Below, piece by piece: positions 1 through 64,000 of a stretch of 64,000 nucleotides of DNA. Numbering within the stretch: the first letter of the stretch is position 1; every line of letters starts with the position of its first letter. The notes under the pieces were generated by a model. The model ran no database searches, had not been told where the DNA came from, and saw nothing but the letters and a program-made list of their open reading frames with translations. The stretch lies in NCBI GenBank assembly GCA_965262115.1, contig OZ253496.1:1728001-1792000 (forward strand). The letters run 5' to 3'. Source of the DNA: Nitrospinales bacterium (lineage in GTDB: Bacteria; Nitrospinota; Nitrospinia; Nitrospinales; VA-1). Position numbers and translations under genes: made by a program.

Positions 1-934
1 CAGTTTTGACTAATGATGAGGTGGCAACAGAGTTTGCTATGAGGTATGCCTGTTTGCGTGTTTTTCCTCCCTGAACGCGAACGGTGACGAACTTGGTTGC
101 TCCTTCTCCATCCAGAACAATTTTGGATGCCAAGTTTTTGCTTATTGTGGTCAACGCTTTCACAAATTCCCGGTAGCCTGAGGTGTTGGCTTTTATCGTC
201 GGATTTTTTGCCTCTCCATTGGCGAGGACGATGACACAATCATTGGTGCTGTTGTCTCCATCCACGGTAATGCGATTGAAAGAGCGATCGGTAGCTTCTT
301 TTAGAGCTTTTTTAAGTGTCTTAGAATCGATGATGGCATTGGTCCATAAAAAACCTAGCATGGTTGCCATATTAGGATGGATCATTCCGGATCCCTTACA
401 TATTCCTCCAATGTCGATGCGGTGTCCTTTAAAGTTGTAACTCACCTTGTCTGATTTAGATATCAGGTCGGTGGTCATGATGGCTTCTGAAGCATCGATC
501 CAGTTTTTTACAGTCCGCCCCAGTTTTTGCACCAATTGGGGAGCGGCCTTTAAAATTTTATGGGAGGGAAGCGGAACCCCTATCACTCCGGTGGAAGCGA
601 TGAGAACTTCCTTTTGTGGAATAGACAATTCCTCTGCCACTTTTTTTGTGATCGCGTCGCAGTCTTCCATGCCTTTGGGTCCGACTACCGCGTTGGCGTT
701 GCCACTGTTGACAACAATGGCACGGCAACTACCACCGGATGAGGATAAGGCGCGACGGCTCCAGGTCACACCGGGAGACACAATCCGGTTTTTGGTGAAG
801 ACGCCTGCTGCGATGGCCGGAACATCGGACACGATCAATGCCAGATCTTTAATATTTTTTTCTTTGATTCCGCAACTCAGTCCCGCCGCTTTAAATCCGG
901 GAACTGCCGGGTTGCGATTTTTTGAGAGTTTCAT
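1..934 (-). CDS. argJ: Bifunctional ornithine acetyltransferase/N-acetylglutamate synthase (3' end runs off the window)
   Basis: Manual minus-strand translation from ATG at 934: MKLSKNRNPAVPGFKAAGLSCGIKEKNIKDLALI...GICKGSGMIHPNMATMLGF...ITVDGDNSTNDCV; lies directly downstream of argC. Confidence 0.93.
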   Translation of the reverse strand, partial: MKLSKNRNPAVPGFKAAGLSCGIKEKNIKDLALIVSDVPAIAAGVFTKNRIVSPGVTWSRRALSSSGGSCRAIVVNSGNANAVVGPKGMEDCDAITKKVAEELSIPQKEVLIASTGVIGVPLPSHKILKAAPQLVQKLGRTVKNWIDASEAIMTTDLISKSDKVSYNFKGHRIDIGGICKGSGMIHPNMATMLGFLWTNAIIDSKTLKKALKEATDRSFNRITVDGDNSTNDCVIVLANGEAKNPTIKANTSGYREFVKALTTISKNLASKIVLDGEGATKFVTVRVQGGKTRKQAYLIANSVATSSLVKT

Positions 935-1016
935 GATTTGTGAGGGCCTTTATTTATTCGGTAATTTTCTCTGTGGCAACTCGCAGGCCCTTATTTCATA
1001 AGGTCTGCTCGTGGCT

Positions 1017-1054
1017 GTTATATTCTTCATCAGCTTTCATGCCCCATAGGGGTA
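1017..1054 (+). repeat. GTGAT-hairpin mini-element copy (GTTAT variant)
   Basis: gttatattcttcatcagctttcatgccccataggggta matches the family consensus. Confidence 0.8.
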
Positions 1055-1078
1055 CAAAAACAACTTTTAGAGGTACTC

Positions 1079-2116
1079 TTAAGGAAAAACTGCCGGGGCC
1101 ATGAGACCGGTTTTTTCATCCAGGCCCAGCATGATGTTCATATTCTGGACGGCCTGCCCTGAGGCGCCTTTGATTAAATTATCTAATGCGCTGGTGATGA
1201 TCAGGCGCTGGTTTCGCGCATCGACCTTGAGGCCAATATCGCAAAAATTAGAAGAAAGCACATGATGACTGCTGGCGAATTTGCCCGGATTCAATACGCG
1301 AATAAATTTTTCGCCTTTATAAAAATCGCGGTAATGCTCGACCAGTTTTTCATCGCTGAGGGTTTCGTTCAGGTTGATATAAACCGTGCTCAACATTCCC
1401 CGGGTCATGGGAACCAGGTGCGGGGAAAACGTAAGGCGCACGGGTTTACCCGCCAGAGTGGAAAGCTCCTGCTCCATTTCAGGCGTGTGCCGGTGGGCGG
1501 CAAGGCCATAGGGGTTTATGCCTTCGTTGACCTCACTGTAATTTGTGGTCAGGGAAGGTTTGCGTCCGGCACCGGAAACACCGGACTTGCTGTCGGAAAT
1601 TATAGAATCGAGGTCCACCCAATCGGTCTTAAGAAGCGGAGCCAGAGCCAGAATCACACTGGTCGGATAGCAACCCGGGTTGGCAATGAAGCGTGCGGTT
1701 TGAATGGCCTGGCGATGCAGTTCCGGCAAACCATACACAGCCTGCTCAAGAAGCTCTGGGTGGGTATGGGTGACGGAGTACCAGTCCGAGTAGGCTTCTG
1801 GGTCTTTTAGCCGATAGTCTGCGCTCAGGTCGATGATTTTGCAGTCGGACTGCAAATAAACGGGAAGCTTGTCCATGGCCGTTATGTGAGGCAAGGCCAG
1901 AAACAAAACGGAACAATCTTTGGCGATGTTGTCATCCAGAGGCCGAAGCTTGAGATCAACGATTCCATTCAAAGATGGGAAAACCTCGGCGATGTTTTGA
2001 CCCTGAAAAGTCTCGGAGGTCAAAGCCGTAAGTTCCACATCCGGATGCCCGGCAAGAAGACGAATCAATTCCAGTCCGGTGTATCCACTGGCTCCAGCTA
2101 TAGCTATTTTAAACAT
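1079..2116 (-). CDS. argC: N-acetyl-gamma-glutamyl-phosphate reductase
   Basis: MFKIAIAGASGYTG, IANPGCYPT, SGVSGAGR and DNLIKGASGQAVQNMN motifs; start set at MFK. Confidence 0.96.
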   Translation of the reverse strand: MFKIAIAGASGYTGLELIRLLAGHPDVELTALTSETFQGQNIAEVFPSLNGIVDLKLRPLDDNIAKDCSVLFLALPHITAMDKLPVYLQSDCKIIDLSADYRLKDPEAYSDWYSVTHTHPELLEQAVYGLPELHRQAIQTARFIANPGCYPTSVILALAPLLKTDWVDLDSIISDSKSGVSGAGRKPSLTTNYSEVNEGINPYGLAAHRHTPEMEQELSTLAGKPVRLTFSPHLVPMTRGMLSTVYINLNETLSDEKLVEHYRDFYKGEKFIRVLNPGKFASSHHVLSSNFCDIGLKVDARNQRLIITSALDNLIKGASGQAVQNMNIMLGLDEKTGLMAPAVFP

Positions 2117-2201
2117 AGTAAAACGCGCCGGTTTAAGTGGGGGTTTTTCTGCCCCTAATATTGATTGAAAGATATAATCCCAGGGATGTGGCGGAGTACC
2201 T

Positions 2202-2280
2202 CCGCTGGTAGCTTGCAATATCTTTGTCTTGTGGACAAGCTCTATCGCGGCCCGACAAGTTATTGCCCATTTTGCACCGG
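2202..2280. repeat. Degenerate ~80 bp repeat (family 2) with imperfect CCGGTGGCAAAT..GCAAT / ATTGCCCATTTGCCACCGG ends
   Basis: Aligns with 2854-2963, 16367-16394+17675-17742, 23692-23757, 23793-23853, 36532-36593 and 10420-10482 (reverse). Confidence 0.6.
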
Positions 2281-2390
2281 GCGAGGCCCGGCCAGCGCCA
2301 CCATACCATAACGGATGGTTGAAACTCTGTTTTATGCTTGAATAATTTTGGTGGCGGTTGCCCCAGTTTCCCTCGGGCGCTGCCCGGGGC

Positions 2391-2789
2391 TTAACGTTTG
2401 GAGAACTGGAATTTTTTGCGTGCCCCGGGCTGTCCGTATTTTTTTCTTTCTACGGTTCTTGAGTCCCGAGTGAGGAATCCAGCTTTTTTAAGGGGTGCCC
2501 GTAAACCTGGGTCGGTCAAAATGAGAGCCCGGGAAATACCCAGACGCAGTGCTCCGGACTGGCCGGAAAGACCTCCACCCTGAACGGTGGCCTGGATGTC
2601 TATAGACTCTAGTGTGTCAGTCGTGATCAACGGGTGCTTGATGATGCATTCGAGGCTTTCCCGGCAAAAATATTCCTTAATGGATTTGTTATTAACTACG
2701 ATTTTGCCGTCGCCTTTTTGAATCCATACTTTGGCGATAGATTCTTTGCGTTTTCCCGTTGCGTAAAATTTTTCGATGGTGCCTTCCAT
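2391..2789 (-). CDS. rpsI: 30S ribosomal protein S9
   Basis: ATGKRKES, GGGLSGQSGA and ERKKYGQPGARKKFQFSKR. Confidence 0.98.
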   Translation of the reverse strand: MEGTIEKFYATGKRKESIAKVWIQKGDGKIVVNNKSIKEYFCRESLECIIKHPLITTDTLESIDIQATVQGGGLSGQSGALRLGISRALILTDPGLRAPLKKAGFLTRDSRTVERKKYGQPGARKKFQFSKR

Positions 2790-2862
2790 AATCGTGTCTG
2801 CTCTCTTTTTTAAATTTTGCTTAATTGATTATTTTGTTATACCGGCGTTATCACCGGCGGCC

Positions 2863-2900
2863 GTGATATTCTTCCTAAATCTTCGTGCCCCGGAGGGGTA
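2863..2900 (+). repeat. GTGAT-hairpin mini-element inserted in a family-2 repeat in the rplM-rpsI spacer
   Basis: gtgatattcttcctaaatcttcgtgccccggaggggta; removing 2862-2900 gives ccggcggcaaattgcaat, colinear with ccggtggcaaattgcaat at 5536. Confidence 0.85.
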
Positions 2901-2971
2901 AAATTGCAATGTCTTTATTATGCGGACAAATGTTCTCTCGGCTTATAAGCTATTGCCCATTGCTTCTCTCG

Positions 2972-3400
2972 CTAGAGAGCGATCGCTTCCGGGTTTTGAC
3001 TCGTATGCGGGTGCTGGTCGTTATTGTAGATTCTGAAATTGTTGTGCAGGGTTCTGCCTAATCTCGTTTTTGGCAACATTCCCTGGATCGCTTTTTTCAG
3101 CAGATCAGAAGGCTGTTTCTCAAGAACCTGTTTTGCCGTGACGGATTTGATTCCTCCCGGCCAACCGGTATGATGGTAATAAATTTTGTCGTCCCATTTC
3201 TTACCGGTCAGCTTAACCTTTGCGGCGTTGATGATGATGACATTATCCCCTGTATCAACGTGGGGAGTATAAATGGGTTTGGTTTTGCCACGAATGATTG
3301 AGGCGGCTGTGCTGGCCACACGCCCCAACGGTTTGTCGGCAGCATCAATCAGCACCCATTTTTTAACAACGTCGCTCTGTTTAGCAAAAAAGGTTTTCAT
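2972..3400 (-). CDS. rplM: 50S ribosomal protein L13
   Basis: KWVLIDA, GKTKPIYTPHVDTGD and YYHHTGWPGG. Confidence 0.98.
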   Translation of the reverse strand: MKTFFAKQSDVVKKWVLIDAADKPLGRVASTAASIIRGKTKPIYTPHVDTGDNVIIINAAKVKLTGKKWDDKIYYHHTGWPGGIKSVTAKQVLEKQPSDLLKKAIQGMLPKTRLGRTLHNNFRIYNNDQHPHTSQNPEAIAL

Positions 3401-3590
3401 TATATTCCGGTTTCAGTCAATATTATTTTTAATGTCGTAAACCGGCTATAATAAAAGAGATATCTGGCCCTGTCAACTAGAAAGCATCCTTTAATAACGG
3501 ATTTGCCAGAAAGTTTCTTTACTTTATTTTTTGGAGAAAATAGACTAAATTTGTCTATTTTAAATCCTTCTGGGTCTGTAAGCTAACTAT

Positions 3591-5555
3591 ATGGAAAATA
3601 TGGCTCAATCTGAAGGTTTGGCATCTGCACGAGCCAGCGGGGATGTCAATGGAGAGGCTCTGTACCGGTCCATTGAGCGCTCCCGGGACTTTTTGCTCTC
3701 CTGCCAGAACGCCGAGGGTTATTGGGTGGACGAATTGGAGGCCAATGTCACCATTTCGGCCGAATTTATTTTCTTCATGCATTTCACTGACCGGCTGGAC
3801 CCGGTCAAACAAGACCGGATCGTAAAATATTTACTGCATCTTCAAAGGGAGGACGGCAGTTGGCCGCTTTTTTATGGCGGCTTGTGCGACATTAACTCGA
3901 CGGTTGAGTCCTATATGGCTCTCAAAATGGCCGGCCTGCCCGCCGACCGGGAAGAGATGGTGCGGGCCCGTCAGGCGATTTTTGCCAACGGGGGTATCAA
4001 AAAAACCCGGGTCTTCACAAAAATGTTCCTCGCCATGTTCGGTCAGGTTTCCTGGAGCGACTGCCCGGCGGTGCCGGTAGAGATTATTTTGTTGCCCGAC
4101 TGGTTTCCTTTCAATATCTATGAGATTTCGAGCTGGTCGAGAGGTACCGTGGTTCCACTTTCTGTCGTGCGTTCCTTCGAACCGGTGCATGAGCTTCCGG
4201 AAGGGCGGGACGTTCAGGAATTGTTCACCAAAAAGGATGTGGATCTGGATTTCAAACCCAATGGCCTGCCTTTCACCAGCTGGAGAAACACGTTCATATA
4301 TCTCGATCACTTTATCAAGGCTATCGGCCAGTTCCCCTTTAAACCTCTGCGCAAAAAAGCGCTTAAAAAAGTCGAGCAATGGACGCTGGAGCACCAGGAA
4401 GACGAGGGCGACTTTGGCGGCATTCAACCGGCCATGTTCAATGCTCTTTTAGCGTTGTACCTTTTAGGCTACGCCGAAGACCATCCCGCGTGTGTGAAAG
4501 GAATGGAAGCGGTGGACCGCTTCATGCTGGAAAAAGACGGGCGGCTCTGGATGCAGCCCTGCGTCTCGCCTTTGTGGGACACGGCCATCTGCGCCAACGC
4601 CTTGTTGGATTCGGGACTGCCATCCGACCACCCGGCCCTGGTGAAAGCCGGTGAGTGGATCATTGGCAAACAGGTGATCAAGCGTGGCGACTGGCAGGTG
4701 AAGAATCCGACAGCGGAGCCGGGAGGCTGGGCGTTTGAGTTTTATAATGAACTGTATCCGGACACCGATGACACGGCAGAGATTTTGCTTTTCCTCGATC
4801 GGATCGAGGTCGCCGACAACCGCTGGAAGTTGAGCGAATGCCAGCGGGCGATGGACTGGTTGTTGAGCATGCAAAGTAAAAGCGGTGGATGGGGAGCCTT
4901 CGATGTGGATAACGATAGGGAGGTTCTCAACGAAGTTCCTTTTGCCGACCATAAGGCGTTGCTGGATCCTGCAACGGTGGATGTGACGAGCCGGATTCTT
5001 TGGATGCTGGCAAAATGGGGATTTAAAAAACAGCACCCACAGGTTCAACGGGCCATTGCGTTTATCAAAGATCGTCAGGAAGTGGATGGTTGCTGGTATG
5101 GCCGATGGGGAGTGAATTATATTTATGGAACGTTTTTAGCCTTGAACGGTTTGTGTGCCATCGGTGAGGACATGAAGGACAGGTTCAGCCGGCAAGCTGT
5201 CCTCTGGTTAGAAACTCACCAAAATGAAGATGGAGGTTGGGGTGAAACCTGCCAAAGTTATATAGAGTCGAGCTTGCGGGGTCGGGGTCAAAGCACTGCC
5301 TCACAAACTGCCTGGGCCTTACTGGGGCTCATCGCTGCCGGTGAGGAAAAAAATTCGGTTGTAGAACGCGGCGTGTGCTTTTTAATCGAAACGCAAAAAG
5401 AGTCGGGGGAGTTTTCAGGAAGCTGGTGGGAGGATGAGTTCACCGGTACCGGGTTTCCCATCCATTTCTTCATCAAATACCATATGTATCAGCATTTCTT
5501 CCCGCTGATGGCTTTGTCCCGCTACCGGCGAGCCGCCGGTGGCAAATTGCAATAG
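3591..5555 (+). CDS. shc: Squalene-hopene cyclase
   Basis: YPDTDDTA (DXDD) catalytic motif, repeated QW motifs (QREDGSW, QSKSGGWG, QNEDGGWGE), FTGTGFP. Confidence 0.95.
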   Translation: MENMAQSEGLASARASGDVNGEALYRSIERSRDFLLSCQNAEGYWVDELEANVTISAEFIFFMHFTDRLDPVKQDRIVKYLLHLQREDGSWPLFYGGLCDINSTVESYMALKMAGLPADREEMVRARQAIFANGGIKKTRVFTKMFLAMFGQVSWSDCPAVPVEIILLPDWFPFNIYEISSWSRGTVVPLSVVRSFEPVHELPEGRDVQELFTKKDVDLDFKPNGLPFTSWRNTFIYLDHFIKAIGQFPFKPLRKKALKKVEQWTLEHQEDEGDFGGIQPAMFNALLALYLLGYAEDHPACVKGMEAVDRFMLEKDGRLWMQPCVSPLWDTAICANALLDSGLPSDHPALVKAGEWIIGKQVIKRGDWQVKNPTAEPGGWAFEFYNELYPDTDDTAEILLFLDRIEVADNRWKLSECQRAMDWLLSMQSKSGGWGAFDVDNDREVLNEVPFADHKALLDPATVDVTSRILWMLAKWGFKKQHPQVQRAIAFIKDRQEVDGCWYGRWGVNYIYGTFLALNGLCAIGEDMKDRFSRQAVLWLETHQNEDGGWGETCQSYIESSLRGRGQSTASQTAWALLGLIAAGEEKNSVVERGVCFLIETQKESGEFSGSWWEDEFTGTGFPIHFFIKYHMYQHFFPLMALSRYRRAAGGKLQ

Positions 5556-5561
5556 TTTCTT

Positions 5562-5600
5562 TACCCCCTACGGGGCACGAAAACTGAGGAAGAATATCAC
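5562..5600 (-). repeat. GTGAT-hairpin mini-element copy
   Basis: Reverse complement gtgatattcttcctcagttttcgtgccccgtagggggta. Confidence 0.85.
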
Positions 5601-5789
5601 GTGCTCACTGGCCTCACGCCCGGTGGCCCCTGCAAAGGTCTCTTCCGCAAGGGGGCCAGGGGGATTTGACGGGCCGTATGTAATTTGCCAGTGGTGGCTA
5701 CACCGCCTTAATTCACTGCAAGCAAAGGCGATTTAGTGTATAAATGTAACTTCATTTAAAACTCCATAAAATTCGAGGTGCAGGAAGGC

Positions 5790-6635
5790 ATGCAATACAA
5801 GCGGTGGGTGGTTTTTATATTGGCGGGGTTCCTGCTTTCAGGTTGTGGGGGTGGGATGGATGATGAAGATGTGGTCGAAAAGTCCAACTTCCAGATGCCA
5901 ATGAAGGAAAATACCTGGGTGCGCAAGGAAACAGTGCGTAAAACCACAGATGACTTGTTTGCCAACGCTGGCAAAAAGAGCGCTGAAGTTCCTGTTGATT
6001 CGGCCCTGGCAGCCAAACTGAAAAAACCGGCAACCCTTCCTATCAATTCGCAAGAGGAATGTTTAGAACAGGCTAATGCCCTCGATCAACAACGCACCGA
6101 AGTGCAAAAGCGTGGTGGGGTCTGGCACGCTTATGAAAAAGTTGCCAAAGCCAAACCTTATTCCAATTATGGTATGCAGTTGGACAGCCAGACCAACCGG
6201 TTGGTGTTTTCCCTCCAGCATATTTGCAAGAACGCTCAGGAAATCCATTTAAGCGCGTGGGGTGTGCAGACGGTGCAAAGGTTCAAAAAGATGGGCGAAG
6301 AGGGTTATAGAAATTACTTTATTGGATTAGGCGAAGTCATGGGGGATGTCGATAAATGGGTCGAGTTTGCCAAGTTTGCCATTGAAAGCAAGAACCGGCA
6401 AGTCCCCTATCCCAAAATCGGCGAGTCCATTGCCCAGGCCAAACTGCTTGTAGATTTGTATGATGAGCTTTCGGAACGAAAAATAAGTGATGACACCGCT
6501 CTGCAAACGTTTCTCACCGAAGGGGCTACCCTCCTGAGTGTTGTCAACGAAAGTTTCAGCACTGATCCCCGATTGGTGCTCGCCCTCCAGGACGAAAACG
6601 TGTTCCCCTTCGAGGATATCAAAGGCGAAATGTAG
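5790..6635 (+). CDS. Hypothetical lipoprotein
   Basis: Long ORF with hydrophobic leader and lipobox LLSGC. Confidence 0.75.
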   Translation: MQYKRWVVFILAGFLLSGCGGGMDDEDVVEKSNFQMPMKENTWVRKETVRKTTDDLFANAGKKSAEVPVDSALAAKLKKPATLPINSQEECLEQANALDQQRTEVQKRGGVWHAYEKVAKAKPYSNYGMQLDSQTNRLVFSLQHICKNAQEIHLSAWGVQTVQRFKKMGEEGYRNYFIGLGEVMGDVDKWVEFAKFAIESKNRQVPYPKIGESIAQAKLLVDLYDELSERKISDDTALQTFLTEGATLLSVVNESFSTDPRLVLALQDENVFPFEDIKGEM

Positions 6636-6782
6636 CCGACCAACGGCCGGTGGCAACCACTGGCGTGAGGCCAGTATAAATGCTCCTCCCCTGACAAGGG
6701 GAGGCTGGGAGGGGTTGCTTTAGTCGTCATTGCGAACCGAAACGGCGTGACCGTGATAATTCACCTTAGCCTTTGTGAGCTT

Positions 6783-6822
6783 GTGATGTCCTTTTCCTCA
6801 AACTTCATGCCCCGCAAAGGCA
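6783..6822 (+). repeat. Degenerate GTGAT-hairpin mini-element copy
   Basis: gtgatgtccttttcctcaaacttcatgccccgcaaaggca; 3' arm of the hairpin is decayed. Confidence 0.6.
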
Positions 6823-7167
6823 AAATGAAGGCATGATAATTTTCCTTTCCTGCCAAGGGGTCCGGCTCGACAAGTCTTTGCCTGACTCGTCGCAGGGGAA
6901 AATAGCAATGACCCATTGTTCGCCTGCAGACGAATCGTTTACCGATGAAAAATCCGTCCATATCCCTGTTTTTATTTTTTGCCTTGTTGTTAAGGCAGTT
7001 GTTATAATGAAGCGCTCCGTAGAGTCGGATAAAACGGTTCAGATGTTGTGGACGTAAAGTAAGTCCTCGCCTATTGAGGTTGAGGCCGCTTCTGAGTAAG
7101 TCGGATTGTTAGACGGATTGTGCCCTTCTTGGCGTGAAACTATTATTTACAATGTTATGGGGTAGCC

Positions 7168-9942
7168 ATGCTTCAAAGCTTTTGTCTCAAAAAAAAGAGT
7201 AGCGGGTCCCTGATTATCGGGATGGTCGTTTTTTTTAGTCTGATGATCGCAGCCGGTTTTGTGGATGAGGCGGTTGCGGAATCGAATGACAATCCCGATG
7301 AGAATATTGTTGGTGTAAATGGCAGCAGTCCCGTGCGTAGTGTCCTTGACCTGCTGACTCCTATCCACAGTGTCAGTGCCGAAGAGGTACACGATAATAG
7401 CCAGATTGAGGAAGGCCGCGTTTCGCAACTCTTGTTGCCTGCCTTTAATTTTTCCAGTTCCAGCACTAGTGTCAACGCTGAAGCAGAAATCTCGCGTCCT
7501 ATCGAGTTAGAAAGTATTTATGTCGTAGGCAGCCGCGCCCCTGAGCGCAGTGTTCTTGACCTGCCGGTTCCTGTTGACATCGTTACTGCCGAAGATATGC
7601 GTGACACGGGTCAGACCGAAGTGGGCCGGATGTTACAACGCCTGATACCCTCCTTTAATTTTTCCAGTTCCAGTATAAGTGACGGGACCGATGCCCTGCG
7701 CCCTGCAACGTTGCGTGGCTTGAGCCCCGATCAGGTATTGGTCCTTATCAACGGTAAACGCCGTCACAACAGTGCCTTGATACACGTCAATACATCGGTC
7801 GGGCGTGGTACGGCGGGGGTGGACATGAACGCCATTCCTGCGTCCGCCATTAAGCGTATCGAGATTTTGCGCGATGGCGCCGCCGCCCAGTATGGATCGG
7901 ACGCTATAGCCGGCGTGATCAACATCGTGCTGAAGGACGGCGTGCAAGAAGGTTTTGCCAGCGGTTCCTACGGTCAATATTTGGAAGGTGATGGTGAAAA
8001 TATCTTGTTCAATGCAGGCCAGGGGTTCCGGCTCAATGGTGGGAAGGGTTTTATCCACGCCAGCTTGGAATACCGTAACCGGAAAAGCACTAATCGCGCT
8101 GGTTTGACCGGCGAATGCCAGTACACTTGCACGCCTGCGGGTACTAACTCAAATGGAGCAATCCAGCAGACCACAGATCAGCGGGAAATCAATTTTAATC
8201 GGAAGAACTTCCGCATCGGCGATGCGGAGTCTGAGCAGTTTTCCGGCGTGTTGAATGCTGAGCTTGAGCTAGGCGGCGGGGAGCTTTATGGTTTTTTAAC
8301 CCGGTCGGGCCGTGAAAATACGTCCGCCGGGTTCTTTCGCAGAGCCAATCAGACAGAGAGCAATCCGGTCCTTGGTGATGGAGAAGCATTCTTCCCCAAC
8401 GGTTTTTTGCCCTTGATCAACACGGATGTCGAAGATTTTTCCATCAACGCGGGGTTCCGCCGTAAGCTTGACTGGGGGATTGATGCCGATTTTTCTATCA
8501 CCCACGGTCTCAATGATTTTGCCTTTAATATAAGTAACTCCGTAAATGCCTCGCAGGCGCGGAAAGCGGTAACTGACAGCATCCTCACTTCGGACGAGAT
8601 ACGCGCCAGCCTGCCAACCTCTGCCGATGCCGGTGAACTGGGCATTGGGCTGACCACCGCCAACATCGACTTGGTCAAACGCCTTGGCGACCTTACGCTC
8701 ACCGGCGGTGCCGAATACCGGCACGATACTTATACCATAAAAGCTGGAGATGAGGTCTCCTTCGCCGACTTCGATATCAATGACAATACCGCTGTTGCTG
8801 GCATCCAGGTATTTCCTGGATTTCAACCCAGTAACGAAGTGGATGAATCACGCAATATCGCCTCTCTTTACGCCGATGTCGGATATGACGTTAACTCCGA
8901 CTGGCAGGTAAACAGCGCGTTGCGTTTCGATCACTACAGCGATTTTGGCGGTACCCTTAATTTTAAACTGGCCACCCGCTACGCGTTCACCGACTGGCTG
9001 ATACTTCGAGCTTCTGGCGGCAGCGGGTTTCGCGCCCCTTCCATGCAACAACAGTTCTTTAATAATGTCAGCACCCAGTTCAACGATATCAATGGGGTCG
9101 TAACGGCCGAGCAGGTCGGAACCTTCCGCAACGACTCGGCCTTGGCCAGGGCCATCGGGATTCCCGAACTGAAGGAAGAAACATCCTATAATCTTGGGGT
9201 TGGCGTGGTTTTTCAGCCCTTTAAAAACTTCACCCTGACGGCTGACTATTACCGCATCACTATCGATGACCGTATCGTCCTCAGCGGACGCCTTGAGAGC
9301 GGCGCGAACGCGGCATTGGATGCCGCGCTTACGGCCAATGGCGTTCAGAGCGCACAGTTTTTCCTTAATGCCGTTGATACGGAAACCAACGGGATTGATA
9401 TTGTCGCAACATGGAAGATACGCCCCCCGAAGGGGCAGCTTGAACTTTCACTGGGTGCCAGTTATACAGATACCGAAATCACCGGGATATTTTCTCCTGA
9501 TAGTCTCCAAGGCGTTGCGCTTGACACGGTGTTCAGTGCCCAGGACAGCTCTATTATTGAGTCATGGCAACCCAAATCCCGTCTCAATCTATCGGCGGAT
9601 TATGCCTTGGGCGATTTCAGCATGACTCTGGCGCTCAATCGTTTTGGTGAATACACGGTGCTTGACGGTGATAAAAGCCAGACCTATGGCGCGAAAGTGC
9701 TGACCGATCTGTTGTTGCGGTACAACTTTCCTCGTAATATCACCCTCAGTCTGGGCGCAAACAACCTGTTTGACGTTGTTCCGGAGAAAAACCGAATCGG
9801 ACAATCCAGGAATGGCACCATCATCGATGGGGACGGCAACACGATTGTCAGTTCCAGCGGGGTATTCGAATTTTCCCGGCGTTCCGCCCCCTTCGGATTC
9901 AATGGTGGCTACTATTTTGCCAGATTGACGCACCGCTTCTAA
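7168..9942 (+). CDS. TonB-dependent outer-membrane receptor
   Basis: Plug motifs LRGLSPDQVLVLINGKRR and IEILRDGAAAQYGSDAIAGVINI, beta-barrel, C-terminal Phe. Confidence 0.93.
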   Translation: MLQSFCLKKKSSGSLIIGMVVFFSLMIAAGFVDEAVAESNDNPDENIVGVNGSSPVRSVLDLLTPIHSVSAEEVHDNSQIEEGRVSQLLLPAFNFSSSSTSVNAEAEISRPIELESIYVVGSRAPERSVLDLPVPVDIVTAEDMRDTGQTEVGRMLQRLIPSFNFSSSSISDGTDALRPATLRGLSPDQVLVLINGKRRHNSALIHVNTSVGRGTAGVDMNAIPASAIKRIEILRDGAAAQYGSDAIAGVINIVLKDGVQEGFASGSYGQYLEGDGENILFNAGQGFRLNGGKGFIHASLEYRNRKSTNRAGLTGECQYTCTPAGTNSNGAIQQTTDQREINFNRKNFRIGDAESEQFSGVLNAELELGGGELYGFLTRSGRENTSAGFFRRANQTESNPVLGDGEAFFPNGFLPLINTDVEDFSINAGFRRKLDWGIDADFSITHGLNDFAFNISNSVNASQARKAVTDSILTSDEIRASLPTSADAGELGIGLTTANIDLVKRLGDLTLTGGAEYRHDTYTIKAGDEVSFADFDINDNTAVAGIQVFPGFQPSNEVDESRNIASLYADVGYDVNSDWQVNSALRFDHYSDFGGTLNFKLATRYAFTDWLILRASGGSGFRAPSMQQQFFNNVSTQFNDINGVVTAEQVGTFRNDSALARAIGIPELKEETSYNLGVGVVFQPFKNFTLTADYYRITIDDRIVLSGRLESGANAALDAALTANGVQSAQFFLNAVDTETNGIDIVATWKIRPPKGQLELSLGASYTDTEITGIFSPDSLQGVALDTVFSAQDSSIIESWQPKSRLNLSADYALGDFSMTLALNRFGEYTVLDGDKSQTYGAKVLTDLLLRYNFPRNITLSLGANNLFDVVPEKNRIGQSRNGTIIDGDGNTIVSSSGVFEFSRRSAPFGFNGGYYFARLTHRF

Positions 9943-9949
9943 CAGGAGA

Positions 9950-10073
9950 GCTTTGCATAATCTGGGATTACCCCTTCTACCCGTTCCGGGCATGAAAGCT
10001 TGGGTGAAATATCCTCAACATTAGTCTTCATGCCCGGAACGGGTAGAAGGGGTAATCCCAGATTATGCAAAGC
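9950..10073. repeat. Perfect 47-bp inverted repeat with 30-nt spacer
   Basis: 9950-9996 is the exact reverse complement of 10027-10073. Confidence 0.9.
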
Positions 10074-10328
10074 GAGATTCTTCGTCACCTTGTTCCTCAG
10101 AATGACAAAAGTACTTCTTCTTGTCATTCTGAACGCAGTGAAGCAATCCAGGGTTTGATTTAGTAATACTTCCTCTCCCTTCATAGGGAGAGGATTGAGG
10201 TGAGGGTTTGATTTCCGCCTACAGCCTTCTCCAGAGCTTTTCCTCAAACCAGAACCTGGATCGCCACGCTCATTTTAGTTGCTCGCGATGACGGGAGCGG
10301 GTAATTGTCATTCTGAACGAAGTGAATA

Positions 10329-10367
10329 CGTGATGTTTCACCCAAGCTTTCATGCCCCGAAGGGGTA
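10329..10367 (+). repeat. GTGAT-hairpin mini-element; unoccupied perfect IS110 target
   Basis: c-gtgatgtttcacccaagctttcatgccccgaaggggta interrupts a REP-like GTCATTCTGAACGAAGTGAA..AATCTC; the reverse strand reads TTACCCCTTCGGGG. Confidence 0.88.
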
Positions 10368-10504
10368 ATCTCGCTTTTCAGGTTTTTCGACTTATGCAAA
10401 GGTCTCATGAAGGGAGGGAATCAAATAGTAAAACCTATCTCAAGCCGAGCTAAGCTGTTGTTAGCCTATGAATGCTATTGCAGTCGGCTGTCGGGCCGTC
10501 CCGA

Positions 10505-12910
10505 CTAGTTGAGGCGGAGGCCGGGTTGTTTGCTGGACGTTTTTGGAACTGTTTTGGTTTTTTTCGGGGCGGGTTTTTTCTTGAGTTTGATTTTTTTGTC
10601 GAACGAGTGTTTGATCACATCATCCATGGTGGCGGCGGGATAAAACTGTAACCCCTTTCGGACATTTTCAGGGATATCGGGAATATCTTTTTCGTTTTCC
10701 ACAGGGATAATGAGATGGGTGATGCGGAACCTGTGAGCCGCTAGAACTTTTTCTTTGAGCCCACCGATGGGCAGGACTTTTCCGGTCAGGGTCAGTTCCC
10801 CGGTCATGGCAAGGCCAGGACGCAGGGGAGTTTTAGTCAGTGCCGAGACCAGGGCTACGGCCATGGTGATTCCGGCTGAGGGGCCGTCTTTAGGAACGGC
10901 ACCTTCTGGAATATGAATGTGGAAATCGTTTTTCTGGTAGAAGTTTTTTGGCAGTCCTAAATCCCCGGCGCGTGAGCGCACATAGGTCATGGCCGCTTGC
11001 GCCGATTCTTTCATCACATCCCCGAGTTGCCCGGTGGGCACAAGTTTACCGGTACCGGGAAGCACGGTGACTTCTATGGTGAGGGTTTCGCCGCCAAACT
11101 CTGTCCATGCCAGGCCGGTGGCGCTACCTATTTCCAGCGGGCCTTCGAATTCAGCTTTTTTGAATTTTGGGATGCCGAGATACTTTTCCAAAACAGCCGG
11201 GGTGATTTTGATGCTGGTTTTCTTACCTTTTTCTACGACGGTTTTAACCACCTTTCTACAGAGTGTGGCGATTTCCCGTTCCAGGTTTCGCACTCCTGCT
11301 TCGCGAGTGAAGTCGTGGATGATCCTGTCGAGAGCCTTGTCGGTGATTTCTATATTCTTTTTGGTCAGGCCGTGTTCGGGTATTTTTTTAGGTACGAGAA
11401 AACTTTTGGCGATGCCCATTTTTTCCTGATCGGTATAACCGGGCAGGCGGAGCACTTCCATCCGATCAAGCAATGGTTGTGGAATAGAGTGCAGGACATT
11501 GGCGGTACAGATAAAAAGGACATTGGAAAGGTCGTAATCGACTTCCAGATAATGGTCGTTGAAATTGGAGTTTTGTTCCGGATCGAGAACTTCCAGCAAA
11601 GCGGAGGAGGGGTCGCCCCTGAAATAGGCGTTCATTTTGTCGACCTCATCGAGCATGAAAACAGGGTTATGGACACCGGATTTTTTAATGCCTTGAATAA
11701 TTTTCCCCGGCAGAGCGCCAATATAAGTTCTGCGGTGCCCGCGGATTTCTGCTTCATCCCGTATGCCGCCCAGGGAGACGCGGACAAATTTCCGGCCCAT
11801 GGCTTTGCCGATGGATTGCCCTAATGAAGTTTTGCCGACACCCGGTGGACCGACCAGACAGAGGATGGGGCCTCTAATTTTTTTGACCAGCTTCATCACC
11901 GCAAGGTGTTCGGTGATGCGTTCTTTGACTTTCTCTAGCCCGTAATGGTCTCTATCGAGAATTTTCTGGGCTTCGGGGATTTTTATTTTTTCGGCTCCGG
12001 CGCCTTTTTTCCAAGGCAGGTCGGTGAGCCATTCGATATAAGTTCTGGCAACCGTGGCTTCTGCGGACATGGGTTGCATGAGTTCCAGCCTTTTTAATTC
12101 TTTGACGGCTTTTTCATGGATATCCTTGGGCATTTTGGCTTTCTTGATTTTTTGCTTGAGTTCATCCATATCGGTTTTGGACTCATCGCGTTTGCCCAAC
12201 TCTTTCTGGATAGCTTTGATCTGCTCGTTGAGATAAAACTCTTTCTGACTGCGTTCCATTGATTTTCGCACTCTGCCATGAACGCGTTTTTCAATTTTAA
12301 GGACTTCCATCTCCGATTTGAGAATGCCGAGAAGCTTGTTCAATCGGTCTGACGGATTCAGGGTTTCGAGCAACTCCTGTTTTTCCTGGGTTTGAAAAAC
12401 CATATAGGCGGCAATGGTGTCGGCATAGCGGTGTGGCTCCAGGATATTGGAACTGGCGGCCACGGCTTCCAGAGGAATTTTTTGATTCAGTTTTACATAT
12501 TGTTCGAACATCGTTCCCACACTGCGCATCAGCGCTTTGACATCTGCTGTGAGTTGGTCGTTTTCATGGATGCGGCTGACTTCTACCTCAAAATAGTCGG
12601 GGTTTTTGACGAACTTTTCAATGCGCCCTCTTTGCAAGCCTTCGACCAGAACTTTCATGGTTCCATCGGTCAGCTTGAGAATCTGCAGAATATTTGCCAC
12701 CGTTCCCGTCTCGTAGATATCTGCGGGTTTCGGGTCGTTGTTGTTGGGATTGCGCTGGGCGGAAAGGAAGATGCTTTTTTGCTCGTCCATGGATTTTTCC
12801 AGGGCCAGAATGGATTTCTCCCTGCCTACAAACAAAGGAAGCACCATGAACGGGAAGACAATGATATCCCGTAAGGGGAGGAGCGGTAACGCGATTTTTT
12901 CTGAACCCAT
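10505..12910 (-). CDS. lon: ATP-dependent Lon protease
   Basis: LPLLPLRD N-domain, GPPGVGKTS Walker A, PKDGPSAG catalytic Ser, IGGLKEK. Confidence 0.97.
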
Positions 12911-12914
12911 GACT

Positions 12915-14159
12915 TTAGCTTGCCTGTTTTTTGTTTTCGTAAACCAACATGGGTTTTTCGCCTTTGAGGACTACTTCTTCATTAATGACCACTTCTTCCA
13001 CATCTGGCTTGGAAGGGAGGTCAAACATGATTTCCAGCATGGTCTCTTCCAGAACGGCGCGGAGCCCTCTTGCCCCGGTTTTGCGTTCGGTCGCTTTTTC
13101 GGCGATGGTGCGGATAGCCGCATCGGTGAATTTAAGTTTTGTATTTTCAAACTCAAACAATTTTTTATATTGTTTAATCAGAGCGTTCTTAGGCTCGATC
13201 AAAACTTGCACCATCGCTTCAACGGTCAACTCTTTCAACGTGGCGACGGCTGAAAAACGCCCGACAAATTCCGGAATGAGACCATATTTGAGCAGGTCTT
13301 CCGGCTGTATTTTTTCAAAAATATCCTCCTCATCAATTTCTTTTTTGGAGACGATGTCATGTCCGAAACCGAGGCTTTTTTTGCCGATACGGCCGCGAAT
13401 CAATGAGCCCAGTCCGACGAATGCCCCGCCGCAGATGAAAAGAATATTGGTGGTGTTGACCTGAAGAAATTCCTGATGCGGGTGCTTTCGGCCTCCCTGC
13501 TGGGGAACGCTGGCTGTCGTGCCCTCAATGATTTTCAAAAGCGCCTGCTGCACCCCTTCACCGGAAACATCACGGGTGATTGAGGGATTTTCTGATTTCC
13601 TGGAAATCTTATCGATTTCATCGATATAGATGATTCCGCGCTCGGCTTTTTCAACATCGTAGTCGGCGTTTTGCAGGAGTTTTAAAATGATGTTTTCAAC
13701 ATCTTCGCCGACATAACCGGCCTCGGTCAGAGTGGTCGCATCCACAATGGTGAAAGGAACATCAAGGATTCGCGCCAGAGTCTGTGCCATGAGGGTTTTC
13801 CCGGACCCGGTGGGGCCTATCAACAGCACATTACTCTTTTGCAGTTCCACATCGTCCATGTCCAAATTAGAGTCGACTCTTTTGAAATGGTTGTGGACGG
13901 CAACAGAAAGGATTTTCTTGCAGCGGTCCTGCCCGATGATATATTGGTCGAGGTGCTTGTATAAATCATGGGGTTTGAGAAGACGCTGGAAGTCTTCGCC
14001 CTTTTCCTGGGCCCACTCTTCCACCATGATTTCATTGCAAAGCTCAATACACTCGTCACAAATGTAGACGCTGGGTCCGGCAATCAGTTTTTTGACTTCT
14101 TCCTGACTTTTCCCGCAGAAAGAACAGCGGTAATTTCCGGTGGTACTCTTCTTTGCCAT
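12915..14159 (-). CDS. clpX: Clp protease ATP-binding subunit ClpX
   Basis: CSFCGK...ICDECIELC zinc finger, [22 protein letters not shown]. Confidence 0.98.
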
Positions 14160-14207
14160 AAAGCCCTCTCCAAAAGGGGTTGGAATAGAATGCTTATTCG
14201 ATTCTAA

Positions 14208-14843
14208 TCAGCTTTTCTTTTTGCTCTTGTCGTCCTTCTTGACTTCTTTCCGCTCGCTGATCACGTTGTCGATGAGGCCATAAGCCTTGGCCTCGTCGCT
14301 CGTCATGTAGTGATCCCTTTCGGTATCCTTATTGACTTGGGAAACACTTTTCCCTGAGTGCTTGGCCATGATGCTATCGAGGATGGCCCGGATTCTGGTG
14401 ATTTCTTTAGCCTGAATTTCAATATCGGTGGATTGCCCCTGAAATCCTCCGCTCGGCTGGTGGATCATGATGCGTGCATGCGGCAGAGCAAACCGTTTTT
14501 TTGGAGCGCCAGCCGTAAGAAGCAGGGCTCCCATGCTAGCCGCCTGGCCGATGCAGATGGTTTGTACATCCGGCTTGATATATTGCATGGTGTCATAGAT
14601 GGCCATTCCGGAACTGACCTGGCCGCCCGGACTATTGATATAGAGATAGATATCCTGTTCGGGTTCATCCGACTCCAAAAACAGCAGCTGGGCGATGATC
14701 AAGTTAGCCAAATGATCATCAACGGCGCTTCCTATGAAAATGATTCGGTCTTTGAGAAGGCGTGAATAAATGTCATAAGACCTCTCGCCCCGACTGGTTT
14801 GTTCAACTACGATTGGTACCAACTGGCTGTAAGTTTCTGTCAT
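14208..14843 (-). CDS. clpP: Clp protease proteolytic subunit
   Basis: [25 protein letters not shown] and IMIHQP. Confidence 0.98.
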
Positions 14844-14967
14844 TGTTTTCTCGAGATTAGAAATTCGGCAAGGAAAAACTTCTTTCTGAATCCGGTTGCA
14901 ATTCCGAAAGGGTTTTTTGCGTGTAAGTTATTAAAAAATAATTGGATATCTTTATAATGGTTGAGTA

Positions 14968-16329
14968 TTAATTATCAGCAATTAAATCTTTTCTGTCAAC
15001 TATTTCTTCTGTTATGGTTATTTTTTCCAGCGCGGCGTCAAGGGTTTTATCCCGTTTCATGCGACTGTGAAGGCGGGCCAGGACCCCATTTTTTTCCCAT
15101 TCCCGTTTTATCTGTTGCAGGTTGCCCCCGCCCAGCAATTGGGACATGTTTTTGACCTCCTGCTCCAACTCCTCTTCGCTGACTTGTGCATCCAGGTCGC
15201 GAGACAACTGGTCGAGAATCAATTCTTCCTGCAAGGCTTTCATGGCCGGTTCGCGATACTGATCGAGCAACTCAGGAGTCACCTCGACACCGTGTTCGTG
15301 GTCATGATCGTGGCCATGATCGTGATCGTGGCTATGGTCATGTTGGCTTTCTCTACCCTGTTTTTTTCTGGCCTGTTCGACCATGAACTTGACCTGCTCT
15401 TTCAACAGCCCTTCCGGAACATCAAACTGGTTCTGTTCGGTGATTTTTTCTGTCAGTTTCTTTTTCACCGATTTGCGGACTTCCTTACGTTCGAAATCTT
15501 CCAGTTCGGAGCGAACTTTTTGTTTCATATCATCCAGGCTCGCAAAATTCTTGTCCTCCACACTTTTGGCAAACGCATCGTCCAGGCCCGGCAGTTGTTG
15601 CTCTTGAATACTTTTCAGCACAATTTGGAAATCGACATCCTTGCCGGCGATCTCCTTATTGTGGTAATCCTCGGGAATCGGCACCGTAATGTCGCGGGTT
15701 TCGCCGATTTCCATGCCGATCAGGCCCTTGTCCAGCCCTTCAATCAATTGCCCTCCCCCTGCCTGGATGATCTGGTTCGTGGCAGACCCTCCTTCAAAGG
15801 GCTCATCGCCGAGCTTGCTGGTAAAATCTATCTTTAGTAAGTCTTTATCTCGCGCGGTGCGGTCGGTCACATCGACGTTTTTTGTTTTACGCTGGCGCAT
15901 CACTTCGATAGTTTGGTTGACATCGTCATCCGTGATGCGCGGTGTTTTCATATTCAGTTCAATGCTGGAGTAGCCCTTGAGTTCTACAGTGGGGAGCACT
16001 TCGATAGATGCGGAAACAGAGATATCGGTTCCTTCTTCGGCATTGACCTCTAAAAGATGGGGTTGGCCGACCGCTCTCAGGTCTTTTTCCACAATGGTGT
16101 TATTGAGTTCATCGCTGATCAGGTTGCTCAGGACTTCTTTTTTAACAGCCGGACCAAACTGTTTTTCCAGCAGGGCGATGGGCACTTTTCCTTTGCGGAA
16201 TCCGGGAACCTTAACCTCTCGCCCAAGTTTCTGATAATACTGCTTCAGCTTTTTGTCGTATTCCTGGTGAGGGATTTCAAACTTGATTTTTTTGTTACAG
16301 GAATCAACGTCTTCGATTTCGATTTTCAT
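14968..16329 (-). CDS. tig: Trigger factor with His-rich insertion
   Basis: PGFRKGKVP ribosome-binding motif, FKBP domain, tig-clpP-clpX-lon synteny. Confidence 0.95.
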   Translation of the reverse strand: MKIEIEDVDSCNKKIKFEIPHQEYDKKLKQYYQKLGREVKVPGFRKGKVPIALLEKQFGPAVKKEVLSNLISDELNNTIVEKDLRAVGQPHLLEVNAEEGTDISVSASIEVLPTVELKGYSSIELNMKTPRITDDDVNQTIEVMRQRKTKNVDVTDRTARDKDLLKIDFTSKLGDEPFEGGSATNQIIQAGGGQLIEGLDKGLIGMEIGETRDITVPIPEDYHNKEIAGKDVDFQIVLKSIQEQQLPGLDDAFAKSVEDKNFASLDDMKQKVRSELEDFERKEVRKSVKKKLTEKITEQNQFDVPEGLLKEQVKFMVEQARKKQGRESQHDHSHDHDHGHDHDHEHGVEVTPELLDQYREPAMKALQEELILDQLSRDLDAQVSEEELEQEVKNMSQLLGGGNLQQIKREWEKNGVLARLHSRMKRDKTLDAALEKITITEEIVDRKDLIADN

Positions 16330-16429
16330 AACTTTCCAAATATTTAAAGATTAGCGCGGAGTACCTCCGCAGGTAATTTGCAATATCTTTATCTTACCCC
16401 TTGTATGTTGTTCATAAGGGGAATTTGTA

Positions 16430-16625
16430 GTAGTTGTACCTGTGAGCCCTGTGGGAAGCCGGTTTTGTGTTTTCCACAAGGCTCACAGGGTTTGATTCAG
16501 GGCACAATAGATCGTTTACCCCTTGGGCTTTTAAGCCCGTCCCGAAGCGCAGATCGTTGTGTCCTATTTTGATTAACCCGAACAGTTGCCTGGGCCACTG
16601 AGCCCGCATCGGCAAGGCTGGGAGA
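16430..16625 (+). ncRNA. Predicted IS110 bridge RNA (5' stem-loop, target-binding loop, donor-binding loop); ends approximate
   Basis: Stem-loop 16439-16489; TTACCCCT (16516-23) / inner stem / CCCGAAG (16541-47) match the target; ACAGTTGC (16582-89) / inner stem / CAAG (16613-16) match the RE-LE junction. Confidence 0.88.
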
Positions 16626-16632
16626 CCAAATT

Positions 16633-17583
16633 ATGAATCAGAAACCCCATTTTATTGGCATCGATATTTCTAAACTCCATCTGGATGTTGCTGACAGCAT
16701 GACTCAAGAAACCTGGCAAACCGCTAACAATGAAGAAGGGATTGCTGGTTTGGTCGAGAGTTTATCCGCCTTAAATCCTCCATTGATCGTTTTGGAAGCC
16801 ACAGGCGGCTTAGAGATCCCGTTGGCTTCGGCCCTGGTTGCGGGTCGACTGCCAGTAGCCGTGGTCAACCCACGGCAAGTTCGTGATTTTGCCAAAGCCA
16901 CCGGGAAACTGGCAAAAACCGATGTCATTGATTCTCTTGTGCTGGCCCATTTTGCCAGGGCCGTACGTCCTGAGGTCAGGAAAATCAAAGACGAAGAATC
17001 TCTTGAACTCTCAGCTCTAGTGACACGCCGTCGCCAGTTGATCGAGATGCTGACCAAAGAAAAAACCCGTCTAAAACAAGCTCCAAAATGGATATGTAAA
17101 GACATTAAGGAGCATATCGAATCTCTTAAAAAACGCTTGCGAAAAATCGATGGCGACCTTTCCAGAACCATCAAAAACAGTTCTGCCTGGCGTGAGCACG
17201 ACCAGATTATACAAAGTGTTCCCGGTGCCGGTCCCGTTCTGGCTGTCAACCTCTTGGCCGGGGTTCCGGAACTTGGAGTTCTTAATCAGAAGCAAATCGC
17301 CGCCCTCATCGGTCTCGCTCCCCTCAATCGGGACAGCGGAAAGTTCCGGGGCCGCCGGTGTATCTGGGGCGGCCGCGCCAATGTGCGTGCCGCTTTATAC
17401 ATGGCCGCCGTCACTGCCATGCAGCATAATCCCGTGATTCGTACCTTTTACACACGCCTCATCGAAAAGGGCAAACCCTTTAAAGTTGCCATTACCGCAT
17501 GCATGAGAAAGTTATTAACGATCATCAATACCATGATCAAAACAAAAACACTCTGGAATGAAAATCTCATTGCCAGCACTTGA
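16633..17583 (+). CDS. IS110-family DEDD recombinase/transposase
   Basis: GIDISK, VLEATG and KTDVID (DEDD); C-terminal domain with RDSGK serine motif. Confidence 0.96.
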   Translation: MNQKPHFIGIDISKLHLDVADSMTQETWQTANNEEGIAGLVESLSALNPPLIVLEATGGLEIPLASALVAGRLPVAVVNPRQVRDFAKATGKLAKTDVIDSLVLAHFARAVRPEVRKIKDEESLELSALVTRRRQLIEMLTKEKTRLKQAPKWICKDIKEHIESLKKRLRKIDGDLSRTIKNSSAWREHDQIIQSVPGAGPVLAVNLLAGVPELGVLNQKQIAALIGLAPLNRDSGKFRGRRCIWGGRANVRAALYMAAVTAMQHNPVIRTFYTRLIEKGKPFKVAITACMRKLLTIINTMIKTKTLWNENLIAST

Positions 17584-17600
17584 CATTTAACACAGTTGCT

Positions 17601-17674
17601 TCGGGGCATGAAGTACCCGTGCCGGGCATAAAGATTAATGAAGAGGCCATCACAACCGATGAGGGGTCATAACA
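17601..17674 (-). repeat. Two nested GTGAT-hairpin mini-elements (outer copy continues at 16395-16401, split by IS110)
   Basis: Inner 17614-17654 reverse complement t-gtgatggcctcttcattaatctttatgcccggcacgggta; outer reconstructs as gttatgacccctcatcggtcttcatgccccgaaggggta. Confidence 0.82.
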
Positions 17675-17755
17675 TGCTGCCAATGTGCTTTTGGTGAGCC
17701 GAGAGTATCGTTGCTAGCGGTAAAAAGCTATTGCCCACTGCCTGCCCCTGCCAAG

Positions 17756-17883
17756 GAGAGCTTTGCATAACCCAAGATTCTTCGTCACCTTGCTCCTCAG
17801 AATGACAAAATGGCCCAGTATTGTCATGCTGAGCTTGTCGAAGCATCTCGGTTCTCCGATTTTTCGACTTATGCAAAGGTCTC
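17756..17883. mobile_element. 128-bp MITE with 9-bp target-site duplication
   Basis: Ends gagagctttgcataa / ttatgcaaaggtctc; cctgccaag repeated at 17747-55 and 17884-92. Confidence 0.9.
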
Positions 17884-17896
17884 CCTGCCAAGGGGC

Positions 17897-18166
17897 TTAA
17901 ATTTCCTTGCACTCCATTTTTTCAAGCGGCTGGGCCTGGCATTCTAAAGATTCTGTCATGCCGTTCGCCACTTTAGCGCAGGCTGTGCTCATGCCCGTCA
18001 TGATTGTGTCGTCCTTGGCCATGCCTTTTACCTCCTGACACACGATCTGGTCTTTGTATTTGATACAGACTTCGCATTGATATTTATTGCCGGTCCACAG
18101 AAGGTCAATGGAAACGCTGGCAACGAAAGCCAGAAATACCAGGGTGATGATTGCGCCTTTATTCAT
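17897..18166 (-). CDS. Small membrane-anchored Cys-rich hypothetical protein
   Basis: N-terminal hydrophobic segment, six Cys including CEVC; follows orn. Confidence 0.65.
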   Translation of the reverse strand: MNKGAIITLVFLAFVASVSIDLLWTGNKYQCEVCIKYKDQIVCQEVKGMAKDDTIMTGMSTACAKVANGMTESLECQAQPLEKMECKEI

Positions 18167-18187
18167 AGCTAATAGGGTTGTTGGTCT

Positions 18188-18766
18188 TCAGGTTACAGGC
18201 TGGACTATGTTGGCTTCTTTGCCGATAAAATAATGTTGTCGATAAAAGACAAGTTCTTTAAGAGATTCCCGGATATCCGTGAGGGCCATATGCTCGTTGC
18301 TTTTTTTGGGGAATTTGGGACCGTCCGGGTACCAGCGGTTCACCAGTTCTTTGACGGAGGTCACATCAATACTTCTATAATGTAAAAAATCATGCAAATC
18401 ACTCATATATTTTGTGAGGAATTTTCTGTCCTGATTGATGGAGTTTCCACATAAAGGAGATGTGCCTTTGGGGCAGTATTTCTTGATAAACTCCAAAGTT
18501 CTTTTCTCGGCCTCCTCTTGATCTATCAAGGATTCGCGCACCCGTTTGACCAGCCCCGATGCATTATGGTGTTTGGTGTTCCACTCATCCATTTGATCCA
18601 AAATCTCGTCTCGTTGATGAATGGCGATGCAAGGCCCTTCCTCAAGAATATTCAATTCGCTGTCAGTAATCAGGGTGGCGATTTCAATGACGACTTCTTT
18701 TTTCGCGTCCAAACCAGTCATTTCCAGATCTATCCACACCAGATTGTATTTAGATTTTCGAGCCAT
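18188..18766 (-). CDS. orn: Oligoribonuclease
   Basis: LVWIDLEMTGLD, LCGNSI.QDR.FL, HYRSIDV and H.ALTDIRES. Confidence 0.96.
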   Translation of the reverse strand: MARKSKYNLVWIDLEMTGLDAKKEVVIEIATLITDSELNILEEGPCIAIHQRDEILDQMDEWNTKHHNASGLVKRVRESLIDQEEAEKRTLEFIKKYCPKGTSPLCGNSINQDRKFLTKYMSDLHDFLHYRSIDVTSVKELVNRWYPDGPKFPKKSNEHMALTDIRESLKELVFYRQHYFIGKEANIVQPVT

Positions 18767-19013
18767 AATATTCAGTTCTGTTTTTTCCTGGAAGTTTTGC
18801 CGGGGTGGAAAAACTTTCTGGTTTAAATCAATGTGAGGCCTGTTTTGGGCAAAATAATTTTGCTATGGTGCAGAAATTGCGGCTCCCATCTTTTGAGAAG
18901 GTCTCTTCCGCTCTAATTATGCGAATTTAGAACGCATTGTATCTTAAATTCATGAAAATATGAACCCTTCAATAGGCAAATGTATGAATATATTGGACTT
19001 TGTTGAGTTTATT

Positions 19014-19826
19014 TTAATTGCTGGTTAAAGAGAGCGCGAGGCATTTATTGCCACCTCCGGCTTTTAAAAATTCACCCACGGGTTTGAGGATAACCCTATA
19101 TCCCAATGATTGCAGTCTGTCTATCAGGGTGGGGCTGGCATGATTCAAAATCAGGTTGTTTCCTATTGTGATGGCATTGCATGCGAAATGAATGGCATCC
19201 TCTTTGCTTATTTCGATTCGGCTTTGGGCGGGAATATTTGCTTTAATAGATTGGAGGGAGTCGTCGCTGAATGCTTTTGGATAATACATGACCCGGCCTC
19301 CTGAAAGCGGACAAAAGCAGGTGTCCAAATGATAAAACCGTGGATCAACAAGTTGTAATGTTATGATACGCAGGGAAAATAATTTTTTGAGTAGGTCCTG
19401 TGACCGCGGATCGGTTCGAAACCCATATCCCATCCACAACAGGTTACTCCCGGGTTGAAACAGGGCATCTCCCTCTCCTTCAAAACGGACAGAGTCAGCC
19501 AAATCTTTTAGACGGTAACCCATCCTGAGAAACCATTTTCTGAAATGAGTTTCCTCCTGGCGCCGTTCCAAATGTTGAAAATGGCTGGGAATGAATATTT
19601 CTTTTCTAACCAGACCGGCATTGGCGGTAAAAACCATGTCGGGGATATGCGGCCGGGGTTTCAGCAATTCAATGTTGGCGAATTTTGACAGGGTTTCAAA
19701 TAGACTGTGCCACTGTTGTTTGGCCTTATCAGTGTCAACGCATCCCAAATTATGGGTCATCCAGGGATTGATACTGTACTCCACCCCAAAATAATCCGGG
19801 GGGCACATGAGAAATTGGGAGTTCAT
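19014..19826 (-). CDS. Amidinotransferase/arginine dihydrolase-like (pentein) protein
   Basis: INPWM, PDMVFTANAG, FEGEGD, FYHLDTCF and C-terminal GGGNKC. Confidence 0.85.
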   Translation of the reverse strand: MNSQFLMCPPDYFGVEYSINPWMTHNLGCVDTDKAKQQWHSLFETLSKFANIELLKPRPHIPDMVFTANAGLVRKEIFIPSHFQHLERRQEETHFRKWFLRMGYRLKDLADSVRFEGEGDALFQPGSNLLWMGYGFRTDPRSQDLLKKLFSLRIITLQLVDPRFYHLDTCFCPLSGGRVMYYPKAFSDDSLQSIKANIPAQSRIEISKEDAIHFACNAITIGNNLILNHASPTLIDRLQSLGYRVILKPVGEFLKAGGGNKCLALSLTSN

Positions 19827-19890
19827 TGCTCACCTCCGAACAAGAATACCTTGTATCTATTTAGATGCTTTTCCTGTCAGCTTGGGTTTC

Positions 19891-19945
19891 AAAAAAAACA
19901 TGAGGGGAACAGGCGGACTTGGAAAACCGCCTGTTCCCCTCATGT
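19891..19945 (-). terminator. Strong intrinsic terminator
   Basis: 19-bp perfect stem (19898-916 / 19927-945) followed by a T-run on the minus strand. Confidence 0.8.
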
Positions 19946-20152
19946 GGAGGAGACGGGAAAGACTTGGTCATGGAACCTAATCCGTTCCCCCCCCCGAAAG
20001 GAGGAGAAAAGTACTGTCTGTATTCTATAAAATTAGCATTAAAAAAGTATTAATCCGGTATTAAAAATTTTTAATGTTATAGGAATGGGTTATATAGAAG
20101 GTTTGGCGTGGGAAGGATAGAAAATTAGTGGGTGGTTCGATAATGGCGGACA

Positions 20153-20815
20153 CTAGTTTAGCAGGCTGTCCAGATCGAGAACTGCGTTCATATAAGTGTC
20201 CTGAACTCTTTTGAGGTTTTTTCCCAGCCAGAGGTCGGCAAATTTGGGAGGGAAGCGGGCAAACCCTTTTATTTGATTGATGGCGAGACGGCAGTCCCGA
20301 TACCAGGAAATATTTCTATTAGCCTTGAAAATTTTCATGGCTTTTTTTAACTCTTCGATGGCGGAATCCGGTTTCTGGTCCCCAAAATATGCAAAGGCCA
20401 ATCCCACCATGCCCAGTCCTTCTTCGGGTTTTAATGTGGTTGTTTTCTTGAAGGCTTCGGCGGCCGGGGAATATTGTTTTATGGCTGCAAGGGAATTGGC
20501 AAAATGAAACCAGGAGTCGTAGTGACCGGGATTGGACTTTGTAAGCGATCTGGATGTCTCGACGGCCTTGTCCAATTGCCCCAGACGTGAATAGGTGTTG
20601 GTGAGTTTGAGCTTGGAATAAAGGATGATGTTTGGGGGAGGATTTTCTTCAAGGGTTTTTTGCCAGTATCTGGCGGCATCTTCAAAAAACTCTTCTTTAT
20701 CCAGACTCCGCGCTTTTTCCAGGGAGCCTTTGTAGGGTTCCCCAGCTAAAGCCAGGGAAGGCAACAGGAAGAGACACAGGGCGATTTTTATAAACCGAAG
20801 AGAATGAGACATCAT
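20153..20815 (-). CDS. Secreted TPR-repeat protein
   Basis: Signal peptide (ALA) and TPR-like helical repeats. Confidence 0.75.
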   Translation of the reverse strand: MMSHSLRFIKIALCLFLLPSLALAGEPYKGSLEKARSLDKEEFFEDAARYWQKTLEENPPPNIILYSKLKLTNTYSRLGQLDKAVETSRSLTKSNPGHYDSWFHFANSLAAIKQYSPAAEAFKKTTTLKPEEGLGMVGLAFAYFGDQKPDSAIEELKKAMKIFKANRNISWYRDCRLAINQIKGFARFPPKFADLWLGKNLKRVQDTYMNAVLDLDSLLN

Positions 20816-20824
20816 GGCGGATAT

Positions 20825-23542
20825 TTATGATCTGGGTGTCAACCCTTCCTGCAAAAATAACGGTTCTCCGGTAACCAGAGGCCGTAGGGATTTTTTTAGG
20901 GTTTGAATAAAGTGTTCTTCATGGTTCATGATTTTTTCCACATCTTCGGGGCGCAGGTAAAAAACATTGGAAGCAGAACCCTGATTGGTGTGGAGGATGG
21001 CTTTCTGACATTCCATGTGGGCGTCTGAGAATGTTTTGGTTTCCATCATGAATGTTCCCGGCAGGTTGTGAGTCGATAATTTAACGGATCGCCCAATGGT
21101 TTTCATTTTTAATTTTACTTCCTGGAAATGCGGTTTCTCTGAAACATTAGCCACCGACCGTCCTTTGAATACAGATGCCAGCGGCTCCTGGTCAATAAAA
21201 ATTCGGTGCAGGTCGTCCTGGATACGTTGTTGGATGAAAAAGAAATCACCGTAGTCAATGGGTTTGCCGGTAGAATCGATAATTTTGAAGACATCAAAAA
21301 CCTTATTGCGTAAGGTCTGGATATTGGCTTCGACAATATCCATCTGGTTAAACGCCAGTACTGCGGAAATTTTGTGAAGAAATCCACGGGCATCCTGAGT
21401 GCAGACGATCAATTCAAAAGGTTGTCCCGGTTTAAAAAGCATTTCTGCCAAAAAAGGTTCCTGTGACCCGGTAAATTTATAATAGATTTCCAGTTGTGAC
21501 TGCAGTTCCATGGGCAGGCGGACCATCTTCAGGAACTCCAGTTTAATATGATTGGGGACACTTTTTCTTTTCTTATGGTGAAGGGTGTATTGGTAAAAAA
21601 GTTTTAATTGATCGATCTGCGAAGTGGACATATTCATTTTGGTTCCGCCACGGTCTGAGTGGGTGAGCAGGATCAGCATCTTGAGCCTTTCCTTGTCATG
21701 ATTGACGAGGTCGAGCACCATATCGTAGGTATCGTCGGCTTCTGGATCGAGAAGCATCAGGTCATACATGGTCAAATGTTTCTCTACTAAAAAAGAAACA
21801 TTGTCCACCCTTTTGGGCTTGTCGTTGTAACCCAGGTTTTTTAAAATCTGCGGAATCATTCTTGCGCCGACCAACTCTTCGTTCTGATCGCCAACTTTTG
21901 CGCCTTTGCCAATGTCATGCAGTAAAACGGCCAACTTAAGAGCTGTTTTATCCCTTTGTGAGTGATAAAGTTCTGAAAGGAAGGGGTCGGCCGTATCACG
22001 AAACTCCAGCCCGTTTAAAACATCCAGAGCGGAAAGAATATGGATGTCTGTTGGAAATTTATGTACATAAATATCTTGTAGCATGCCTTTAAGGTTGTTA
22101 AATGCGGGAATGAAATAATCCCCTAATATTCCGAACTCGTGCAACAGGCGGATGGCTTTTGAAAAATATTTCCCCCGGATATAGCGTTTGAAGCAGTTCT
22201 GGATTTCCAGTTTGGATTCTTCATCCATGCAAATGGGATCGGCCTGATCAATATGTTGTTCAATGGCACGGGTCACTTCGTAGGACAAATAATAATTCCT
22301 TTCAGCGACCCAGATGAAAACCTTGAAGAACCATAAAGGCTCCTGGAGGTACAGGCTCTTGGGGTTTTTCTCAAAGTAAATTTGATTCTGCGTATTGAGG
22401 GAGAAGAACTCTGAAAGGCCTTTCTTCTTTTTGGTGTCTACCGCCATGCTCTCCCAGTAAAGGTTCCGGCTGAACCGCTTAAGGGGATAAACAGCATCGA
22501 AAAAATATTTTTGGAAAAAGGTCCTAACATCAAATCCCATAGACTGGGCAATCTTTTCCCGGACTTCATAGCTCATGGTATCCCGGTGGGTCCCTTTCTG
22601 GAAAGCGTGCAGGAATAAACGGACCCGGGATAAAAGGTGAAGCCCGTTTTGCATGCTTTTATAAGCCAGTGGGCTCAACAAGTTCTTGGAAAACAATTCG
22701 TTGAGCAGTTCAAACTGGTTGGTGGTTTTCAGGTTTCGCAGGAAACGTACAGAAACCAATGCCCAGTAGAGGCGGCGCATTTCTTCCTTAATGTTCGGTT
22801 CCTGTTGAAAGACAGTATTCTGGACTTGATAGCATCCTTCATGGCTCAGGCAGTGCTTTTGAATTTCGTCGTGATAAAGCAGGCTGACCGTTTTAATGGA
22901 ACTTTTAAATTCGTTATAAACCAGAGAGTTTCCGGCTACAAAGCGATGTTCCAAAAGTGCTAAAAACTCGGGAACCCTGGAAGGGTCAAGATCCCGCTCA
23001 AACGTTTCGTTTTCGGTGTAGCAGGCATTGCTGGAATAAGGGAAAATATCCTGAAAAACAAACAGGTACTCGAAATGCCGGATGATTTCCTCAGCGGTTT
23101 TTTTGTTGTTCTCGCTAAGAGATGATTGTGAAACGATTTGGATATCCACGTCCGACTGGAAATACATTTCCTCTCTACTATAACCACCCCGGGCCACTAT
23201 GGCTATGGGGACGGACTGTGTGGTCCACTTCCGGTTATTCTGGTGATTGAAATACCAGACTGCCGAATAAAAGCTGGCTTGAACGAGCGTGTCCACCAAC
23301 GCGGTTTGCTTGAGCAATAGCAGGTGGCAGTTGTCGGATTTGGTGCACTCTTTCTGAAGCAGGTCGGTTTCTTTATGGACCAGATCAATAGCTCGGTCTT
23401 TAAAGTCTAAATAAAATTTCTGCGAATCGATTTCACCGTTGTCGGACGATTGTCTTGCTTGATGGAGAGAAACTACTTTTTGTTGAAGTTGGTGCCGGTA
23501 TGTTTCTGCATGCTTGCGGTTTGATTGATATAGATCACTCAT
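20825..23542 (-). CDS. glnD: GlnD-like PII uridylyltransferase/uridylyl-removing enzyme
   Basis: ARGGYSREEM..SDVDI nucleotidyltransferase motif, LLHDIGKG HD domain, ACT domain (DARGFLHKI...DVF). Confidence 0.78.
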   Translation of the reverse strand: MSDLYQSNRKHAETYRHQLQQKVVSLHQARQSSDNGEIDSQKFYLDFKDRAIDLVHKETDLLQKECTKSDNCHLLLLKQTALVDTLVQASFYSAVWYFNHQNNRKWTTQSVPIAIVARGGYSREEMYFQSDVDIQIVSQSSLSENNKKTAEEIIRHFEYLFVFQDIFPYSSNACYTENETFERDLDPSRVPEFLALLEHRFVAGNSLVYNEFKSSIKTVSLLYHDEIQKHCLSHEGCYQVQNTVFQQEPNIKEEMRRLYWALVSVRFLRNLKTTNQFELLNELFSKNLLSPLAYKSMQNGLHLLSRVRLFLHAFQKGTHRDTMSYEVREKIAQSMGFDVRTFFQKYFFDAVYPLKRFSRNLYWESMAVDTKKKKGLSEFFSLNTQNQIYFEKNPKSLYLQEPLWFFKVFIWVAERNYYLSYEVTRAIEQHIDQADPICMDEESKLEIQNCFKRYIRGKYFSKAIRLLHEFGILGDYFIPAFNNLKGMLQDIYVHKFPTDIHILSALDVLNGLEFRDTADPFLSELYHSQRDKTALKLAVLLHDIGKGAKVGDQNEELVGARMIPQILKNLGYNDKPKRVDNVSFLVEKHLTMYDLMLLDPEADDTYDMVLDLVNHDKERLKMLILLTHSDRGGTKMNMSTSQIDQLKLFYQYTLHHKKRKSVPNHIKLEFLKMVRLPMELQSQLEIYYKFTGSQEPFLAEMLFKPGQPFELIVCTQDARGFLHKISAVLAFNQMDIVEANIQTLRNKVFDVFKIIDSTGKPIDYGDFFFIQQRIQDDLHRIFIDQEPLASVFKGRSVANVSEKPHFQEVKLKMKTIGRSVKLSTHNLPGTFMMETKTFSDAHMECQKAILHTNQGSASNVFYLRPEDVEKIMNHEEHFIQTLKKSLRPLVTGEPLFLQEGLTPRS

Positions 23543-23691
23543 TATGGAGCACCAAACTAAAAAGTCATTGAGCCTGATCAAGAGATCATGAACAGGTTAT
23601 TCATAGCCATAAAAGCCGTTTCAGGATAAACCTAAAATCCTGGGAATTCAAGAGTTTACTGGCCAGAGGCTCCTCGGCGGAGGGCCAATGA

Positions 23692-23853
23692 GCAATAACT
23701 TTATCTGGCGAGCAAAGAGTTGTCTCGGCTTGAGAAGCCCTTGCCATTTGCCACCGGCCGCTGGCCGCCGGGCCCCGCCCGGTTGGAACAAGGCAATGTC
23801 TTTATCAAGTGCTCTAACTGTGTGACGGCCCAACGGACTTTTGTCTAATTGCC
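23692..23853. repeat. Two tandem degenerate family-2 repeats
   Basis: GCAAT...CGGC...TTGCC units at 23692-752 and 23793-853. Confidence 0.55.
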
Positions 23854-23860
23854 TCTCTCG

Positions 23861-24877
23861 CTAGAGAGTGCGACCCATTAATTCGGCGAAGGGCCGCAGG
23901 TTTTCCATGAGCCTGGCAAATTTTGCAGGTTTCAGGGACTGGGGTCCGTCTGAGAAGGCTTTGACAGGATCGGGGTGAACCTCAATGATCAGGCCATCGG
24001 CACCGGCAGCAATGGACGCGCGCGACATGGATTCAACCATATCCCAATGTCCGGTTGCATGGCTGGGGTCAATAATGATGGGAAGGTGGGTTTCCTTTTT
24101 CAGGACCGGTATACAACTTATATCAAGAGTGTTTCGGGTTGCGGTTTCGAAAGTGCGGATGCCTCGCTCACAAAGAATCACCTGGTGGTTGCCTTCGGAA
24201 AGAATATATTCGGCGGACATCAAGAACTCTTTAATGGTGTTCATCATGCCTCGTTTCAAAAGAATGGGTTTGTCGATCTTTCCCAGTTCCTTCAGCAATG
24301 AAAAATTCTGCATGTTCCGGGCTCCGACTTGAACAACGTCGGCATATTTTGCGACCAGATCAATCTCGCGCGGATTCATCACTTCGGTGACAATGGGCAA
24401 GCCGGAAGCCTCTTTGGCAGAGGCCAGCAGTTTGAGTCCCTCCTCTTCCAATCCCTGAAAACTGTAGGGAGAAGTTCGGGGTTTGTATGCGCCTCCTCGA
24501 AGAAAATTAGCCCCGGCATCTTTAACCAGATTCGCGGTGGTGCATATCTGTTCTTCGCTTTCCACCGAACAGGGTCCCGCGATAATGGCGATTGTGGGCC
24601 CGCCGATACCAACCTCCCCAACCCGAATTACAGATGGAGTGGATTTCACTTCCCGGCTGGCAAGCTTGTAGGGTTTGAGAATGGGGAATACGCTTTCGAC
24701 TCCACCCATGGTTTCTATAGACTGCAGGCGGTCTTTGCCGCGCTCATCACCCACGGCCCCTATCACTTTATGTTCCACACCGACAATTTCATGCGGGGTG
24801 TAACCGAGTTCCCGGATGGTGTCTTCTACCTTTTCTACCTGCTCCGGGGTTGCATCCGGAGCCATGACGATGATCAT
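23861..24877 (-). CDS. aroF: DAHP synthase (class I-beta, ferredoxin-like N-terminal domain)
   Basis: [24 protein letters not shown] and CERGIRTFE. Confidence 0.93.
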
Positions 24878-24937
24878 TGCACACCTTTCTTAAGATGTTA
24901 TGAAAAACCAGTATATCAAAAAAATTCATGAACTGCT

Positions 24938-25558
24938 CTATCCCATCAAACCGGGGCCATCCAGCGTGTTTATTTTGGCCACTTCCTCGATGGGCCGGCG
25001 ATAATCCCTGGGCCGGGGCTCCTCTTTCTTAAATCCCACGGCCATTAACATGACTGGGATATAATTAGGCTTGAGGTTTACCAGTTTAGAAACCGCTTCA
25101 GGATCAAAGCCGATCATCGGCGCGGTGGCCCAGCCCCGGTTGTGAGCCGCCAGCATTAACACCATGGCGGCCAGCGAGGCACTGCGGAGGGCTTCATCCC
25201 TTTGCAACTGGTCCTTGCCGTCGTAGAAATTTTTTATCATAGGAAGAACCTTGTCCTGTATTCCCTGGGCGACACCCTGGTAAATTTCGGGAGCGTCCTC
25301 ATGGGCATTCAATTTGCCGCAAATGACCAGCAGTACCGAGCAGGTTTCCACCTGCTCCTGGCCCCAGGCGGCGCCCTTGATTTTTTCTTTAAGGGTAGTG
25401 TCCCTAGCGGCGATAAAGGTCCAGTGTTGCAGGTTGAAGGAACTCGGACTCAACACCACTTCCTGCATTAACTCTTTTAACTCCGCATCGCTGATTTCTC
25501 TGCCGGGCTGGTAGGACTTAATAGACCGGCGTTGTTGAACAGTTTCTGAAAATTCCAT
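24938..25558 (-). CDS. Nitroreductase family protein
   Basis: RRSIKSY, SPSSFNLQHW and PMIGFD. Confidence 0.9.
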   Translation of the reverse strand: MEFSETVQQRRSIKSYQPGREISDAELKELMQEVVLSPSSFNLQHWTFIAARDTTLKEKIKGAAWGQEQVETCSVLLVICGKLNAHEDAPEIYQGVAQGIQDKVLPMIKNFYDGKDQLQRDEALRSASLAAMVLMLAAHNRGWATAPMIGFDPEAVSKLVNLKPNYIPVMLMAVGFKKEEPRPRDYRRPIEEVAKINTLDGPGLMG

Positions 25559-25588
25559 GATGAATCCTTAAAGAAATTATTTTTTAAT

Positions 25589-26056
25589 TTATAGCTCTCC
25601 CGCCTGGTAAAAGGAAAAGCGTTTTACAATAAAGCCATCAGCAGAGAACAGGCCTCCGCCACTGATCAGAAGTGGAAGACATAAGGCAATGGCCAGAAGG
25701 TGATATTCAAAACCTTCTCCACCCTGCTTGCCAGACCAGTTCATAAAAAAGCCATTGGTTGCATGCGACATGACGATGGCACCCGTCATGATGATGAGAA
25801 TCCCTGCCGCGCAAAAACGGGTCAGGAACCCGGTGATCAACCCCAATGCCCCTAGAGATTCACCCAGTATCACCAACATGGCAACGACCATTGGAATTCC
25901 CAATTGGTTGGTAAAAAATCCCAGAGTACCTTCAAGCCCATATCCCCCGAACCACCCCAGAAGTTTCTGGGCACCGTGGGGGAACATGACGACTCCCAGC
26001 ATCACGCGAATGATAAGATTGTTTATACTTCCATCTGTTTGAAAAAAAGCTTTCAT
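25589..26056 (-). CDS. DoxX family membrane protein
   Basis: MFPHGAQKLLGWFGG and GFFMNW..GEGFEYHLL. Confidence 0.9.
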   Translation of the reverse strand: MKAFFQTDGSINNLIIRVMLGVVMFPHGAQKLLGWFGGYGLEGTLGFFTNQLGIPMVVAMLVILGESLGALGLITGFLTRFCAAGILIIMTGAIVMSHATNGFFMNWSGKQGGEGFEYHLLAIALCLPLLISGGGLFSADGFIVKRFSFYQAGEL

Positions 26057-26069
26057 TGGATATTCCTTT

Positions 26070-26864
26070 CTATCGATTTCGATACAGGGGATAGTCCACC
26101 TGCGCTGGAACTTCAATCGTTGCTACGCGCAAAGGAGAACCGGAGTCAGCATGCATTGAAAACTCTCCGCGCTCTTGCGCATGAATCAAAACGAAGTCCT
26201 GCCTGTTGACATGGTGCTTCGTCCCGGTCTGCATGTCAAACAATAACCCTTTGCCGGAAATAACCACCAGTGCCAGGGTTTTCCCTTGGCCGAGCAGGTA
26301 TTGAAATTGCCGGTCTTTTTCGATGGAGACATCTTTCATGATCACATCCGCAACCAGAGTGACCGGTGAGCCCTTTCCAATGACAGTTTTGAAGGTAACG
26401 CCGTCCTTCGATTCGCTGGGGAAGTCCTCATTCGTATACTCATTATAGGTGGGTTCATTATGGATTGTTTTCTTGATATTGGGATCAAACCAGATTTGAA
26501 AAAAATCGGTATGGTCGCCCACCGTCTCTTCTTCATGGGAAACTCCTGAACCCGTTTGCATCACCTGTGCGCCGCCCGACTGGACACGACTGCGGTTTCC
26601 TAAAGTGTCGTAATGTCCAATTTCTCCTTCCAAGGCGTAACTCATGATCTCAAATGCCTGGTGAGGGTGCAGGGCGATTTTGCCATACCCTTTTGCCGTG
26701 GCCCAGGCCCAGTAAAACAGTGGGCCGAGGTTTTTTATCTCTGGGCCTTCACGGGGAAACCCGATGGGCTTGATTTCGGTGATACGGCCGCCGTCAAACT
26801 GGCCCACCCCCTGTGATTCCGGAGGATAAATTTTAATATCCAATTCGGTTTTATTTTTAATCAT
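26070..26864 (-). CDS. Pirin family protein
   Basis: HPHQAFEIMSY, H.DTLGN, MQTGSGVSHEE and FQIW. Confidence 0.88.
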   Translation of the reverse strand: MIKNKTELDIKIYPPESQGVGQFDGGRITEIKPIGFPREGPEIKNLGPLFYWAWATAKGYGKIALHPHQAFEIMSYALEGEIGHYDTLGNRSRVQSGGAQVMQTGSGVSHEEETVGDHTDFFQIWFDPNIKKTIHNEPTYNEYTNEDFPSESKDGVTFKTVIGKGSPVTLVADVIMKDVSIEKDRQFQYLLGQGKTLALVVISGKGLLFDMQTGTKHHVNRQDFVLIHAQERGEFSMHADSGSPLRVATIEVPAQVDYPLYRNR

Positions 26865-26943
26865 GATTTTTTACCTTGAAAGAATTCAGGTTTAATCTAG
26901 AAAATGAACTCCCAGCTTCTTTGAAAGAAATCTCAACGCAACC

Positions 26944-27816
26944 TTAATTACCGATTACCTTCCAATCCTGTCGCCTGGCCCATTTCTCGTAATTCTCCCA
27001 TTCAACCTCTGGAAAATCCCGGTGTAATCCTGATATGTCCACCGAATATCCGACACGGTCAAACCACACGAACATCTCGGCGAAATCGGGATTGTCCGCG
27101 CGCATGAATTCTGGATCGAAACTTTCATAACCGATGCCACGGCCGCTGGCTTGTGAAACGATCTTCATGGCTTCGGCACCGGTTAATTCGTCCCCGGCGA
27201 TATCAAAACGTTTGCCAAACACGCTTTCCCGCCGTTCGATGAGGGCGGCTCCGAAGGCCCCGATGTTGTCTGTCGAAATCTGTTGCAGAACGCGGTCTGT
27301 CGGCATCCCGAATTTCAACGTCCCTTCTTTCACCGAAGGCAGAAACCAGGGCGTAAACAGGTTATCCATGAAGTAAGCCGGCGCACTGATCGAGTATGGC
27401 ATACCAAGTTTCACAAGGTATTCCTCGACCTTGTACTTGCTATCAAAATGAGGGATGTTTGTGCCTTTATCGGCGCTCGCCACCGAGCTGAAAACAAAAT
27501 GTCCCACTCCGGCTTGCTTGGCCGCATCGGCCAGAGTGATTCCCTGTTGGGTCTCCGCCTCGACCCCTGCCTCGAACGGCGTGGTCATGGCAAACACGGT
27601 GTCCATACCCTGCATGGCTTGGGCCAGGGTACCAGGATCGGTGAAATCACCTTTCACCACTTCTACTCCCTTTTCTTTAAGTTGCTTTGCTTTGGCGGAA
27701 TCGACGTTGCGTGTGAATGTGCGAATACGATGCCCCTTGGGCAAAAGGTGCCGGACGACGGCACCACCCTGGTTTCCCGTCGCTCCCATGATGAGTACGG
27801 ATAGTTTACTGGACAT
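26944..27816 (-). CDS. NmrA/HSCARG family NAD(P)-binding protein
   Basis: GATGNQGGAV, HFVFSSV and PHFDSK. Confidence 0.9.
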   Translation of the reverse strand: MSSKLSVLIMGATGNQGGAVVRHLLPKGHRIRTFTRNVDSAKAKQLKEKGVEVVKGDFTDPGTLAQAMQGMDTVFAMTTPFEAGVEAETQQGITLADAAKQAGVGHFVFSSVASADKGTNIPHFDSKYKVEEYLVKLGMPYSISAPAYFMDNLFTPWFLPSVKEGTLKFGMPTDRVLQQISTDNIGAFGAALIERRESVFGKRFDIAGDELTGAEAMKIVSQASGRGIGYESFDPEFMRADNPDFAEMFVWFDRVGYSVDISGLHRDFPEVEWENYEKWARRQDWKVIGN

Positions 27817-27957
27817 GATAAAAACCTTTCTGTTGATTGTTTGATTTTAGTTTGAAAAATGAATTGAATAGTTGAGTTTGTCATTTAGAAAGTTCCTTGT
27901 ATGTGTTTGTTAGATTGACTCCTGAATGGACCTCTAAATTTGTTAATACCCAATAGA

Positions 27958-27974
27958 TAGCAGGGATCGTGCCA
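27958..27974 (-). promoter_or_regulatory. Sigma54 -24/-12 promoter for the nmrA-pirin-doxX-nitroreductase operon
   Basis: Minus strand TGGCACGATCCCTGCTA (GG-N10-GC); divergent sigma54 activator gene. Confidence 0.8.
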
Positions 27975-28121
27975 TTTCTGAATTTCAGAAAACCTTTTAT
28001 TTTTAAAGGGTTTATGTGTTATCTAAAAACTACTTGATTTCGTTTTATATGAATTATGGTAGTATAAAGACGATATTAAGTAGTATTGGGTGAGGTTCGC
28101 AATCAAAGGAGCAGGGGCGTT

Positions 28122-29576
28122 ATGCAAAAAAAAATGGATATCGAAACGGACCAGGAATTGGCGCAATTTACCATCGAACGGTCTGCGGATTCGATCATCT
28201 GGCACGATTGTGCGGCAAATATCAAACGGGTCAATGGGGCAGCCTGTAAACTTCTAGGATATTCCAGGGACGAGTTACTGGAACGGACCATTCAGGATAT
28301 CAACCCGGATTCCAATAAAAAATCATGGGCAAAGTTCTGGAAGCAATTGCGAAAAGAAAAAGTTCTGCAATTTGAGGATTCCCATACGAAAAAAGATGGC
28401 ACGGCTATTCTCACAGAGGTCACTGCCAACTTTATTGAATTCAAGGGTCAGGAATTTGCTGTAGGCATTTCGAGGGATATCTCAGAAAGAAAGCGAAACG
28501 AAGAGGAAAGAGCCTGTGCTCTTCGTGAAATCGAAAAACTGAAGAGAGAGTTGGAACTGCAAAATGAATATTTGCAGGAAGAAGTGGTTGAGCTTCAGGC
28601 TTTCGGAGATATTGTAGGAAAGAGTCCTGCTTTGCAGGCGATTCTGAGTCAAATTGAAATGGTCGCTCCAACGGATGCAAGCTCCCTCATTGCAGGGGAG
28701 TCTGGAACCGGAAAAGAGTTGATTGCGCATGAGATTCATAGCCGGAGTTCTCGAAACAAGTATGCAATGGTTCGGGTCAATTGCGCGTCCATTCCCCGGG
28801 AGCTTTATGAAAGCGAGTTCTTTGGTCATATACGAGGAGCTTTTACCGGCGCGGTTCGGGACAGGATAGGTCGGTTTGAACTGGCTAATCAGGGGACCTT
28901 GTTCCTCGATGAAATTGGTGAAATTCCACTGGACTTGCAAAGCAAACTGCTCAGGGTCCTGCAGGAAGGCACTTTTGAGAGGGTGGGGGATGAAAAAACC
29001 CGTAACGTGGATGTGCGAATTATTGCTGCCAGTAATTGCGATTTAAAGGTTGAGGTGGAACGGGGAAATTTTCGGGAAGATCTTTTTTACCGTTTAAATG
29101 TTTTTCCCATCGAGGTGCCACCGCTCAGGAAAAGAAAAGACGACATCCCCTTGTTGGCCGCACATTTTTTAGAGCTTGCTGCAAAAAAGTTCAAAAAAAG
29201 CGAACCCCAGTTGACTCAAGCCAATGTGCTCCAGTTGATAAACTATGACTGGCCGGGAAACGTGAGAGAGTTGCAAAATGTGATCGAGCGTTCCGTGATT
29301 ATTTCTCAAAAAGGTAAATTAAAATTTGATTTGCCAAGAAGCGTAGCCGATAAAAAAATGACTGTTGATACGGATTGGGATAAAAAGGAAGATCAAGAGA
29401 TTTTAACTTTTGCGGAAATCAAAATGCTGGATCAGGAAAATATTTTAAAAGCACTTGCAGAAACCGGATGGAAAATATTCGGCAAGGACGGTGCCGCGCA
29501 ATTATTGGGTGCCCCCCCCACAACCCTGCTGTCCAGAATGAAGAAGTTACAGTTGAGAAAGCCTCATTATCCCTGA
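28122..29576 (+). CDS. PAS-domain sigma54-dependent transcriptional activator
   Basis: PAS domain, [32 protein letters not shown] and C-terminal HTH. Confidence 0.93.
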
Positions 29577-29932
29577 TTTTTCTGCAAAAGCTTGTTCAAG
29601 ACAGGAGCCCCGAGAATTTCCGGATTACCTTTGGCCAGCTTTTTGGCCTTGCGAAAATTTTTGATGGCTTTTTCTTTGTTTCCTTCCTGAAGATAAGCCA
29701 GGCCAAGGTTGAAATGGATTTCACCCGAGGTCGGGTCGGCAAAGTTGGCCTGATTGAATTGCAGTAAAGCCTCTAAATATCTTCCGGCCTTATAATGTTC
29801 GATGCCAAGATCGTTGCGTGATTTTGCCGAAGGTTCCGCTCCCGGCAGTAAAGTCAGGGGAGATTCTTCCAGGTTTTGGGTGCAACCGGGGAATCCCACA
29901 ATTATTGTTAATAAAAAAATCCGGGTTTTCAT
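29567..29932 (-). CDS. TPR lipoprotein
   Basis: FPGC lipobox-like motif; NDLG / HFNLGLAY TPR motifs. Confidence 0.75.
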   Translation of the reverse strand: MKTRIFLLTIIVGFPGCTQNLEESPLTLLPGAEPSAKSRNDLGIEHYKAGRYLEALLQFNQANFADPTSGEIHFNLGLAYLQEGNKEKAIKNFRKAKKLAKGNPEILGAPVLNKLLQKNQG

Positions 29933-30124
29933 GGGTATTTGTCAGCAGGATTAATTAAATCAGTATTCCAGGTGACAGAAAGGTTACCACTGCGGGTTAA
30001 AATATTAAATCATTTAAATGGTCTAAATCTATAATCCGGCATGGTAGGTCTGTATAATGATCTTTCAGCATTCCAGGATTTGGAATAATTACGGACGATT
30101 GATTTTAAATTAACGAAGAGGCTC

Positions 30125-31447
30125 ATGTCTAACTCTATCCGAGTAATAACTCTGGTTATCCTGATGACTGTGGGGGGCGTAAACCTTGTCTTGGCCCAGG
30201 AAAATCCCGGTTCCATGGCAGATGGGGAAAAGGCATTTTTTCTGGGGGAGTACGATAAAGCCGAAAATATTTTCAGCGTCCTTCTGGAAAAAGAACCGAA
30301 TAATTTTATTTTGCTGAGAGCCCAGGCCAACACCAAGATAAAGCTGAAAAAATTTGCCGAAGCGGAAAAACTGCTGGATAAAATTCTCGCCATGCCAGTA
30401 TCTACTGGGCGGGACGTTCTGGTACATACCGGAGAGGGCGCTCTTGAGGCCGAACTGGTGGATGAAACTGTGATGGCCGTGGATGAGTCCGGAGAAAGTG
30501 ACGATGCGTTCAGCCAGTTTCTGAAAAAAGATCATGAGGGACCCGTCCCGCATTACCGGGTGTTTCTCAAAAAAACCGGGAAAATGAAACTCTTTCGAAA
30601 AAGTCGAACCCGAATCCAGTATTCCGGAATTCCTGCAGCCACCCGTGAAAAGATTGAGGTTCTGAAGACCTATGTGATGAAAGAGTCTATTTCGGCCAGC
30701 CATGCGAAACCGGAGTTGGAACTGGTTGATATCCCCGGCGGATGTTTTCAAATGGGGAGCCGGGTGGGTGACCCGGATGAACAACCTGTCCATAAGGTTT
30801 GTATCTCTGCTTTTAAGGTGGCGAAATATGAAGTGAGGCAAAAATTTTTCCAAACTGTTATGGGCTATAACCCTTCCCAGTACGTGGGCGGAGATCTTCC
30901 GGTCGACACGGTGTCTTGGGAAGGGTCCAGAGACTATTGCAAAAAACTGGGCCTGCGACTGCCGACAGAAGCGGAATGGGAGTATGCGGCCCGAGCAGGA
31001 ACGCAGGGAGAATTTTATTGGGGGGAAACTATTACCGGTAAGGAAGCGAACTTCTGTGATAGCAACTGCGATCTCAATAACCGGATTCCCGATTTGACGG
31101 ATGGTTTTAAAAATTCTGCTCCGGTGGGGTCTTTTCCTCCCAACGCTTTTGGTCTTTTTGATATGTCAGGAAATGTCAGCGAGTGGGTGCAGGACTGGAT
31201 GCCTGTCGATGTGAACTATTATAAGATGAGTCCGGAGCAAGACCCGCCTGGATCACGACCAGAACTAAACGCTTGTAGCGGGGCGAATTGCGTCGGGTCA
31301 ATTTCCATCACCTATAAGATTTATAGAGGTGGGGCCTGGAACCAGGGTATTGCAGCCATGCGATCGGCCAACCGCAAGGCTACGCACTTCCAGCTTAAGG
31401 CAGATGGAAATGGATTCAGGTGTGCCGGGGATATAATAAAGCCCTGA
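30125..31447 (+). CDS. TPR plus formylglycine-generating enzyme (FGE-sulfatase/SUMF1) domain protein
   Basis: RLPTEAEWEYAAR, PNAFGLFDMSGNVSEW, RGGAW and GFRC. Confidence 0.88.
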   Translation: MSNSIRVITLVILMTVGGVNLVLAQENPGSMADGEKAFFLGEYDKAENIFSVLLEKEPNNFILLRAQANTKIKLKKFAEAEKLLDKILAMPVSTGRDVLVHTGEGALEAELVDETVMAVDESGESDDAFSQFLKKDHEGPVPHYRVFLKKTGKMKLFRKSRTRIQYSGIPAATREKIEVLKTYVMKESISASHAKPELELVDIPGGCFQMGSRVGDPDEQPVHKVCISAFKVAKYEVRQKFFQTVMGYNPSQYVGGDLPVDTVSWEGSRDYCKKLGLRLPTEAEWEYAARAGTQGEFYWGETITGKEANFCDSNCDLNNRIPDLTDGFKNSAPVGSFPPNAFGLFDMSGNVSEWVQDWMPVDVNYYKMSPEQDPPGSRPELNACSGANCVGSISITYKIYRGGAWNQGIAAMRSANRKATHFQLKADGNGFRCAGDIIKP

Positions 31448-32233
31448 TTATTTTGCGCAACGAAAACCGGCAAAGTTTAATCGTTTGCCAGGTTTGGCGT
31501 CGGTACGGTCTGCAGGCCGCGTTCCGACGGCGTAATTGATCCACGAGCCTCCACGCATGACCTTGCGCTGACCTTTCAAAGGGCCTTTGGGGTTTTTTGT
31601 CGGCGAGTTTCCGTAATATTCTTTTCCATACCAATCGGACACCCATTCATAAACATTGCCGCCCATGTCATGCAAACCATATCCATTCGGGGGGAAGCTC
31701 CCTACCGGAGCGGTGGTTTCAAATCCATCCTTGAACTGTTTTGCTTTCCATCTTTTGTCACAATGAAGGTCGCAAAAATTAGCTTTGCCTGACTGAACTT
31801 CATTTCCCCAGAAATAAATATTTTCTTCTCCTCCTTTGGCGGCGATTTCCCACTCCGCTTCTGTCGGCAGGCGTTTGTCCTCTGACTTGCAATATTGCCG
31901 GGCTTCCCCCCAGGTCACTTTTTCCACAGGCAAACTCTTGCCTTTGAACCCGGATGGGTTGTTCCCCATTTTTCCGGCGAACTCTTCCTGGGTGATTTCA
32001 AATTTATCAATTAAAAAGGAATCGAGATAAATAGTGTGAATAGGCTCTTCGTCCTCAAACCACTTTCTTTTGCAGGGGTCACTATGTTTGATGCATTCCG
32101 ATAATGCCTTATCCGTTTTGAAACCAATTTTATAATTTCCCGCAGGAATGCGGATCATGGCCTCTTCGCTCCAACTTTTCTGGGGAAAGCTGAAAAGTGC
32201 AAAGACGATAAAGACAATTGATGTGCAATGCAT
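31448..32233 (-). CDS. FGE-sulfatase/SUMF1 domain protein
   Basis: RLPTEAEWE, PNGYGLHDMGGNVYEW, RGGSW and GFRCAK. Confidence 0.9.
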   Translation of the reverse strand: MHCTSIVFIVFALFSFPQKSWSEEAMIRIPAGNYKIGFKTDKALSECIKHSDPCKRKWFEDEEPIHTIYLDSFLIDKFEITQEEFAGKMGNNPSGFKGKSLPVEKVTWGEARQYCKSEDKRLPTEAEWEIAAKGGEENIYFWGNEVQSGKANFCDLHCDKRWKAKQFKDGFETTAPVGSFPPNGYGLHDMGGNVYEWVSDWYGKEYYGNSPTKNPKGPLKGQRKVMRGGSWINYAVGTRPADRTDAKPGKRLNFAGFRCAK

Positions 32234-32248
32234 GGGTGGCCTGTTTCG

Positions 32249-33643
32249 CTAAATCAGTTTTGATCGGAACACTAACAGCTTCTCTTCTGTCATTTCCATC
32301 ATGGCGGGAAGAATTCCTCCAACGCCTAACCCGGAAGTTTTGCGGCCATAGAACGGCATCCAATCGACCCGGAACGCGGTGTGGTCGTTGATCATGACAG
32401 CGGCGGCGTTGATCCTTTTGGCGGTGTCCAGAGCGGTGTCGATATTTTGGGTGAACACCGCGGCTTGAAAAGAAAAGGGTGTTTGATTGGCTCTTTTGAT
32501 CGCTTTCAAACGGTCTTTAAAGGAATAAATAATGACGACCGGCCCGAATATTTCCTGGGAAGAGACCTTGTCCTTGTCGGAAGGATTGAGGATGACTGTG
32601 GGGGCGTAACAGGTGGTGCCGATTTTTTTTCCTCCGGTCAGGATTTTTGCACCATTCTTTTTCGCTTCTTTCACCCATTGATCAACACGGTCCACTTCTT
32701 TTTCCTGAATCAACGGACCGACTTCCGTTTTTTCATCAGTGGGGTCGCCAACCACAAGTTTTTTAGCCAGCTTGACCAGCCCTTTTGAAAATTTGTCGAC
32801 AAGCTTTTCATGCACAAATACTTTTTGCACGGAAACGCAAACCTGCCCGGCATGGTAAAAACCTCCTTTGGCAAGCAAGGGCAGGGCATCCTTCAGGTCC
32901 GCGTCATGATCGACGATCACCGGGGCTGCACCGCCATGCTCCAGGGCGCAGCGAGTGCCCGGGGCCAGCTTGGACCGGAGTTTCCATCCGACCTCTCCCG
33001 AACCGATGAACGAGAAAAACGCCACGCGAGGATCGGTTACGAGTTTTTCTGCCAGAGAACTTTCGCAAACGAGTGCCTGACACCATTCCTCGGGTAGTCC
33101 CGCCTCATACAAACATTCAACGAGGTTGAGACAGGAAAGAGGGGTTGCGCGCGCAGGTTTTACGATGACCGGACAGCCCACCGCCACTGCCGGAATCATC
33201 TGGTGGACAATTAAATTGAAAGGGTGGTTGAACGCGCTGATGGCGGCGACCACACCAATCGGTTCCCTAGTGGTCAGGGCCATCCTGTTCATGGATGAAG
33301 CGGTCAGGTTCATGGGGATTTCATGCCCAGTCAACTGGCTGATAGACTGTGCTGCTTCACGGATGCCCTGAACCGCACGATCAAGCTCGATGCGGGAATC
33401 GATCAATGGCTTGCCGCCTTCTTCCGACGACTGGCGGGCAAACTTCTCGGCTTTGGACTGAACAATATCTGCGGTTTTTTCCAGTATCTCGATGCGCCTG
33501 GGAGCGGGAAGGATTTTGTCCGAGTCCTGTGCCAATTGATAAGCGGTTTTCAGAGTCTTCTCGACTCGGGTTGCGTTATCCAGATTAATTTCAGCAATCA
33601 AATGGCCGTCGTAAGGCGAGTTTACCTTCAAGCGTTTCGTCAT
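32249..33643 (-). CDS. NAD(P)-dependent aldehyde dehydrogenase
   Basis: AFNHP, FIGSG, LEHGG, GQVCVS and EIFGPV. Confidence 0.92.
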   Translation of the reverse strand: MTKRLKVNSPYDGHLIAEINLDNATRVEKTLKTAYQLAQDSDKILPAPRRIEILEKTADIVQSKAEKFARQSSEEGGKPLIDSRIELDRAVQGIREAAQSISQLTGHEIPMNLTASSMNRMALTTREPIGVVAAISAFNHPFNLIVHQMIPAVAVGCPVIVKPARATPLSCLNLVECLYEAGLPEEWCQALVCESSLAEKLVTDPRVAFFSFIGSGEVGWKLRSKLAPGTRCALEHGGAAPVIVDHDADLKDALPLLAKGGFYHAGQVCVSVQKVFVHEKLVDKFSKGLVKLAKKLVVGDPTDEKTEVGPLIQEKEVDRVDQWVKEAKKNGAKILTGGKKIGTTCYAPTVILNPSDKDKVSSQEIFGPVVIIYSFKDRLKAIKRANQTPFSFQAAVFTQNIDTALDTAKRINAAAVMINDHTAFRVDWMPFYGRKTSGLGVGGILPAMMEMTEEKLLVFRSKLI

Positions 33644-33735
33644 GAAGCGGTCCTCATTAAAATTAACCAGCGTGATGCTGGCCAGACCACGCCCGGAGGG
33701 AGTGGGTGCTCAATTGCCCCGGTGGTTACACCGGT

Positions 33736-35376
33736 TTATAAAATACAGGTTCTTGCGTTCAGTTCGTCGATCAATACTTTTTCATTTTCCGAATAATCTA
33801 CCGGCACTTCGATCAGTTGCACTCCCTTGGCATTGAGGCATTCATTGAGAAGCCCGGGCAGTTGGTCGCTGGCTTTCAGGCGATGCCCCGTAGCTCCATA
33901 GGATTCGGCGTACTTAACAAAATCAGGGTTGCCGTAATCCAGACCAAAATCGGGGAAACCCATTCCGGCCTGTTTCCATTTGATCATTCCATAAGCGTCG
34001 TCGCGGAGGATCATCACGACAAGATTTAACCCCAGCCTCACTGCGGTTTCCATTTCCTGAGAATTCATCATGAAGCCGCCATCACCGCAAATCGCCATCA
34101 CTTTTCTATCAGGATGAACAATTTTTGCCCCTATCGCCGATGGCAGGCCGGCTCCCATAGTGGCCAGGGCATTATCCAACAAGACGGTATTAGGCCGATA
34201 GGCTTTATAATTGCGGGCGAACCAGATTTTGTAGACACCGTTATCGAGAGCAATAATGCCATCATCTGGCATGGCCTGCCGAACTTGCGCGACAAGATGC
34301 TGGGGGATCACCGGGAAACGGGCATCTTCACTTCGCTCTTTTAAATGTAACTCAACTTCGGTTTTGACCCGTTCGAAATAGCTGAAGTCCCAGTCCGCAC
34401 ATTTTTCCAGTTTGTCGGCCAGCCTGTCAATGCTTCCGGCGATGTCGCCGATGACATCCAGTTGTGGAAAATATACTTCATCGACATTAGCAGAAAAATA
34501 ATTGATGTGAATCACCTTGGCTCCATTGGAGGACATGAAAAAGGGCGGTTTTTCTATGACATCGTGCCCCACATTGATGATCAGGTCGGCGCGATCGATG
34601 GCACAGTGCAGATAGTCCTTGCTGGAGAGCGCGGCGGTGCCGAGAAAGTGGGGGTGGCTTTCATCCACTACGCCTTTACCCATCTGGGTGTTGAAGCAGT
34701 ATATGCCGGTCTTCTTGATGAATTTAGTCAAGGCACCGCAGGTGCGGTTGCGGTTAGCCCCGGCACCAATGAGCAAAAGTGGATGTTTTGCTGCGTCAAT
34801 CATTTCTACCGCTTTATCAAGCGCCTTTTCATCAGACTGGGGTCTTCGGGTAGTAACGGTTTCGAAAGGAACGGTGGAACACTCTTCGGCGGCGATATCT
34901 TCCGGCAACTCCAAATGCACCGCCCCCGGCCTTTCTTCCCGGGCTATGCGCATGGCTTCATGAATCAGCACGGGGATATTGTTTCCATGCACGATCTGTT
35001 TGGTGAACTTGGTGAGAGGCCGCATCATTTCCACAACGTCGATGATCTGGAAGCGCCCCTGCTTACTTTTTTTAATGGGCTTCTGACCGGATATCATGAG
35101 AATGGGCATGGCCCCCAATTGTGCGTAAGCACCCGACGTTACAAAATTGGTCACTCCGGGTCCTAATGTAGAAAGGCAGACTCCAACTTTTCCGGTCAGC
35201 CTTCCATAAGTTGCGGCCATGAACCCGGCCCCCTGCTCGTGGCGGGTGAGAATCAGTTTGATTTTGGAGGTCCTTAAGGATTCGAGAAAATCAAGATTCT
35301 CTTCTCCGGGAATGCCAAAAATATATTCCACACCCTCATGTTCGAGAGAACGGATAAAAAGGTCAGATGCTTTCAT
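33736..35376 (-). CDS. ThDP-dependent acetolactate-synthase-like enzyme (possible 2-oxoacid decarboxylase)
   Basis: FGIPGEENL, RHEQGAGFMA and GDGGFMMNSQE. Confidence 0.88.
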   Translation of the reverse strand: MKASDLFIRSLEHEGVEYIFGIPGEENLDFLESLRTSKIKLILTRHEQGAGFMAATYGRLTGKVGVCLSTLGPGVTNFVTSGAYAQLGAMPILMISGQKPIKKSKQGRFQIIDVVEMMRPLTKFTKQIVHGNNIPVLIHEAMRIAREERPGAVHLELPEDIAAEECSTVPFETVTTRRPQSDEKALDKAVEMIDAAKHPLLLIGAGANRNRTCGALTKFIKKTGIYCFNTQMGKGVVDESHPHFLGTAALSSKDYLHCAIDRADLIINVGHDVIEKPPFFMSSNGAKVIHINYFSANVDEVYFPQLDVIGDIAGSIDRLADKLEKCADWDFSYFERVKTEVELHLKERSEDARFPVIPQHLVAQVRQAMPDDGIIALDNGVYKIWFARNYKAYRPNTVLLDNALATMGAGLPSAIGAKIVHPDRKVMAICGDGGFMMNSQEMETAVRLGLNLVVMILRDDAYGMIKWKQAGMGFPDFGLDYGNPDFVKYAESYGATGHRLKASDQLPGLLNECLNAKGVQLIEVPVDYSENEKVLIDELNARTCIL

Positions 35377-35529
35377 GAACGAACCTCTAGTTTCAGAATC
35401 AGGGTTTATGAGAATCGTAGGGTAGAATTTACTGCATAACGCACTCATGTACAATGTCTATCGATTAGTGGTTTCCTTACAAAGGAAATTTGTGAAGGCA
35501 TTGGAGTTATAAATACTGCATGATGAGGG

Positions 35530-35577
35530 AAAACCGGAAGGGCGGAAGCACGATGCTTCCGCCCCGGTTTTTTTTCA
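35530..35577. terminator. Probable bidirectional intrinsic terminator
   Basis: aaaaccgg-gggcggaagca / tgcttccgccc-cggttttt hairpin. Confidence 0.6.
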
Positions 35578-35851
35578 GGAAGGTAACGCTTGCTTATTTT
35601 CTCTGCGGAGTCGTGCCATGGGACCCGGAACGGTTCCGCCAAAACTCCAGAAACTATATTTCACGCCATCAGCCAGATCACCCACATATTCTTTGGCTTC
35701 TAAATGGATCACAACGGTATCGGCTCCACGCTTTGTGGTGGGCGGAACATTGGGGGCGTGGGTCAATTGCCGTGACTCCGGCGAAAGCCGCAGAGGCGCC
35801 GAACCCGGCCACCAGGGCAAACACGACTGAAGCACATGTTAGTTTTTTCAT
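35575..35851 (-). pseudogene. nirK: N-terminal remnant of a copper nitrite reductase (frameshifted and truncated)
   Basis: Signal peptide in one frame; LTHAPNVPP...LEAKE...ADGVKYSFWSFGGTVPGPMARLR in another, then a stop. Confidence 0.72.
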
Positions 35852-36000
35852 TAGCAATCCTCCTGAAGTATTGAAAAAGCAGTTAATGAAAATGAAATAT
35901 GGGTGTGGATTAAAAAATCTCTTCATATCCCGAAATTTTCTGTGGCCGGCCCAAGACTCGAAAAAGAACCAGATCCAGACAAAAAGCCATATATGAGATA

Positions 36001-36070
36001 AAAAGATATATTTATCTTTTATTTAAAACCAAGATATGATATATTAAGTAGATGTCAAGATAAATTTATC
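36001..36070. promoter_or_regulatory. Two GATA-N4-TATC palindromes, candidate Rrf2-family operators
   Basis: AAAAGATATATTTATCTTTT (36001-20) and GATAAATTTATC (36059-70), between the nirK remnant and the Rrf2 gene. Confidence 0.5.
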
Positions 36071-36085
36071 CATTAAAGAGGTGCT

Positions 36086-36532
36086 ATGATTTCCCAGACT
36101 TCAGAATATGCTTTGCGGGCCGTGGTTTGTCTGGCCCAGAATCCGGATAAGCCTCACACCACAGCGGAAATTGCCAAGTGGACCAAGGTTCCCGAGCATT
36201 ATCTGTCCAAGGTTTTGCTGGCTCTAGCCAAGCACGAGGTGGTTTTTTCCAAGAAAGGTCTGCATGGGGGTTATGTGCTGGCGCACGACCCTGAAGACCT
36301 GCCATTGCTGAATGTCATCAACGCGGTGGACCCCATCAAACATATAAAGAGTTGTCCCTTGAAACTGAAAACCCATGGCACCCATCTTTGTCGACTGCAT
36401 AAACGGGTCAATGATTCGATTGACATGATAGAAGAACTATTTCGCACCTCGACCGTTGCCTTGATTCTGAACGAACCCACTCAAAGTATCCCGCTTTGCG
36501 AATCTGTCACCACTCAGCGTGGGGCTAACTAG
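36086..36532 (+). CDS. Rrf2 family transcriptional regulator
   Basis: SEYALRA, YLSKVL, S.KG..GGY.LA and Cys residues. Confidence 0.92.
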   Translation: MISQTSEYALRAVVCLAQNPDKPHTTAEIAKWTKVPEHYLSKVLLALAKHEVVFSKKGLHGGYVLAHDPEDLPLLNVINAVDPIKHIKSCPLKLKTHGTHLCRLHKRVNDSIDMIEELFRTSTVALILNEPTQSIPLCESVTTQRGAN

Positions 36533-36817
36533 CAATAGCTATAGAAGGCTAACAAAAAATTGTCTCGGCCTAAGCAACCATGGTCCCGTTTCCCCGGACG
36601 GGATCCGACATGGGGCTAACTAGCCCACCGGGCTACCGGTCTCATTGCCGCTAGTTGTGCCGAGTGGAAGGGGTACTGTTTGTAAAATTTTTTTCACAAC
36701 CTTCCATTAGGATTTATGCTTTTTTCGATTATACTTTGCATAGATGATAATGCAGGGTTTGCCTGAACTTCCAGGTAGGCTGTAAAACGAAGGCACAATT
36801 TATACGGGGAGAAAAAA

Positions 36818-36976
36818 ATGTCTGAGACCACAGGAAAAGATGTCATGAGTGAGGAAGAGGCTGTTCAGGAAAGTATATTTCAAGTTTCAGCCATCATTGC
36901 TTTGCTGGAACAAAAGAGGATCGTAACGCGCCAGGAAATTTTGGATGAAGTAGAAGGACTAAAAAGCCGGGGATAG
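36818..36976 (+). CDS. Small hypothetical protein (52 aa; not in the ORF track)
   Basis: GGGGAG ribosome-binding site, then MSETTGKDVMSEEEAVQESIFQVSAIIALLEQKRIVTRQEILDEVEGLKSRG. Confidence 0.6.
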   Translation: MSETTGKDVMSEEEAVQESIFQVSAIIALLEQKRIVTRQEILDEVEGLKSRG

Positions 36977-37054
36977 CCGAGAAGCCCGATGGCCAAGGAA
37001 AAAGCAAACCCACTGGTTTTACCTTCAGGCTCACTGAATTTGTGGGCGCAAAAT

Positions 37055-37258
37055 TTATTTTTCCAGGTTTGATTTTAAAAAATTCTGCACAACTATTTTG
37101 GTATCTATTACATCAATCACCGCGTTATGGGTGATGATGGTCCCCAGCAGGCTCAAAGCTTGATTGGCGCGTTTTTGGTTTATTTTTGCCTGAACAATAT
37201 CGAGGATACGTTCTACTCTCAGGCCAAAGCTTTTCCCCTCGTGAGTGTGCACCACCAC
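37055..37258 (-). pseudogene. C-terminal CheW-like domain fragment
   Basis: VVH...KSFGLRVERILDIV...LLGTII....VIDVID resembles the end of a CheW domain; no upstream part. Confidence 0.55.
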
Positions 37259-37259
37259 T

Positions 37260-37774
37260 TCTTTCCCTTCGGAGAGTACTTCCCCTTGTCCGAGGTGTTT
37301 CCCTTTTTACCGAAGTGGTTCAGGTTCAACCGCAGCTATACTCCCGGCAATAATTACCGGGTGATGAACCTGGGAGGCATGGGGTTGATTCCGTCTTTAT
37401 GCTATGAGTCTGTGTTTTCCAGTCACACCCGGCGATTCATCCGTAACGAGGGAAATTTGATTGTCAATATGACGAACGACGGCTGGTGGGGTAGAAGTGA
37501 TCTTCCCATGGTTCATATGGCGGTGTCGATTTTTCGCACCGTTGAGTACCGCGTACAGATGGTGCGCGTGACCAACTCTGGAGTGGGGGCGTTTGTGGAA
37601 GCGACAGGTGAGATTGTTGCAGGCTCGATGACGCCAATGTTTGAAGAAGCCGTGACTTCCTTCCCCTTGTTTATTCCTGAAGAACGGTCTCCTTATTTTT
37701 ATCTTGGCGACTGGTTTCTATGGAGCCTGCTGGTTCTTTTTACTGCCGATCTTATCCGCCATCGTTTTAAGTAA
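37260..37774 (+). pseudogene. lnt: C-terminal fragment of apolipoprotein N-acyltransferase
   Basis: PFGEY.P, LCYES, N.TNDGW and RVTNSG; N-terminal membrane half is absent. Confidence 0.75.
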
Positions 37775-37798
37775 AGAAAGCATCTTAGGAAATGAACA

Positions 37799-39544
37799 TC
37801 AGTCTGAATCAAAAAATTTGTTTTGTTCCAGCTTGTCGAGGATGGAGGTCCAGGTCTCGGGTTGGTTGACCAGCTTGATCTTCCAGGTCTTGAGCGTGGT
37901 GCCGAGTGCCTGGTCGAAGTTGGTCAGGGCATTTTTGTAGTTGATGATTGAATCGGTTTCGCTGTTCTCGGCGGTGACCAGGTCGTTTTGAAAGGTGACG
38001 ATCTGAAAGTTGGTAGTGAGCCCCGCTTTGAGTTTTATCATTTCGACTTCCAGTTTTCTCTTGGAGAGCACCTTGGCCCGGTGGGCCAGGACGAGTTGCA
38101 GGATTTTTAATTCGATATCACGGATCCTGTCTTTAATATCGATTTCAATGCCTTCTTTTAATTCCCTCAGGGAAATCCTTGAGTTTTCCAAACCAATGCT
38201 TGAGCTGACATAGGACGAATGCCGACTCAGGTCGCCAAAAGGGATGGTGAGACTCAGCCCCACTGAATAGTCGGCTCGTCCTGCATCCGCCAACTTTCTT
38301 TCAGCGTTAGAGAATTTGGTGTCGGATCGACTAACGCTGGTGCTTGTGGTCAGTGAAAGATCCCAAAGGCGGTTGTTCTTGGCCACCATTAAACCCATCT
38401 TGGACACTTCATAATTGTTGAGCGCCTGCAGGTAATCCGTGCGGTTTGCCAGAGCGATCTGCAGGCTCTTTTCGTAGTCGGGCTTCATGAGCTTTAGGGT
38501 GGACTTATCTTCCTCCACAGGTACGATGTTCGATGCCTTGTTAACATCCAGAACCTGAATGAGGGAAAGCTGGCTGCTATCGAGATTGTTTCTTGATGTT
38601 AGAAAATCAAATTCTTTTTGGGCGATGTCGGCTTGACTCTGGATCAGTTCCACCCCTGCCAAGCGACCTGTTTCGACGAGAGCCTCGTTGATCGTGAGTT
38701 GTTTCTTTGCTCGTTCCAGTGAATCGGCGGCGATACTGCGTTTTTGGAAAGTCTGCAGGTAACTGCGGTAAGTGGTGATGACGGATGTGATGGTGCTGAT
38801 GAGAGTGGACTGAAGCGAGAGGAGATTATTTTCTTCACCGATCCGTGCTGTTCTTAGGGTCACGGTGTTGATGTCGATGCCCGCGCCTTTGGGCAGGGGT
38901 TGCGTAAAACCCAATGTCCAGGAGGTGGTCAATGAATATTCATCGACGGATTCCCCATCGGTGATGCTGTTGTCCCAGGCGAATGTGATCGTGCCGCCGG
39001 TCTTTATTTTTTGAGTAGCTGAAAAATTAGCTCCGTAAGTATGGATGTCTAAGCGGGTGTCATCAATAGCTGTTGGTCCGGTTGAACTCACTTTGTAACT
39101 GGGAGTGATGGTAAGATCGGGAACAAACTCGTCTTCGGAAACAGCAAGACTGTATTTCTGAGTCACTCGATCCAGATAGGCGCTTTTAATGGTGCGGTTA
39201 AAGCGCATGGCAAGGGCCACACTTTCTTCCAGAGTCAACGGGCCGGAGGGAAGTTTTGGGAATTTGACCCAAAGCCAGGAGTTAACCTACTTCCGCCAGG
39301 ATTTTTCTTTATCGTAGTTGGACGTTGTTCCCAGGTACAAGGAACCGTCAGGAAGTTTTGGGGACTTTATCCAATCCCAGATATCGTCGACCATCGAAGG
39401 GGACTGGGGTTTTTCCTGCGATATTGGTTCGGTTTTTTCTTCCTCGGCGTAGACCCCTGAGGCCGAAAAAAGAGCCATAATCAGGAGAATACCGAGGTAA
39501 CTCACTCTCAGAACCCGTATATATTTAGAAATGAAACCAGGCAC
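37799..39544 (-). pseudogene. TolC-family outer-membrane protein split by one in-frame TAG (39287-39289)
   Basis: Signal-peptide ORF 39287-39544 is in frame with 37799-39238 (LTLEESVALAMRFN, FTQPL). Confidence 0.7.
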
Positions 39545-39877
39545 ACTTTCTCCCTAAAGCTTTATTTTATAAAGATTTAGACTGTTTTTAGCCGAGGCAC
39601 ATCTATACCCCCTTTACTTATAAGTATTTACGGTTTTTTTTGAAGATGGGATTAGGAGAATAAACTGTTTAAAAACAAAATTTTAACAAGGACTTAACAT
39701 GCCAAAATCAAAGTTTCTTGACAATGCTCGTACAGAGGGGAGTTGATCTTTACAAGGTCAAGGAACTGGCGGGACATAAGGACATTTCTTCTACTCTCAG
39801 ATACGCACATTTGAGAAGAAAGGATCTGACAGATTGCATACGAGTGTTAGACAGTTCAGATTCTATCATAGGGGATA

Positions 39878-39915
39878 AAAATAAGGACTCACAGTAATCT
39901 GCAAGTCCTTATTTT
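39878..39915 (-). terminator. Terminator-like hairpin downstream of tRNA-Pro
   Basis: aaaataaggact...agtccttatttt. Confidence 0.55.
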
Positions 39916-39917
39916 AC

Positions 39918-39995
<78 letters not shown>

Positions 39996-40055
39996 AATTT
40001 TTTATAAACTTTTACTTTAATAAAATAAAATCTCTTGCTCATCGCCCCCACGGTT

Positions 40056-40093
40056 TAGCCCTCCGGGGCAAAAAGGCAAAGGTTAAATATCAC
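40056..40093 (-). repeat. GTGAT-hairpin mini-element copy overlapping a stop codon
   Basis: Reverse complement gtgatatttaacctttgcctttttgccccggagggcta. Confidence 0.7.
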
Positions 40094-40776
40094 TAGTGGG
40101 CGGAATGCATGCTATGTGTTTTTTTCCGTTGTTCTTCAGTCAGCAGGTTGAGCAAAGCGATTTTTGCTTCTGCCGTTGCCATGATCATTTGAGTTTTGGT
40201 CGCGGCAATTTTCCCAGCCGCTGATCGGATGGCTTGGGCATTTACCTTCTCAGCATGGACCAGTCTGTTGAACTCCATATGCGCAATTTTGTGCTCGGCC
40301 TTGTTGCGAATGCTTTTCTTCCGGTATTCAAATCGCAGTCTCTTGACTTCCGCCACCTGGGCTTCGGTCAGGCCCAGTTTGTCTTTGAAGCGTAACAAAT
40401 GGGTGAACGGGCATTTGCTGGTGTGGCTTCCATGTGAACTTTTTTTATAACCGTGACCGGATCGGGCATGGTGCGAACTTCCTTCGGACTTTTTGTAACT
40501 ATGTCCCTTTGATTTTCTATGATGGTAATAGGATTTTTTAGAGCCACTTCCTTCCGCTTTACGATGACTACTGTTTCCAGATATATGATGGCCCTTGCTT
40601 CCGGAAATATGGTGGGGCATTGTTTTGGTTTTACTGCCCTCAGCTTTTTTCTCTCCATGACTGTAACTGCCGGCACTGCCGGTGCCGATGGAGTCCATTC
40701 CGGTTGCAGCCAGAGCGCTTTGGCTGAAGAACAGGGTTGCAGTCAGAATGACCAGTCTTATTTTCAGATTAAACAT
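40093..40776 (-). CDS. Spy/CpxP-like periplasmic protein with His/Lys/Ser-rich N-terminal region
   Basis: Signal peptide, LGLTEAQ and LLTEEQ (LTxxQ) motifs, repeated K(A/S)EGS and HHISG. Confidence 0.8.
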   Translation of the reverse strand: MFNLKIRLVILTATLFFSQSALAATGMDSIGTGSAGSYSHGEKKAEGSKTKTMPHHISGSKGHHISGNSSHRKAEGSGSKKSYYHHRKSKGHSYKKSEGSSHHARSGHGYKKSSHGSHTSKCPFTHLLRFKDKLGLTEAQVAEVKRLRFEYRKKSIRNKAEHKIAHMEFNRLVHAEKVNAQAIRSAAGKIAATKTQMIMATAEAKIALLNLLTEEQRKKTHSMHSAH

Positions 40777-40910
40777 AATCCTCTCCTTGCTTTTGGGTGA
40801 GACCGAGGCAAATCATTTTTTAGCCTGAACCTTTTCCGATAGCCCAACAGGGCAGTTGCCAGTTTAATGCAGGTAAAGCCGTGCTTCACAACTGGCCCTA
40901 CGCTTGGTAA

Positions 40911-40987
<77 letters not shown>

Positions 40988-41000
40988 ATGTTTAAATAGT

Positions 41001-41045
41001 TGGGGTGATCGACAGGATTTTAATCCGCCTCCACGGGAGCCACAA
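41001..41045 (-). pseudogene. Degenerate 3' half of tRNA-His(GTG)
   Basis: Reverse complement TTGTGGCTCCCGTGGAGGCGGATTAAAATCCTGTCGATCACCCCA; 5' half absent. Confidence 0.6.
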
Positions 41046-41243
41046 CACAATGTATTTTAAGGCTATATGTTATGGAAAACGTGTGGATGTTTCCTTATGT
41101 ATTTTGCTAAAGAAAGACATTCTATATGGTATTGCAAAAGAAGGGAACAAGAAAATTTTAAATAATTTTTGGATCCGATGAGCTTCGGGATAGGATTCAG
41201 GGTGTTTCCAAAATTATTGTGTCAGAGGGAAATTGAGGAAAAA

Positions 41244-41915
41244 ATGGTCAAGGCATTGGGTGCGTTTATATTTATAGGAATTATGCTGGCCTTCCTGATC
41301 TTCAACACGCCTGTGACCCGGCTGGGCTCAGGGTTCCTCGTTGGTGATGGGAGGCATGTATTCACCTATCATGATCTGGTGAAAAAAGCGGGAGTCCTGA
41401 ATGTCAAATTCCCCAACGAAGATGATATTGAAGCGGAGGTGATGTTTCTCGATCCTGCCAGCAACCTGGCGATATTGAGATTGAATGAAATGCCGAAAGT
41501 AAAGTGCCTGCCTCTAGTACTGAGTGAAAAAGGATTGGGTCCGCGAAGTGAGTCGGTATTCACATTGGGATACCCGTGGACCAACACTCTGGAAGACCAG
41601 CATGTTTTAATCGAAGGATCCGCCGACACCTCGTCGATGCTGATCGGATTAAAGATGGCCCTTGACCCGGTGCATAGTGGAAGTCCATTGTTCAACTCTC
41701 GGCAGGAGGTGGTGGGAATGGTGTTGTTGGAGGCACATGCCAAAGCCGCGTTTCCAGTGGAGGCTTCGCATCATTTTGCTATCCCGGCATTGTTGTTGGA
41801 AAAAGCCATGAAGGCGGGTAGAATTGATAAAGTCGCTCATCCGGTTGAGAACCTTTCGAGAAATGCGTTCATTTCAAGATCGAGAAATAATATTGTTCTG
41901 ATTGAGGCAAGATAA
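41244..41915 (+). CDS. Trypsin-like serine protease domain protein
   Basis: GSGFLV, FTYH, NLAIL, TLGYP and HSGSPLFN...VVG. Confidence 0.8.
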   Translation: MVKALGAFIFIGIMLAFLIFNTPVTRLGSGFLVGDGRHVFTYHDLVKKAGVLNVKFPNEDDIEAEVMFLDPASNLAILRLNEMPKVKCLPLVLSEKGLGPRSESVFTLGYPWTNTLEDQHVLIEGSADTSSMLIGLKMALDPVHSGSPLFNSRQEVVGMVLLEAHAKAAFPVEASHHFAIPALLLEKAMKAGRIDKVAHPVENLSRNAFISRSRNNIVLIEAR

Positions 41916-42463
41916 ATGCAACTCACTGATGAAAATTATATGCTGTATGGATTATTATTTGTCTGCTTTCTGTTGGGCTTGTTGTTTAATGTTGCCAAGC
42001 GTCTCGGCTCCTCCAAAAATTTCCCGCCCCCCAAAGATGAGAAGGATAAGTGAATCACCGAGGATTTTTAATTTTTCCTTACCCTGTTAAATGCCATACG
42101 TAGCAAGATAATTCCAAAGAAAATAATCCTTTGCCAACGAATTCATGGTCTGCATCCGTCCTCCCCCCCCCCTTTTTTTTTACGATCCTCTTCAGGTTTT
42201 TCATACTTGAGATCCCCCCATATCACAGAAAAAAGGCCGGAAAGCTGGACAAACTTTATTGCCATTATTTATCAATCAATAGGGGTTTCAATTCGTGTGG
42301 TCTAAGCTGGCAAGAACAGGGCCTTAGTTCAAATAGTTGAGTGAAGGAAAGCTATATTCCTTTTATTATCAATCATCTTCTATTGGGAACGGTCATGAAC
42401 AGGTCAAAAAAAATTACGCTGGGGATTTTGATTTTAGCTCTCTGGTTTCTCCCGGTTTTAGCG

Positions 42464-42631
42464 GAGAACTTTGCATAACCCAAGATTCTTCGTTGCAATA
42501 GCTCCTCAGAATGACAAAATAGCCTTTTATTGTCATGCTGAGCTAGTGATATTTGACCTTTGAATTCTTGCCCCGCAGGGGTATCTCGAAGCATCTCGCT
42601 TTTCTGCTTTATAGACTTACGCAAAGGTCTC
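42464..42631. mobile_element. MITE with 9-bp target duplication, containing a mini-element
   Basis: gttttagcg at 42455-63 and 42632-40; same termini as the 17756 copy. Confidence 0.9.
42545..42583 (+). repeat. GTGAT-hairpin mini-element inside a MITE
   Basis: Removal gives gtcatgctgagcttctcgaagcatctcg, versus gtcatgctgagcttgtcgaagcatctcg in the 17756 copy. Confidence 0.88.
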
Positions 42632-43118
42632 GTTTTAGCGGGGGCTGGTCAGAAAAGTTTGACAGATGAGATCAAGTTTTTGGATGGCATCAAAAATGTG
42701 GATTGGTACAGAGTGGATGGCCAAAACATCATCATCGGTTGGAGACGGATGCCAGACACTTTTTATGCATGGAACCACAGGGCAGATGTAAATGCCAGCA
42801 GGTCATCAATCTATAAAGTCTATGTTTGGTCGGTTCGATCCCGCCAGAAAGATTGGTCGCCGGGAGAGGGAGGCCAAGTCTGCATCACTACGGCCAAAAT
42901 GGGCCGTTTTGGAAAAAGCAACTGCAAGAGATAACAGGAGTTGCTGTTTGAAGAAGTAAATAATGATTAAGGTTTGAATCGTTCTGGTTTTTATTTTGGA
43001 ACGGGAAGCAATGGGGACTCACCTGGCAGACCTTGTTCTTTTCAAATTCCGCTAACGCATCCTGCGTTTGTTTGAGCCTGTGGATTTCTTTCAAAAAATG
43101 GGTTGAGCGACAGACTTC

Positions 43119-43158
43119 GTGATATTACCAACATTAAACTTCGTGCCCCGGAGTGGTA
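43119..43158 (+). repeat. GTGAT-hairpin mini-element copy
   Basis: gtgatattaccaacattaaacttcgtgccccggagtggta. Confidence 0.78.
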
Positions 43159-43357
43159 GACCCAGTAAGAGTCCAGCTACTTATTCTTTTGCAGTTATAA
43201 TTCCCCCGATTTTGTTCTAAAATCCTCCCTGTTTGACAATATTCTCCTGCTGAAATAGCATTGGTATTCCCAATACAACGAGGTGGCTAGTGGAGAAACT
43301 TCTCTTTCTATTCCTGCTTGTCCTACTGCGGCCTTTTTATTTCTGTGGATTATAAAT

Positions 43358-44251
43358 ATGGAAGTATCGAATCAAAAACCCTGGCAGGGTATCGGTGCGG
43401 ATGTTGACAAAAACGATTCCGCTGCTGAAATATTATACAAGGCAAAGCTCGATTGGGAGGTTAAAAGAGTTCCTTCTCAGCGGCCAATATCCTACGGCAA
43501 TCAGGAAACGATTAGGTTCTTCAAAGCCTTTTTTGAGGTCGCCGAGGCCGAAATAGAAACTGTAGGCGGCCTTGATAATGCAAGAATACTTTGGAGCCTT
43601 GCCTGTTTGAATGAAGATTTCACTTTGCGGGGAGGAGACAAGGTAAGGGGTTACGTCTTGCTGGCCTCGCGGGATGATGGTAGGGAAAGAATTGAAATTC
43701 AGTTTCTTACCGTGCGGGAAAGTTGTCATAATATGTTAAAGATTGTTTCCAATGCCAAATCCCACATGAAAAATATTTTCAGAAGTACGTTTAAACCTAC
43801 CTTTCCATTTAAGAACGAGAAGCGCCAAAAATTTGATGATAAGATGAAGCAAAAAGTAAATGACATCATCGTTCCAGGGCGCGAGGCGATCACTGCTTTT
43901 GCAAATGTTGCTCGGGACCTGTCAGATAAAAATTGGGATGAACCAATAGCTTGGAGGTATCTGTTTGAAGTTTTTCAGCCGGATACCCTTGAAGGTGTTT
44001 CTGTAATCGGTGAGAAAGAATTGGATGAACTTGCGGAGAAAAACACAAAGTTAGCTATTGAGGCTTTCTCTCAGGCACCGGGACAGGATCTTGAATCTGC
44101 TAAAATGACCGCTTGGGGGTTATTGAATGCGGTTATCTACATTATCGATCACCAACTCGGATCTACTAAAGACTATCGCCTGCGGCAGGCTTGGTTTGGT
44201 CCGAATGCCAAAATTAAGCAACGAGCTCTTGACCTTGCATTGGAAATATGA
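43358..44251 (+). CDS. DUF932-like phage/plasmid-associated protein
   Basis: PWQGIG...AKLDWEV N-terminus and TAWGLLNAV..IDH...AWFG...K.RA C-terminus. Confidence 0.7.
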   Translation: MEVSNQKPWQGIGADVDKNDSAAEILYKAKLDWEVKRVPSQRPISYGNQETIRFFKAFFEVAEAEIETVGGLDNARILWSLACLNEDFTLRGGDKVRGYVLLASRDDGRERIEIQFLTVRESCHNMLKIVSNAKSHMKNIFRSTFKPTFPFKNEKRQKFDDKMKQKVNDIIVPGREAITAFANVARDLSDKNWDEPIAWRYLFEVFQPDTLEGVSVIGEKELDELAEKNTKLAIEAFSQAPGQDLESAKMTAWGLLNAVIYIIDHQLGSTKDYRLRQAWFGPNAKIKQRALDLALEI

Positions 44252-44294
44252 GGTTTTTGAATCTGTTTCCAATTTTAGGTACTTTCTTCAACCA

Positions 44295-45782
44295 TTAGGT
44301 TCCGCAGAACGTCTGGTAGGGTCTGTCCGTGGTCGGCGCCGGCGCGGCGTAAGCTTTGTTCCCCGCGACCTCGTCGAAGGGATGGCTTAAAACGGCCAGC
44401 AGTTTCGAGAAGGGCATCATGTCATCCTGATTGGCGGCGGCAAGGGCTTCTTCGACCTTATGGTTCCGCGGGATATAGATCGGGTTGACCCGGTCCATCG
44501 CCTCAGCACTAGTCTCCGCTGCAATTCCATCCTGCTCCAGGCGCTTCCGCCAACGCTGCGCCCAGACGTCGAAGGCACCAGGCTCTTCGAACAAGTGTCG
44601 TACCGCGTCGCTATCACCGCGCAAGGTTTGGGCGAGACGGCGGAAGACGAGGGTGAAATCTGCATGTCCATTTTCCATCACCGATAGCAGATCGTTGATC
44701 AGTTCAAGGTCGAGAGGATCTTCCGTCGACAAACCGATCTTGGACCGCATTCCGGCCAGCCAGTAAGTCTCATAGAGAGGCTGAATACACTCAATCGTTT
44801 CGGTCAGCAATTCGATGGCCCGGTCCTTGTCGGGGTCGACAAACCGGACCAGCGTTTCCGCCAATCGGGTCAGGTTCCAGGCCAGGATCACCGGCTGGTT
44901 AGCATAGGCATAGCGGCCATGGTGGTCGATCGAGCTGAACACCGTGCCCGGCGCATAGCTGTCCATAAAAGCGCAGGGCCCGTAATCGATGGTCTCTCCG
45001 GAGATCGTCATGTTGTCGGTGTTCATCACCCCGTGGATGAAACCGATATTCATCCAGCGCGCCACCAGGGCGGCCTGGGCATCGGCGACGGCCGCGAAGA
45101 ATGCCAGATATGGGTTTTCTGCATCGGCTGTGTCGGGGTAGTGCCGCGCAATGGCATAATCGGCAAGTGCACGGACTTTGTCGACGTCACCGCGCACGGC
45201 TCCAAACTCGAAGGTCCCGACGCGGATGTGGCTAGCCGCAACCCGGGTGAGAATAGCACCGGGCAGAGGGATTTCCCGATAGACGGGATCCCCGGTGGCA
45301 ACGGCCGCCAGGGCGCGTGTCGTCGGGATGCCGAGCGCATGCATGGCTTCCCCGATCAGGTATTCGCGCAACACCGGGCCAACAGCCGCCTTGCCATCTC
45401 CGCCGCGAGAGAACGGGGTGCGGCCCGATCCTTTTAGCTGGATATCGCGGCGTCGTTGTCGGGTGTCGATCACCTCACCGAGGAGAAGCGCGCGTCCATC
45501 CCCCAGCTGGGGGTTGAACCCGCCAAACTGGTGCCCGGCATAAGCCTGGGCTAGCGGTTCCGAGCCCTCGGGGGTTAGATTGCCGGAGAAAATCGCTAAA
45601 CCTGCTTCCGAATCGAGCGCGACCGGATTAAGGCCGATCTCCTCGGCCAGTGCATGGTTGAACTGCAGCATTTTCGGGGCGACCGCAGGTTCTGCCTGGC
45701 AGAACTTGAAAAAGCCTTCAAGGCTGCGGGCGAAGCTGTTATCGAAGTTGAAGTGCAGGCGGGTAGGGTCGTGCGCGTCCAT
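44295..45782 (-). CDS. selO: Protein adenylyltransferase SelO (YdiU family)
   Basis: YAGHQFG..PQLGDGRA, QLKGSGRTPFSRGGDG, HGVMNTDN, IDYGP and C-terminal TFCGT. Confidence 0.93.
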   Translation of the reverse strand: MDAHDPTRLHFNFDNSFARSLEGFFKFCQAEPAVAPKMLQFNHALAEEIGLNPVALDSEAGLAIFSGNLTPEGSEPLAQAYAGHQFGGFNPQLGDGRALLLGEVIDTRQRRRDIQLKGSGRTPFSRGGDGKAAVGPVLREYLIGEAMHALGIPTTRALAAVATGDPVYREIPLPGAILTRVAASHIRVGTFEFGAVRGDVDKVRALADYAIARHYPDTADAENPYLAFFAAVADAQAALVARWMNIGFIHGVMNTDNMTISGETIDYGPCAFMDSYAPGTVFSSIDHHGRYAYANQPVILAWNLTRLAETLVRFVDPDKDRAIELLTETIECIQPLYETYWLAGMRSKIGLSTEDPLDLELINDLLSVMENGHADFTLVFRRLAQTLRGDSDAVRHLFEEPGAFDVWAQRWRKRLEQDGIAAETSAEAMDRVNPIYIPRNHKVEEALAAANQDDMMPFSKLLAVLSHPFDEVAGNKAYAAPAPTTDRPYQTFCGT

Positions 45783-46225
45783 CGTTGTCTTTACCACCTG
45801 TATTCTCTTGCCGTAAAATTTAATACTAAATTTAAAATGACCATGACTATACCCTACAGGCGGTATATCCTTGGGATTCGGACACATTCCGCAAACAATT
45901 TTTCCAGCCTGTGTTTGATAATTTCTCCAATTCCATCCTATAAAACATCCCTGCCTCTTTAATCATCTTGCCCAGTATCACATCCTCTTAATCATCGATA
46001 ACAGGAATTGACACCCGGGATCATTCAGGGTTGAGCCGTTAGAGCATATAAAAATGAATAAACAGAAAGCGGGAGTTGAGTAGCATATTGTGGCAAGAAC
46101 TTCATAAAAAAATTCGCTGCTACCCAAAAAACAGAGAGCGTAATCATGAATTTAATGAATATATCCATTACCAATAATATGTAGTGGCTAAGATTTGATC
46201 TTCCCCTGTTTTAGTGGACAGTTAG

Positions 46226-47089
46226 TTAAGAGGCATAGGCCTGTTTCTCGAATTCGGCAGGGCTGAGATAGCCGAGATATGAGTGACGGCGTTGCCGATT
46301 ATAAAACACTTCGATATATTCAAAAATATCCTTCTTTGCTTGCTGACGGGTTTTGTAGTTCCGGTTATGAATGAGTTCCACTTTGAGAGTATGGAAAAAA
46401 CTCTCCGCCACGGCGTTATCCCAGCAATCGCCCTTCCGGCTCATACTGCACTCTATCCCATGAACATTGAGCAAGGCTTGAAAATCGTTGCAGGCATATT
46501 GAACCCCCCGGTCAGAATGGTGAATCAATCCCGGTTTCATGCCGCCGTTCTTCATTGCCATATTTAAAGCTCTCATTACCAACCAACGGGTTATCCAACG
46601 ATCCATGGCCCAACCAATAACTTTACGGTGGAATAAATCCAGCGTCACCGCAAGGTATAACCAGCCCTCTTGAGTCGGGATATAGGTGATATCCGAAACC
46701 CAGCATTGACCGGGCTCAGCAACATTAAACCGCCGTTGCAGTTTGTTTTTTGCCACCGGGTGATTATGTTTGGAATCGGTTGTCACCCTGAACTTTCTTT
46801 TGTGCTTGGCAACGATTCCATGCTCGCGCATAAGACGGGCAATACGATGCCTGCCAATGGCATATCCCTTGTCTTTCAAGTCCTCATGAATTCTGGGACT
46901 GCCATAAGTCTGGCGACTCTTCTTATAAACGGTTTTGATCTCATCAACCCATCGCTGCTTCTCACGGCTCCTCAGGCTCTCGGGGCGGCTCAGCCAGGCA
47001 TAGAACCCACTTCGTCCCACTTCCAGAACCCGGCACATCGGGCTTACCGGAAATGCTTCTCGATGATCCCGTATAAACCGATATCTCAT
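46226..47089 (-). CDS. IS3 transposase OrfB (DDE integrase core)
   Basis: [22 protein letters not shown] and DNAVAESFF. Confidence 0.92.
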
Positions 47090-47139
47090 TGGGAACCCTT
47101 CGAGTACCCCTTGTATGTTGTTCATAAGGGGAATTTGTA

Positions 47140-47335
47140 GTAGTTGTACCTGTGAGCCCTGTGGGAAGCCGGTTTTGTGTTTTCCACAAGGCTCACAGGG
47201 TTTGATTCAGGGCACAATAGATCGTTTACCCCTTGGGCTTTTAAGCCCGTCCCGAAGCGCAGATCGTTGTGTCCTATTTTGATTAACCCGAACAGTTGCC
47301 TGGGCCACTGAGCCCGCATCGGCAAGGCTGGGAGA
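47140..47335 (+). ncRNA. Predicted IS110 bridge RNA, copy 2
   Basis: Same sequence as 16430-16625. Confidence 0.88.
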
Positions 47336-47342
47336 CCAAATT

Positions 47343-48293
47343 ATGAATCAGAAACCCCATTTTATTGGCATCGATATTTCTAAACTCCATCTGGATGTTG
47401 CTGACAGCATGACTCAAGAAACCTGGCAAACCGCTAACAATGAAGAAGGGATTGCTGGTTTGGTCGAGAGTTTATCCGCCTTAAATCCTCCATTGATCGT
47501 TTTGGAAGCCACAGGCGGCTTAGAGATCCCGTTGGCTTCGGCCCTGGTTGCGGGTCGACTGCCAGTAGCCGTGGTCAACCCACGGCAAGTTCGTGATTTT
47601 GCCAAAGCCACCGGGAAACTGGCAAAAACCGATGTCATTGATTCTCTTGTGCTGGCCCATTTTGCCAGGGCCGTACGTCCTGAGGTCAGGAAAATCAAAG
47701 ACGAAGAATCTCTGGAACTCTCAGCTCTAGTGACACGCCGTCGCCAGTTGATCGAGATGCTGACCAAAGAAAAAACCCGTCTAAAACAAGCTCCAAAATG
47801 GATATGTAAAGACATTAAGGAGCATATCGAATCTCTTAAAAAACGCTTGCGAAAAATCGATGGCGACCTTTCCAGAACCATCAAAAACAGTTCTGCCTGG
47901 CGTGAGCACGACCAGATCATACAAAGTGTTCCCGGTGCCGGTCCCGTTCTGGCTGTCAACCTCTTGGCCGGGGTTCCGGAACTTGGAGTTCTTAATCAGA
48001 AGCAAATCGCCGCCCTCATCGGTCTCGCTCCCCTCAATCGGGACAGCGGAAAGTTCCGGGGCCGCCGGTGTATCTGGGGCGGCCGCGCCAATGTGCGTGC
48101 CGCTTTATACATGGCCGCCGTCACTGCCATGCAGCATAATCCCGTGATTCGTACCTTTTACACACGCCTCATCGAAAAGGGCAAACCCTTTAAAGTTGCC
48201 ATTACCGCATGCATGAGAAAGTTATTAACGATCATCAATACCATGATCAAAACAAAAACACTCTGGAATGAAAATCTCATTGCCAGCACTTGA
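47343..48293 (+). CDS. IS110-family DEDD recombinase/transposase
   Basis: Protein identical to 16633-17583. Confidence 0.96.
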   Translation: MNQKPHFIGIDISKLHLDVADSMTQETWQTANNEEGIAGLVESLSALNPPLIVLEATGGLEIPLASALVAGRLPVAVVNPRQVRDFAKATGKLAKTDVIDSLVLAHFARAVRPEVRKIKDEESLELSALVTRRRQLIEMLTKEKTRLKQAPKWICKDIKEHIESLKKRLRKIDGDLSRTIKNSSAWREHDQIIQSVPGAGPVLAVNLLAGVPELGVLNQKQIAALIGLAPLNRDSGKFRGRRCIWGGRANVRAALYMAAVTAMQHNPVIRTFYTRLIEKGKPFKVAITACMRKLLTIINTMIKTKTLWNENLIAST

Positions 48294-48310
48294 CATTTAA
48301 CACAGTTGCT

Positions 48311-48344
48311 TCGGGGCATGAAAGCCAATGAAGAGGACATCACA
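48311..48344 (-). repeat. GTGAT-hairpin mini-element split by IS110 (rest at 47105-47111)
   Basis: Reconstructs as t-gtgatgtcctcttcattggctttcatgccccgaaggggta. Confidence 0.88.
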
Positions 48345-48619
48345 AAGATAACTGTCGCCTTTTTTAATATGTCCCGCTCCATACGAAGGCGAGCGTTTTC
48401 TCGCCGCAACTGCTGCAACTCATCTCCCGGCTTAAGCTGTCCTTTGCCGGGAAACGCATTCCCCTGATCCTCCTCATACTCCTGTTTCCAGCGACCCAGA
48501 AGGGCAGAACGGATTCCCAGATCCCGGGACACCCGGGCAATGCTATCGCCTACTTCAATAACCAATCGAACCGCTTCTAACTTGAATTCTTTACTGAAAC
48601 TCCTGCGTTTGGTTCCCAT
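48345..48619 (-). pseudogene. IS3 transposase OrfA with interrupted 3' end
   Basis: RRSFSKEFKLEAV HTH and LRRENARLRMERDILKKA with an A6G slippery site. Confidence 0.88.
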
Positions 48620-48779
48620 AAAAACACCTCCAAAAGTGTATTATCCACACTTTTCGATGTGTCCACCAATTCAGGGGAAGATCAGTTGGATTATGGATCG
48701 TCAAAGACAATCCACACCACCCCCCTCATGAGAGGGGAGGATCAATGAGAATCTCGACTTATGCAAAGGTCTCCTCGGC

Positions 48780-49216
48780 AATAGGGAGCTCCATTGACAG
48801 GTCTATGGTGTCCTGAATGGTTTCCAGGGTCTCTTCGGGAAACCCCGGAATAGAAAAAGCGGCGATGTCGAAGCCATGCTTTTTATCAATTTCACATCCC
48901 GGTGAATCTTGTGGACCCTGGTTCCCTTCTTCCATTTTTTTAAAATCTCACCACCCGTGTTCCCCGATTCCACTGCGATGCTCCCCGGATAAAGCCCTGC
49001 CTCTTTTAACAACTCCAGCAATTCGTCGTCAAGATAATCCGTTCGGATGCCATTGGACATTGCCAAGCCAATATCCAGATTGAGACTGATAATCCCCCTG
49101 ACAATAGTTTTTGCGTGGGATATAGAAATGGTAAATCACCCCAGCCCTCTTTGAGAATGACTTCGTGGCGGGCTCGAATCCCCTCCGCCAAGTACGTAAG
49201 CCCCAGGGAGGGCATG
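48780..49216 (-). pseudogene. Decayed B12-binding radical SAM protein fragment
   Basis: PSLGLTYLA, NGIRTDYLDDELLELLKEAG, AVESG and frameshifted GFPEET; ends near an orphan MITE end (ttatgcaaaggtctc, 48759-73). Confidence 0.6.
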
Positions 49217-49387
49217 ATCGCTTAAAATATTTAAAAGATCAACCGGGACGCTTTTATTGACTCAGTTAAGCTTTCTTTACTTTATGGAACGCATGGTATA
49301 AAACCGTTCAGTGACAGGGGTTTTCAAGGATTTTCCAGTCCCTGATCAGAGTTTTCGTCGTATGGGTTTTCTCCTCTGAAATTTAAT

Positions 49388-49663
49388 ATGCTGCAAAACC
49401 TAAAAAATCTTTTCAAGCTTTGCCAAATTTTAAAAACACGGGGGAACTGGCCCCTTATTCGAAAATCAAAAAAACAGTTGTGGAATTTTTTTATTTGTAG
49501 AAATGGCTTGATACGAAAACCATTTTTTTCTGCCATGATTTACTGGTTTCAAATGCTTAAGGGACTGGACATTCTGGTTTGGCGGCTCGAAACCTTCGGG
49601 TTTTTATTCAGCCAAGGATTGAACGATGATGACAGGAAACATTTGAATCAATGCTTAAAATGA
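49388..49663 (+). CDS. Hypothetical protein
   Basis: 91-aa ORF upstream of the ArnT-like gene; no recognised motif. Confidence 0.5.
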   Translation: MLQNLKNLFKLCQILKTRGNWPLIRKSKKQLWNFFICRNGLIRKPFFSAMIYWFQMLKGLDILVWRLETFGFLFSQGLNDDDRKHLNQCLK

Positions 49664-49741
49664 CCACATCCAAGCCTCACATCTTTTTGGTTTTCAGCAC
49701 CGGCTTTTACTTCCACCCTTCAATCACCCAGACCCTCTAAT

Positions 49742-51220
49742 TTGAATTCCGCACTGAACAACAAGAAACTTCAGATATCATTCCTGATTTTTGCTTCACT
49801 TTTAATATTTCTGGGTCGGCAATTGGATACCGGCATCACGAATTATGACGATGCCTATTATGCCCAGAAGGCAAAAGAAATCCTGGAATCCGGATCCCTC
49901 TGGCTCATCACCTTTGCTGGAACGCCTGCTTTTGACAACCCTCCCCTTCCCTTCTGGTTAACCGCTATAGCCTTTAGTATTTTTGGGATTTCCAGTTACT
50001 CAGCGGTTTTTTCTTCCGCCCTGTTCGCAACCGGAATCGTTCTCATGACTTACCGGTTGAGCCTGTTACTCTATAAAGATTGCTGGATCGCTTTCGCCTC
50101 AGCCTTTGTTTTGCTTTTTCCCGGAATGTTTGTTGACTCATCTCGTCGGGGCATGGTCGATATTCCCCTGGCATTTTTTGTCACTCTGGCATTTTATGCT
50201 TTCTTTAAAGCCCATGATTTTAAACCCTGGTATCTGGTTTTTGGTTTCTCAACCGCTGGTGCCATATTGTCTAAAAGTGTTCTTGGGCTTTTCCCTCTCA
50301 CCATCGCTGGCGCTTTTTTAATTTTCAGCCGACAATGGAGGGAGCTCATCAACCCCTGGTTTTTGTCGGGATGCCTGATCGCCCTTCTTTTAGGATTTAG
50401 CTGGCATCTTGTTAACTGGCAACACTACGGACAAGGGTTCATAGACGCTCATTTTGGTTCGCTGATTTTAAACCGGAGTTTTGGTGGAACCAAAGAACCT
50501 TTTTATTTTCTGGGATACGCAAAAGACTTTTTAAAGAATTACTGGCCCTGGCTGCCTTTTGCGCTGGTGGGCCTGATCCAATTTGGCAAACGCGGGTTTA
50601 TAGAAAAGGATATGACCTCCTTATTACTTTTCCTGTGGCCCGCGCTCACCTTTTTGGTGATGAGCACGAGCAAAAACCAAACGCTCCGTTATTTATTCAT
50701 GATGTTCCCGGCCCTCGCTATTATTACTGCGAAAACCATTTCTGAATGGCTGGGGCCTGATAAAAAAAATACAGCATTGATCACCATGACCGGTGTTATT
50801 GCAGCAACCATCCTGTTCGTGAATGCCACGCCCTTTCAGGTTAAAGTTACTCTGGCACAAAGCAGTAAAGAAGTGCGGGAACTGGCCGCTGTTATAAATC
50901 TCAACACCCCGGAAAATCAGACAATAGGCAATTACCGTCTCACCTCGTCGAACCCTAAATTGGCGGTGCGGTTTTATTCCAACCGTGTCATGGAATCAAA
51001 TGTTACTCGCGATCCCGATAAATTAGCGACGACCCTGTCTTCCAGTCCAACAAAAACATGGTTGTCCTCCATTTGGGAATTCAGAAAATTGACAGCCCAG
51101 TATCCAAATAAGTTTTATTTAGTACAAGCCAATAACAAGTATGCTTTTTTCACTTCAATGAATAATCGAGAAAACATCAGATATGATTTCTCAGCAATGC
51201 GCCTACCCATCGTCAAATAA
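49742..51220 (+). CDS. ArnT/GT39-like membrane glycosyltransferase
   Basis: DDAYYAQKAKE, FDNPPLPFW, LSKS and many transmembrane segments. Confidence 0.85.
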   Translation: MNSALNNKKLQISFLIFASLLIFLGRQLDTGITNYDDAYYAQKAKEILESGSLWLITFAGTPAFDNPPLPFWLTAIAFSIFGISSYSAVFSSALFATGIVLMTYRLSLLLYKDCWIAFASAFVLLFPGMFVDSSRRGMVDIPLAFFVTLAFYAFFKAHDFKPWYLVFGFSTAGAILSKSVLGLFPLTIAGAFLIFSRQWRELINPWFLSGCLIALLLGFSWHLVNWQHYGQGFIDAHFGSLILNRSFGGTKEPFYFLGYAKDFLKNYWPWLPFALVGLIQFGKRGFIEKDMTSLLLFLWPALTFLVMSTSKNQTLRYLFMMFPALAIITAKTISEWLGPDKKNTALITMTGVIAATILFVNATPFQVKVTLAQSSKEVRELAAVINLNTPENQTIGNYRLTSSNPKLAVRFYSNRVMESNVTRDPDKLATTLSSSPTKTWLSSIWEFRKLTAQYPNKFYLVQANNKYAFFTSMNNRENIRYDFSAMRLPIVK

Positions 51221-51224
51221 CCAT

Positions 51225-52982
51225 CTATCTATTCGATAAAAGATAGATCTTTTCCGTGAGGCTTGAAACACCCGCAGACTCTGCTTTTCCCCAAAGCTCT
51301 TTCAACCTCTCCCCGTCAATACGTCTTTTCAACCAGATGGTATCTTCCGCCACCACCTTTAAAGAGGCATCAGAAAAATTGCCCCAAAAATCTTTTTCCC
51401 GCATGACAATCAAAACCTTTTCATTCGCATTCATGAACTGCCGAATTTGTCCGGGCTGCGACAGGTTGAATGATTTTTGCCCTGTCAACACACCCAATCT
51501 CGCTCTTTGATTACCCAACCGGTATACCCCTATAGGATCGGAAATCTTTTCCGATAATATTTTTTCAGAAAATAGCTTCATCGGATAACGATTGACATGG
51601 GGAAGGACTTCCCCACTCAAAAAGGAAAATGCAAGAACAAGAGAAAAAGAAATGACAAAAACTTGTTTTCCATATTGCCGTTTCCTATCAAACCTGAACA
51701 CGCTAACACCTGCTACCAAAAACACAGCCGGCAAAAAGAAAAAGTGCGCAGGAGTGTTATGTATCAAATCAAGACCATACAGCGCCACGCCTGAAAATAT
51801 CGCAGTCACTAGAAGAACAACACCCGTTAAAATTGCTGGCACTTGATAAACCGACCCTCTCAATTCATTTTTTTCCATATCCACGAAAAACTTTGCGACC
51901 AATATTGCAATTGCAGAGGAGGCAGGCAGCATATAGCGGCTATGCTCTGTCCGGACAAGGGTGAATAGAACCAGGCATACCAGAACCCAGATATAACAAA
52001 ACAGAACCGGCTCATTCCCCCTGGCAAACAACGACTGGAAACGGGTCTTTATGTTATTGGGAGCCTGCCTGAAGTATTCCGACAATCCTAAGGCCGGGGA
52101 ATAACCGTAAATGCCAGATTGATGGAGAACCGCCGCGAGAAAAAATAATACCCAGGGCACGTAATAACGAAACAACACCCCGAAGTAATAAAAGCTGAAC
52201 GGGGTATCATGAACCAGCCTGTTTTTGATCTCGGCCCCGATAACATGGTTCTTAAATTCGTCGCCATGCAGAAGAAACATCGTCGTAAACCAAGGGACAA
52301 TCAACAGCGATAAAATCAAGAGGCCTGGTCCAATGTGCATTTTAGACAACCCTCGCCACCCTCTAGTTCCAAAAAGAAAAATCAGCACAACCACACCAGG
52401 GATGATGATTGCTGGAGGCCCCTTGGTCATGAACCCCAAAGCCATTGCCAGGTAAAACAAATAGGCATCCATTTTTTTCTTAAAGTCACTCTGGTATAAA
52501 CGTACAAAATAATAGAGCGCCAAGAGAACGAAAAAACTCATAACGATGTCTGTAGTGGCCCATCGAGAAATCTGAAAATGCAGATAAGTGGCTGGCAAAA
52601 TCAAAGCGCTGTACAAAGCAATTCTTCCTTCGAACAACCGGCTGACAAAAAGATAAAGCAGTCCAATTGTGAGGCTTCCGAAAAATACGGAAGTCAACCG
52701 GGCCGAAACCAGGCTCACGCCAAATACCTTATAAGAAGCGGACATCAACCAGTAATACAGGATGGGTTTGGCAAATCGTTTTCTATCATGGTAAATGGGA
52801 GTCAGATAATCCCCCGACTCAACCATGTTACGGGTGGACTCGACATAATAATTTTCATCACTATGATAAGGAGGGACTCCACCGAGCTTGTAAGTCAATG
52901 CAAAAAAACAAAAAATCAACCAGAAGAATACAAGTTGTTTTTCAGTTAGCTTGTTGAAGAGATCTTGAAGGAAGGTCAACAT
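51225..52982 (-). CDS. ArnT/GT39-like membrane glycosyltransferase
   Basis: DENYY...RNMVESGDYLTP, KPILYYW and MTKGP. Confidence 0.88.
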   Translation of the reverse strand: MLTFLQDLFNKLTEKQLVFFWLIFCFFALTYKLGGVPPYHSDENYYVESTRNMVESGDYLTPIYHDRKRFAKPILYYWLMSASYKVFGVSLVSARLTSVFFGSLTIGLLYLFVSRLFEGRIALYSALILPATYLHFQISRWATTDIVMSFFVLLALYYFVRLYQSDFKKKMDAYLFYLAMALGFMTKGPPAIIIPGVVVLIFLFGTRGWRGLSKMHIGPGLLILSLLIVPWFTTMFLLHGDEFKNHVIGAEIKNRLVHDTPFSFYYFGVLFRYYVPWVLFFLAAVLHQSGIYGYSPALGLSEYFRQAPNNIKTRFQSLFARGNEPVLFCYIWVLVCLVLFTLVRTEHSRYMLPASSAIAILVAKFFVDMEKNELRGSVYQVPAILTGVVLLVTAIFSGVALYGLDLIHNTPAHFFFLPAVFLVAGVSVFRFDRKRQYGKQVFVISFSLVLAFSFLSGEVLPHVNRYPMKLFSEKILSEKISDPIGVYRLGNQRARLGVLTGQKSFNLSQPGQIRQFMNANEKVLIVMREKDFWGNFSDASLKVVAEDTIWLKRRIDGERLKELWGKAESAGVSSLTEKIYLLSNR

Positions 52983-53270
52983 AAGTCAAAGCGGAGTGAA
53001 TGAAACAGGGTTTCTGGAAAAGATATTAAAAAACAAGGCTCGTCTTCACACATCATATTACTGGCAATTTCTCAATTTGAGTTTTAAGCTATTTTAAAAA
53101 TTTATTCAGAAAAAGCCTATTGTGCCAAGCCAAATCAGGAAAAATTATCTTTCCAAAGCATAACCATAATTAAATAGAAGAAATAAAGCAACCATGATAA
53201 TCTTCAAGGACAATTTTATTATTTTTTCCGCTCATAAAAAATTAACCTACTTGTGGAGTTCTGATTTACC

Positions 53271-54326
53271 TTGCTAAGTTTTCCCCGGGAAAAATTACCC
53301 AAAAACCCAAAATTCCTTATTATTAAACTACGCTCCATTGGAGACATGGTTTACAATACGGCGGTTTACACCCCTTTAAAAAAAAGTTTTCCTGATTGCC
53401 GTTTAACGGTACTGGTGGAGCCTTTTTCACTGGATGTGGTTCGCCATCATCCTGATGTGGATCAGGTTTTATGTTTTGAAAAAAAGTCCTGGGTGCACCA
53501 GCTTAAGTTTTATTATCGGCTTTTCGCAGACCGATATGATGTCGTGATTGATATGCATGAGGGAACGAGGGGGGCGGTCATGAGCTTTGTCACCCAAGCT
53601 CCCTACCGCGTTGGACACAAGCTTGCCAAACGATCTTTCTTGTACAACGTCAAGCTTGAATTTGGAGATCTGAGCCCTAAACATCCTATTGATTATCAAG
53701 TCGCCTTGATAAAGAAAATGGGTGTGGAGTTCGGAAAAATTTCTCCCTCCATTCATATTTCAGAATCAGCACAAATGAAGGCCGACCAATTATTGCAAGC
53801 AGCAGGGATTGACATTCACGAGCCATTTTGCATTTTGCACCCCGGAGCAAAGATTTATGACCGCTGGGAAGCCGAGAAATTCGCCCAACTCGCCGACACG
53901 ATTTATTCCCAGCACCGCATGAAAACTTTATGGACCTGCGGGCCGGGACAAAAACATATGGTCGATGAGATCACGCCCAAAATAAAAATTGCCCCCCATG
54001 CGTTCATCAGCACGGACCTCCAGGTACTTGGGGATATAACCCAAAAAGCGCGGTTTGTGGTGTGCCATGATGGAGGTTATATGCATTTTGCGGCCGCTCT
54101 TGGAACCCCGATGGTAGGTATGTTTGGATGGACGGACCCAAAGATTTGGCGCCCCTCCGGAAACAACGCAACCGTCGTTTCAAAAGAAATAGAGTGTCGA
54201 CCTTGCAACCGGCAAACAAGGAAGGAAATATGCTGGAATGGCAAACCCGAGTGTAAAAGCCGCATCACCGTGGAAGACATCCTTATAGCCATCTCCAAAG
54301 TCTACCCTGCGAATACTACGAGCTAG
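53271..54326 (+). CDS. GT9 LPS heptosyltransferase-like protein
   Basis: IIKLRSIGD, LHPGA and DGG.MH.AAALGTP. Confidence 0.88.
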   Translation: MLSFPREKLPKNPKFLIIKLRSIGDMVYNTAVYTPLKKSFPDCRLTVLVEPFSLDVVRHHPDVDQVLCFEKKSWVHQLKFYYRLFADRYDVVIDMHEGTRGAVMSFVTQAPYRVGHKLAKRSFLYNVKLEFGDLSPKHPIDYQVALIKKMGVEFGKISPSIHISESAQMKADQLLQAAGIDIHEPFCILHPGAKIYDRWEAEKFAQLADTIYSQHRMKTLWTCGPGQKHMVDEITPKIKIAPHAFISTDLQVLGDITQKARFVVCHDGGYMHFAAALGTPMVGMFGWTDPKIWRPSGNNATVVSKEIECRPCNRQTRKEICWNGKPECKSRITVEDILIAISKVYPANTTS

Positions 54327-55323
54327 ATTTTTCTGCCAGCACTTTTTCTACCTGCTCCCAAACCATGTCCACGGTTATACTTCGGAGATGGGACTCTTCC
54401 AGACAGGATTCTTCAACATTATTCTTTCCTTTTGAATCAATTTCCATGACCTGGCATAAATAATCGGGGATTTCATATGGACCGGAAACAGTGGGGGAAG
54501 TGGTTCCGAAAAGCGCCACAACTGGAGTTTTCGTGGCAAACCCGATATGCATCGGGCCCGTGTCGGCAGTTACAATAAGCCCGGCCTTAGAGATAACGCT
54601 GGCACTTACCTTAAGAGGATGGCTACAGTCTTCCGCTATCCGCCGACTATTGAGTTGGCTCAAAATAGTGACGGCTCGTTTTTTATCATCCGGCCCTCCA
54701 CCACCCAAAATTATATTCCAGGATGTGGTGCTGAGGATTCGACTTGCAAGTTCACTGAAGCGCTCTACCATCCATCGCTTTCTTTCAACCGAGGCACCCA
54801 AATTAAGATAAACATATTTTCCGGGACTGAAACCATGAGTCCGCAAAATTTTCTGCAACTCATCCAGAGTATCCTGATCAAAAAATATTTCCATCTGCCC
54901 GCCATCCGGTTTTACGCCAAACTGTTCCAGCATGATCAGCCTTCTCTGAATTTCATGAATAGTGTCATCAGTTTTCACGTGATGTGATTCGGGCACCCAA
55001 TCAAAATTTTGGAGACACCAAATCGGCAATGAACGAAACCAAGGCAGCATCCGTCTAAAATTGCGGTTGGAATGAAAAATAAAAATAGCGTCATAATGCC
55101 TTCCAAGCAATTTCACTCCTAAAAAAGGTTGGAGGTACCATTGGTTTTGGTATTCAAAAATTTGGTTTAGATGCGGATTAAACTCGAATAAAGGCTTCCA
55201 AGGCCGATTCACAACCAAATCAATTGCCATTTTTGGAAATGTCTTCTTCAAGGCCCGGATACCCGGAGTTCCCCAAAGACAGTCCCCCATTCCGGTAGAG
55301 CTAACTATAAGTACTCTTTTCAT
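54316..55323 (-). CDS. GT9 LPS heptosyltransferase-like protein
   Basis: GMGD and DTGPMH....KTPVVALFG. Confidence 0.88.
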   Translation of the reverse strand: MKRVLIVSSTGMGDCLWGTPGIRALKKTFPKMAIDLVVNRPWKPLFEFNPHLNQIFEYQNQWYLQPFLGVKLLGRHYDAIFIFHSNRNFRRMLPWFRSLPIWCLQNFDWVPESHHVKTDDTIHEIQRRLIMLEQFGVKPDGGQMEIFFDQDTLDELQKILRTHGFSPGKYVYLNLGASVERKRWMVERFSELASRILSTTSWNIILGGGGPDDKKRAVTILSQLNSRRIAEDCSHPLKVSASVISKAGLIVTADTGPMHIGFATKTPVVALFGTTSPTVSGPYEIPDYLCQVMEIDSKGKNNVEESCLEESHLRSITVDMVWEQVEKVLAEKSSS

Positions 55324-55494
55324 AACTTTATAAAATCAAAAACTAAATTGGGCTTTGGATTCCTGAAACGAAAAAACATCTAAATCTCTAGAGGATGCAG
55401 AAAAACGCACGCCATCGACATGCATAGCCCGTTATGCTAAATTATAGTATAGCCCTATATCAGCAAATAACTATTCTACCTTTGAGTTCCTTTA

Positions 55495-56617
55495 TTGAAA
55501 ACCCTCCACATCTTACATTCCGAAGCGGCTCCCGGTTGGGGTGGGCAGGAAATCAGGATATTTCAAGAATGCCGGTTATTGTTAGAACGTGGGCACCGTG
55601 TTTCCATTGTTTGCCAGCCTGATAGTCCGCTTGGGGACAGGTGTAGCCGGTTCAGTCATCCTAGCCTGAACTATTTTCCCTTGCCCATGAAACGGGCCTT
55701 CAGTTTATCGGCTCTGTTTTCCCTGATACGCATTATCAAAAGTTCCCGGCCGGACATTCTTCACTCCCATAGCTCCATCGACAGTTGGTTGATCGCTATG
55801 GCGGGAACATTTTTGGGCATTCCCATTATTAGAAGCCGACATGTCATGATTCCAATACGAAATCATATTTTTAGCCGGTGGCTTTATGCAAAAGCCCCTA
55901 GCCGAGTCATTGCCAGCGGTAGGGGCATTGTAAAAATGGTCGCTGAACATACAGGGGTCTCCACTGATAAAATAATTTCTATCCCCGCAGGCGTTGATTT
56001 TCGAAGGTTTGACTTTCAAATTAGTGGAGGAAAAATAAGACAGGAACTTGGGGTAGCTCCCCATCAACCCTTGATCGGAAAAGTTGCTGTGATTCGCAAC
56101 TGGAAGGGTTATGAATATTTCGTGGACTCCGTCCCTTTGGTTTTGGAAAAATTCCTCGATGCTCGATTTGCCATCATCAGTGACGGGCCCGGATACGAAT
56201 CCATCCGTGCAAAAGTCAAAAACCAAGGCCTTGAAAAAACCATTTTCATGCTTGGTCACCGCGAAGACATTCCTGAAATCATGGCAGCACTGGATATCCA
56301 TTGCGTGGCTTCCTTCGCTGTAGAAGGAACGACTCAGGTCCATCCCCCAGGCCTTTGCCATGAAGACCCCCGTTGTCTCAACTCGCATGGACTCCATTCC
56401 GCCTATCCTTGGAAATGGCGAATGGGGCATTTTGGTCGAACCGAAAAACCCAAAGGACATGGCCAATGGAATCATAAAACTTTTAAATGAGCCTGAATTA
56501 GCCCGGGCTATGGCTGAAACAGCTTACACTTTCTGCAAAAATGAATTGAGCATTGACAAAATGATGGACCAAACTATAGCCGTTTATCGTGAAGTCCTGA
56601 ACGATTTACATCCTTAA
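55495..56617 (+). pseudogene. GT4 glycosyltransferase with +1 frameshift near 56340
   Basis: EGTTQV continues as IPQAFAMKTPVV only after removing one C (caggtc-c-atcccc). Confidence 0.8.
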
Positions 56618-56638
56618 TTTTTACAGTTTGCCTACACA

Positions 56639-57778
56639 ATGAAAATAGCCATCATCCGGCAAAAATTTGTTCTTTATGGAGGTGCCGAGCAGTTTGTGCA
56701 AGGCTATATTCAGAAGCTCGCCGAAGACGGACATGACATTCATATTTTTGCCAACCAATGGTCCCCTTCCAATCATCCCCATATACATTTTCATCATGTT
56801 CCGTCCTTTAAACTCAATTCTTTTTCAAGAACCCTGTCATTTGCCTGGTTTTCAGCCAGAGCTGTCGGAAAAGAACCCTTTGACATTATTCAGAGTCATG
56901 AAAAAACCTGGAAGCAGGATGTATACCGGGTTGGCGATGGATGCCACAGGGAATGGCTGGAGAAAAGAAAACAATTCCTCCCAAACCTGAAAGGATTTTT
57001 TCTTTCTTTTAATCCTTTTCACCAGTTGATTCTCAAGCTGGAAAAAAATCTGTTCAAGTCTGGGCGGTGTAGAAAATTCATCGCTATTTCCCAAATGGTC
57101 AAAAACGACATCCTCAAACATTATCACTGCCCGGAGGAAAATATTTCAGTGGTCTATAACGGTGTTGATCTGACACGTTTTCACCCTGAGAATAAAAACA
57201 GGCACAGGCAAAACATCAGAAAGGAGCTGGGAATTCCAGAAAGTTCCGTTCTTATTTTATTCGTGGGATCTGGATTTGAAAGAAAAGGACTAAAATCACT
57301 TCTTCAGGCAACTCAATATTTTCGCTCTGGAGATTGGAGGCTGGTAATAATGGGAAAAGGTAAATGGAACAAATATCTTCCGTTTGCCCCCGAAAACCTT
57401 AGGAGTCAAATTGTTTATAAGGAACCGGTTCCGGAAATTGAAAAATATTATTCTGCGGCAGACGTATTCGCCCTACCTTCCATTTATGAACCATTTGGAA
57501 ACGCCAATCTGGAAGCTTTAGCATCAGGGCTTCCTGTCATCACCACCCGCCATTGCGGCGTGGCCGATATCATCCAACATAAACTAAATGGCTTGATTGT
57601 GGAAAACCCCGAATCCGCTGAAGAAATTGCCGATAATATCAACATCCTCTTTGATCCGACCTTACGCCATTCCATAAGCCAAAATGGTCGAGTCTTGGCC
57701 GAACAGTTTTCCGTGGAGAAAAATACCCGCGAAATGTTGAAAGTTTATCAGGAGATCATTGCCACTCCAGGCAAATAA
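56639..57778 (+). CDS. GT4 glycosyltransferase (WaaG/WabG-like)
   Basis: GGAE, FVGSGFERKG and YEPFGNANLEALASGLPV. Confidence 0.9.
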   Translation: MKIAIIRQKFVLYGGAEQFVQGYIQKLAEDGHDIHIFANQWSPSNHPHIHFHHVPSFKLNSFSRTLSFAWFSARAVGKEPFDIIQSHEKTWKQDVYRVGDGCHREWLEKRKQFLPNLKGFFLSFNPFHQLILKLEKNLFKSGRCRKFIAISQMVKNDILKHYHCPEENISVVYNGVDLTRFHPENKNRHRQNIRKELGIPESSVLILFVGSGFERKGLKSLLQATQYFRSGDWRLVIMGKGKWNKYLPFAPENLRSQIVYKEPVPEIEKYYSAADVFALPSIYEPFGNANLEALASGLPVITTRHCGVADIIQHKLNGLIVENPESAEEIADNINILFDPTLRHSISQNGRVLAEQFSVEKNTREMLKVYQEIIATPGK

Positions 57779-57862
57779 ACCTCTTATTGTATAAAAACTT
57801 TCTAAGCCACCGGATTGTAATTATCCTGATGAGGTGCATGCTACGGTGGAGTTGGTTTGATA

Positions 57863-58798
57863 TCAATTTCCATTTATTATTTTATTGATAGTCCGCAAAG
57901 ATTGCGTGTGCCCATACTTCGTGTAGTGATGGTATCGGGGTTCAACGTAAATTTGATTAATATCAATTGGCACGTCGGAGAAAAAGTCCGAATAGGTAGC
58001 ATCAATAAAAAAAGCATTCACACCAGTATGCGAATTACAACATACGAGCTTGTATCCAAAATCATTAAATAAATTACTGAAGCTAGCCAATGAAGCCCCA
58101 TAATAATCATCACTTTTCCAAGTATGGTTCGGGTCATAATCAATTTGGAACTTTATGGGAGGTGGGAACTTGGCATTATATTCAACAATAAAAAGCTTGG
58201 GCTTAAATCCATTCGCCAGCAACTTTTCTACAAAATAAATATCGTTTCCATCAAGATCAAGTGAAATAACATCTAATTTCTCTGAATCAATTTCTGCGCA
58301 ACCTTTTTCCGTTAAATCTGAAATGTTTTCCAACGTAATCCATTCTCTTAAGTACGCAAACTTTTTGTGATTATCGCCGTTAATATCAAGCTTCAATTTT
58401 TCACCCCCCACCCAAAAACCTTTCCATCCCAGCGCTGCAAGTATCAATGTGTTATTTTCTGTCCCGTCACCAACACCAAATTCAGCATAAACACCGTCGT
58501 CAATCTGTTCAATTCTCCTCAATATTTCTAATGTAATTCCATCTTCATCGGCTTGAAAAAAACATTTCTTGCCAAATCTATTTAGAGGATTAGGATGGTT
58601 AGACTGAAGTGTTTTGGTTTGGTCAAAGAGAACCAAATTTTTAAGCTCTGCGAGCTGATTTCTAACCGGTTTATTTGTAAGGTTATGAAAAAAACATCTT
58701 ACATTTTTTACTACTGAATGTAATAACGGAACACACTTGTAAAGTTGCCTTATTGAGGACAAGGAACGGAAGGAGGAAGGAGTAAATTTGCGAGACAT
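57863..58798 (-). CDS. Hypothetical protein, methyltransferase-like
   Basis: QADEDGI, EFGVGDG.ENNT, SLDLDGND, VEYNA and GASL. Confidence 0.65.
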   Translation of the reverse strand: MSRKFTPSSFRSLSSIRQLYKCVPLLHSVVKNVRCFFHNLTNKPVRNQLAELKNLVLFDQTKTLQSNHPNPLNRFGKKCFFQADEDGITLEILRRIEQIDDGVYAEFGVGDGTENNTLILAALGWKGFWVGGEKLKLDINGDNHKKFAYLREWITLENISDLTEKGCAEIDSEKLDVISLDLDGNDIYFVEKLLANGFKPKLFIVEYNAKFPPPIKFQIDYDPNHTWKSDDYYGASLASFSNLFNDFGYKLVCCNSHTGVNAFFIDATYSDFFSDVPIDINQIYVEPRYHHYTKYGHTQSLRTINKIINGN

Positions 58799-59037
58799 CG
58801 TTGTTCTCTTTTACGCTTGTGAATAATTTGTGCAGTTCTATTTTACGCAGCAACCTATGAAAAGGGGTTAGAAGTAGGGAATACGTACCATCTGACAAAT
58901 CCGCAACAAGAGTTTGTTTTTGCCAAGGCCCGTTGACCTTATAGTCCTTCAACAACCATTTTTCAAGTTCAAAAACTTAAACTAATCAAACCGAAACACT
59001 CTATGCAAACATCTAACTTTCTTAGCAATCCTCTAAT

Positions 59038-60186
59038 TTAACTACATTTTGAGGCTGCCAGAATTTTATTGAACAAGTTGGCATAAGTTTTCGCTACTTT
59101 TTCCCAAGTGAAGCCTTTAAGAACACGATTTCTTCCGTTTTTACCATATTCAGTTCTTTTATTTTTGTTTTGCAATAAATCTATTATAGCTAGGGCTATT
59201 TCGTCTAAATCGTTCGGGTTGACCAGAATTCCCATCTTATCACGTTCAACCGCATCAGGGATACCACCACTGTCTCCACCCACGACAGCCTTTCCGGCAT
59301 AGCCTGCCTCAAGAAAAGCAATGCCAAATCCCTCCACGCTATTTTCGTATTGACGGCTTATCATCGCAAAAACATCACATTCATGATAACAAGCCGCAAC
59401 ATTTTCATTAGAAATCGCCCCGGCAAATGTGACCTTTTCCCTAAGGTTCAATTGGTGAAAAGCCAGGTTTTCCAGGTATTCCTTATCTGGACCGTCGCCG
59501 ACCATGAGGTAGTGAGCGTTTGGAATCGCCTTCAGTATCTTGGGCAATGATTTTAACAAGTGATCCTGCCCTTTATGCTTAGTCAATCTGGCCACTGTTA
59601 AGATGATAAGCTTCCCATCAAGATTATATTTTGCGCGGACATCGACATTGTTTTTTATTATTGGCGTTGTCCCGTGATTGATGACGGTGAGTAATGATGG
59701 GTTAACACCTAACCCCTTAAAGTGGTTTGCCGCGTATGTACTTCCCGGGACAAGCGCGGAAGCATGGTTCATCTTTTTAACAATGCTTTTTCTTTTCCTG
59801 GATTGAACCTCATGGCCATGTAATGCGACAACATAGGGCCTGCATAGAATTTTATTAATGTGATATGCAATGGTTAAATAGTTACCCCTTTGCACGATAA
59901 AAATAAGGTCTGCCCTGAGCATTTCGAATAGACATTTTTGATAAAGGTCAATTTTCGAAGAATACCTTAAGATATTATAGGGCCTTTCTATATCAAAACT
60001 TTTATGAGCAGGGGACGCAGGGGCAAGCACTGTAATGTTAAAATTCAATTTCGCCAGAGGCAGGGCAAGTTGGGATGAGTATGTGGCTAAACCACCTAAC
60101 TGAGGGGGGTACGAATTAGCACAAATTAATATTCTAGGCATCGTGGTGGACCAATCTTTTTTTAATTTAACAACTTTTTGCGCCAC
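59038..60186 (-). CDS. GT4 glycosyltransferase
   Basis: TVARL..HKG and EGFGIAFLEA...GGIPDAV. Confidence 0.88.
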   Translation of the reverse strand: MAQKVVKLKKDWSTTMPRILICANSYPPQLGGLATYSSQLALPLAKLNFNITVLAPASPAHKSFDIERPYNILRYSSKIDLYQKCLFEMLRADLIFIVQRGNYLTIAYHINKILCRPYVVALHGHEVQSRKRKSIVKKMNHASALVPGSTYAANHFKGLGVNPSLLTVINHGTTPIIKNNVDVRAKYNLDGKLIILTVARLTKHKGQDHLLKSLPKILKAIPNAHYLMVGDGPDKEYLENLAFHQLNLREKVTFAGAISNENVAACYHECDVFAMISRQYENSVEGFGIAFLEAGYAGKAVVGGDSGGIPDAVERDKMGILVNPNDLDEIALAIIDLLQNKNKRTEYGKNGRNRVLKGFTWEKVAKTYANLFNKILAASKCS

Positions 60187-60317
60187 TCTAACGATATTCT
60201 TTTAAGGATTCAAGTTCTCCGCAGATATTGTCTTGATCTCCCCTAGAAAACTGAACATAGTGATCCATATTTTATGTTAGAATTTGGGTCAAAAACTTGA
60301 TGTTCATGGAGGATAAA

Positions 60318-61389
<1,072 letters not shown>

Positions 61390-61391
61390 AT

Positions 61392-62255
61392 ATGCGAATT
61401 TTGGTTACGGGGCTCAATGGATTTACCGGATGTCACCTCCAACCCGAATTGGCAGCTCAAGGGCACGTCGTCAAGGGATTAAACGCCGATTTGACTAATC
61501 CGGTAGCTGTCTCAACCGAGATTTCGCAATTCAAACCAGAAGCCGTAGTTCATCTTGCTGCTATCTCTTATATTGACCACGGTAATGCCCGTGCATTTTA
61601 TGAGGTCAACCTGATAGGTGCACGAAACCTGCTGGAAGGTTTAGACCAACACGCGCCCGATGTGCGCAGTATTTTATTGGTGAGCAGTGCCAACATATAT
61701 GGTAATCATACAGAGGATATTTTAAGCGAAGAAACCACACCAGATCCAGCCAATGATTATGCCGTGAGCAAATTGGCCATGGAGCAAATGGCCCAGTTGT
61801 GGGTTGAGCGACTACCACTGTTCATTGTTCGGCCCTTCAACTATACCGGTATCGGGCAGAAAAAACAGTTTTTGATCCCCAAGATTGTTGCTCACTTTCG
61901 GGAAAACAGACCGCTTATCGAGCTCGGCAATCTCGATGTTTGGAGGGAGTTTGGGGATGTACGTTCCGTGGTTAATATTTACAGAAAACTATTAGAGCAT
62001 TGCCCTGCAGGTGACACCCTGAATGTATGCACTGGCCAAACCTACTCATTGCATGAGATAATTGCATTGTGTGAAAAAATTACCGGGCATAGCATCGAAA
62101 TCCAGGTAAACCCTGAATTTGTCCGCGCTAATGAAGTGCGTGAATTAAGAGGTTCCAGCAGTCGCCTCAACAGGCTAATCGGAGAAAGAAAGTCATTCCA
62201 TATTGAGGAGACGCTGACATGGATGCTGAATGACGAAAAATTCAACTCGGCTTAA
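61392..62255 (+). CDS. GDP-4-keto-6-deoxy-mannose reductase-like NAD-dependent epimerase/dehydratase
   Basis: TGLNGFTG, YAVSK and RPFNYTG; follows gmd. Confidence 0.85.
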   Translation: MRILVTGLNGFTGCHLQPELAAQGHVVKGLNADLTNPVAVSTEISQFKPEAVVHLAAISYIDHGNARAFYEVNLIGARNLLEGLDQHAPDVRSILLVSSANIYGNHTEDILSEETTPDPANDYAVSKLAMEQMAQLWVERLPLFIVRPFNYTGIGQKKQFLIPKIVAHFRENRPLIELGNLDVWREFGDVRSVVNIYRKLLEHCPAGDTLNVCTGQTYSLHEIIALCEKITGHSIEIQVNPEFVRANEVRELRGSSSRLNRLIGERKSFHIEETLTWMLNDEKFNSA

Positions 62256-62318
62256 TGTTGAAAACTTACCAGGAGATCATTTACCACTCAAGGCAAATAA
62301 ACCTGCATAAAAAGCTTT

Positions 62319-62534
62319 CTAAGCCGCCGAATTGTAGTTATTCCGGGGAACAACATATTCCATATCCAGCTTCTTCTTCACCCAAGTTGGAACCTGCTGG
62401 CGACTGCTTGGGTTCAGGGTTTTGTTCTCTTCAGCAGTTTGAAACATATTCCAATGCGTTCTGCTGAGTTCTTCAGCCGAAATAATCCTTTTAATTTTTC
62501 CTTGAGCATTGAAAATCTTCACCTCGTAAAACAT
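62319..62534 (-). CDS. Small hypothetical protein
   Basis: GGGAG ribosome-binding site and an upstream sigma54-like promoter. Confidence 0.65.
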   Translation of the reverse strand: MFYEVKIFNAQGKIKRIISAEELSRTHWNMFQTAEENKTLNPSSRQQVPTWVKKKLDMEYVVPRNNYNSAA

Positions 62535-62577
62535 AGCTTTTCTCCCAAAAGGTCAATATTCGCATCTACCTTCTAAC

Positions 62578-62594
62578 TGCAAGGCCTCTGCCAA
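62578..62594 (-). promoter_or_regulatory. Sigma54 -24/-12 promoter
   Basis: Minus strand TTGGCAGAGGCCTTGCA (GG-N10-GC). Confidence 0.65.
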
Positions 62595-62827
62595 AATCTT
62601 CCGGCCCGGGAAAAAAGAGTTTAACTGACTAAATAACAATGATTTTAATAAGTCGCCCTAAAAGGGGGAGACGTTGCAAATGCCAAATTAAGTTGGCACC
62701 CAAAACATACTCGTAAAAATACCAATACAATACTTGTAGTTAGCAGACTGGCAAAATTAATCAGGGTATTGTGGGTAACCATAAAACAGAAACTTAAGAA
62801 GGTCCCTCGCCTACTAGGCGTGGTGCT

Positions 62828-62956
62828 GTGATATCCCCTTAATAATTTTCATGCCCCGGAAGGGGGACAATGAGAACGTGATATTCTTCATTTGCTGTGA
62901 TGACCTCTTCATTACTATTCATGCCCGGCACGGATACTTGGTGCCCCGGAGGGGTA
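62828..62956 (+). repeat. Cluster of three GTGAT-hairpin mini-elements (one single, two nested)
   Basis: 62828-67 single; 62878-956 outer copy containing inner 62896-936. Confidence 0.82.
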
Positions 62957-63031
62957 ATAAATCGTCAAACCAAGAACGCGTTTGCTCGCCAACAAAAAAT
63001 ATGCAAGACACTTGCGGAGGCTCTCCGCTCA

Positions 63032-63265
63032 CTACTTGGTTTTGGAATGCGTGCCGTCACAGAAAGGAGAATTCCCTGTGCGCCCACAGTCACAAACCAC
63101 ATATCGCCGGGCTTCCTCTATGGTAAATTCTTTGGGGGACTTACCGGTATTTTTAGAGCTATGTGAACCATCACAATAAGGTTTCGTGGCAGGTTCCCCG
63201 CAGGTGCAGAAAAACTTTTTGCCTTGGGTCTCATCTGTAAAAATAGGACTGTTTTCGTAAGCCAT
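63032..63265 (-). CDS. CDGSH iron-sulfur domain protein (two motifs)
   Basis: CTCG....KPYCDGSH and CDCG..GNSPFCDGTH. Confidence 0.92.
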   Translation of the reverse strand: MAYENSPIFTDETQGKKFFCTCGEPATKPYCDGSHSSKNTGKSPKEFTIEEARRYVVCDCGRTGNSPFCDGTHSKTK

Positions 63266-63371
63266 GAATAATCCTTTTATTTAAGTTTTTAAAAAGGGAA
63301 CGGTTGTAAAATTTTTTAAAGTTGTCAATGGGTTTTCATTTTACAAGCTCTTTAAACAGCAAAGGGGTCCT

Positions 63372-64000
63372 ATGAAAATATTGGTAACAGGAGCCACGGG
63401 CCTGGTTGGAAGAAACTTGCTTCCTCTGCTTAAAGACAATGGGCATGAGGTCGTTGCCTTGACCCGAAATCCGGACACCGCCGGGGTACGATTGCCCGTT
63501 GCCGGCCAGATAATCCGCTGGGACCCCCTTTCCCATATTGGCCTTCCAGATTTGCCTGAAAATATTGATGCAGTGATCCATTTATGCGGGGAAGGAATCG
63601 CGGATGGACGTTGGACCCGAAAACGCAAACAGGCTATCTATGATTCCAGGATTCTGTCTACCCGCAATTTACTCAACCTGTTCAGCAAATCTAAAATCCC
63701 TCCCAAGGTATGGATTTCGGCATCCGCCATTGGCTACTACAAAAACTCCAGCCATCCCGCCCGGGAGGAAAACTCTCCACCGGACAATGGCTTTCTGGCG
63801 GAACTCTGCAAGGATTGGGAAAGAGAATCTTTTAAAGCCGAAGCGCTGGGAATTCGAACCCTGGCTTTACGCTTTGGAATTGTTCTGGGTCATGACTGGG
63901 GTGTCAGCGCTAAAATGTTGCCACCGTTTCGGATGGGGCTTGGAGGTCCTCTGGGAAAAGGAGATTCGTGGATGAGCTGGATTCATGTCCGCGACATAGC
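63372..64000 (+). CDS. TIGR01777-like NAD-dependent epimerase family protein (runs off the window)
   Basis: Manual translation MKILVTGATGLVG...SASAIGYY...FLAELCKDWE...GLGGPLGKGDSWMSWIH. Confidence 0.85.
   Translation, partial: MKILVTGATGLVGRNLLPLLKDNGHEVVALTRNPDTAGVRLPVAGQIIRWDPLSHIGLPDLPENIDAVIHLCGEGIADGRWTRKRKQAIYDSRILSTRNLLNLFSKSKIPPKVWISASAIGYYKNSSHPAREENSPPDNGFLAELCKDWERESFKAEALGIRTLALRFGIVLGHDWGVSAKMLPPFRMGLGGPLGKGDSWMSWIHVRDI

Follow-up and report, generated by a model that had tools for sequence, protein, structure and literature searches.

How bacterial repeats of fewer than 50 bases move has been an open question since the small dispersed repeats (SDRs) of cyanobacteria were described, and it is raised again by a stretch of 64,000 nucleotides (the window) from a Nitrospinales genome. 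This genome, that of a marine nitrite-oxidiser (2.68 Mb), holds about 400 copies of a non-coding unit (403 HMM matches at 12 bits or more), or about one copy per 7 kb. The unit is 39-41 nt long in 271 of the 274 full copies and reads, from 5′ to 3′, as a first base N, a GTGAT-type leader, a pyrimidine-rich spacer of 13-16 nt, TTC followed by a base N′, and a 6-bp stem that ends flush with GGGTA. The two ends are unlike each other, with no terminal inverted repeats, and in the genome HMM set they are conserved while the spacer varies. The hairpin motif, allowing up to three mismatches, occurs 14 times in the window, compared to a mean of 0.24 and a maximum of 2 in 200 shuffles, and 314 times genome-wide, compared to none in one shuffle. 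All the window copies listed in a preliminary description of this DNA are present, and their exact spans are given here together with the features that surround them:

1016-1054, plus strand: full 39-nt copy with a T...A end pair; G013 and G003 have the empty site but lack one C.
2862-2900, plus strand: full 39-nt copy with a C...G end pair, lying between rpsI and rplM; G013 and G003 have the empty site, flush.
5562-5601, minus strand: copy with one additional G in the 3′ arm.
6752-6781, plus strand: 5′ part of a host copy, with hairpin arm AG at -4,-3 before the nested copy.
6782-6822, plus strand: degenerate 41-nt copy nested in the hairpin of that host copy.
9978-10045, no strand assigned: two copies fused head-to-head, in the middle of a perfect inverted repeat of 47 nt (9950-10073).
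10329-10367, plus strand: full 39-nt copy inside a TGTC-type palindromic repeat.
16395-16399, minus strand: 3′ end of an IS110-split copy (span 17674..16395).
16400-17600, plus strand: IS110 element inserted within a copy's hairpin loop; each of its ends has the CT core.
16500-16625, plus strand: predicted bridge RNA of this first IS110 (z -4.6).
16517-16524: predicted left target guide of the bridge RNA.
16541-16547: predicted right target guide of the bridge RNA.
Near 16582-16589 and 16613-16616: predicted donor guides of the bridge RNA.
16633-17583, plus strand: IS110 recombinase gene, 316 aa (PF01548, PF02371, NF033542).
17601-17613, minus strand: 5′ arm of the hairpin in the host copy split by IS110.
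17614-17654, minus strand: 41-nt copy with a CCCG/CGGG stem, nested in the spacer of the host copy.
17655-17674, minus strand: 5′ part of the host copy split by IS110; the allele to its left, CAGCA, typifies filled family-2 hairpins.
40056-40094, minus strand: degenerate 39-nt copy with an A...T end pair.
42545-42583, plus strand: 39-nt copy with an A...T end pair, within a MITE; an intact site lies at 17821-17850.
43118-43158, plus strand: 41-nt copy.
46196-48684, minus strand: IS3-family host element that carries a unit copy and an IS110.
47105-47109, minus strand: 3′ end of the IS3-borne copy that an IS110 has split (span 48344..47105).
47110-48310, plus strand: second IS110 element, with its gene at 47343-48293.
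48311-48344, minus strand: 5′ part of the copy that sits where IS3 orfA and orfB meet.
62827-62866, plus strand: 40-nt copy with a degenerate end.
62877-62956, plus strand: host copy (62877-62895 plus 62937-62956) around a nested 41-nt copy at 62896-62936.

The copies at 16395/17673 and 47105/48343 are real, but each pair of positions marks a single copy split by an IS110 element, and the host copy starting at 6752, which holds 6782-6822, is an addition to the earlier list. The unit is carried by 43 of 120 Nitrospinota genomes and is also present on three phage contigs; G013 has 453 hairpin-motif matches, and the best 80 of at least 125 GTDB matches are all from Nitrospinota. An Rfam scan returned no family for the unit, with only tRNAs at the gathering threshold, phage and plasmid collections gave no match covering it, and no published description was found by full-text literature searching, most subscription journals being outside its coverage. 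The palindrome at 9967-10056 has a sub-threshold Rfam miRNA match. No orientation bias of the unit was seen relative to transcription (37:43) or to GC skew (109:120), the genome skew being patchy.

We then examined how the unit sits in its targets. Of the 314 copies, 180 have an empty-like paralogue, and for 115 of these 180 the comparison is flush, the insert being N+GTGAT...GGGTA; another 32 pairs become flush when corrected for a search pattern that starts early, and 33 are ambiguous. Orthologous empty sites in relatives are also flush, which agrees with the absence of target duplication proposed earlier. The predicted filled/empty polymorphism was found as well: the unit alone is present or absent, flush, at the orthologous sites 2862 (empty in G013 and G003), G000:1404358 (own genome) and 223311 of the G013 stretch. 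G013 and G003 also lack the unit at site 1016, both being one C short of a flush removal. The IS3 site, which removal of the unit had been said to restore, indeed exists in an empty, flush form, carried by related IS3 elements in G016, G069 and G003, and the uninterrupted IS3 sites of the own genome are filled in 7/7 cases. At 16395, removal probably does not restore one family-2 repeat, contrary to what had been suggested, as the two sides come from different host-repeat contexts; a search of 400 kb of G013 did not reveal the gene downstream of this site next to tig. The target preference is loose, with G at -5 in 68/115 and A at -2 in 1/115. In summary, the preliminary description of a minimal, non-autonomous, self-nesting mobile element is supported, and the element is polymorphic between relatives.

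Copies are also spread by hosts that carry them, namely IS3, a MITE and palindromic repeats, and it could be argued that a few old insertions were simply multiplied with such hosts and mixed by gene conversion and slippage. Large host classes do share one first base, all IS3 copies carry the unit, G048, G049 and G052 have nearly all their copies at one host site, and strain X5 is without whole host modules at several sites. We nevertheless consider passenger spread a very doubtful explanation: the copies lie in 139-204 distinct flank contexts, the three orthologous sites above differ by the unit only, the unit nests into at least four positions of itself, and its ends are conserved while its spacer varies. 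No single-unit loss was found among the rows listed for the sample X3 and X4 contigs.

The extra variable base that accompanies each insert had been regarded as a possible sign of addition by a reverse transcriptase (RT). It is instead part of the unit and the partner of the base before the hairpin: N complements N′ in 526/579 copies, in 120/146 dereplicated copies and in 119/139 flank clusters (69 when permuted, maximum 81), with a mutual information of 0.63 compared to a null maximum of 0.18. The other tested positions show no pairing with N. Since near-identical bodies carry T-A or A-T end pairs, and others T-A or C-G, the pair switches jointly, and as N forms a Watson-Crick pair with N′, its reading as an untemplated RT addition is not supported. 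The predicted probability of the N-N′ pair is 0.65-0.74 in end-joined folds compared to 0.01-0.02 in linear folds. The hairpin itself is as first described, with a G-N-A loop (G in 408/433 and A in 421/433 distinct bodies, all four bases occurring at N) and a compensatory stem change (C-G in 97 and G-C in 24 of 146 copies). This loop rule, present only on the written strand, matches the stable d(GNA) DNA triloop (PMC3201870).

The left flank tells a more complex story than the untouched target that had been assumed: three target classes are unchanged, but in three others bases -3 to -5 left of the filled sites differ from all intact sites. In the own genome, the hairpin target shows CC>AG in 14/18 filled and 0/246 intact sites, across 12 different hosts and 11 different inserts; the family-2 hairpin shows CAGCA in 8/11 filled and 0/86 intact sites, and the spacer target GTAGC in 3/8 and 0/48. 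Mostly mis-anchored classes of the flank table were left out of this evidence, as was the family-5 hairpin class, for which the filled and intact sites come from different genomes and the own-genome test gives noise. An unrelated repeat context also has filled sites with the flank TG-AG-C, which are therefore candidate donors, and where left flanks are alike in otherwise unlike contexts the bodies are more similar (z 3.5-4.8). Body similarity also follows the right flank (z 1.1-3.1; +1 identity 0.44 compared to 0.29), implying that residual shared descent of host repeats contributes. Tandem neighbours have a common hairpin apex in 23/40 pairs, compared to 7.5 when permuted. Genome-wide, new alleles number 40 on the left and 14 on the right, mainly from two recurrent classes; with each recurrent class counted once, a recount of the table gives about 21 and 14, which is not significant. 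Base -1 mostly keeps the letter of the target where -3 and -4 change, and the inserts at changed sites are mostly of other body types than those at natural TG-AG-C sites. Flank-element pairing other than that of N with N′ was not above the null; the spacer gave no signal as a target guide in best-match (115 contexts), duplex-energy (154 clusters) or position-pair (173 clusters) tests, and a few subtypes that pair with the flank by eye did not survive permutation. The enzyme that moves the unit probably carries some donor left-flank bases along.

These observations suggest a route that we hold with a confidence somewhat short of even: the unit may travel as a folded single DNA strand, its ends joined by one base pair, and be copied in, guided by the flank, by an enzyme acting in trans. 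The written strand would become single-stranded and fold, with N pairing with N′ atop the terminal stem, and both unit ends would then meet as in a nicked helix. An enzyme reading this end junction would join the 3′ end exactly to the +1 base of the target, and the left end would be resolved in a fixed register, the left flank of the donor serving as partner over about 5-7 bases, whereby bases -3 to -5 could take donor letters with the length unchanged. Filled sites would serve as donors for look-alike empty sites, which would explain both the self-nesting and the host-specific subtypes. Against this route, a search for such an enzyme found none, and the available contigs showed no excised or joined molecule. 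Lagging-strand substrates would be expected to show an orientation bias, and none is seen, and a -1 base that matches the target while -3 and -4 change is not predicted by a simple contiguous tract.

We looked for the mover among named enzyme families and among the genes beside copies. A long copy with the same ends enclosing an enzyme, which the preliminary description had suggested looking for, was absent among the 52 orphan 3′ and 45 orphan 5′ ends inspected, and no gene recurs beside copies across genomes, the low-copy genomes showing housekeeping neighbours. The TnpA/RAYT mover proposed earlier is not supported, as neither PF01797 (Y1) nor NF047646 (RAYT) has a match in the own genome or in G013 and G007, which are near-complete and copy-rich. 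Peel-and-paste by a Y1/HUH enzyme of the IS200/IS605 or RAYT type, acting in trans and now lost or phage-borne, with re-insertion of a single-stranded circle, would still account for the lack of target duplication, the DNA-type hairpin, the end pair predicted to form in a circle, the unit copies in phage contigs and the 4-nt word 5′ of the stem, where such enzymes read a guide (PMC8266576). We regard it as unlikely, however, since PF01797, found in 7/23 genus genomes, includes the copy-free G009 among its carriers, no plausible HUH motif occurs among 2782 crude ORFs, no target tetranucleotide is fixed, N′ pairs with the base after the junction and not with the base before the cut, and the left-flank changes are left unexplained.

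Retrotransposition would proceed differently, a transcript with some left flank being reverse-transcribed from a target nick, possibly made by a small GIY-YIG nuclease, and the cDNA end annealing to the left flank of the target, as at R2-like 5′ junctions. An RNA route was reportedly proposed for the cyanobacterial SDRs, and here it would explain the precise right end, the changes at -3 to -5 next to matched bases at -1 and -2, and the fast-changing spacer; small GIY-YIG genes are found in 14/23 genus genomes, including the five most copy-rich. Several results make an RNA route quite improbable. The own genome has no intact RT, only broken RT debris in its low-GC, gene-poor first 100 kb, and RT was found in 8/23 genus genomes, G019 and G007 not being among them. 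The G-N-A loop follows a rule of DNA hairpins, N is set by its pairing partner and is not random, and the GIY-YIG genes are flanked by other repeats and also occur in copy-free genomes.

Other candidates were set aside individually: the shared tyrosine recombinases are XerC/D; an integrase-like gene stops short of the catalytic tyrosine region and did not turn up in G013 or G007; the Cas1 loci inspected are CRISPR-cas loci, with none in G068; the shared HNH genes are syntenic core genes; and the small GIY-YIG and DUF559 genes are flanked by other repeats. A serine recombinase was absent from the own genome and found in 1/5 genomes tested, Y2 transposase matched in 0/5 genomes, with control genomes equally silent, and no mover was found among 29 ORFs from two phage contigs, of which the 50-kb one was covered in part.

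The closest kind of element appears to be the cyanobacterial SDRs, reportedly known as SDR1-8 from Nostoc punctiforme and relatives and 21-27 nt long. The unit resembles them in being very small (below 100 nt), folded, dispersed, present in many copies, self-nesting and precisely inserted into other repeats, with a mover not established in either case, but it is longer (39-41 nt), comes from another phylum and has a DNA-type G-N-A hairpin at its very end. We know of no description of end-to-end pairing or flank changes for SDRs. The SDRs of Nostoc are cited in PMC3116915 and PMC4390886. Like REP/REPIN-RAYT systems, as presented in PMC3116915, PMC8266576 and PMC3733652, the unit forms hundreds of short intergenic hairpin repeats that are targeted by IS110; it differs in having no GTAG or CGTC tag (the word before the stem is TTC-N′), in occurring as single units and not as inverted doublets, in its long unpaired leader and in that the genome has no RAYT gene, linked or otherwise. 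With IS200/IS605 ends and their non-autonomous derivatives, PATEs (mechanism in PMC8266576), it shares the lack of target duplication, a 4-nt word at the hairpin 5′ foot and a single-strand signature, but it is far shorter and has one hairpin, no fixed target word and no Y1 enzyme. A classical MITE was rejected given the differing ends and flush insertion, an IS110-derived mini-element given the lack of a core dinucleotide at the unit ends and of a match between these ends and the donor guide, and an integron attC-like cassette given the lack of RYYYAAC/GTTRRRY boxes and of an active integron integrase.

Returning to the copied-in single strand, a possible, decidedly tentative reading is that a strand of 40 bases closes its own ends with one pair and that an enzyme copies it in with donor left-flank bases as a guide, rewriting the target without duplication, which would be an undescribed mode of moving DNA. 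The repeat family has three testable footprints, namely the swappable end pair, the DNA-specific loop that names the active strand and the trackable flank changes. An inserter that leaves no scar and has a recognition unit of 40 bases would be new recombination chemistry and possibly a tool, and if end-closing, flank-guided copy-in is true, the same machine could move other ultra-small bacterial repeats that lack an enzyme.

The window had been said to contain no candidate enzyme, but it holds an IS110 recombinase twice, though one that targets the unit and does not move it. The 316-aa genes encode this DEDD recombinase, and the element has a CT core and a predicted bridge RNA with target guides that fit its insertion site. 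In all 24 IS110 copies of the own genome the right guide equals the target, an A-guide going with a GAA loop (22) and a C-guide with a GCA loop (2). IS110 recombines at the CT core inside the loop, leaving the core on both sides. Hence, IS110 is a parasite of the unit whose bridge-RNA guide reads the hairpin and covaries with the loop. That it also moves the unit might be argued from its 24 copies, from the match of its guide to the hairpin and from the ability of IS110 enzymes to move small modules (PMC12288879, on ISPpu9). This is highly improbable, as the unit ends lie outside the loop CT core and leave no core, the predicted donor guide matches the ends of IS110 itself and not those of the unit, and PF01548 is present in 6/23 genus genomes, with one truncated copy in the copy-rich G013 and none in G019. 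IS621-type IS110 bridge-RNA elements target REPs (PMC11208160), and the window IS110 resembles them in its CT core, left-end bridge RNA, guide-target match and use of a repeat as target; it differs in that the target is an actively mobile 40-nt unit and that two IS variants read two loop variants. The unit also shapes these genomes by its density and by providing landing sites for the 24 IS110 copies, several of which have flanks that do not match each other, pointing to rearrangements.

The places at which the preliminary description had listed the motif in the window are borne out: 14 matches to the hairpin of the unit, a 39-41-nt mobile repeat, were found, where 200 shuffles average 0.24. 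The source genome (G000; one contig, 2.68 Mb, 93.9% complete) holds 314 hairpin matches (0 in one shuffle) and 403 HMM matches of at least 12 bits (1 in the shuffled genome), with full copies of 39 nt (n=126), 40 nt (n=66), 41 nt (n=79) and 38 nt (n=3). Inside ORFs of at least 150 aa lie 19/395 matches, though such ORFs span 68% of the genome; IS3 orfA read-through or spurious frames account for many of these 19. No strand bias of unit insertions was seen. Four identical tandem units lie within a nest of further copies at G000:C1:814859-815055, and homotandems are dominated by one subtype.

That the unit inserts without target duplication, as claimed from the window alone, is upheld by paralogue comparisons and by orthologous empty sites. 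An empty-like paralogue exists in the genome for 180/314 copies. In 115 of these comparisons, the insert is exactly N+GTGAT...GGGTA, N being the first base of the unit, without any duplication; a further 32 are flush after correcting the early start of the search pattern, and 33 are ambiguous. In two related genomes (G013 and G003), the site at window position 2862 is empty and flush, and that at 1016 is empty, but with one C fewer than a flush removal predicts. Further clean orthologous pairs are G000:1404358 and a site filled in G013 and empty in G000; most other orthologous alignments were unusable because the intergenic DNA is too diverged. The IS3 junction rebuilt in the preliminary description is real, being empty and flush in related IS3 copies of G016, G069 and G003, and it is filled at all 7 uninterrupted sites of G000. 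Fixed ends, flush insertion and polymorphism are demonstrated.

An extra variable base had been noted in each insert. It is not a separate addition but N itself, which belongs to the fold of the unit. N is the complement of N', the base directly 5' of the stem (T-A 76, C-G 37 and A-T 7 of 146 dereplicated copies), with a mutual information of 0.63 compared to a null maximum of 0.18; the two are complementary in 526/579 pooled copies and in 119/139 flank clusters (69 when permuted). For joined ends, the predicted pair probability is 0.65 (DNA) or 0.74 (RNA), compared to 0.01-0.02 for free ends, and the predicted end-joined fold places the 3' A and N next to each other on one helix strand. The hairpin loop is G-N-A with a free middle base (A 196, C 112, G 74, T 51; n=433), which is the rule of a stable DNA triloop (PMC3201870). 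We infer that the recognised form is the written strand, as DNA. Tests of the spacer against the flanks gave no support for its acting as a target guide. The target preference is loose (n=115), with G at -5 in 68, a purine at -3 in 89 and A at -2 in 1, and positions +1 to +3 are A/T-rich.

Like the end pair and the loop rule, class-specific changes in the left flank of filled sites are demonstrated. Where a unit is inserted at the boundary between arm and loop in another unit's hairpin, the host arm in G000 has AG at -4,-3 in 14/18 cases, spanning 12 different hosts and 11 different inserts, compared to 0/246 intact hairpins; window 6752-6822 is an additional, degenerate instance. The same change occurs in the family-2 hairpin, a host-repeat class (8/11 filled vs 0/86 intact sites), and the spacer target has T>G at -5 in 3/8 filled vs 0/48 intact sites. 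Two TGTC/MITE classes and a C-rich hairpin class had no left-flank change. The changes leave length conserved. New alleles across 70 contexts number 40 on the left and 14 on the right, with a maximum at -5 to -3, but counting the two recurrent classes once gives about 21 vs 14, so a general left/right asymmetry is not established.

Similar left flanks in dissimilar wider contexts go with more similar bodies (z 3.5-4.8), the right-flank effect being weaker (z 1.1-3.1). Of 270 pairs with near-identical bodies, 45 have at least 4/5 left bases in common and 26 at least 4/5 right bases, the backgrounds being 8.7% and 5.2%; the hairpin apex is common to 23/40 tandem-neighbour pairs (7.5 expected). 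As TG-AG-C-flanked filled sites exist in unrelated repeat context, carry-over of the donor flank is workable as the source of the change; however, base -1 mostly matches the target, and insert types at changed sites are mostly unlike those at natural TG-AG-C sites.

We tentatively favour, at rather less than even confidence, a route in which a single DNA strand would fold so that both ends meet at one helix junction, the 3' end would be joined exactly, the 5' end would be resolved over a short fixed-register heteroduplex with the donor flank, and the enzyme would act in trans. The mover was not found among the enzyme families tested in G000 (93.9% complete) and its relatives. A Y1/HUH enzyme, lost or phage-borne, is an unlikely mover: Y1 is absent from G000 and found in 7/23 genus genomes with no relation to copy number. 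A RAYT model had no match in G000, G013 and G007; a Y2 search had no match in 5 genomes, the control genomes being silent as well. The extra base had been thought possibly to point to a reverse transcriptase. Target-primed reverse transcription seems less likely still, with reverse transcriptases in 8/23 genus genomes, only broken debris in G000, and none in G019 or G007. Any remaining probability belongs to routes not named here.

Inspection of the unit's orphan ends revealed no long element between them, and no gene family recurs beside its copies. Other candidates were rejected: tyrosine recombinases (XerC/D and a truncated core gene, the latter not found in G013 and G007), Cas1 (4/5 genomes, in CRISPR-cas loci where inspected), a serine recombinase (1/5 genomes), HNH (the shared genes are syntenic core genes), and small GIY-YIG and DUF559 nucleases (flanked by repeat families other than the unit). 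All five of the most copy-rich genomes of the genus have a small GIY-YIG gene, but none was found in G068 (31 hits), and such genes occur in copy-free genera.

A single-copy integrase-like gene (L245:1165-1950, G000:C1:2164612-2165397) occurs in 52/120 Nitrospinota genomes; its product in G000 ends before the catalytic tyrosine region, and it was not found in G013, G007 and G006. GIY-YIG genes of about 95-112 aa lie between inverted CGTC/TGTC-type repeats (L034:1330-1940, G000:C1:2573200-2573538; L036:1440-1740). Since CGTC repeats seem to have no dedicated transposase, according to a passage of PMC3733652, the GIY-YIG genes are candidates for moving this class of repeat. DUF559 genes (G000:C1:377367-377768, 735414-735782, 1582279-1582647 and 1034351-1034749; 9 matches in the genome) have inverted repeats of 35-40 nt on either side; these repeats belong to a C-rich/G-rich hairpin family that is among the hosts of the unit.

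The unit is itself a target of IS110, of which the window holds two copies.

IS110 recombinase genes in the window
16633-17583: IS110 recombinase ORF, 316 aa
47343-48293: IS110 recombinase ORF, 316 aa

G000 has 24 IS110 recombinases. With two exceptions, the full copies lie in the unit's hairpin loop, where a CT core borders them at each end. The left non-coding end has a predicted two-loop RNA fold (z -4.6), and the sequence of the unit's hairpin is spelled by its left and right target guides, the architecture described for IS621 in PMC11208160. In 24/24 copies the right guide is identical to the target, and an 88%-identical variant with C in the guide sits in GCA loops (2/2), the main variant being in GAA loops. 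IS110 targeting is demonstrated. That IS110 moves the unit is highly improbable, because IS110 cuts at a different site, no core is left by the unit, and only 6/23 genus genomes were found to have the family; IS110 is a parasite of the unit, not its mover. At 16395-17674, the host contexts of the two sides differ, and in G013 no downstream gene of this kind was found next to tig, so this locus is probably a rearrangement joint. In several other IS110 copies, too, the left flank and the right flank derive from unlike host contexts, the pattern expected after inter-copy recombination, and at G000:C1:2144612-2145982 one IS110 is inserted into the bridge-RNA region of another.

In a GTDB scan, all 80 matches listed, of at least 125 stretches, came from Nitrospinota. 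The hairpin (at most 1 mismatch) occurs in 43/120 genomes of the phylum, namely 20/22 others of the same genus, 6/6 of a second genus, 8/17 of a third and, in few copies, another family; a reversed control pattern gave at most 1 match per genome. In two genomes of another family, G048 (L249-L253) and G049 (L259-L263), the leader has drifted at its second and third bases, while pairing of the first base with N' is kept and the hairpin is intact; ten of ten inspected copies lie at one site of a CGTC-type repeat. Eight viral contigs have the hairpin, with full copies in 3/8. The full copies in these three phage contigs have the end pair (L221, L223-L224, L227, L228, L232), and the carriers include a Mu-like contig and a 50-kb contig with at least 6 copies. 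Phages carrying the unit offer a way for it to pass from one genus to another. That the unit is carried in other mobile DNA is demonstrated. Spread as a passenger, together with gene conversion, is a rival account of its dispersal that we consider improbable, slightly more so than reverse transcription.

The unit works like the small dispersed repeats (SDRs) of Nostoc, which Elhai et al. reportedly described in 2008. A citing passage presents SDR5 insertion as precise. In its lack of duplication and its single-strand look, the unit resembles IS200/IS605 ends and REPs, as described in PMC8266576 and PMC3733652. By the membership tests applied, the unit is not a REP/RAYT, PATE or MITE, nor an IS110 mini-element, attC cassette or retroelement. 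No description of it was found in the literature searched, ISfinder lying outside that search, and a new mechanism of movement is possible, though on balance doubtful. With the end pair and the flank change, the long-standing question of how such small repeats move becomes accessible to direct testing.

The genome also holds more short hairpin-module families with a common TATTGC core (window 2191-2230, 5526-5560, 16356-16394 and genome-wide). Three of them have 114, 127 and 129 hairpin matches, their presence varies between relatives, and one likewise has a G-N-A loop. The region G000:C1:1-100000 has a GC content of 38-42%, and ORFs of at least 200 aa take up only 3-13% of it. It contains broken RT debris but no copies of the unit, and may have a foreign (host-like) origin and have been joined to the contig. 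A 177-nt MITE (window 42455-42631, 17750-17883) has about 189 end-motif matches in the genome. The comparison strain sample X5 lacks the copy at 42455-42631, and 10 letters at the joint could belong to the left or to the right side, the pattern expected of a target duplication. A DUF932 (TIGR03299-like) gene at window 43283-44251 adjoins a unit copy, and its junction in X5 holds 2.8 kb of other DNA.

Follow-up and report, generated by a model that had tools for sequence, protein, structure and literature searches.

The window analysed here is a 64,000-nucleotide stretch from a Nitrospinales bacterium and lies in a single-contig genome of 2.68 Mb (G000) that is 93.9% complete. It holds an element of the IS110 family with a single recombinase gene, framed by the two halves of a short hairpin repeat, and a second, nearly identical copy that sits in the same kind of repeat within an IS3-family element (Table 1). 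As the preliminary description of this DNA had recorded, each copy has TACCC-CT at its left junction and CT-TCGGGG at its right one. The first copy is inserted 70 nt upstream of a trigger factor gene (14968-16329, assigned by Pfam) on the opposite strand, and the genes that follow it, also on the opposite strand, resemble clpP (14208-14843) and clpX (12915-14159) by their translations.

Table 1. Features of the IS110 locus and of the second copy in the window (window positions)
Feature	Position	Strand	Remarks
IS110 element	16400-17600		CT at 16400-01 to CT at 17599-600; 1.2 kb; one 316-aa gene
Left target TACCC	16395-16399	+	initial five bases of the host hairpin repeat
Left CT core	16400-16401	+	duplicated on insertion
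Right donor TGTAT, subterminal repeat arm GTT (3 nt), predicted -10 box (16404-09)	16402-16409	+	by the IS621 rules in the available part of PMC11208160
Long 5' stem-loop of the predicted bridge RNA	16438-16490	+	-35.7 kcal/mol; different or missing in homologues
Predicted target-binding loop module	16499-16565	+	closing stem 16499-513/16552-565, inner hairpin 16525-38
Invariant bases of the target-binding module	A16509, G16514, A16534, G16539	+	from the alignment
Predicted left target guide with CT core, TTACCCCT	16516-16523	+	
Predicted right target guide CCCGAAG (16541-47) and handshake guide (16548-49)	16541-16549	+	
Predicted donor-binding loop module	16577-16622	+	inner hairpin 16592-605, handshake guide 16617-18
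Predicted left donor guide ACAGTTGC	16582-89	+	in the donor-binding loop
Predicted split right donor guide	16608-16616	+	includes CAAG 16613-16
IS110 recombinase, 316 aa	16633-17583	+	
Short right end	17580-17598	+	TTGACA -35 box 17580-85 overlapping the stop codon; arm AAC 17589-91; left donor ACAGTTG 17592-98
Right CT core	17599-17600	+	
Right target and remaining host repeat	17601-17674	+	host-repeat parts 17601-13 and 17655-74
Nested second 41-nt repeat unit	17614-54		interrupts the host repeat
Second copy of the IS110 element	47110-48310	+	99.8% identical; intact gene 47343-48293
IS3-family element	46196-48684	-	41-nt repeat and second IS110 copy at its orfA/orfB junction

The 316-aa protein matched the Pfam families DEDD_Tnp_IS110 and Transposase_20 and the NCBIfam IS110 equivalog NF033542 (226.8 bits against a cut-off of 140). 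A search of the PDB returned two distinct sequences only, those of ISCro4 and IS621, with E values of 1e-30 to 1e-33. Residues D11, E55, D97, D100 and S235 aligned with D11, E60, D102, D105 and S241 of IS621, the five catalytic residues listed in the available part of PMC11208158. With the gene intact, the family assignments in place and the catalytic residues aligned, the compact recombinase of the preliminary description was borne out. At least 2,976 proteins among 8,000 scored matched at E <= 1e-100, showing that the clade is common, and a plasmid search yielded distant IS110 proteins only (2,906 of 2,907 records below 60%). The left end of 231 nt and the right end of 15 nt correspond to the layout of the IS110 group and not to that of IS1111, and the full copies end in the short duplicated CT core without terminal inverted repeats. 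Judged from these sequence characters, none of the defining traits of the IS110 group that could be tested was missing.

The stem, the guides, the inner hairpins and the CCCGAAG and CAAG strings quoted in the preliminary description were all found where it had placed them. The left end was predicted to fold at -85.6 kcal/mol (z -3.4; 0/200 shuffles as good), to which the long 5' hairpin contributed much. Folding of the single sequence to minimum energy partly closed both guide loops, and the open-loop form was therefore taken from an alignment and from IS621. The alignment comprised 30 of 38 candidate left ends, near-duplicates and three long-loop cyanobacterial sequences having been excluded. 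Scaffold pairs were kept in 94.2% of 778 cells over the 30 sequences, as compared with 33-46% when the scaffold was slid, and 12 of the 26 scaffold pairs had changes on both sides. The covariation score was 0.356 versus 0.180 (0/500 shuffles, a control that ignores kinship), and RNAalifold recovered the same four helices. Structural support was strong for the target module and weak for the donor module, whose helices are nearly invariant and hence carry little covariation. The covariation analysis across homologues that had been recommended at the outset agreed with the proposed structure.

The four A and four G bases given as conserved in bridge RNA in section 7 of PMC11208158, in the part of that paper available, all had invariant counterparts here (16509, 16514, 16534, 16539, 16575, 16580, 16601 and 16606). 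Measured from the invariant G, the left target guide would be 8 nt long, one fewer than in IS621. The right donor guide had the same pattern as in IS621: two bases that pair, two that are flipped, a G-T pair and CAAG. The match of CAAG to the circle junction, noted beforehand, was confirmed as far as the tetranucleotide is concerned; the actual right donor guide is predicted to be longer and split. The 5' hairpin is real in this element and variable among homologues. The position-by-position match, the 30 aligned sequences and the predicted RNA all agree with the IS621-type layout that had been recognised (5' stem-loop, target loop, donor loop); to it can be added the split form of the right donor guide, the handshake guides and a predicted promoter at the circle junction. 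Scanning the linear left end for promoters gave nothing, which is what one would expect of a promoter assembled only when the ends are joined, and Rfam gave no match above a gathering score on the left end. The 3' strand of the donor-loop stem (16620-16626) overlaps the likely ribosome-binding site of the recombinase, which could couple folding to translation.

When the circle joint was rebuilt in silico, TTGACA and TATGTT stood 17 bases apart by sequence match. Of 16 junction types, 14 had the -35 box at this distance, and 8 had a perfect 3-nt subterminal repeat (AAC/GTT in the present element), as opposed to 3.7 after shuffling (218/20,000). Both the junction promoter and the subterminal repeat are described for bridge elements in the accessible text of PMC11208160. 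The donor guides of the element matched its joined ends exactly or by wobble. Among homologues, guide and donor changed together in a few types (ACGGTTG, ACAGCTG and ACAGTTA) and disagreed in others, among them L094, L097 and L105.

By blastn, 29 pieces of the element were found in the genome: 21 full copies at >=98.5% identity, one near-full copy, two full copies at 87% and five fragments. The copies were inspected for targets unrelated to their guides, an outcome that the preliminary description had named as evidence against guiding. All 26 right junctions fitted the guide of their own subtype: 23 read CT-TCGGGGC, one the same minus a base, and two CT-GCGGGGC. On the left, 22 of 26 junctions read TACCC-CT, three had one-base slips or mismatches and one was an internal duplication; 25 of the 26 corresponded to ACCC-CT or a one-base slip of it. 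Every main-type right junction (24/24) lay in the TTC-loop form of the hairpin repeat. Free hairpins in the same genome carried A in 42, G in 39, C in 30 and T in 28 cases after the core (n=139), so that the main type uses only the least common loop form. The right flanks of the 24 T junctions were grouped by eye into 11 groups, giving a chance of about 3e-7 if the insertions were independent and all forms equally open, and about 2e-5 with 8 groups instead. In the two 87% copies, C replaces A at the position corresponding to 16545, and both occupy TGC-loop sites. These two copies have 227 nt of right flank in common, are mosaics and have broken genes, and we therefore count their guide switch as one event, weak when taken alone. 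At 2144617-2145980 of the genome, 166 nt from the start of the left end, comprising the 5' hairpin and the target loop, occur twice in tandem, with an internal CT at the foot of the target-loop stem as the point of joining. At 2519310-2519438, two left-end fragments lie head to head via the 5' hairpin, each keeping its left target.

The relation between guide and site was followed further in 110 homologue loci, 103 of them with a protein match. Fifteen lacked a 5' end or a donor-loop anchor and 88 were parsed; removal of loci from the own genome, of same-place repeats and of loci without a parsed target loop or junction left 42, which represent 22 distinct guide pairs, poor scorers retained. 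Over these 22 pairs, guides and sites matched at 8.86 of 12 non-core bases, as against 4.45 +/- 0.39 after shuffling (0/20,000). The signal resided in left positions 3-7, the five non-core bases next to the core, and in all five right positions; left guide positions 1 and 2 did not track the sites (0.18 and 0.27 versus 0.21 and 0.29 shuffled). In four of the 22 pairs one arm had at most two matching bases, and a fifth pair had 2/5. The donor-loop handshake base could pair with target position 7 in 19 of the 22 and with donor position 7 in one, a pairing that favours strand exchange according to the available part of PMC11208158. Pairing of the target loop's handshake base with donor position 7 occurs in all 22, which was not counted because both positions hardly vary. 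In the relative G016, whose guide predicts C after the core, the five junctions had T (three), C (one) and G (one), so that the prediction held in one of five; a G-T wobble accounts for the three T junctions and not for the G. Locus L153, with a guide identical to that of G016, has a C site as predicted (1/1). Several homologues (L002, L031, L004-L006, L013, L038 and L104-L110) seem by eye to be aimed at other dispersed palindromic repeats, with sites of the kind AATCCCC-CT-CACCC, GTCAT-type CT-GAGC and ACCCAAC-CT; a GTCAT-type repeat also occurs in the window near 17820-17850.

We regard it as very probable that the left end gives rise to a bridge RNA of the IS621 type that guides the recombinase to TACCC-CT-TCGGG in the 39-41-nt repeat. 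Because the predicted guide matches the exact insertion spot of the copies, the element likely works like the known RNA-guided IS110 recombinases. By analogy to IS621, rare excision would join the ends at the CT core into a circle; a preprint (bioRxiv 10.64898/2026.08.31.748434, available part) argues for a single-stranded circle, which bears on cut-out versus copy-out excision. The -35 and -10 boxes brought together at the joint may act as a sigma-70-type promoter for the RNA and the recombinase. The first loop is predicted to read five bases of the bottom strand to the left of the core and five of the top strand to its right, and the second loop to read the element's own joint. A recombinase tetramer (D11/E55/D97/D100 plus S235) would then cut after CT, and the handshake bases would help the strand swap, leaving CT at both ends, as in IS621; the available text of PMC13626964 was also drawn upon for this mechanism. 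The variable middle base of the hairpin loop, the first after the core, corresponds to one guide base, and the main type accordingly occupies only one of the four loop variants. Later spread probably also occurred by hitch-hiking in IS3 and by recombination between copies.

The repeat unit runs from TACCC to ATCAC plus one purine, and 145 of the 149 complete units counted are 38-40 nt long before this final purine. A hairpin with a G-N-A triloop terminates its bottom strand. An RNA-guided element could require this hairpin, or the flanking repeat body, as a second signal, like the structure gate that is reported for ISPpu10 in the part of bioRxiv 10.64898/2026.03.19.712850 available. Such a requirement would add to the RNA guide and not replace it; we hold it to be rather unlikely. 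The target's bottom strand does form the triloop hairpin, and all 28 free perfect 12-base targets in the genome fall within the repeat, so that sequence and structure are inseparable there. In G016, however, three of the five right junctions match the guide and do not continue into the repeat. Rebuilt homologue sites folded better than shuffles in 24 of 37 cases, with a mean of -5.5 versus -4.2 kcal/mol. Moreover, the ISPpu10 stem is placed 5' and pairs with the left target, as far as the same preprint is available, whereas here the core straddles stem and loop and the hairpin would conceal bases read by the guide.

The copies might also be a relic of a few founding insertions, most of them having arisen by hitch-hiking in IS3, by recombination or gene conversion, or by assembly mixing. 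Ten of the 21 full copies touch an IS3, so that the copy number overstates independent insertions, and six of the 21 have one 10-bp deletion in common. At least three copies (at 1811279, 1296052 and 2013360) adjoin an IS3 on a single side, and haplotypes are mosaic, which together point to recombination between copies or mixing in the assembly. No circle or empty-site joint was among the nine joints listed for four of seven sequencing runs, a weak indication since rare forms drop out of contigs. Conversely, 15 of the 21 full main-type copies encode the full protein, at >=99% identity, and the distinct flanks number 19 on the right and 18 on the left. The same rule of guide and site governs homologues of other phyla. 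In the relative G015, where the guide was not found, 12 of the 19 right junctions were examined and all 12 were in different flanks (T after the core in ten, C in two). We thus consider a mere relic improbable. As for the IS3 itself, the genome has 17 orfB copies, and every IS3 copy seen has the 41-nt repeat at its orfA/orfB junction; by our reading, this insert shifts orfB out of the usual -1 frame. No other full IS3 orfB was found in this genome, and matching target duplications were not evident around the IS3 copies.

An empty counterpart without duplication was present in the genome for 42 of the 149 repeat units; the count covers tandem and nested cases as well and has no control by shuffling. 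The IS3 orthologues of G016 and G003 lack exactly the 41 nt at the orfA/orfB junction. As judged from these sequence comparisons, the target repeat is mobile, in line with what the preliminary description had supposed. It is intergenic: only 16 of 139 hairpins lie in long open frames, which cover 72% of the genome. It also nests in itself, in the window at 17614-17654 and throughout the genome, often at a few fixed places; one of these is two bases from the IS110 cut site, and insertion there can regenerate a target.

One may ask whether the IS110 recombinase moves the repeat as well, forming a two-part system. Y1 HUH transposases and TnpB had 0 matches each in the 93.9%-complete genome, with positive controls, and the occasional insertion of the repeat beside the cut site in its own hairpin would fit such a partnership; Y2_Tnp likewise gave 0 matches, though its controls were silent too. 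Not one of 146 units, however, has CT at both ends, no common core is seen, and the filled/empty pairs show no duplication. In addition, the repeat matches 20 of 22 other genomes of the genus (about two of them perhaps by IS3 only) and the recombinase 4 of 22, where incomplete short-read bins such as G015 lose repeats. IS110 was hence rejected as the mover, and the two-part system appears very improbable. That the left end resembles the target by chance or by capture of target DNA, with the protein alone choosing the site, can practically be dismissed, since the right guide is a reverse complement, occupies a constant place in the scaffold and varies together with the site in different phyla.

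Starting from the bridge RNA reading, a wider idea can be put forward tentatively, with a probability short of even. Nitrospina IS110s may follow the 40-nt mobile element through changes of a single guide base that match the N of the G-N-A loop, thereby dividing up its variants, cutting its likely recognition hairpin and riding it into IS3. A guide with A would then be restricted to the T-loop and one with C to the G-loop, and G would accept both C and T by wobble. If true, this would document, in nature, how an RNA-guided parasite partitions the variants of another mobile element.

Thousands of IS110 bridge elements have been published, and IS110s in palindromic repeats are a classic case. 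The present element resembles IS621 of E. coli and ISCro4/IS622 (PMC11208160 and PMC11208158, available parts; PDB 8wt6 and 9t56) in its two-domain recombinase of the DEDD-plus-serine type. According to the same sources, it has in common with these elements a long left end that comprises a 5' hairpin, a target loop and a donor loop, as well as the CT core and the right donor bases C8-T9-T10-G11-T12-A13-T14. The split right donor guide with its G-T pair, the handshake guides, the predicted junction promoter and the 3-nt subterminal repeat are likewise shared, as is a target within a palindromic repeat. In contrast to IS621, the protein is distant and shorter (316 versus 326 aa), and the shorter left target guide reads five non-core bases. 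The right guide reads five bases here and two in IS621, donor positions 6-7 are TG and not AT, the 5' hairpin is longer and variable, and the target is a 39-41-nt Nitrospina-type repeat instead of the E. coli REP. Similar elements are ISPpu10 and ISPpu9 in Pseudomonas putida, multi-copy IS110s that occupy a CT core within palindromic repeats scattered through intergenic regions and that are tied to rearrangements between copies (bioRxiv 10.64898/2026.03.19.712850, available part).

REP/REPIN repeats moved by RAYT and the palindromic mini-elements derived from IS200/IS605 form the comparison class for the target repeat. Like these, it is short, intergenic, hairpin-ended, self-nesting and free of duplication; unlike them, it comes without a Y1 transposase or TnpB match in the 94%-complete genome and as a fixed 39-41-nt unit with a G-N-A triloop. 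In the available portions of the covariation set of Durrant et al. 2024 (PMC11208160), supplement files 4 and 5 contain the word formed by left donor and core 490 and 985 times, and rows with this donor-loop scaffold are visible. The readable parts of these supplements gave 0 matches to 'Nitrospina', and the target word occurs a single time in files 4 and 5, between different flanks. The claim of a new natural guide thus held for the searchable part of the published supplement files. A search of the openly accessible literature found no account of this element or this repeat.

The element is a clean but ordinary new example that leaves the known mechanism unchanged and belongs to a large clade partly represented in published data. 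A screen of 72 orthologues, 18 of them active, has been reported (bioRxiv 10.1101/2025.05.14.653916, available part; its supplements could include a close relative), so that another orthologue is useful but unsurprising. As a compact and distant orthologue with an unusually well documented natural specificity, it is a candidate ready for an orthologue screen and links bridge recombinases to a 40-nt mobile repeat. Particular to this case are the clean single-base choice among four loop variants and the three-level nesting of IS110 in repeat in IS3. The main-type junctions, all in one of the four loop variants, provide a natural read-out of single-base discrimination after the core, and the relatives one of the tolerance for G-T wobble.

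A minor observation concerned the sole notable Rfam match, which was to sX15 on the minus strand (16486-16642; 35.4 bits against a gathering score of 55) and which was also seen in 2 of 12 homologue loci. The gene start at the Xanthomonas sX15 locus (L300:1879-2037, NC_007507) gave no match by tblastn or Pfam; read as the reverse complement, the locus shows both loops, target and donor, and after them this decayed-looking start of an IS110 gene. The available part of PMC3300014 reports an RNA confirmed by northern blot, asX7, which covers the target loop on the bridge strand of the sX15 locus, as well as 10 homologues in one Stenotrophomonas chromosome. Since the reverse complement reads as both loops and asX7 covers the target loop, the Rfam family sX15 is probably antisense to an IS110 bridge RNA.
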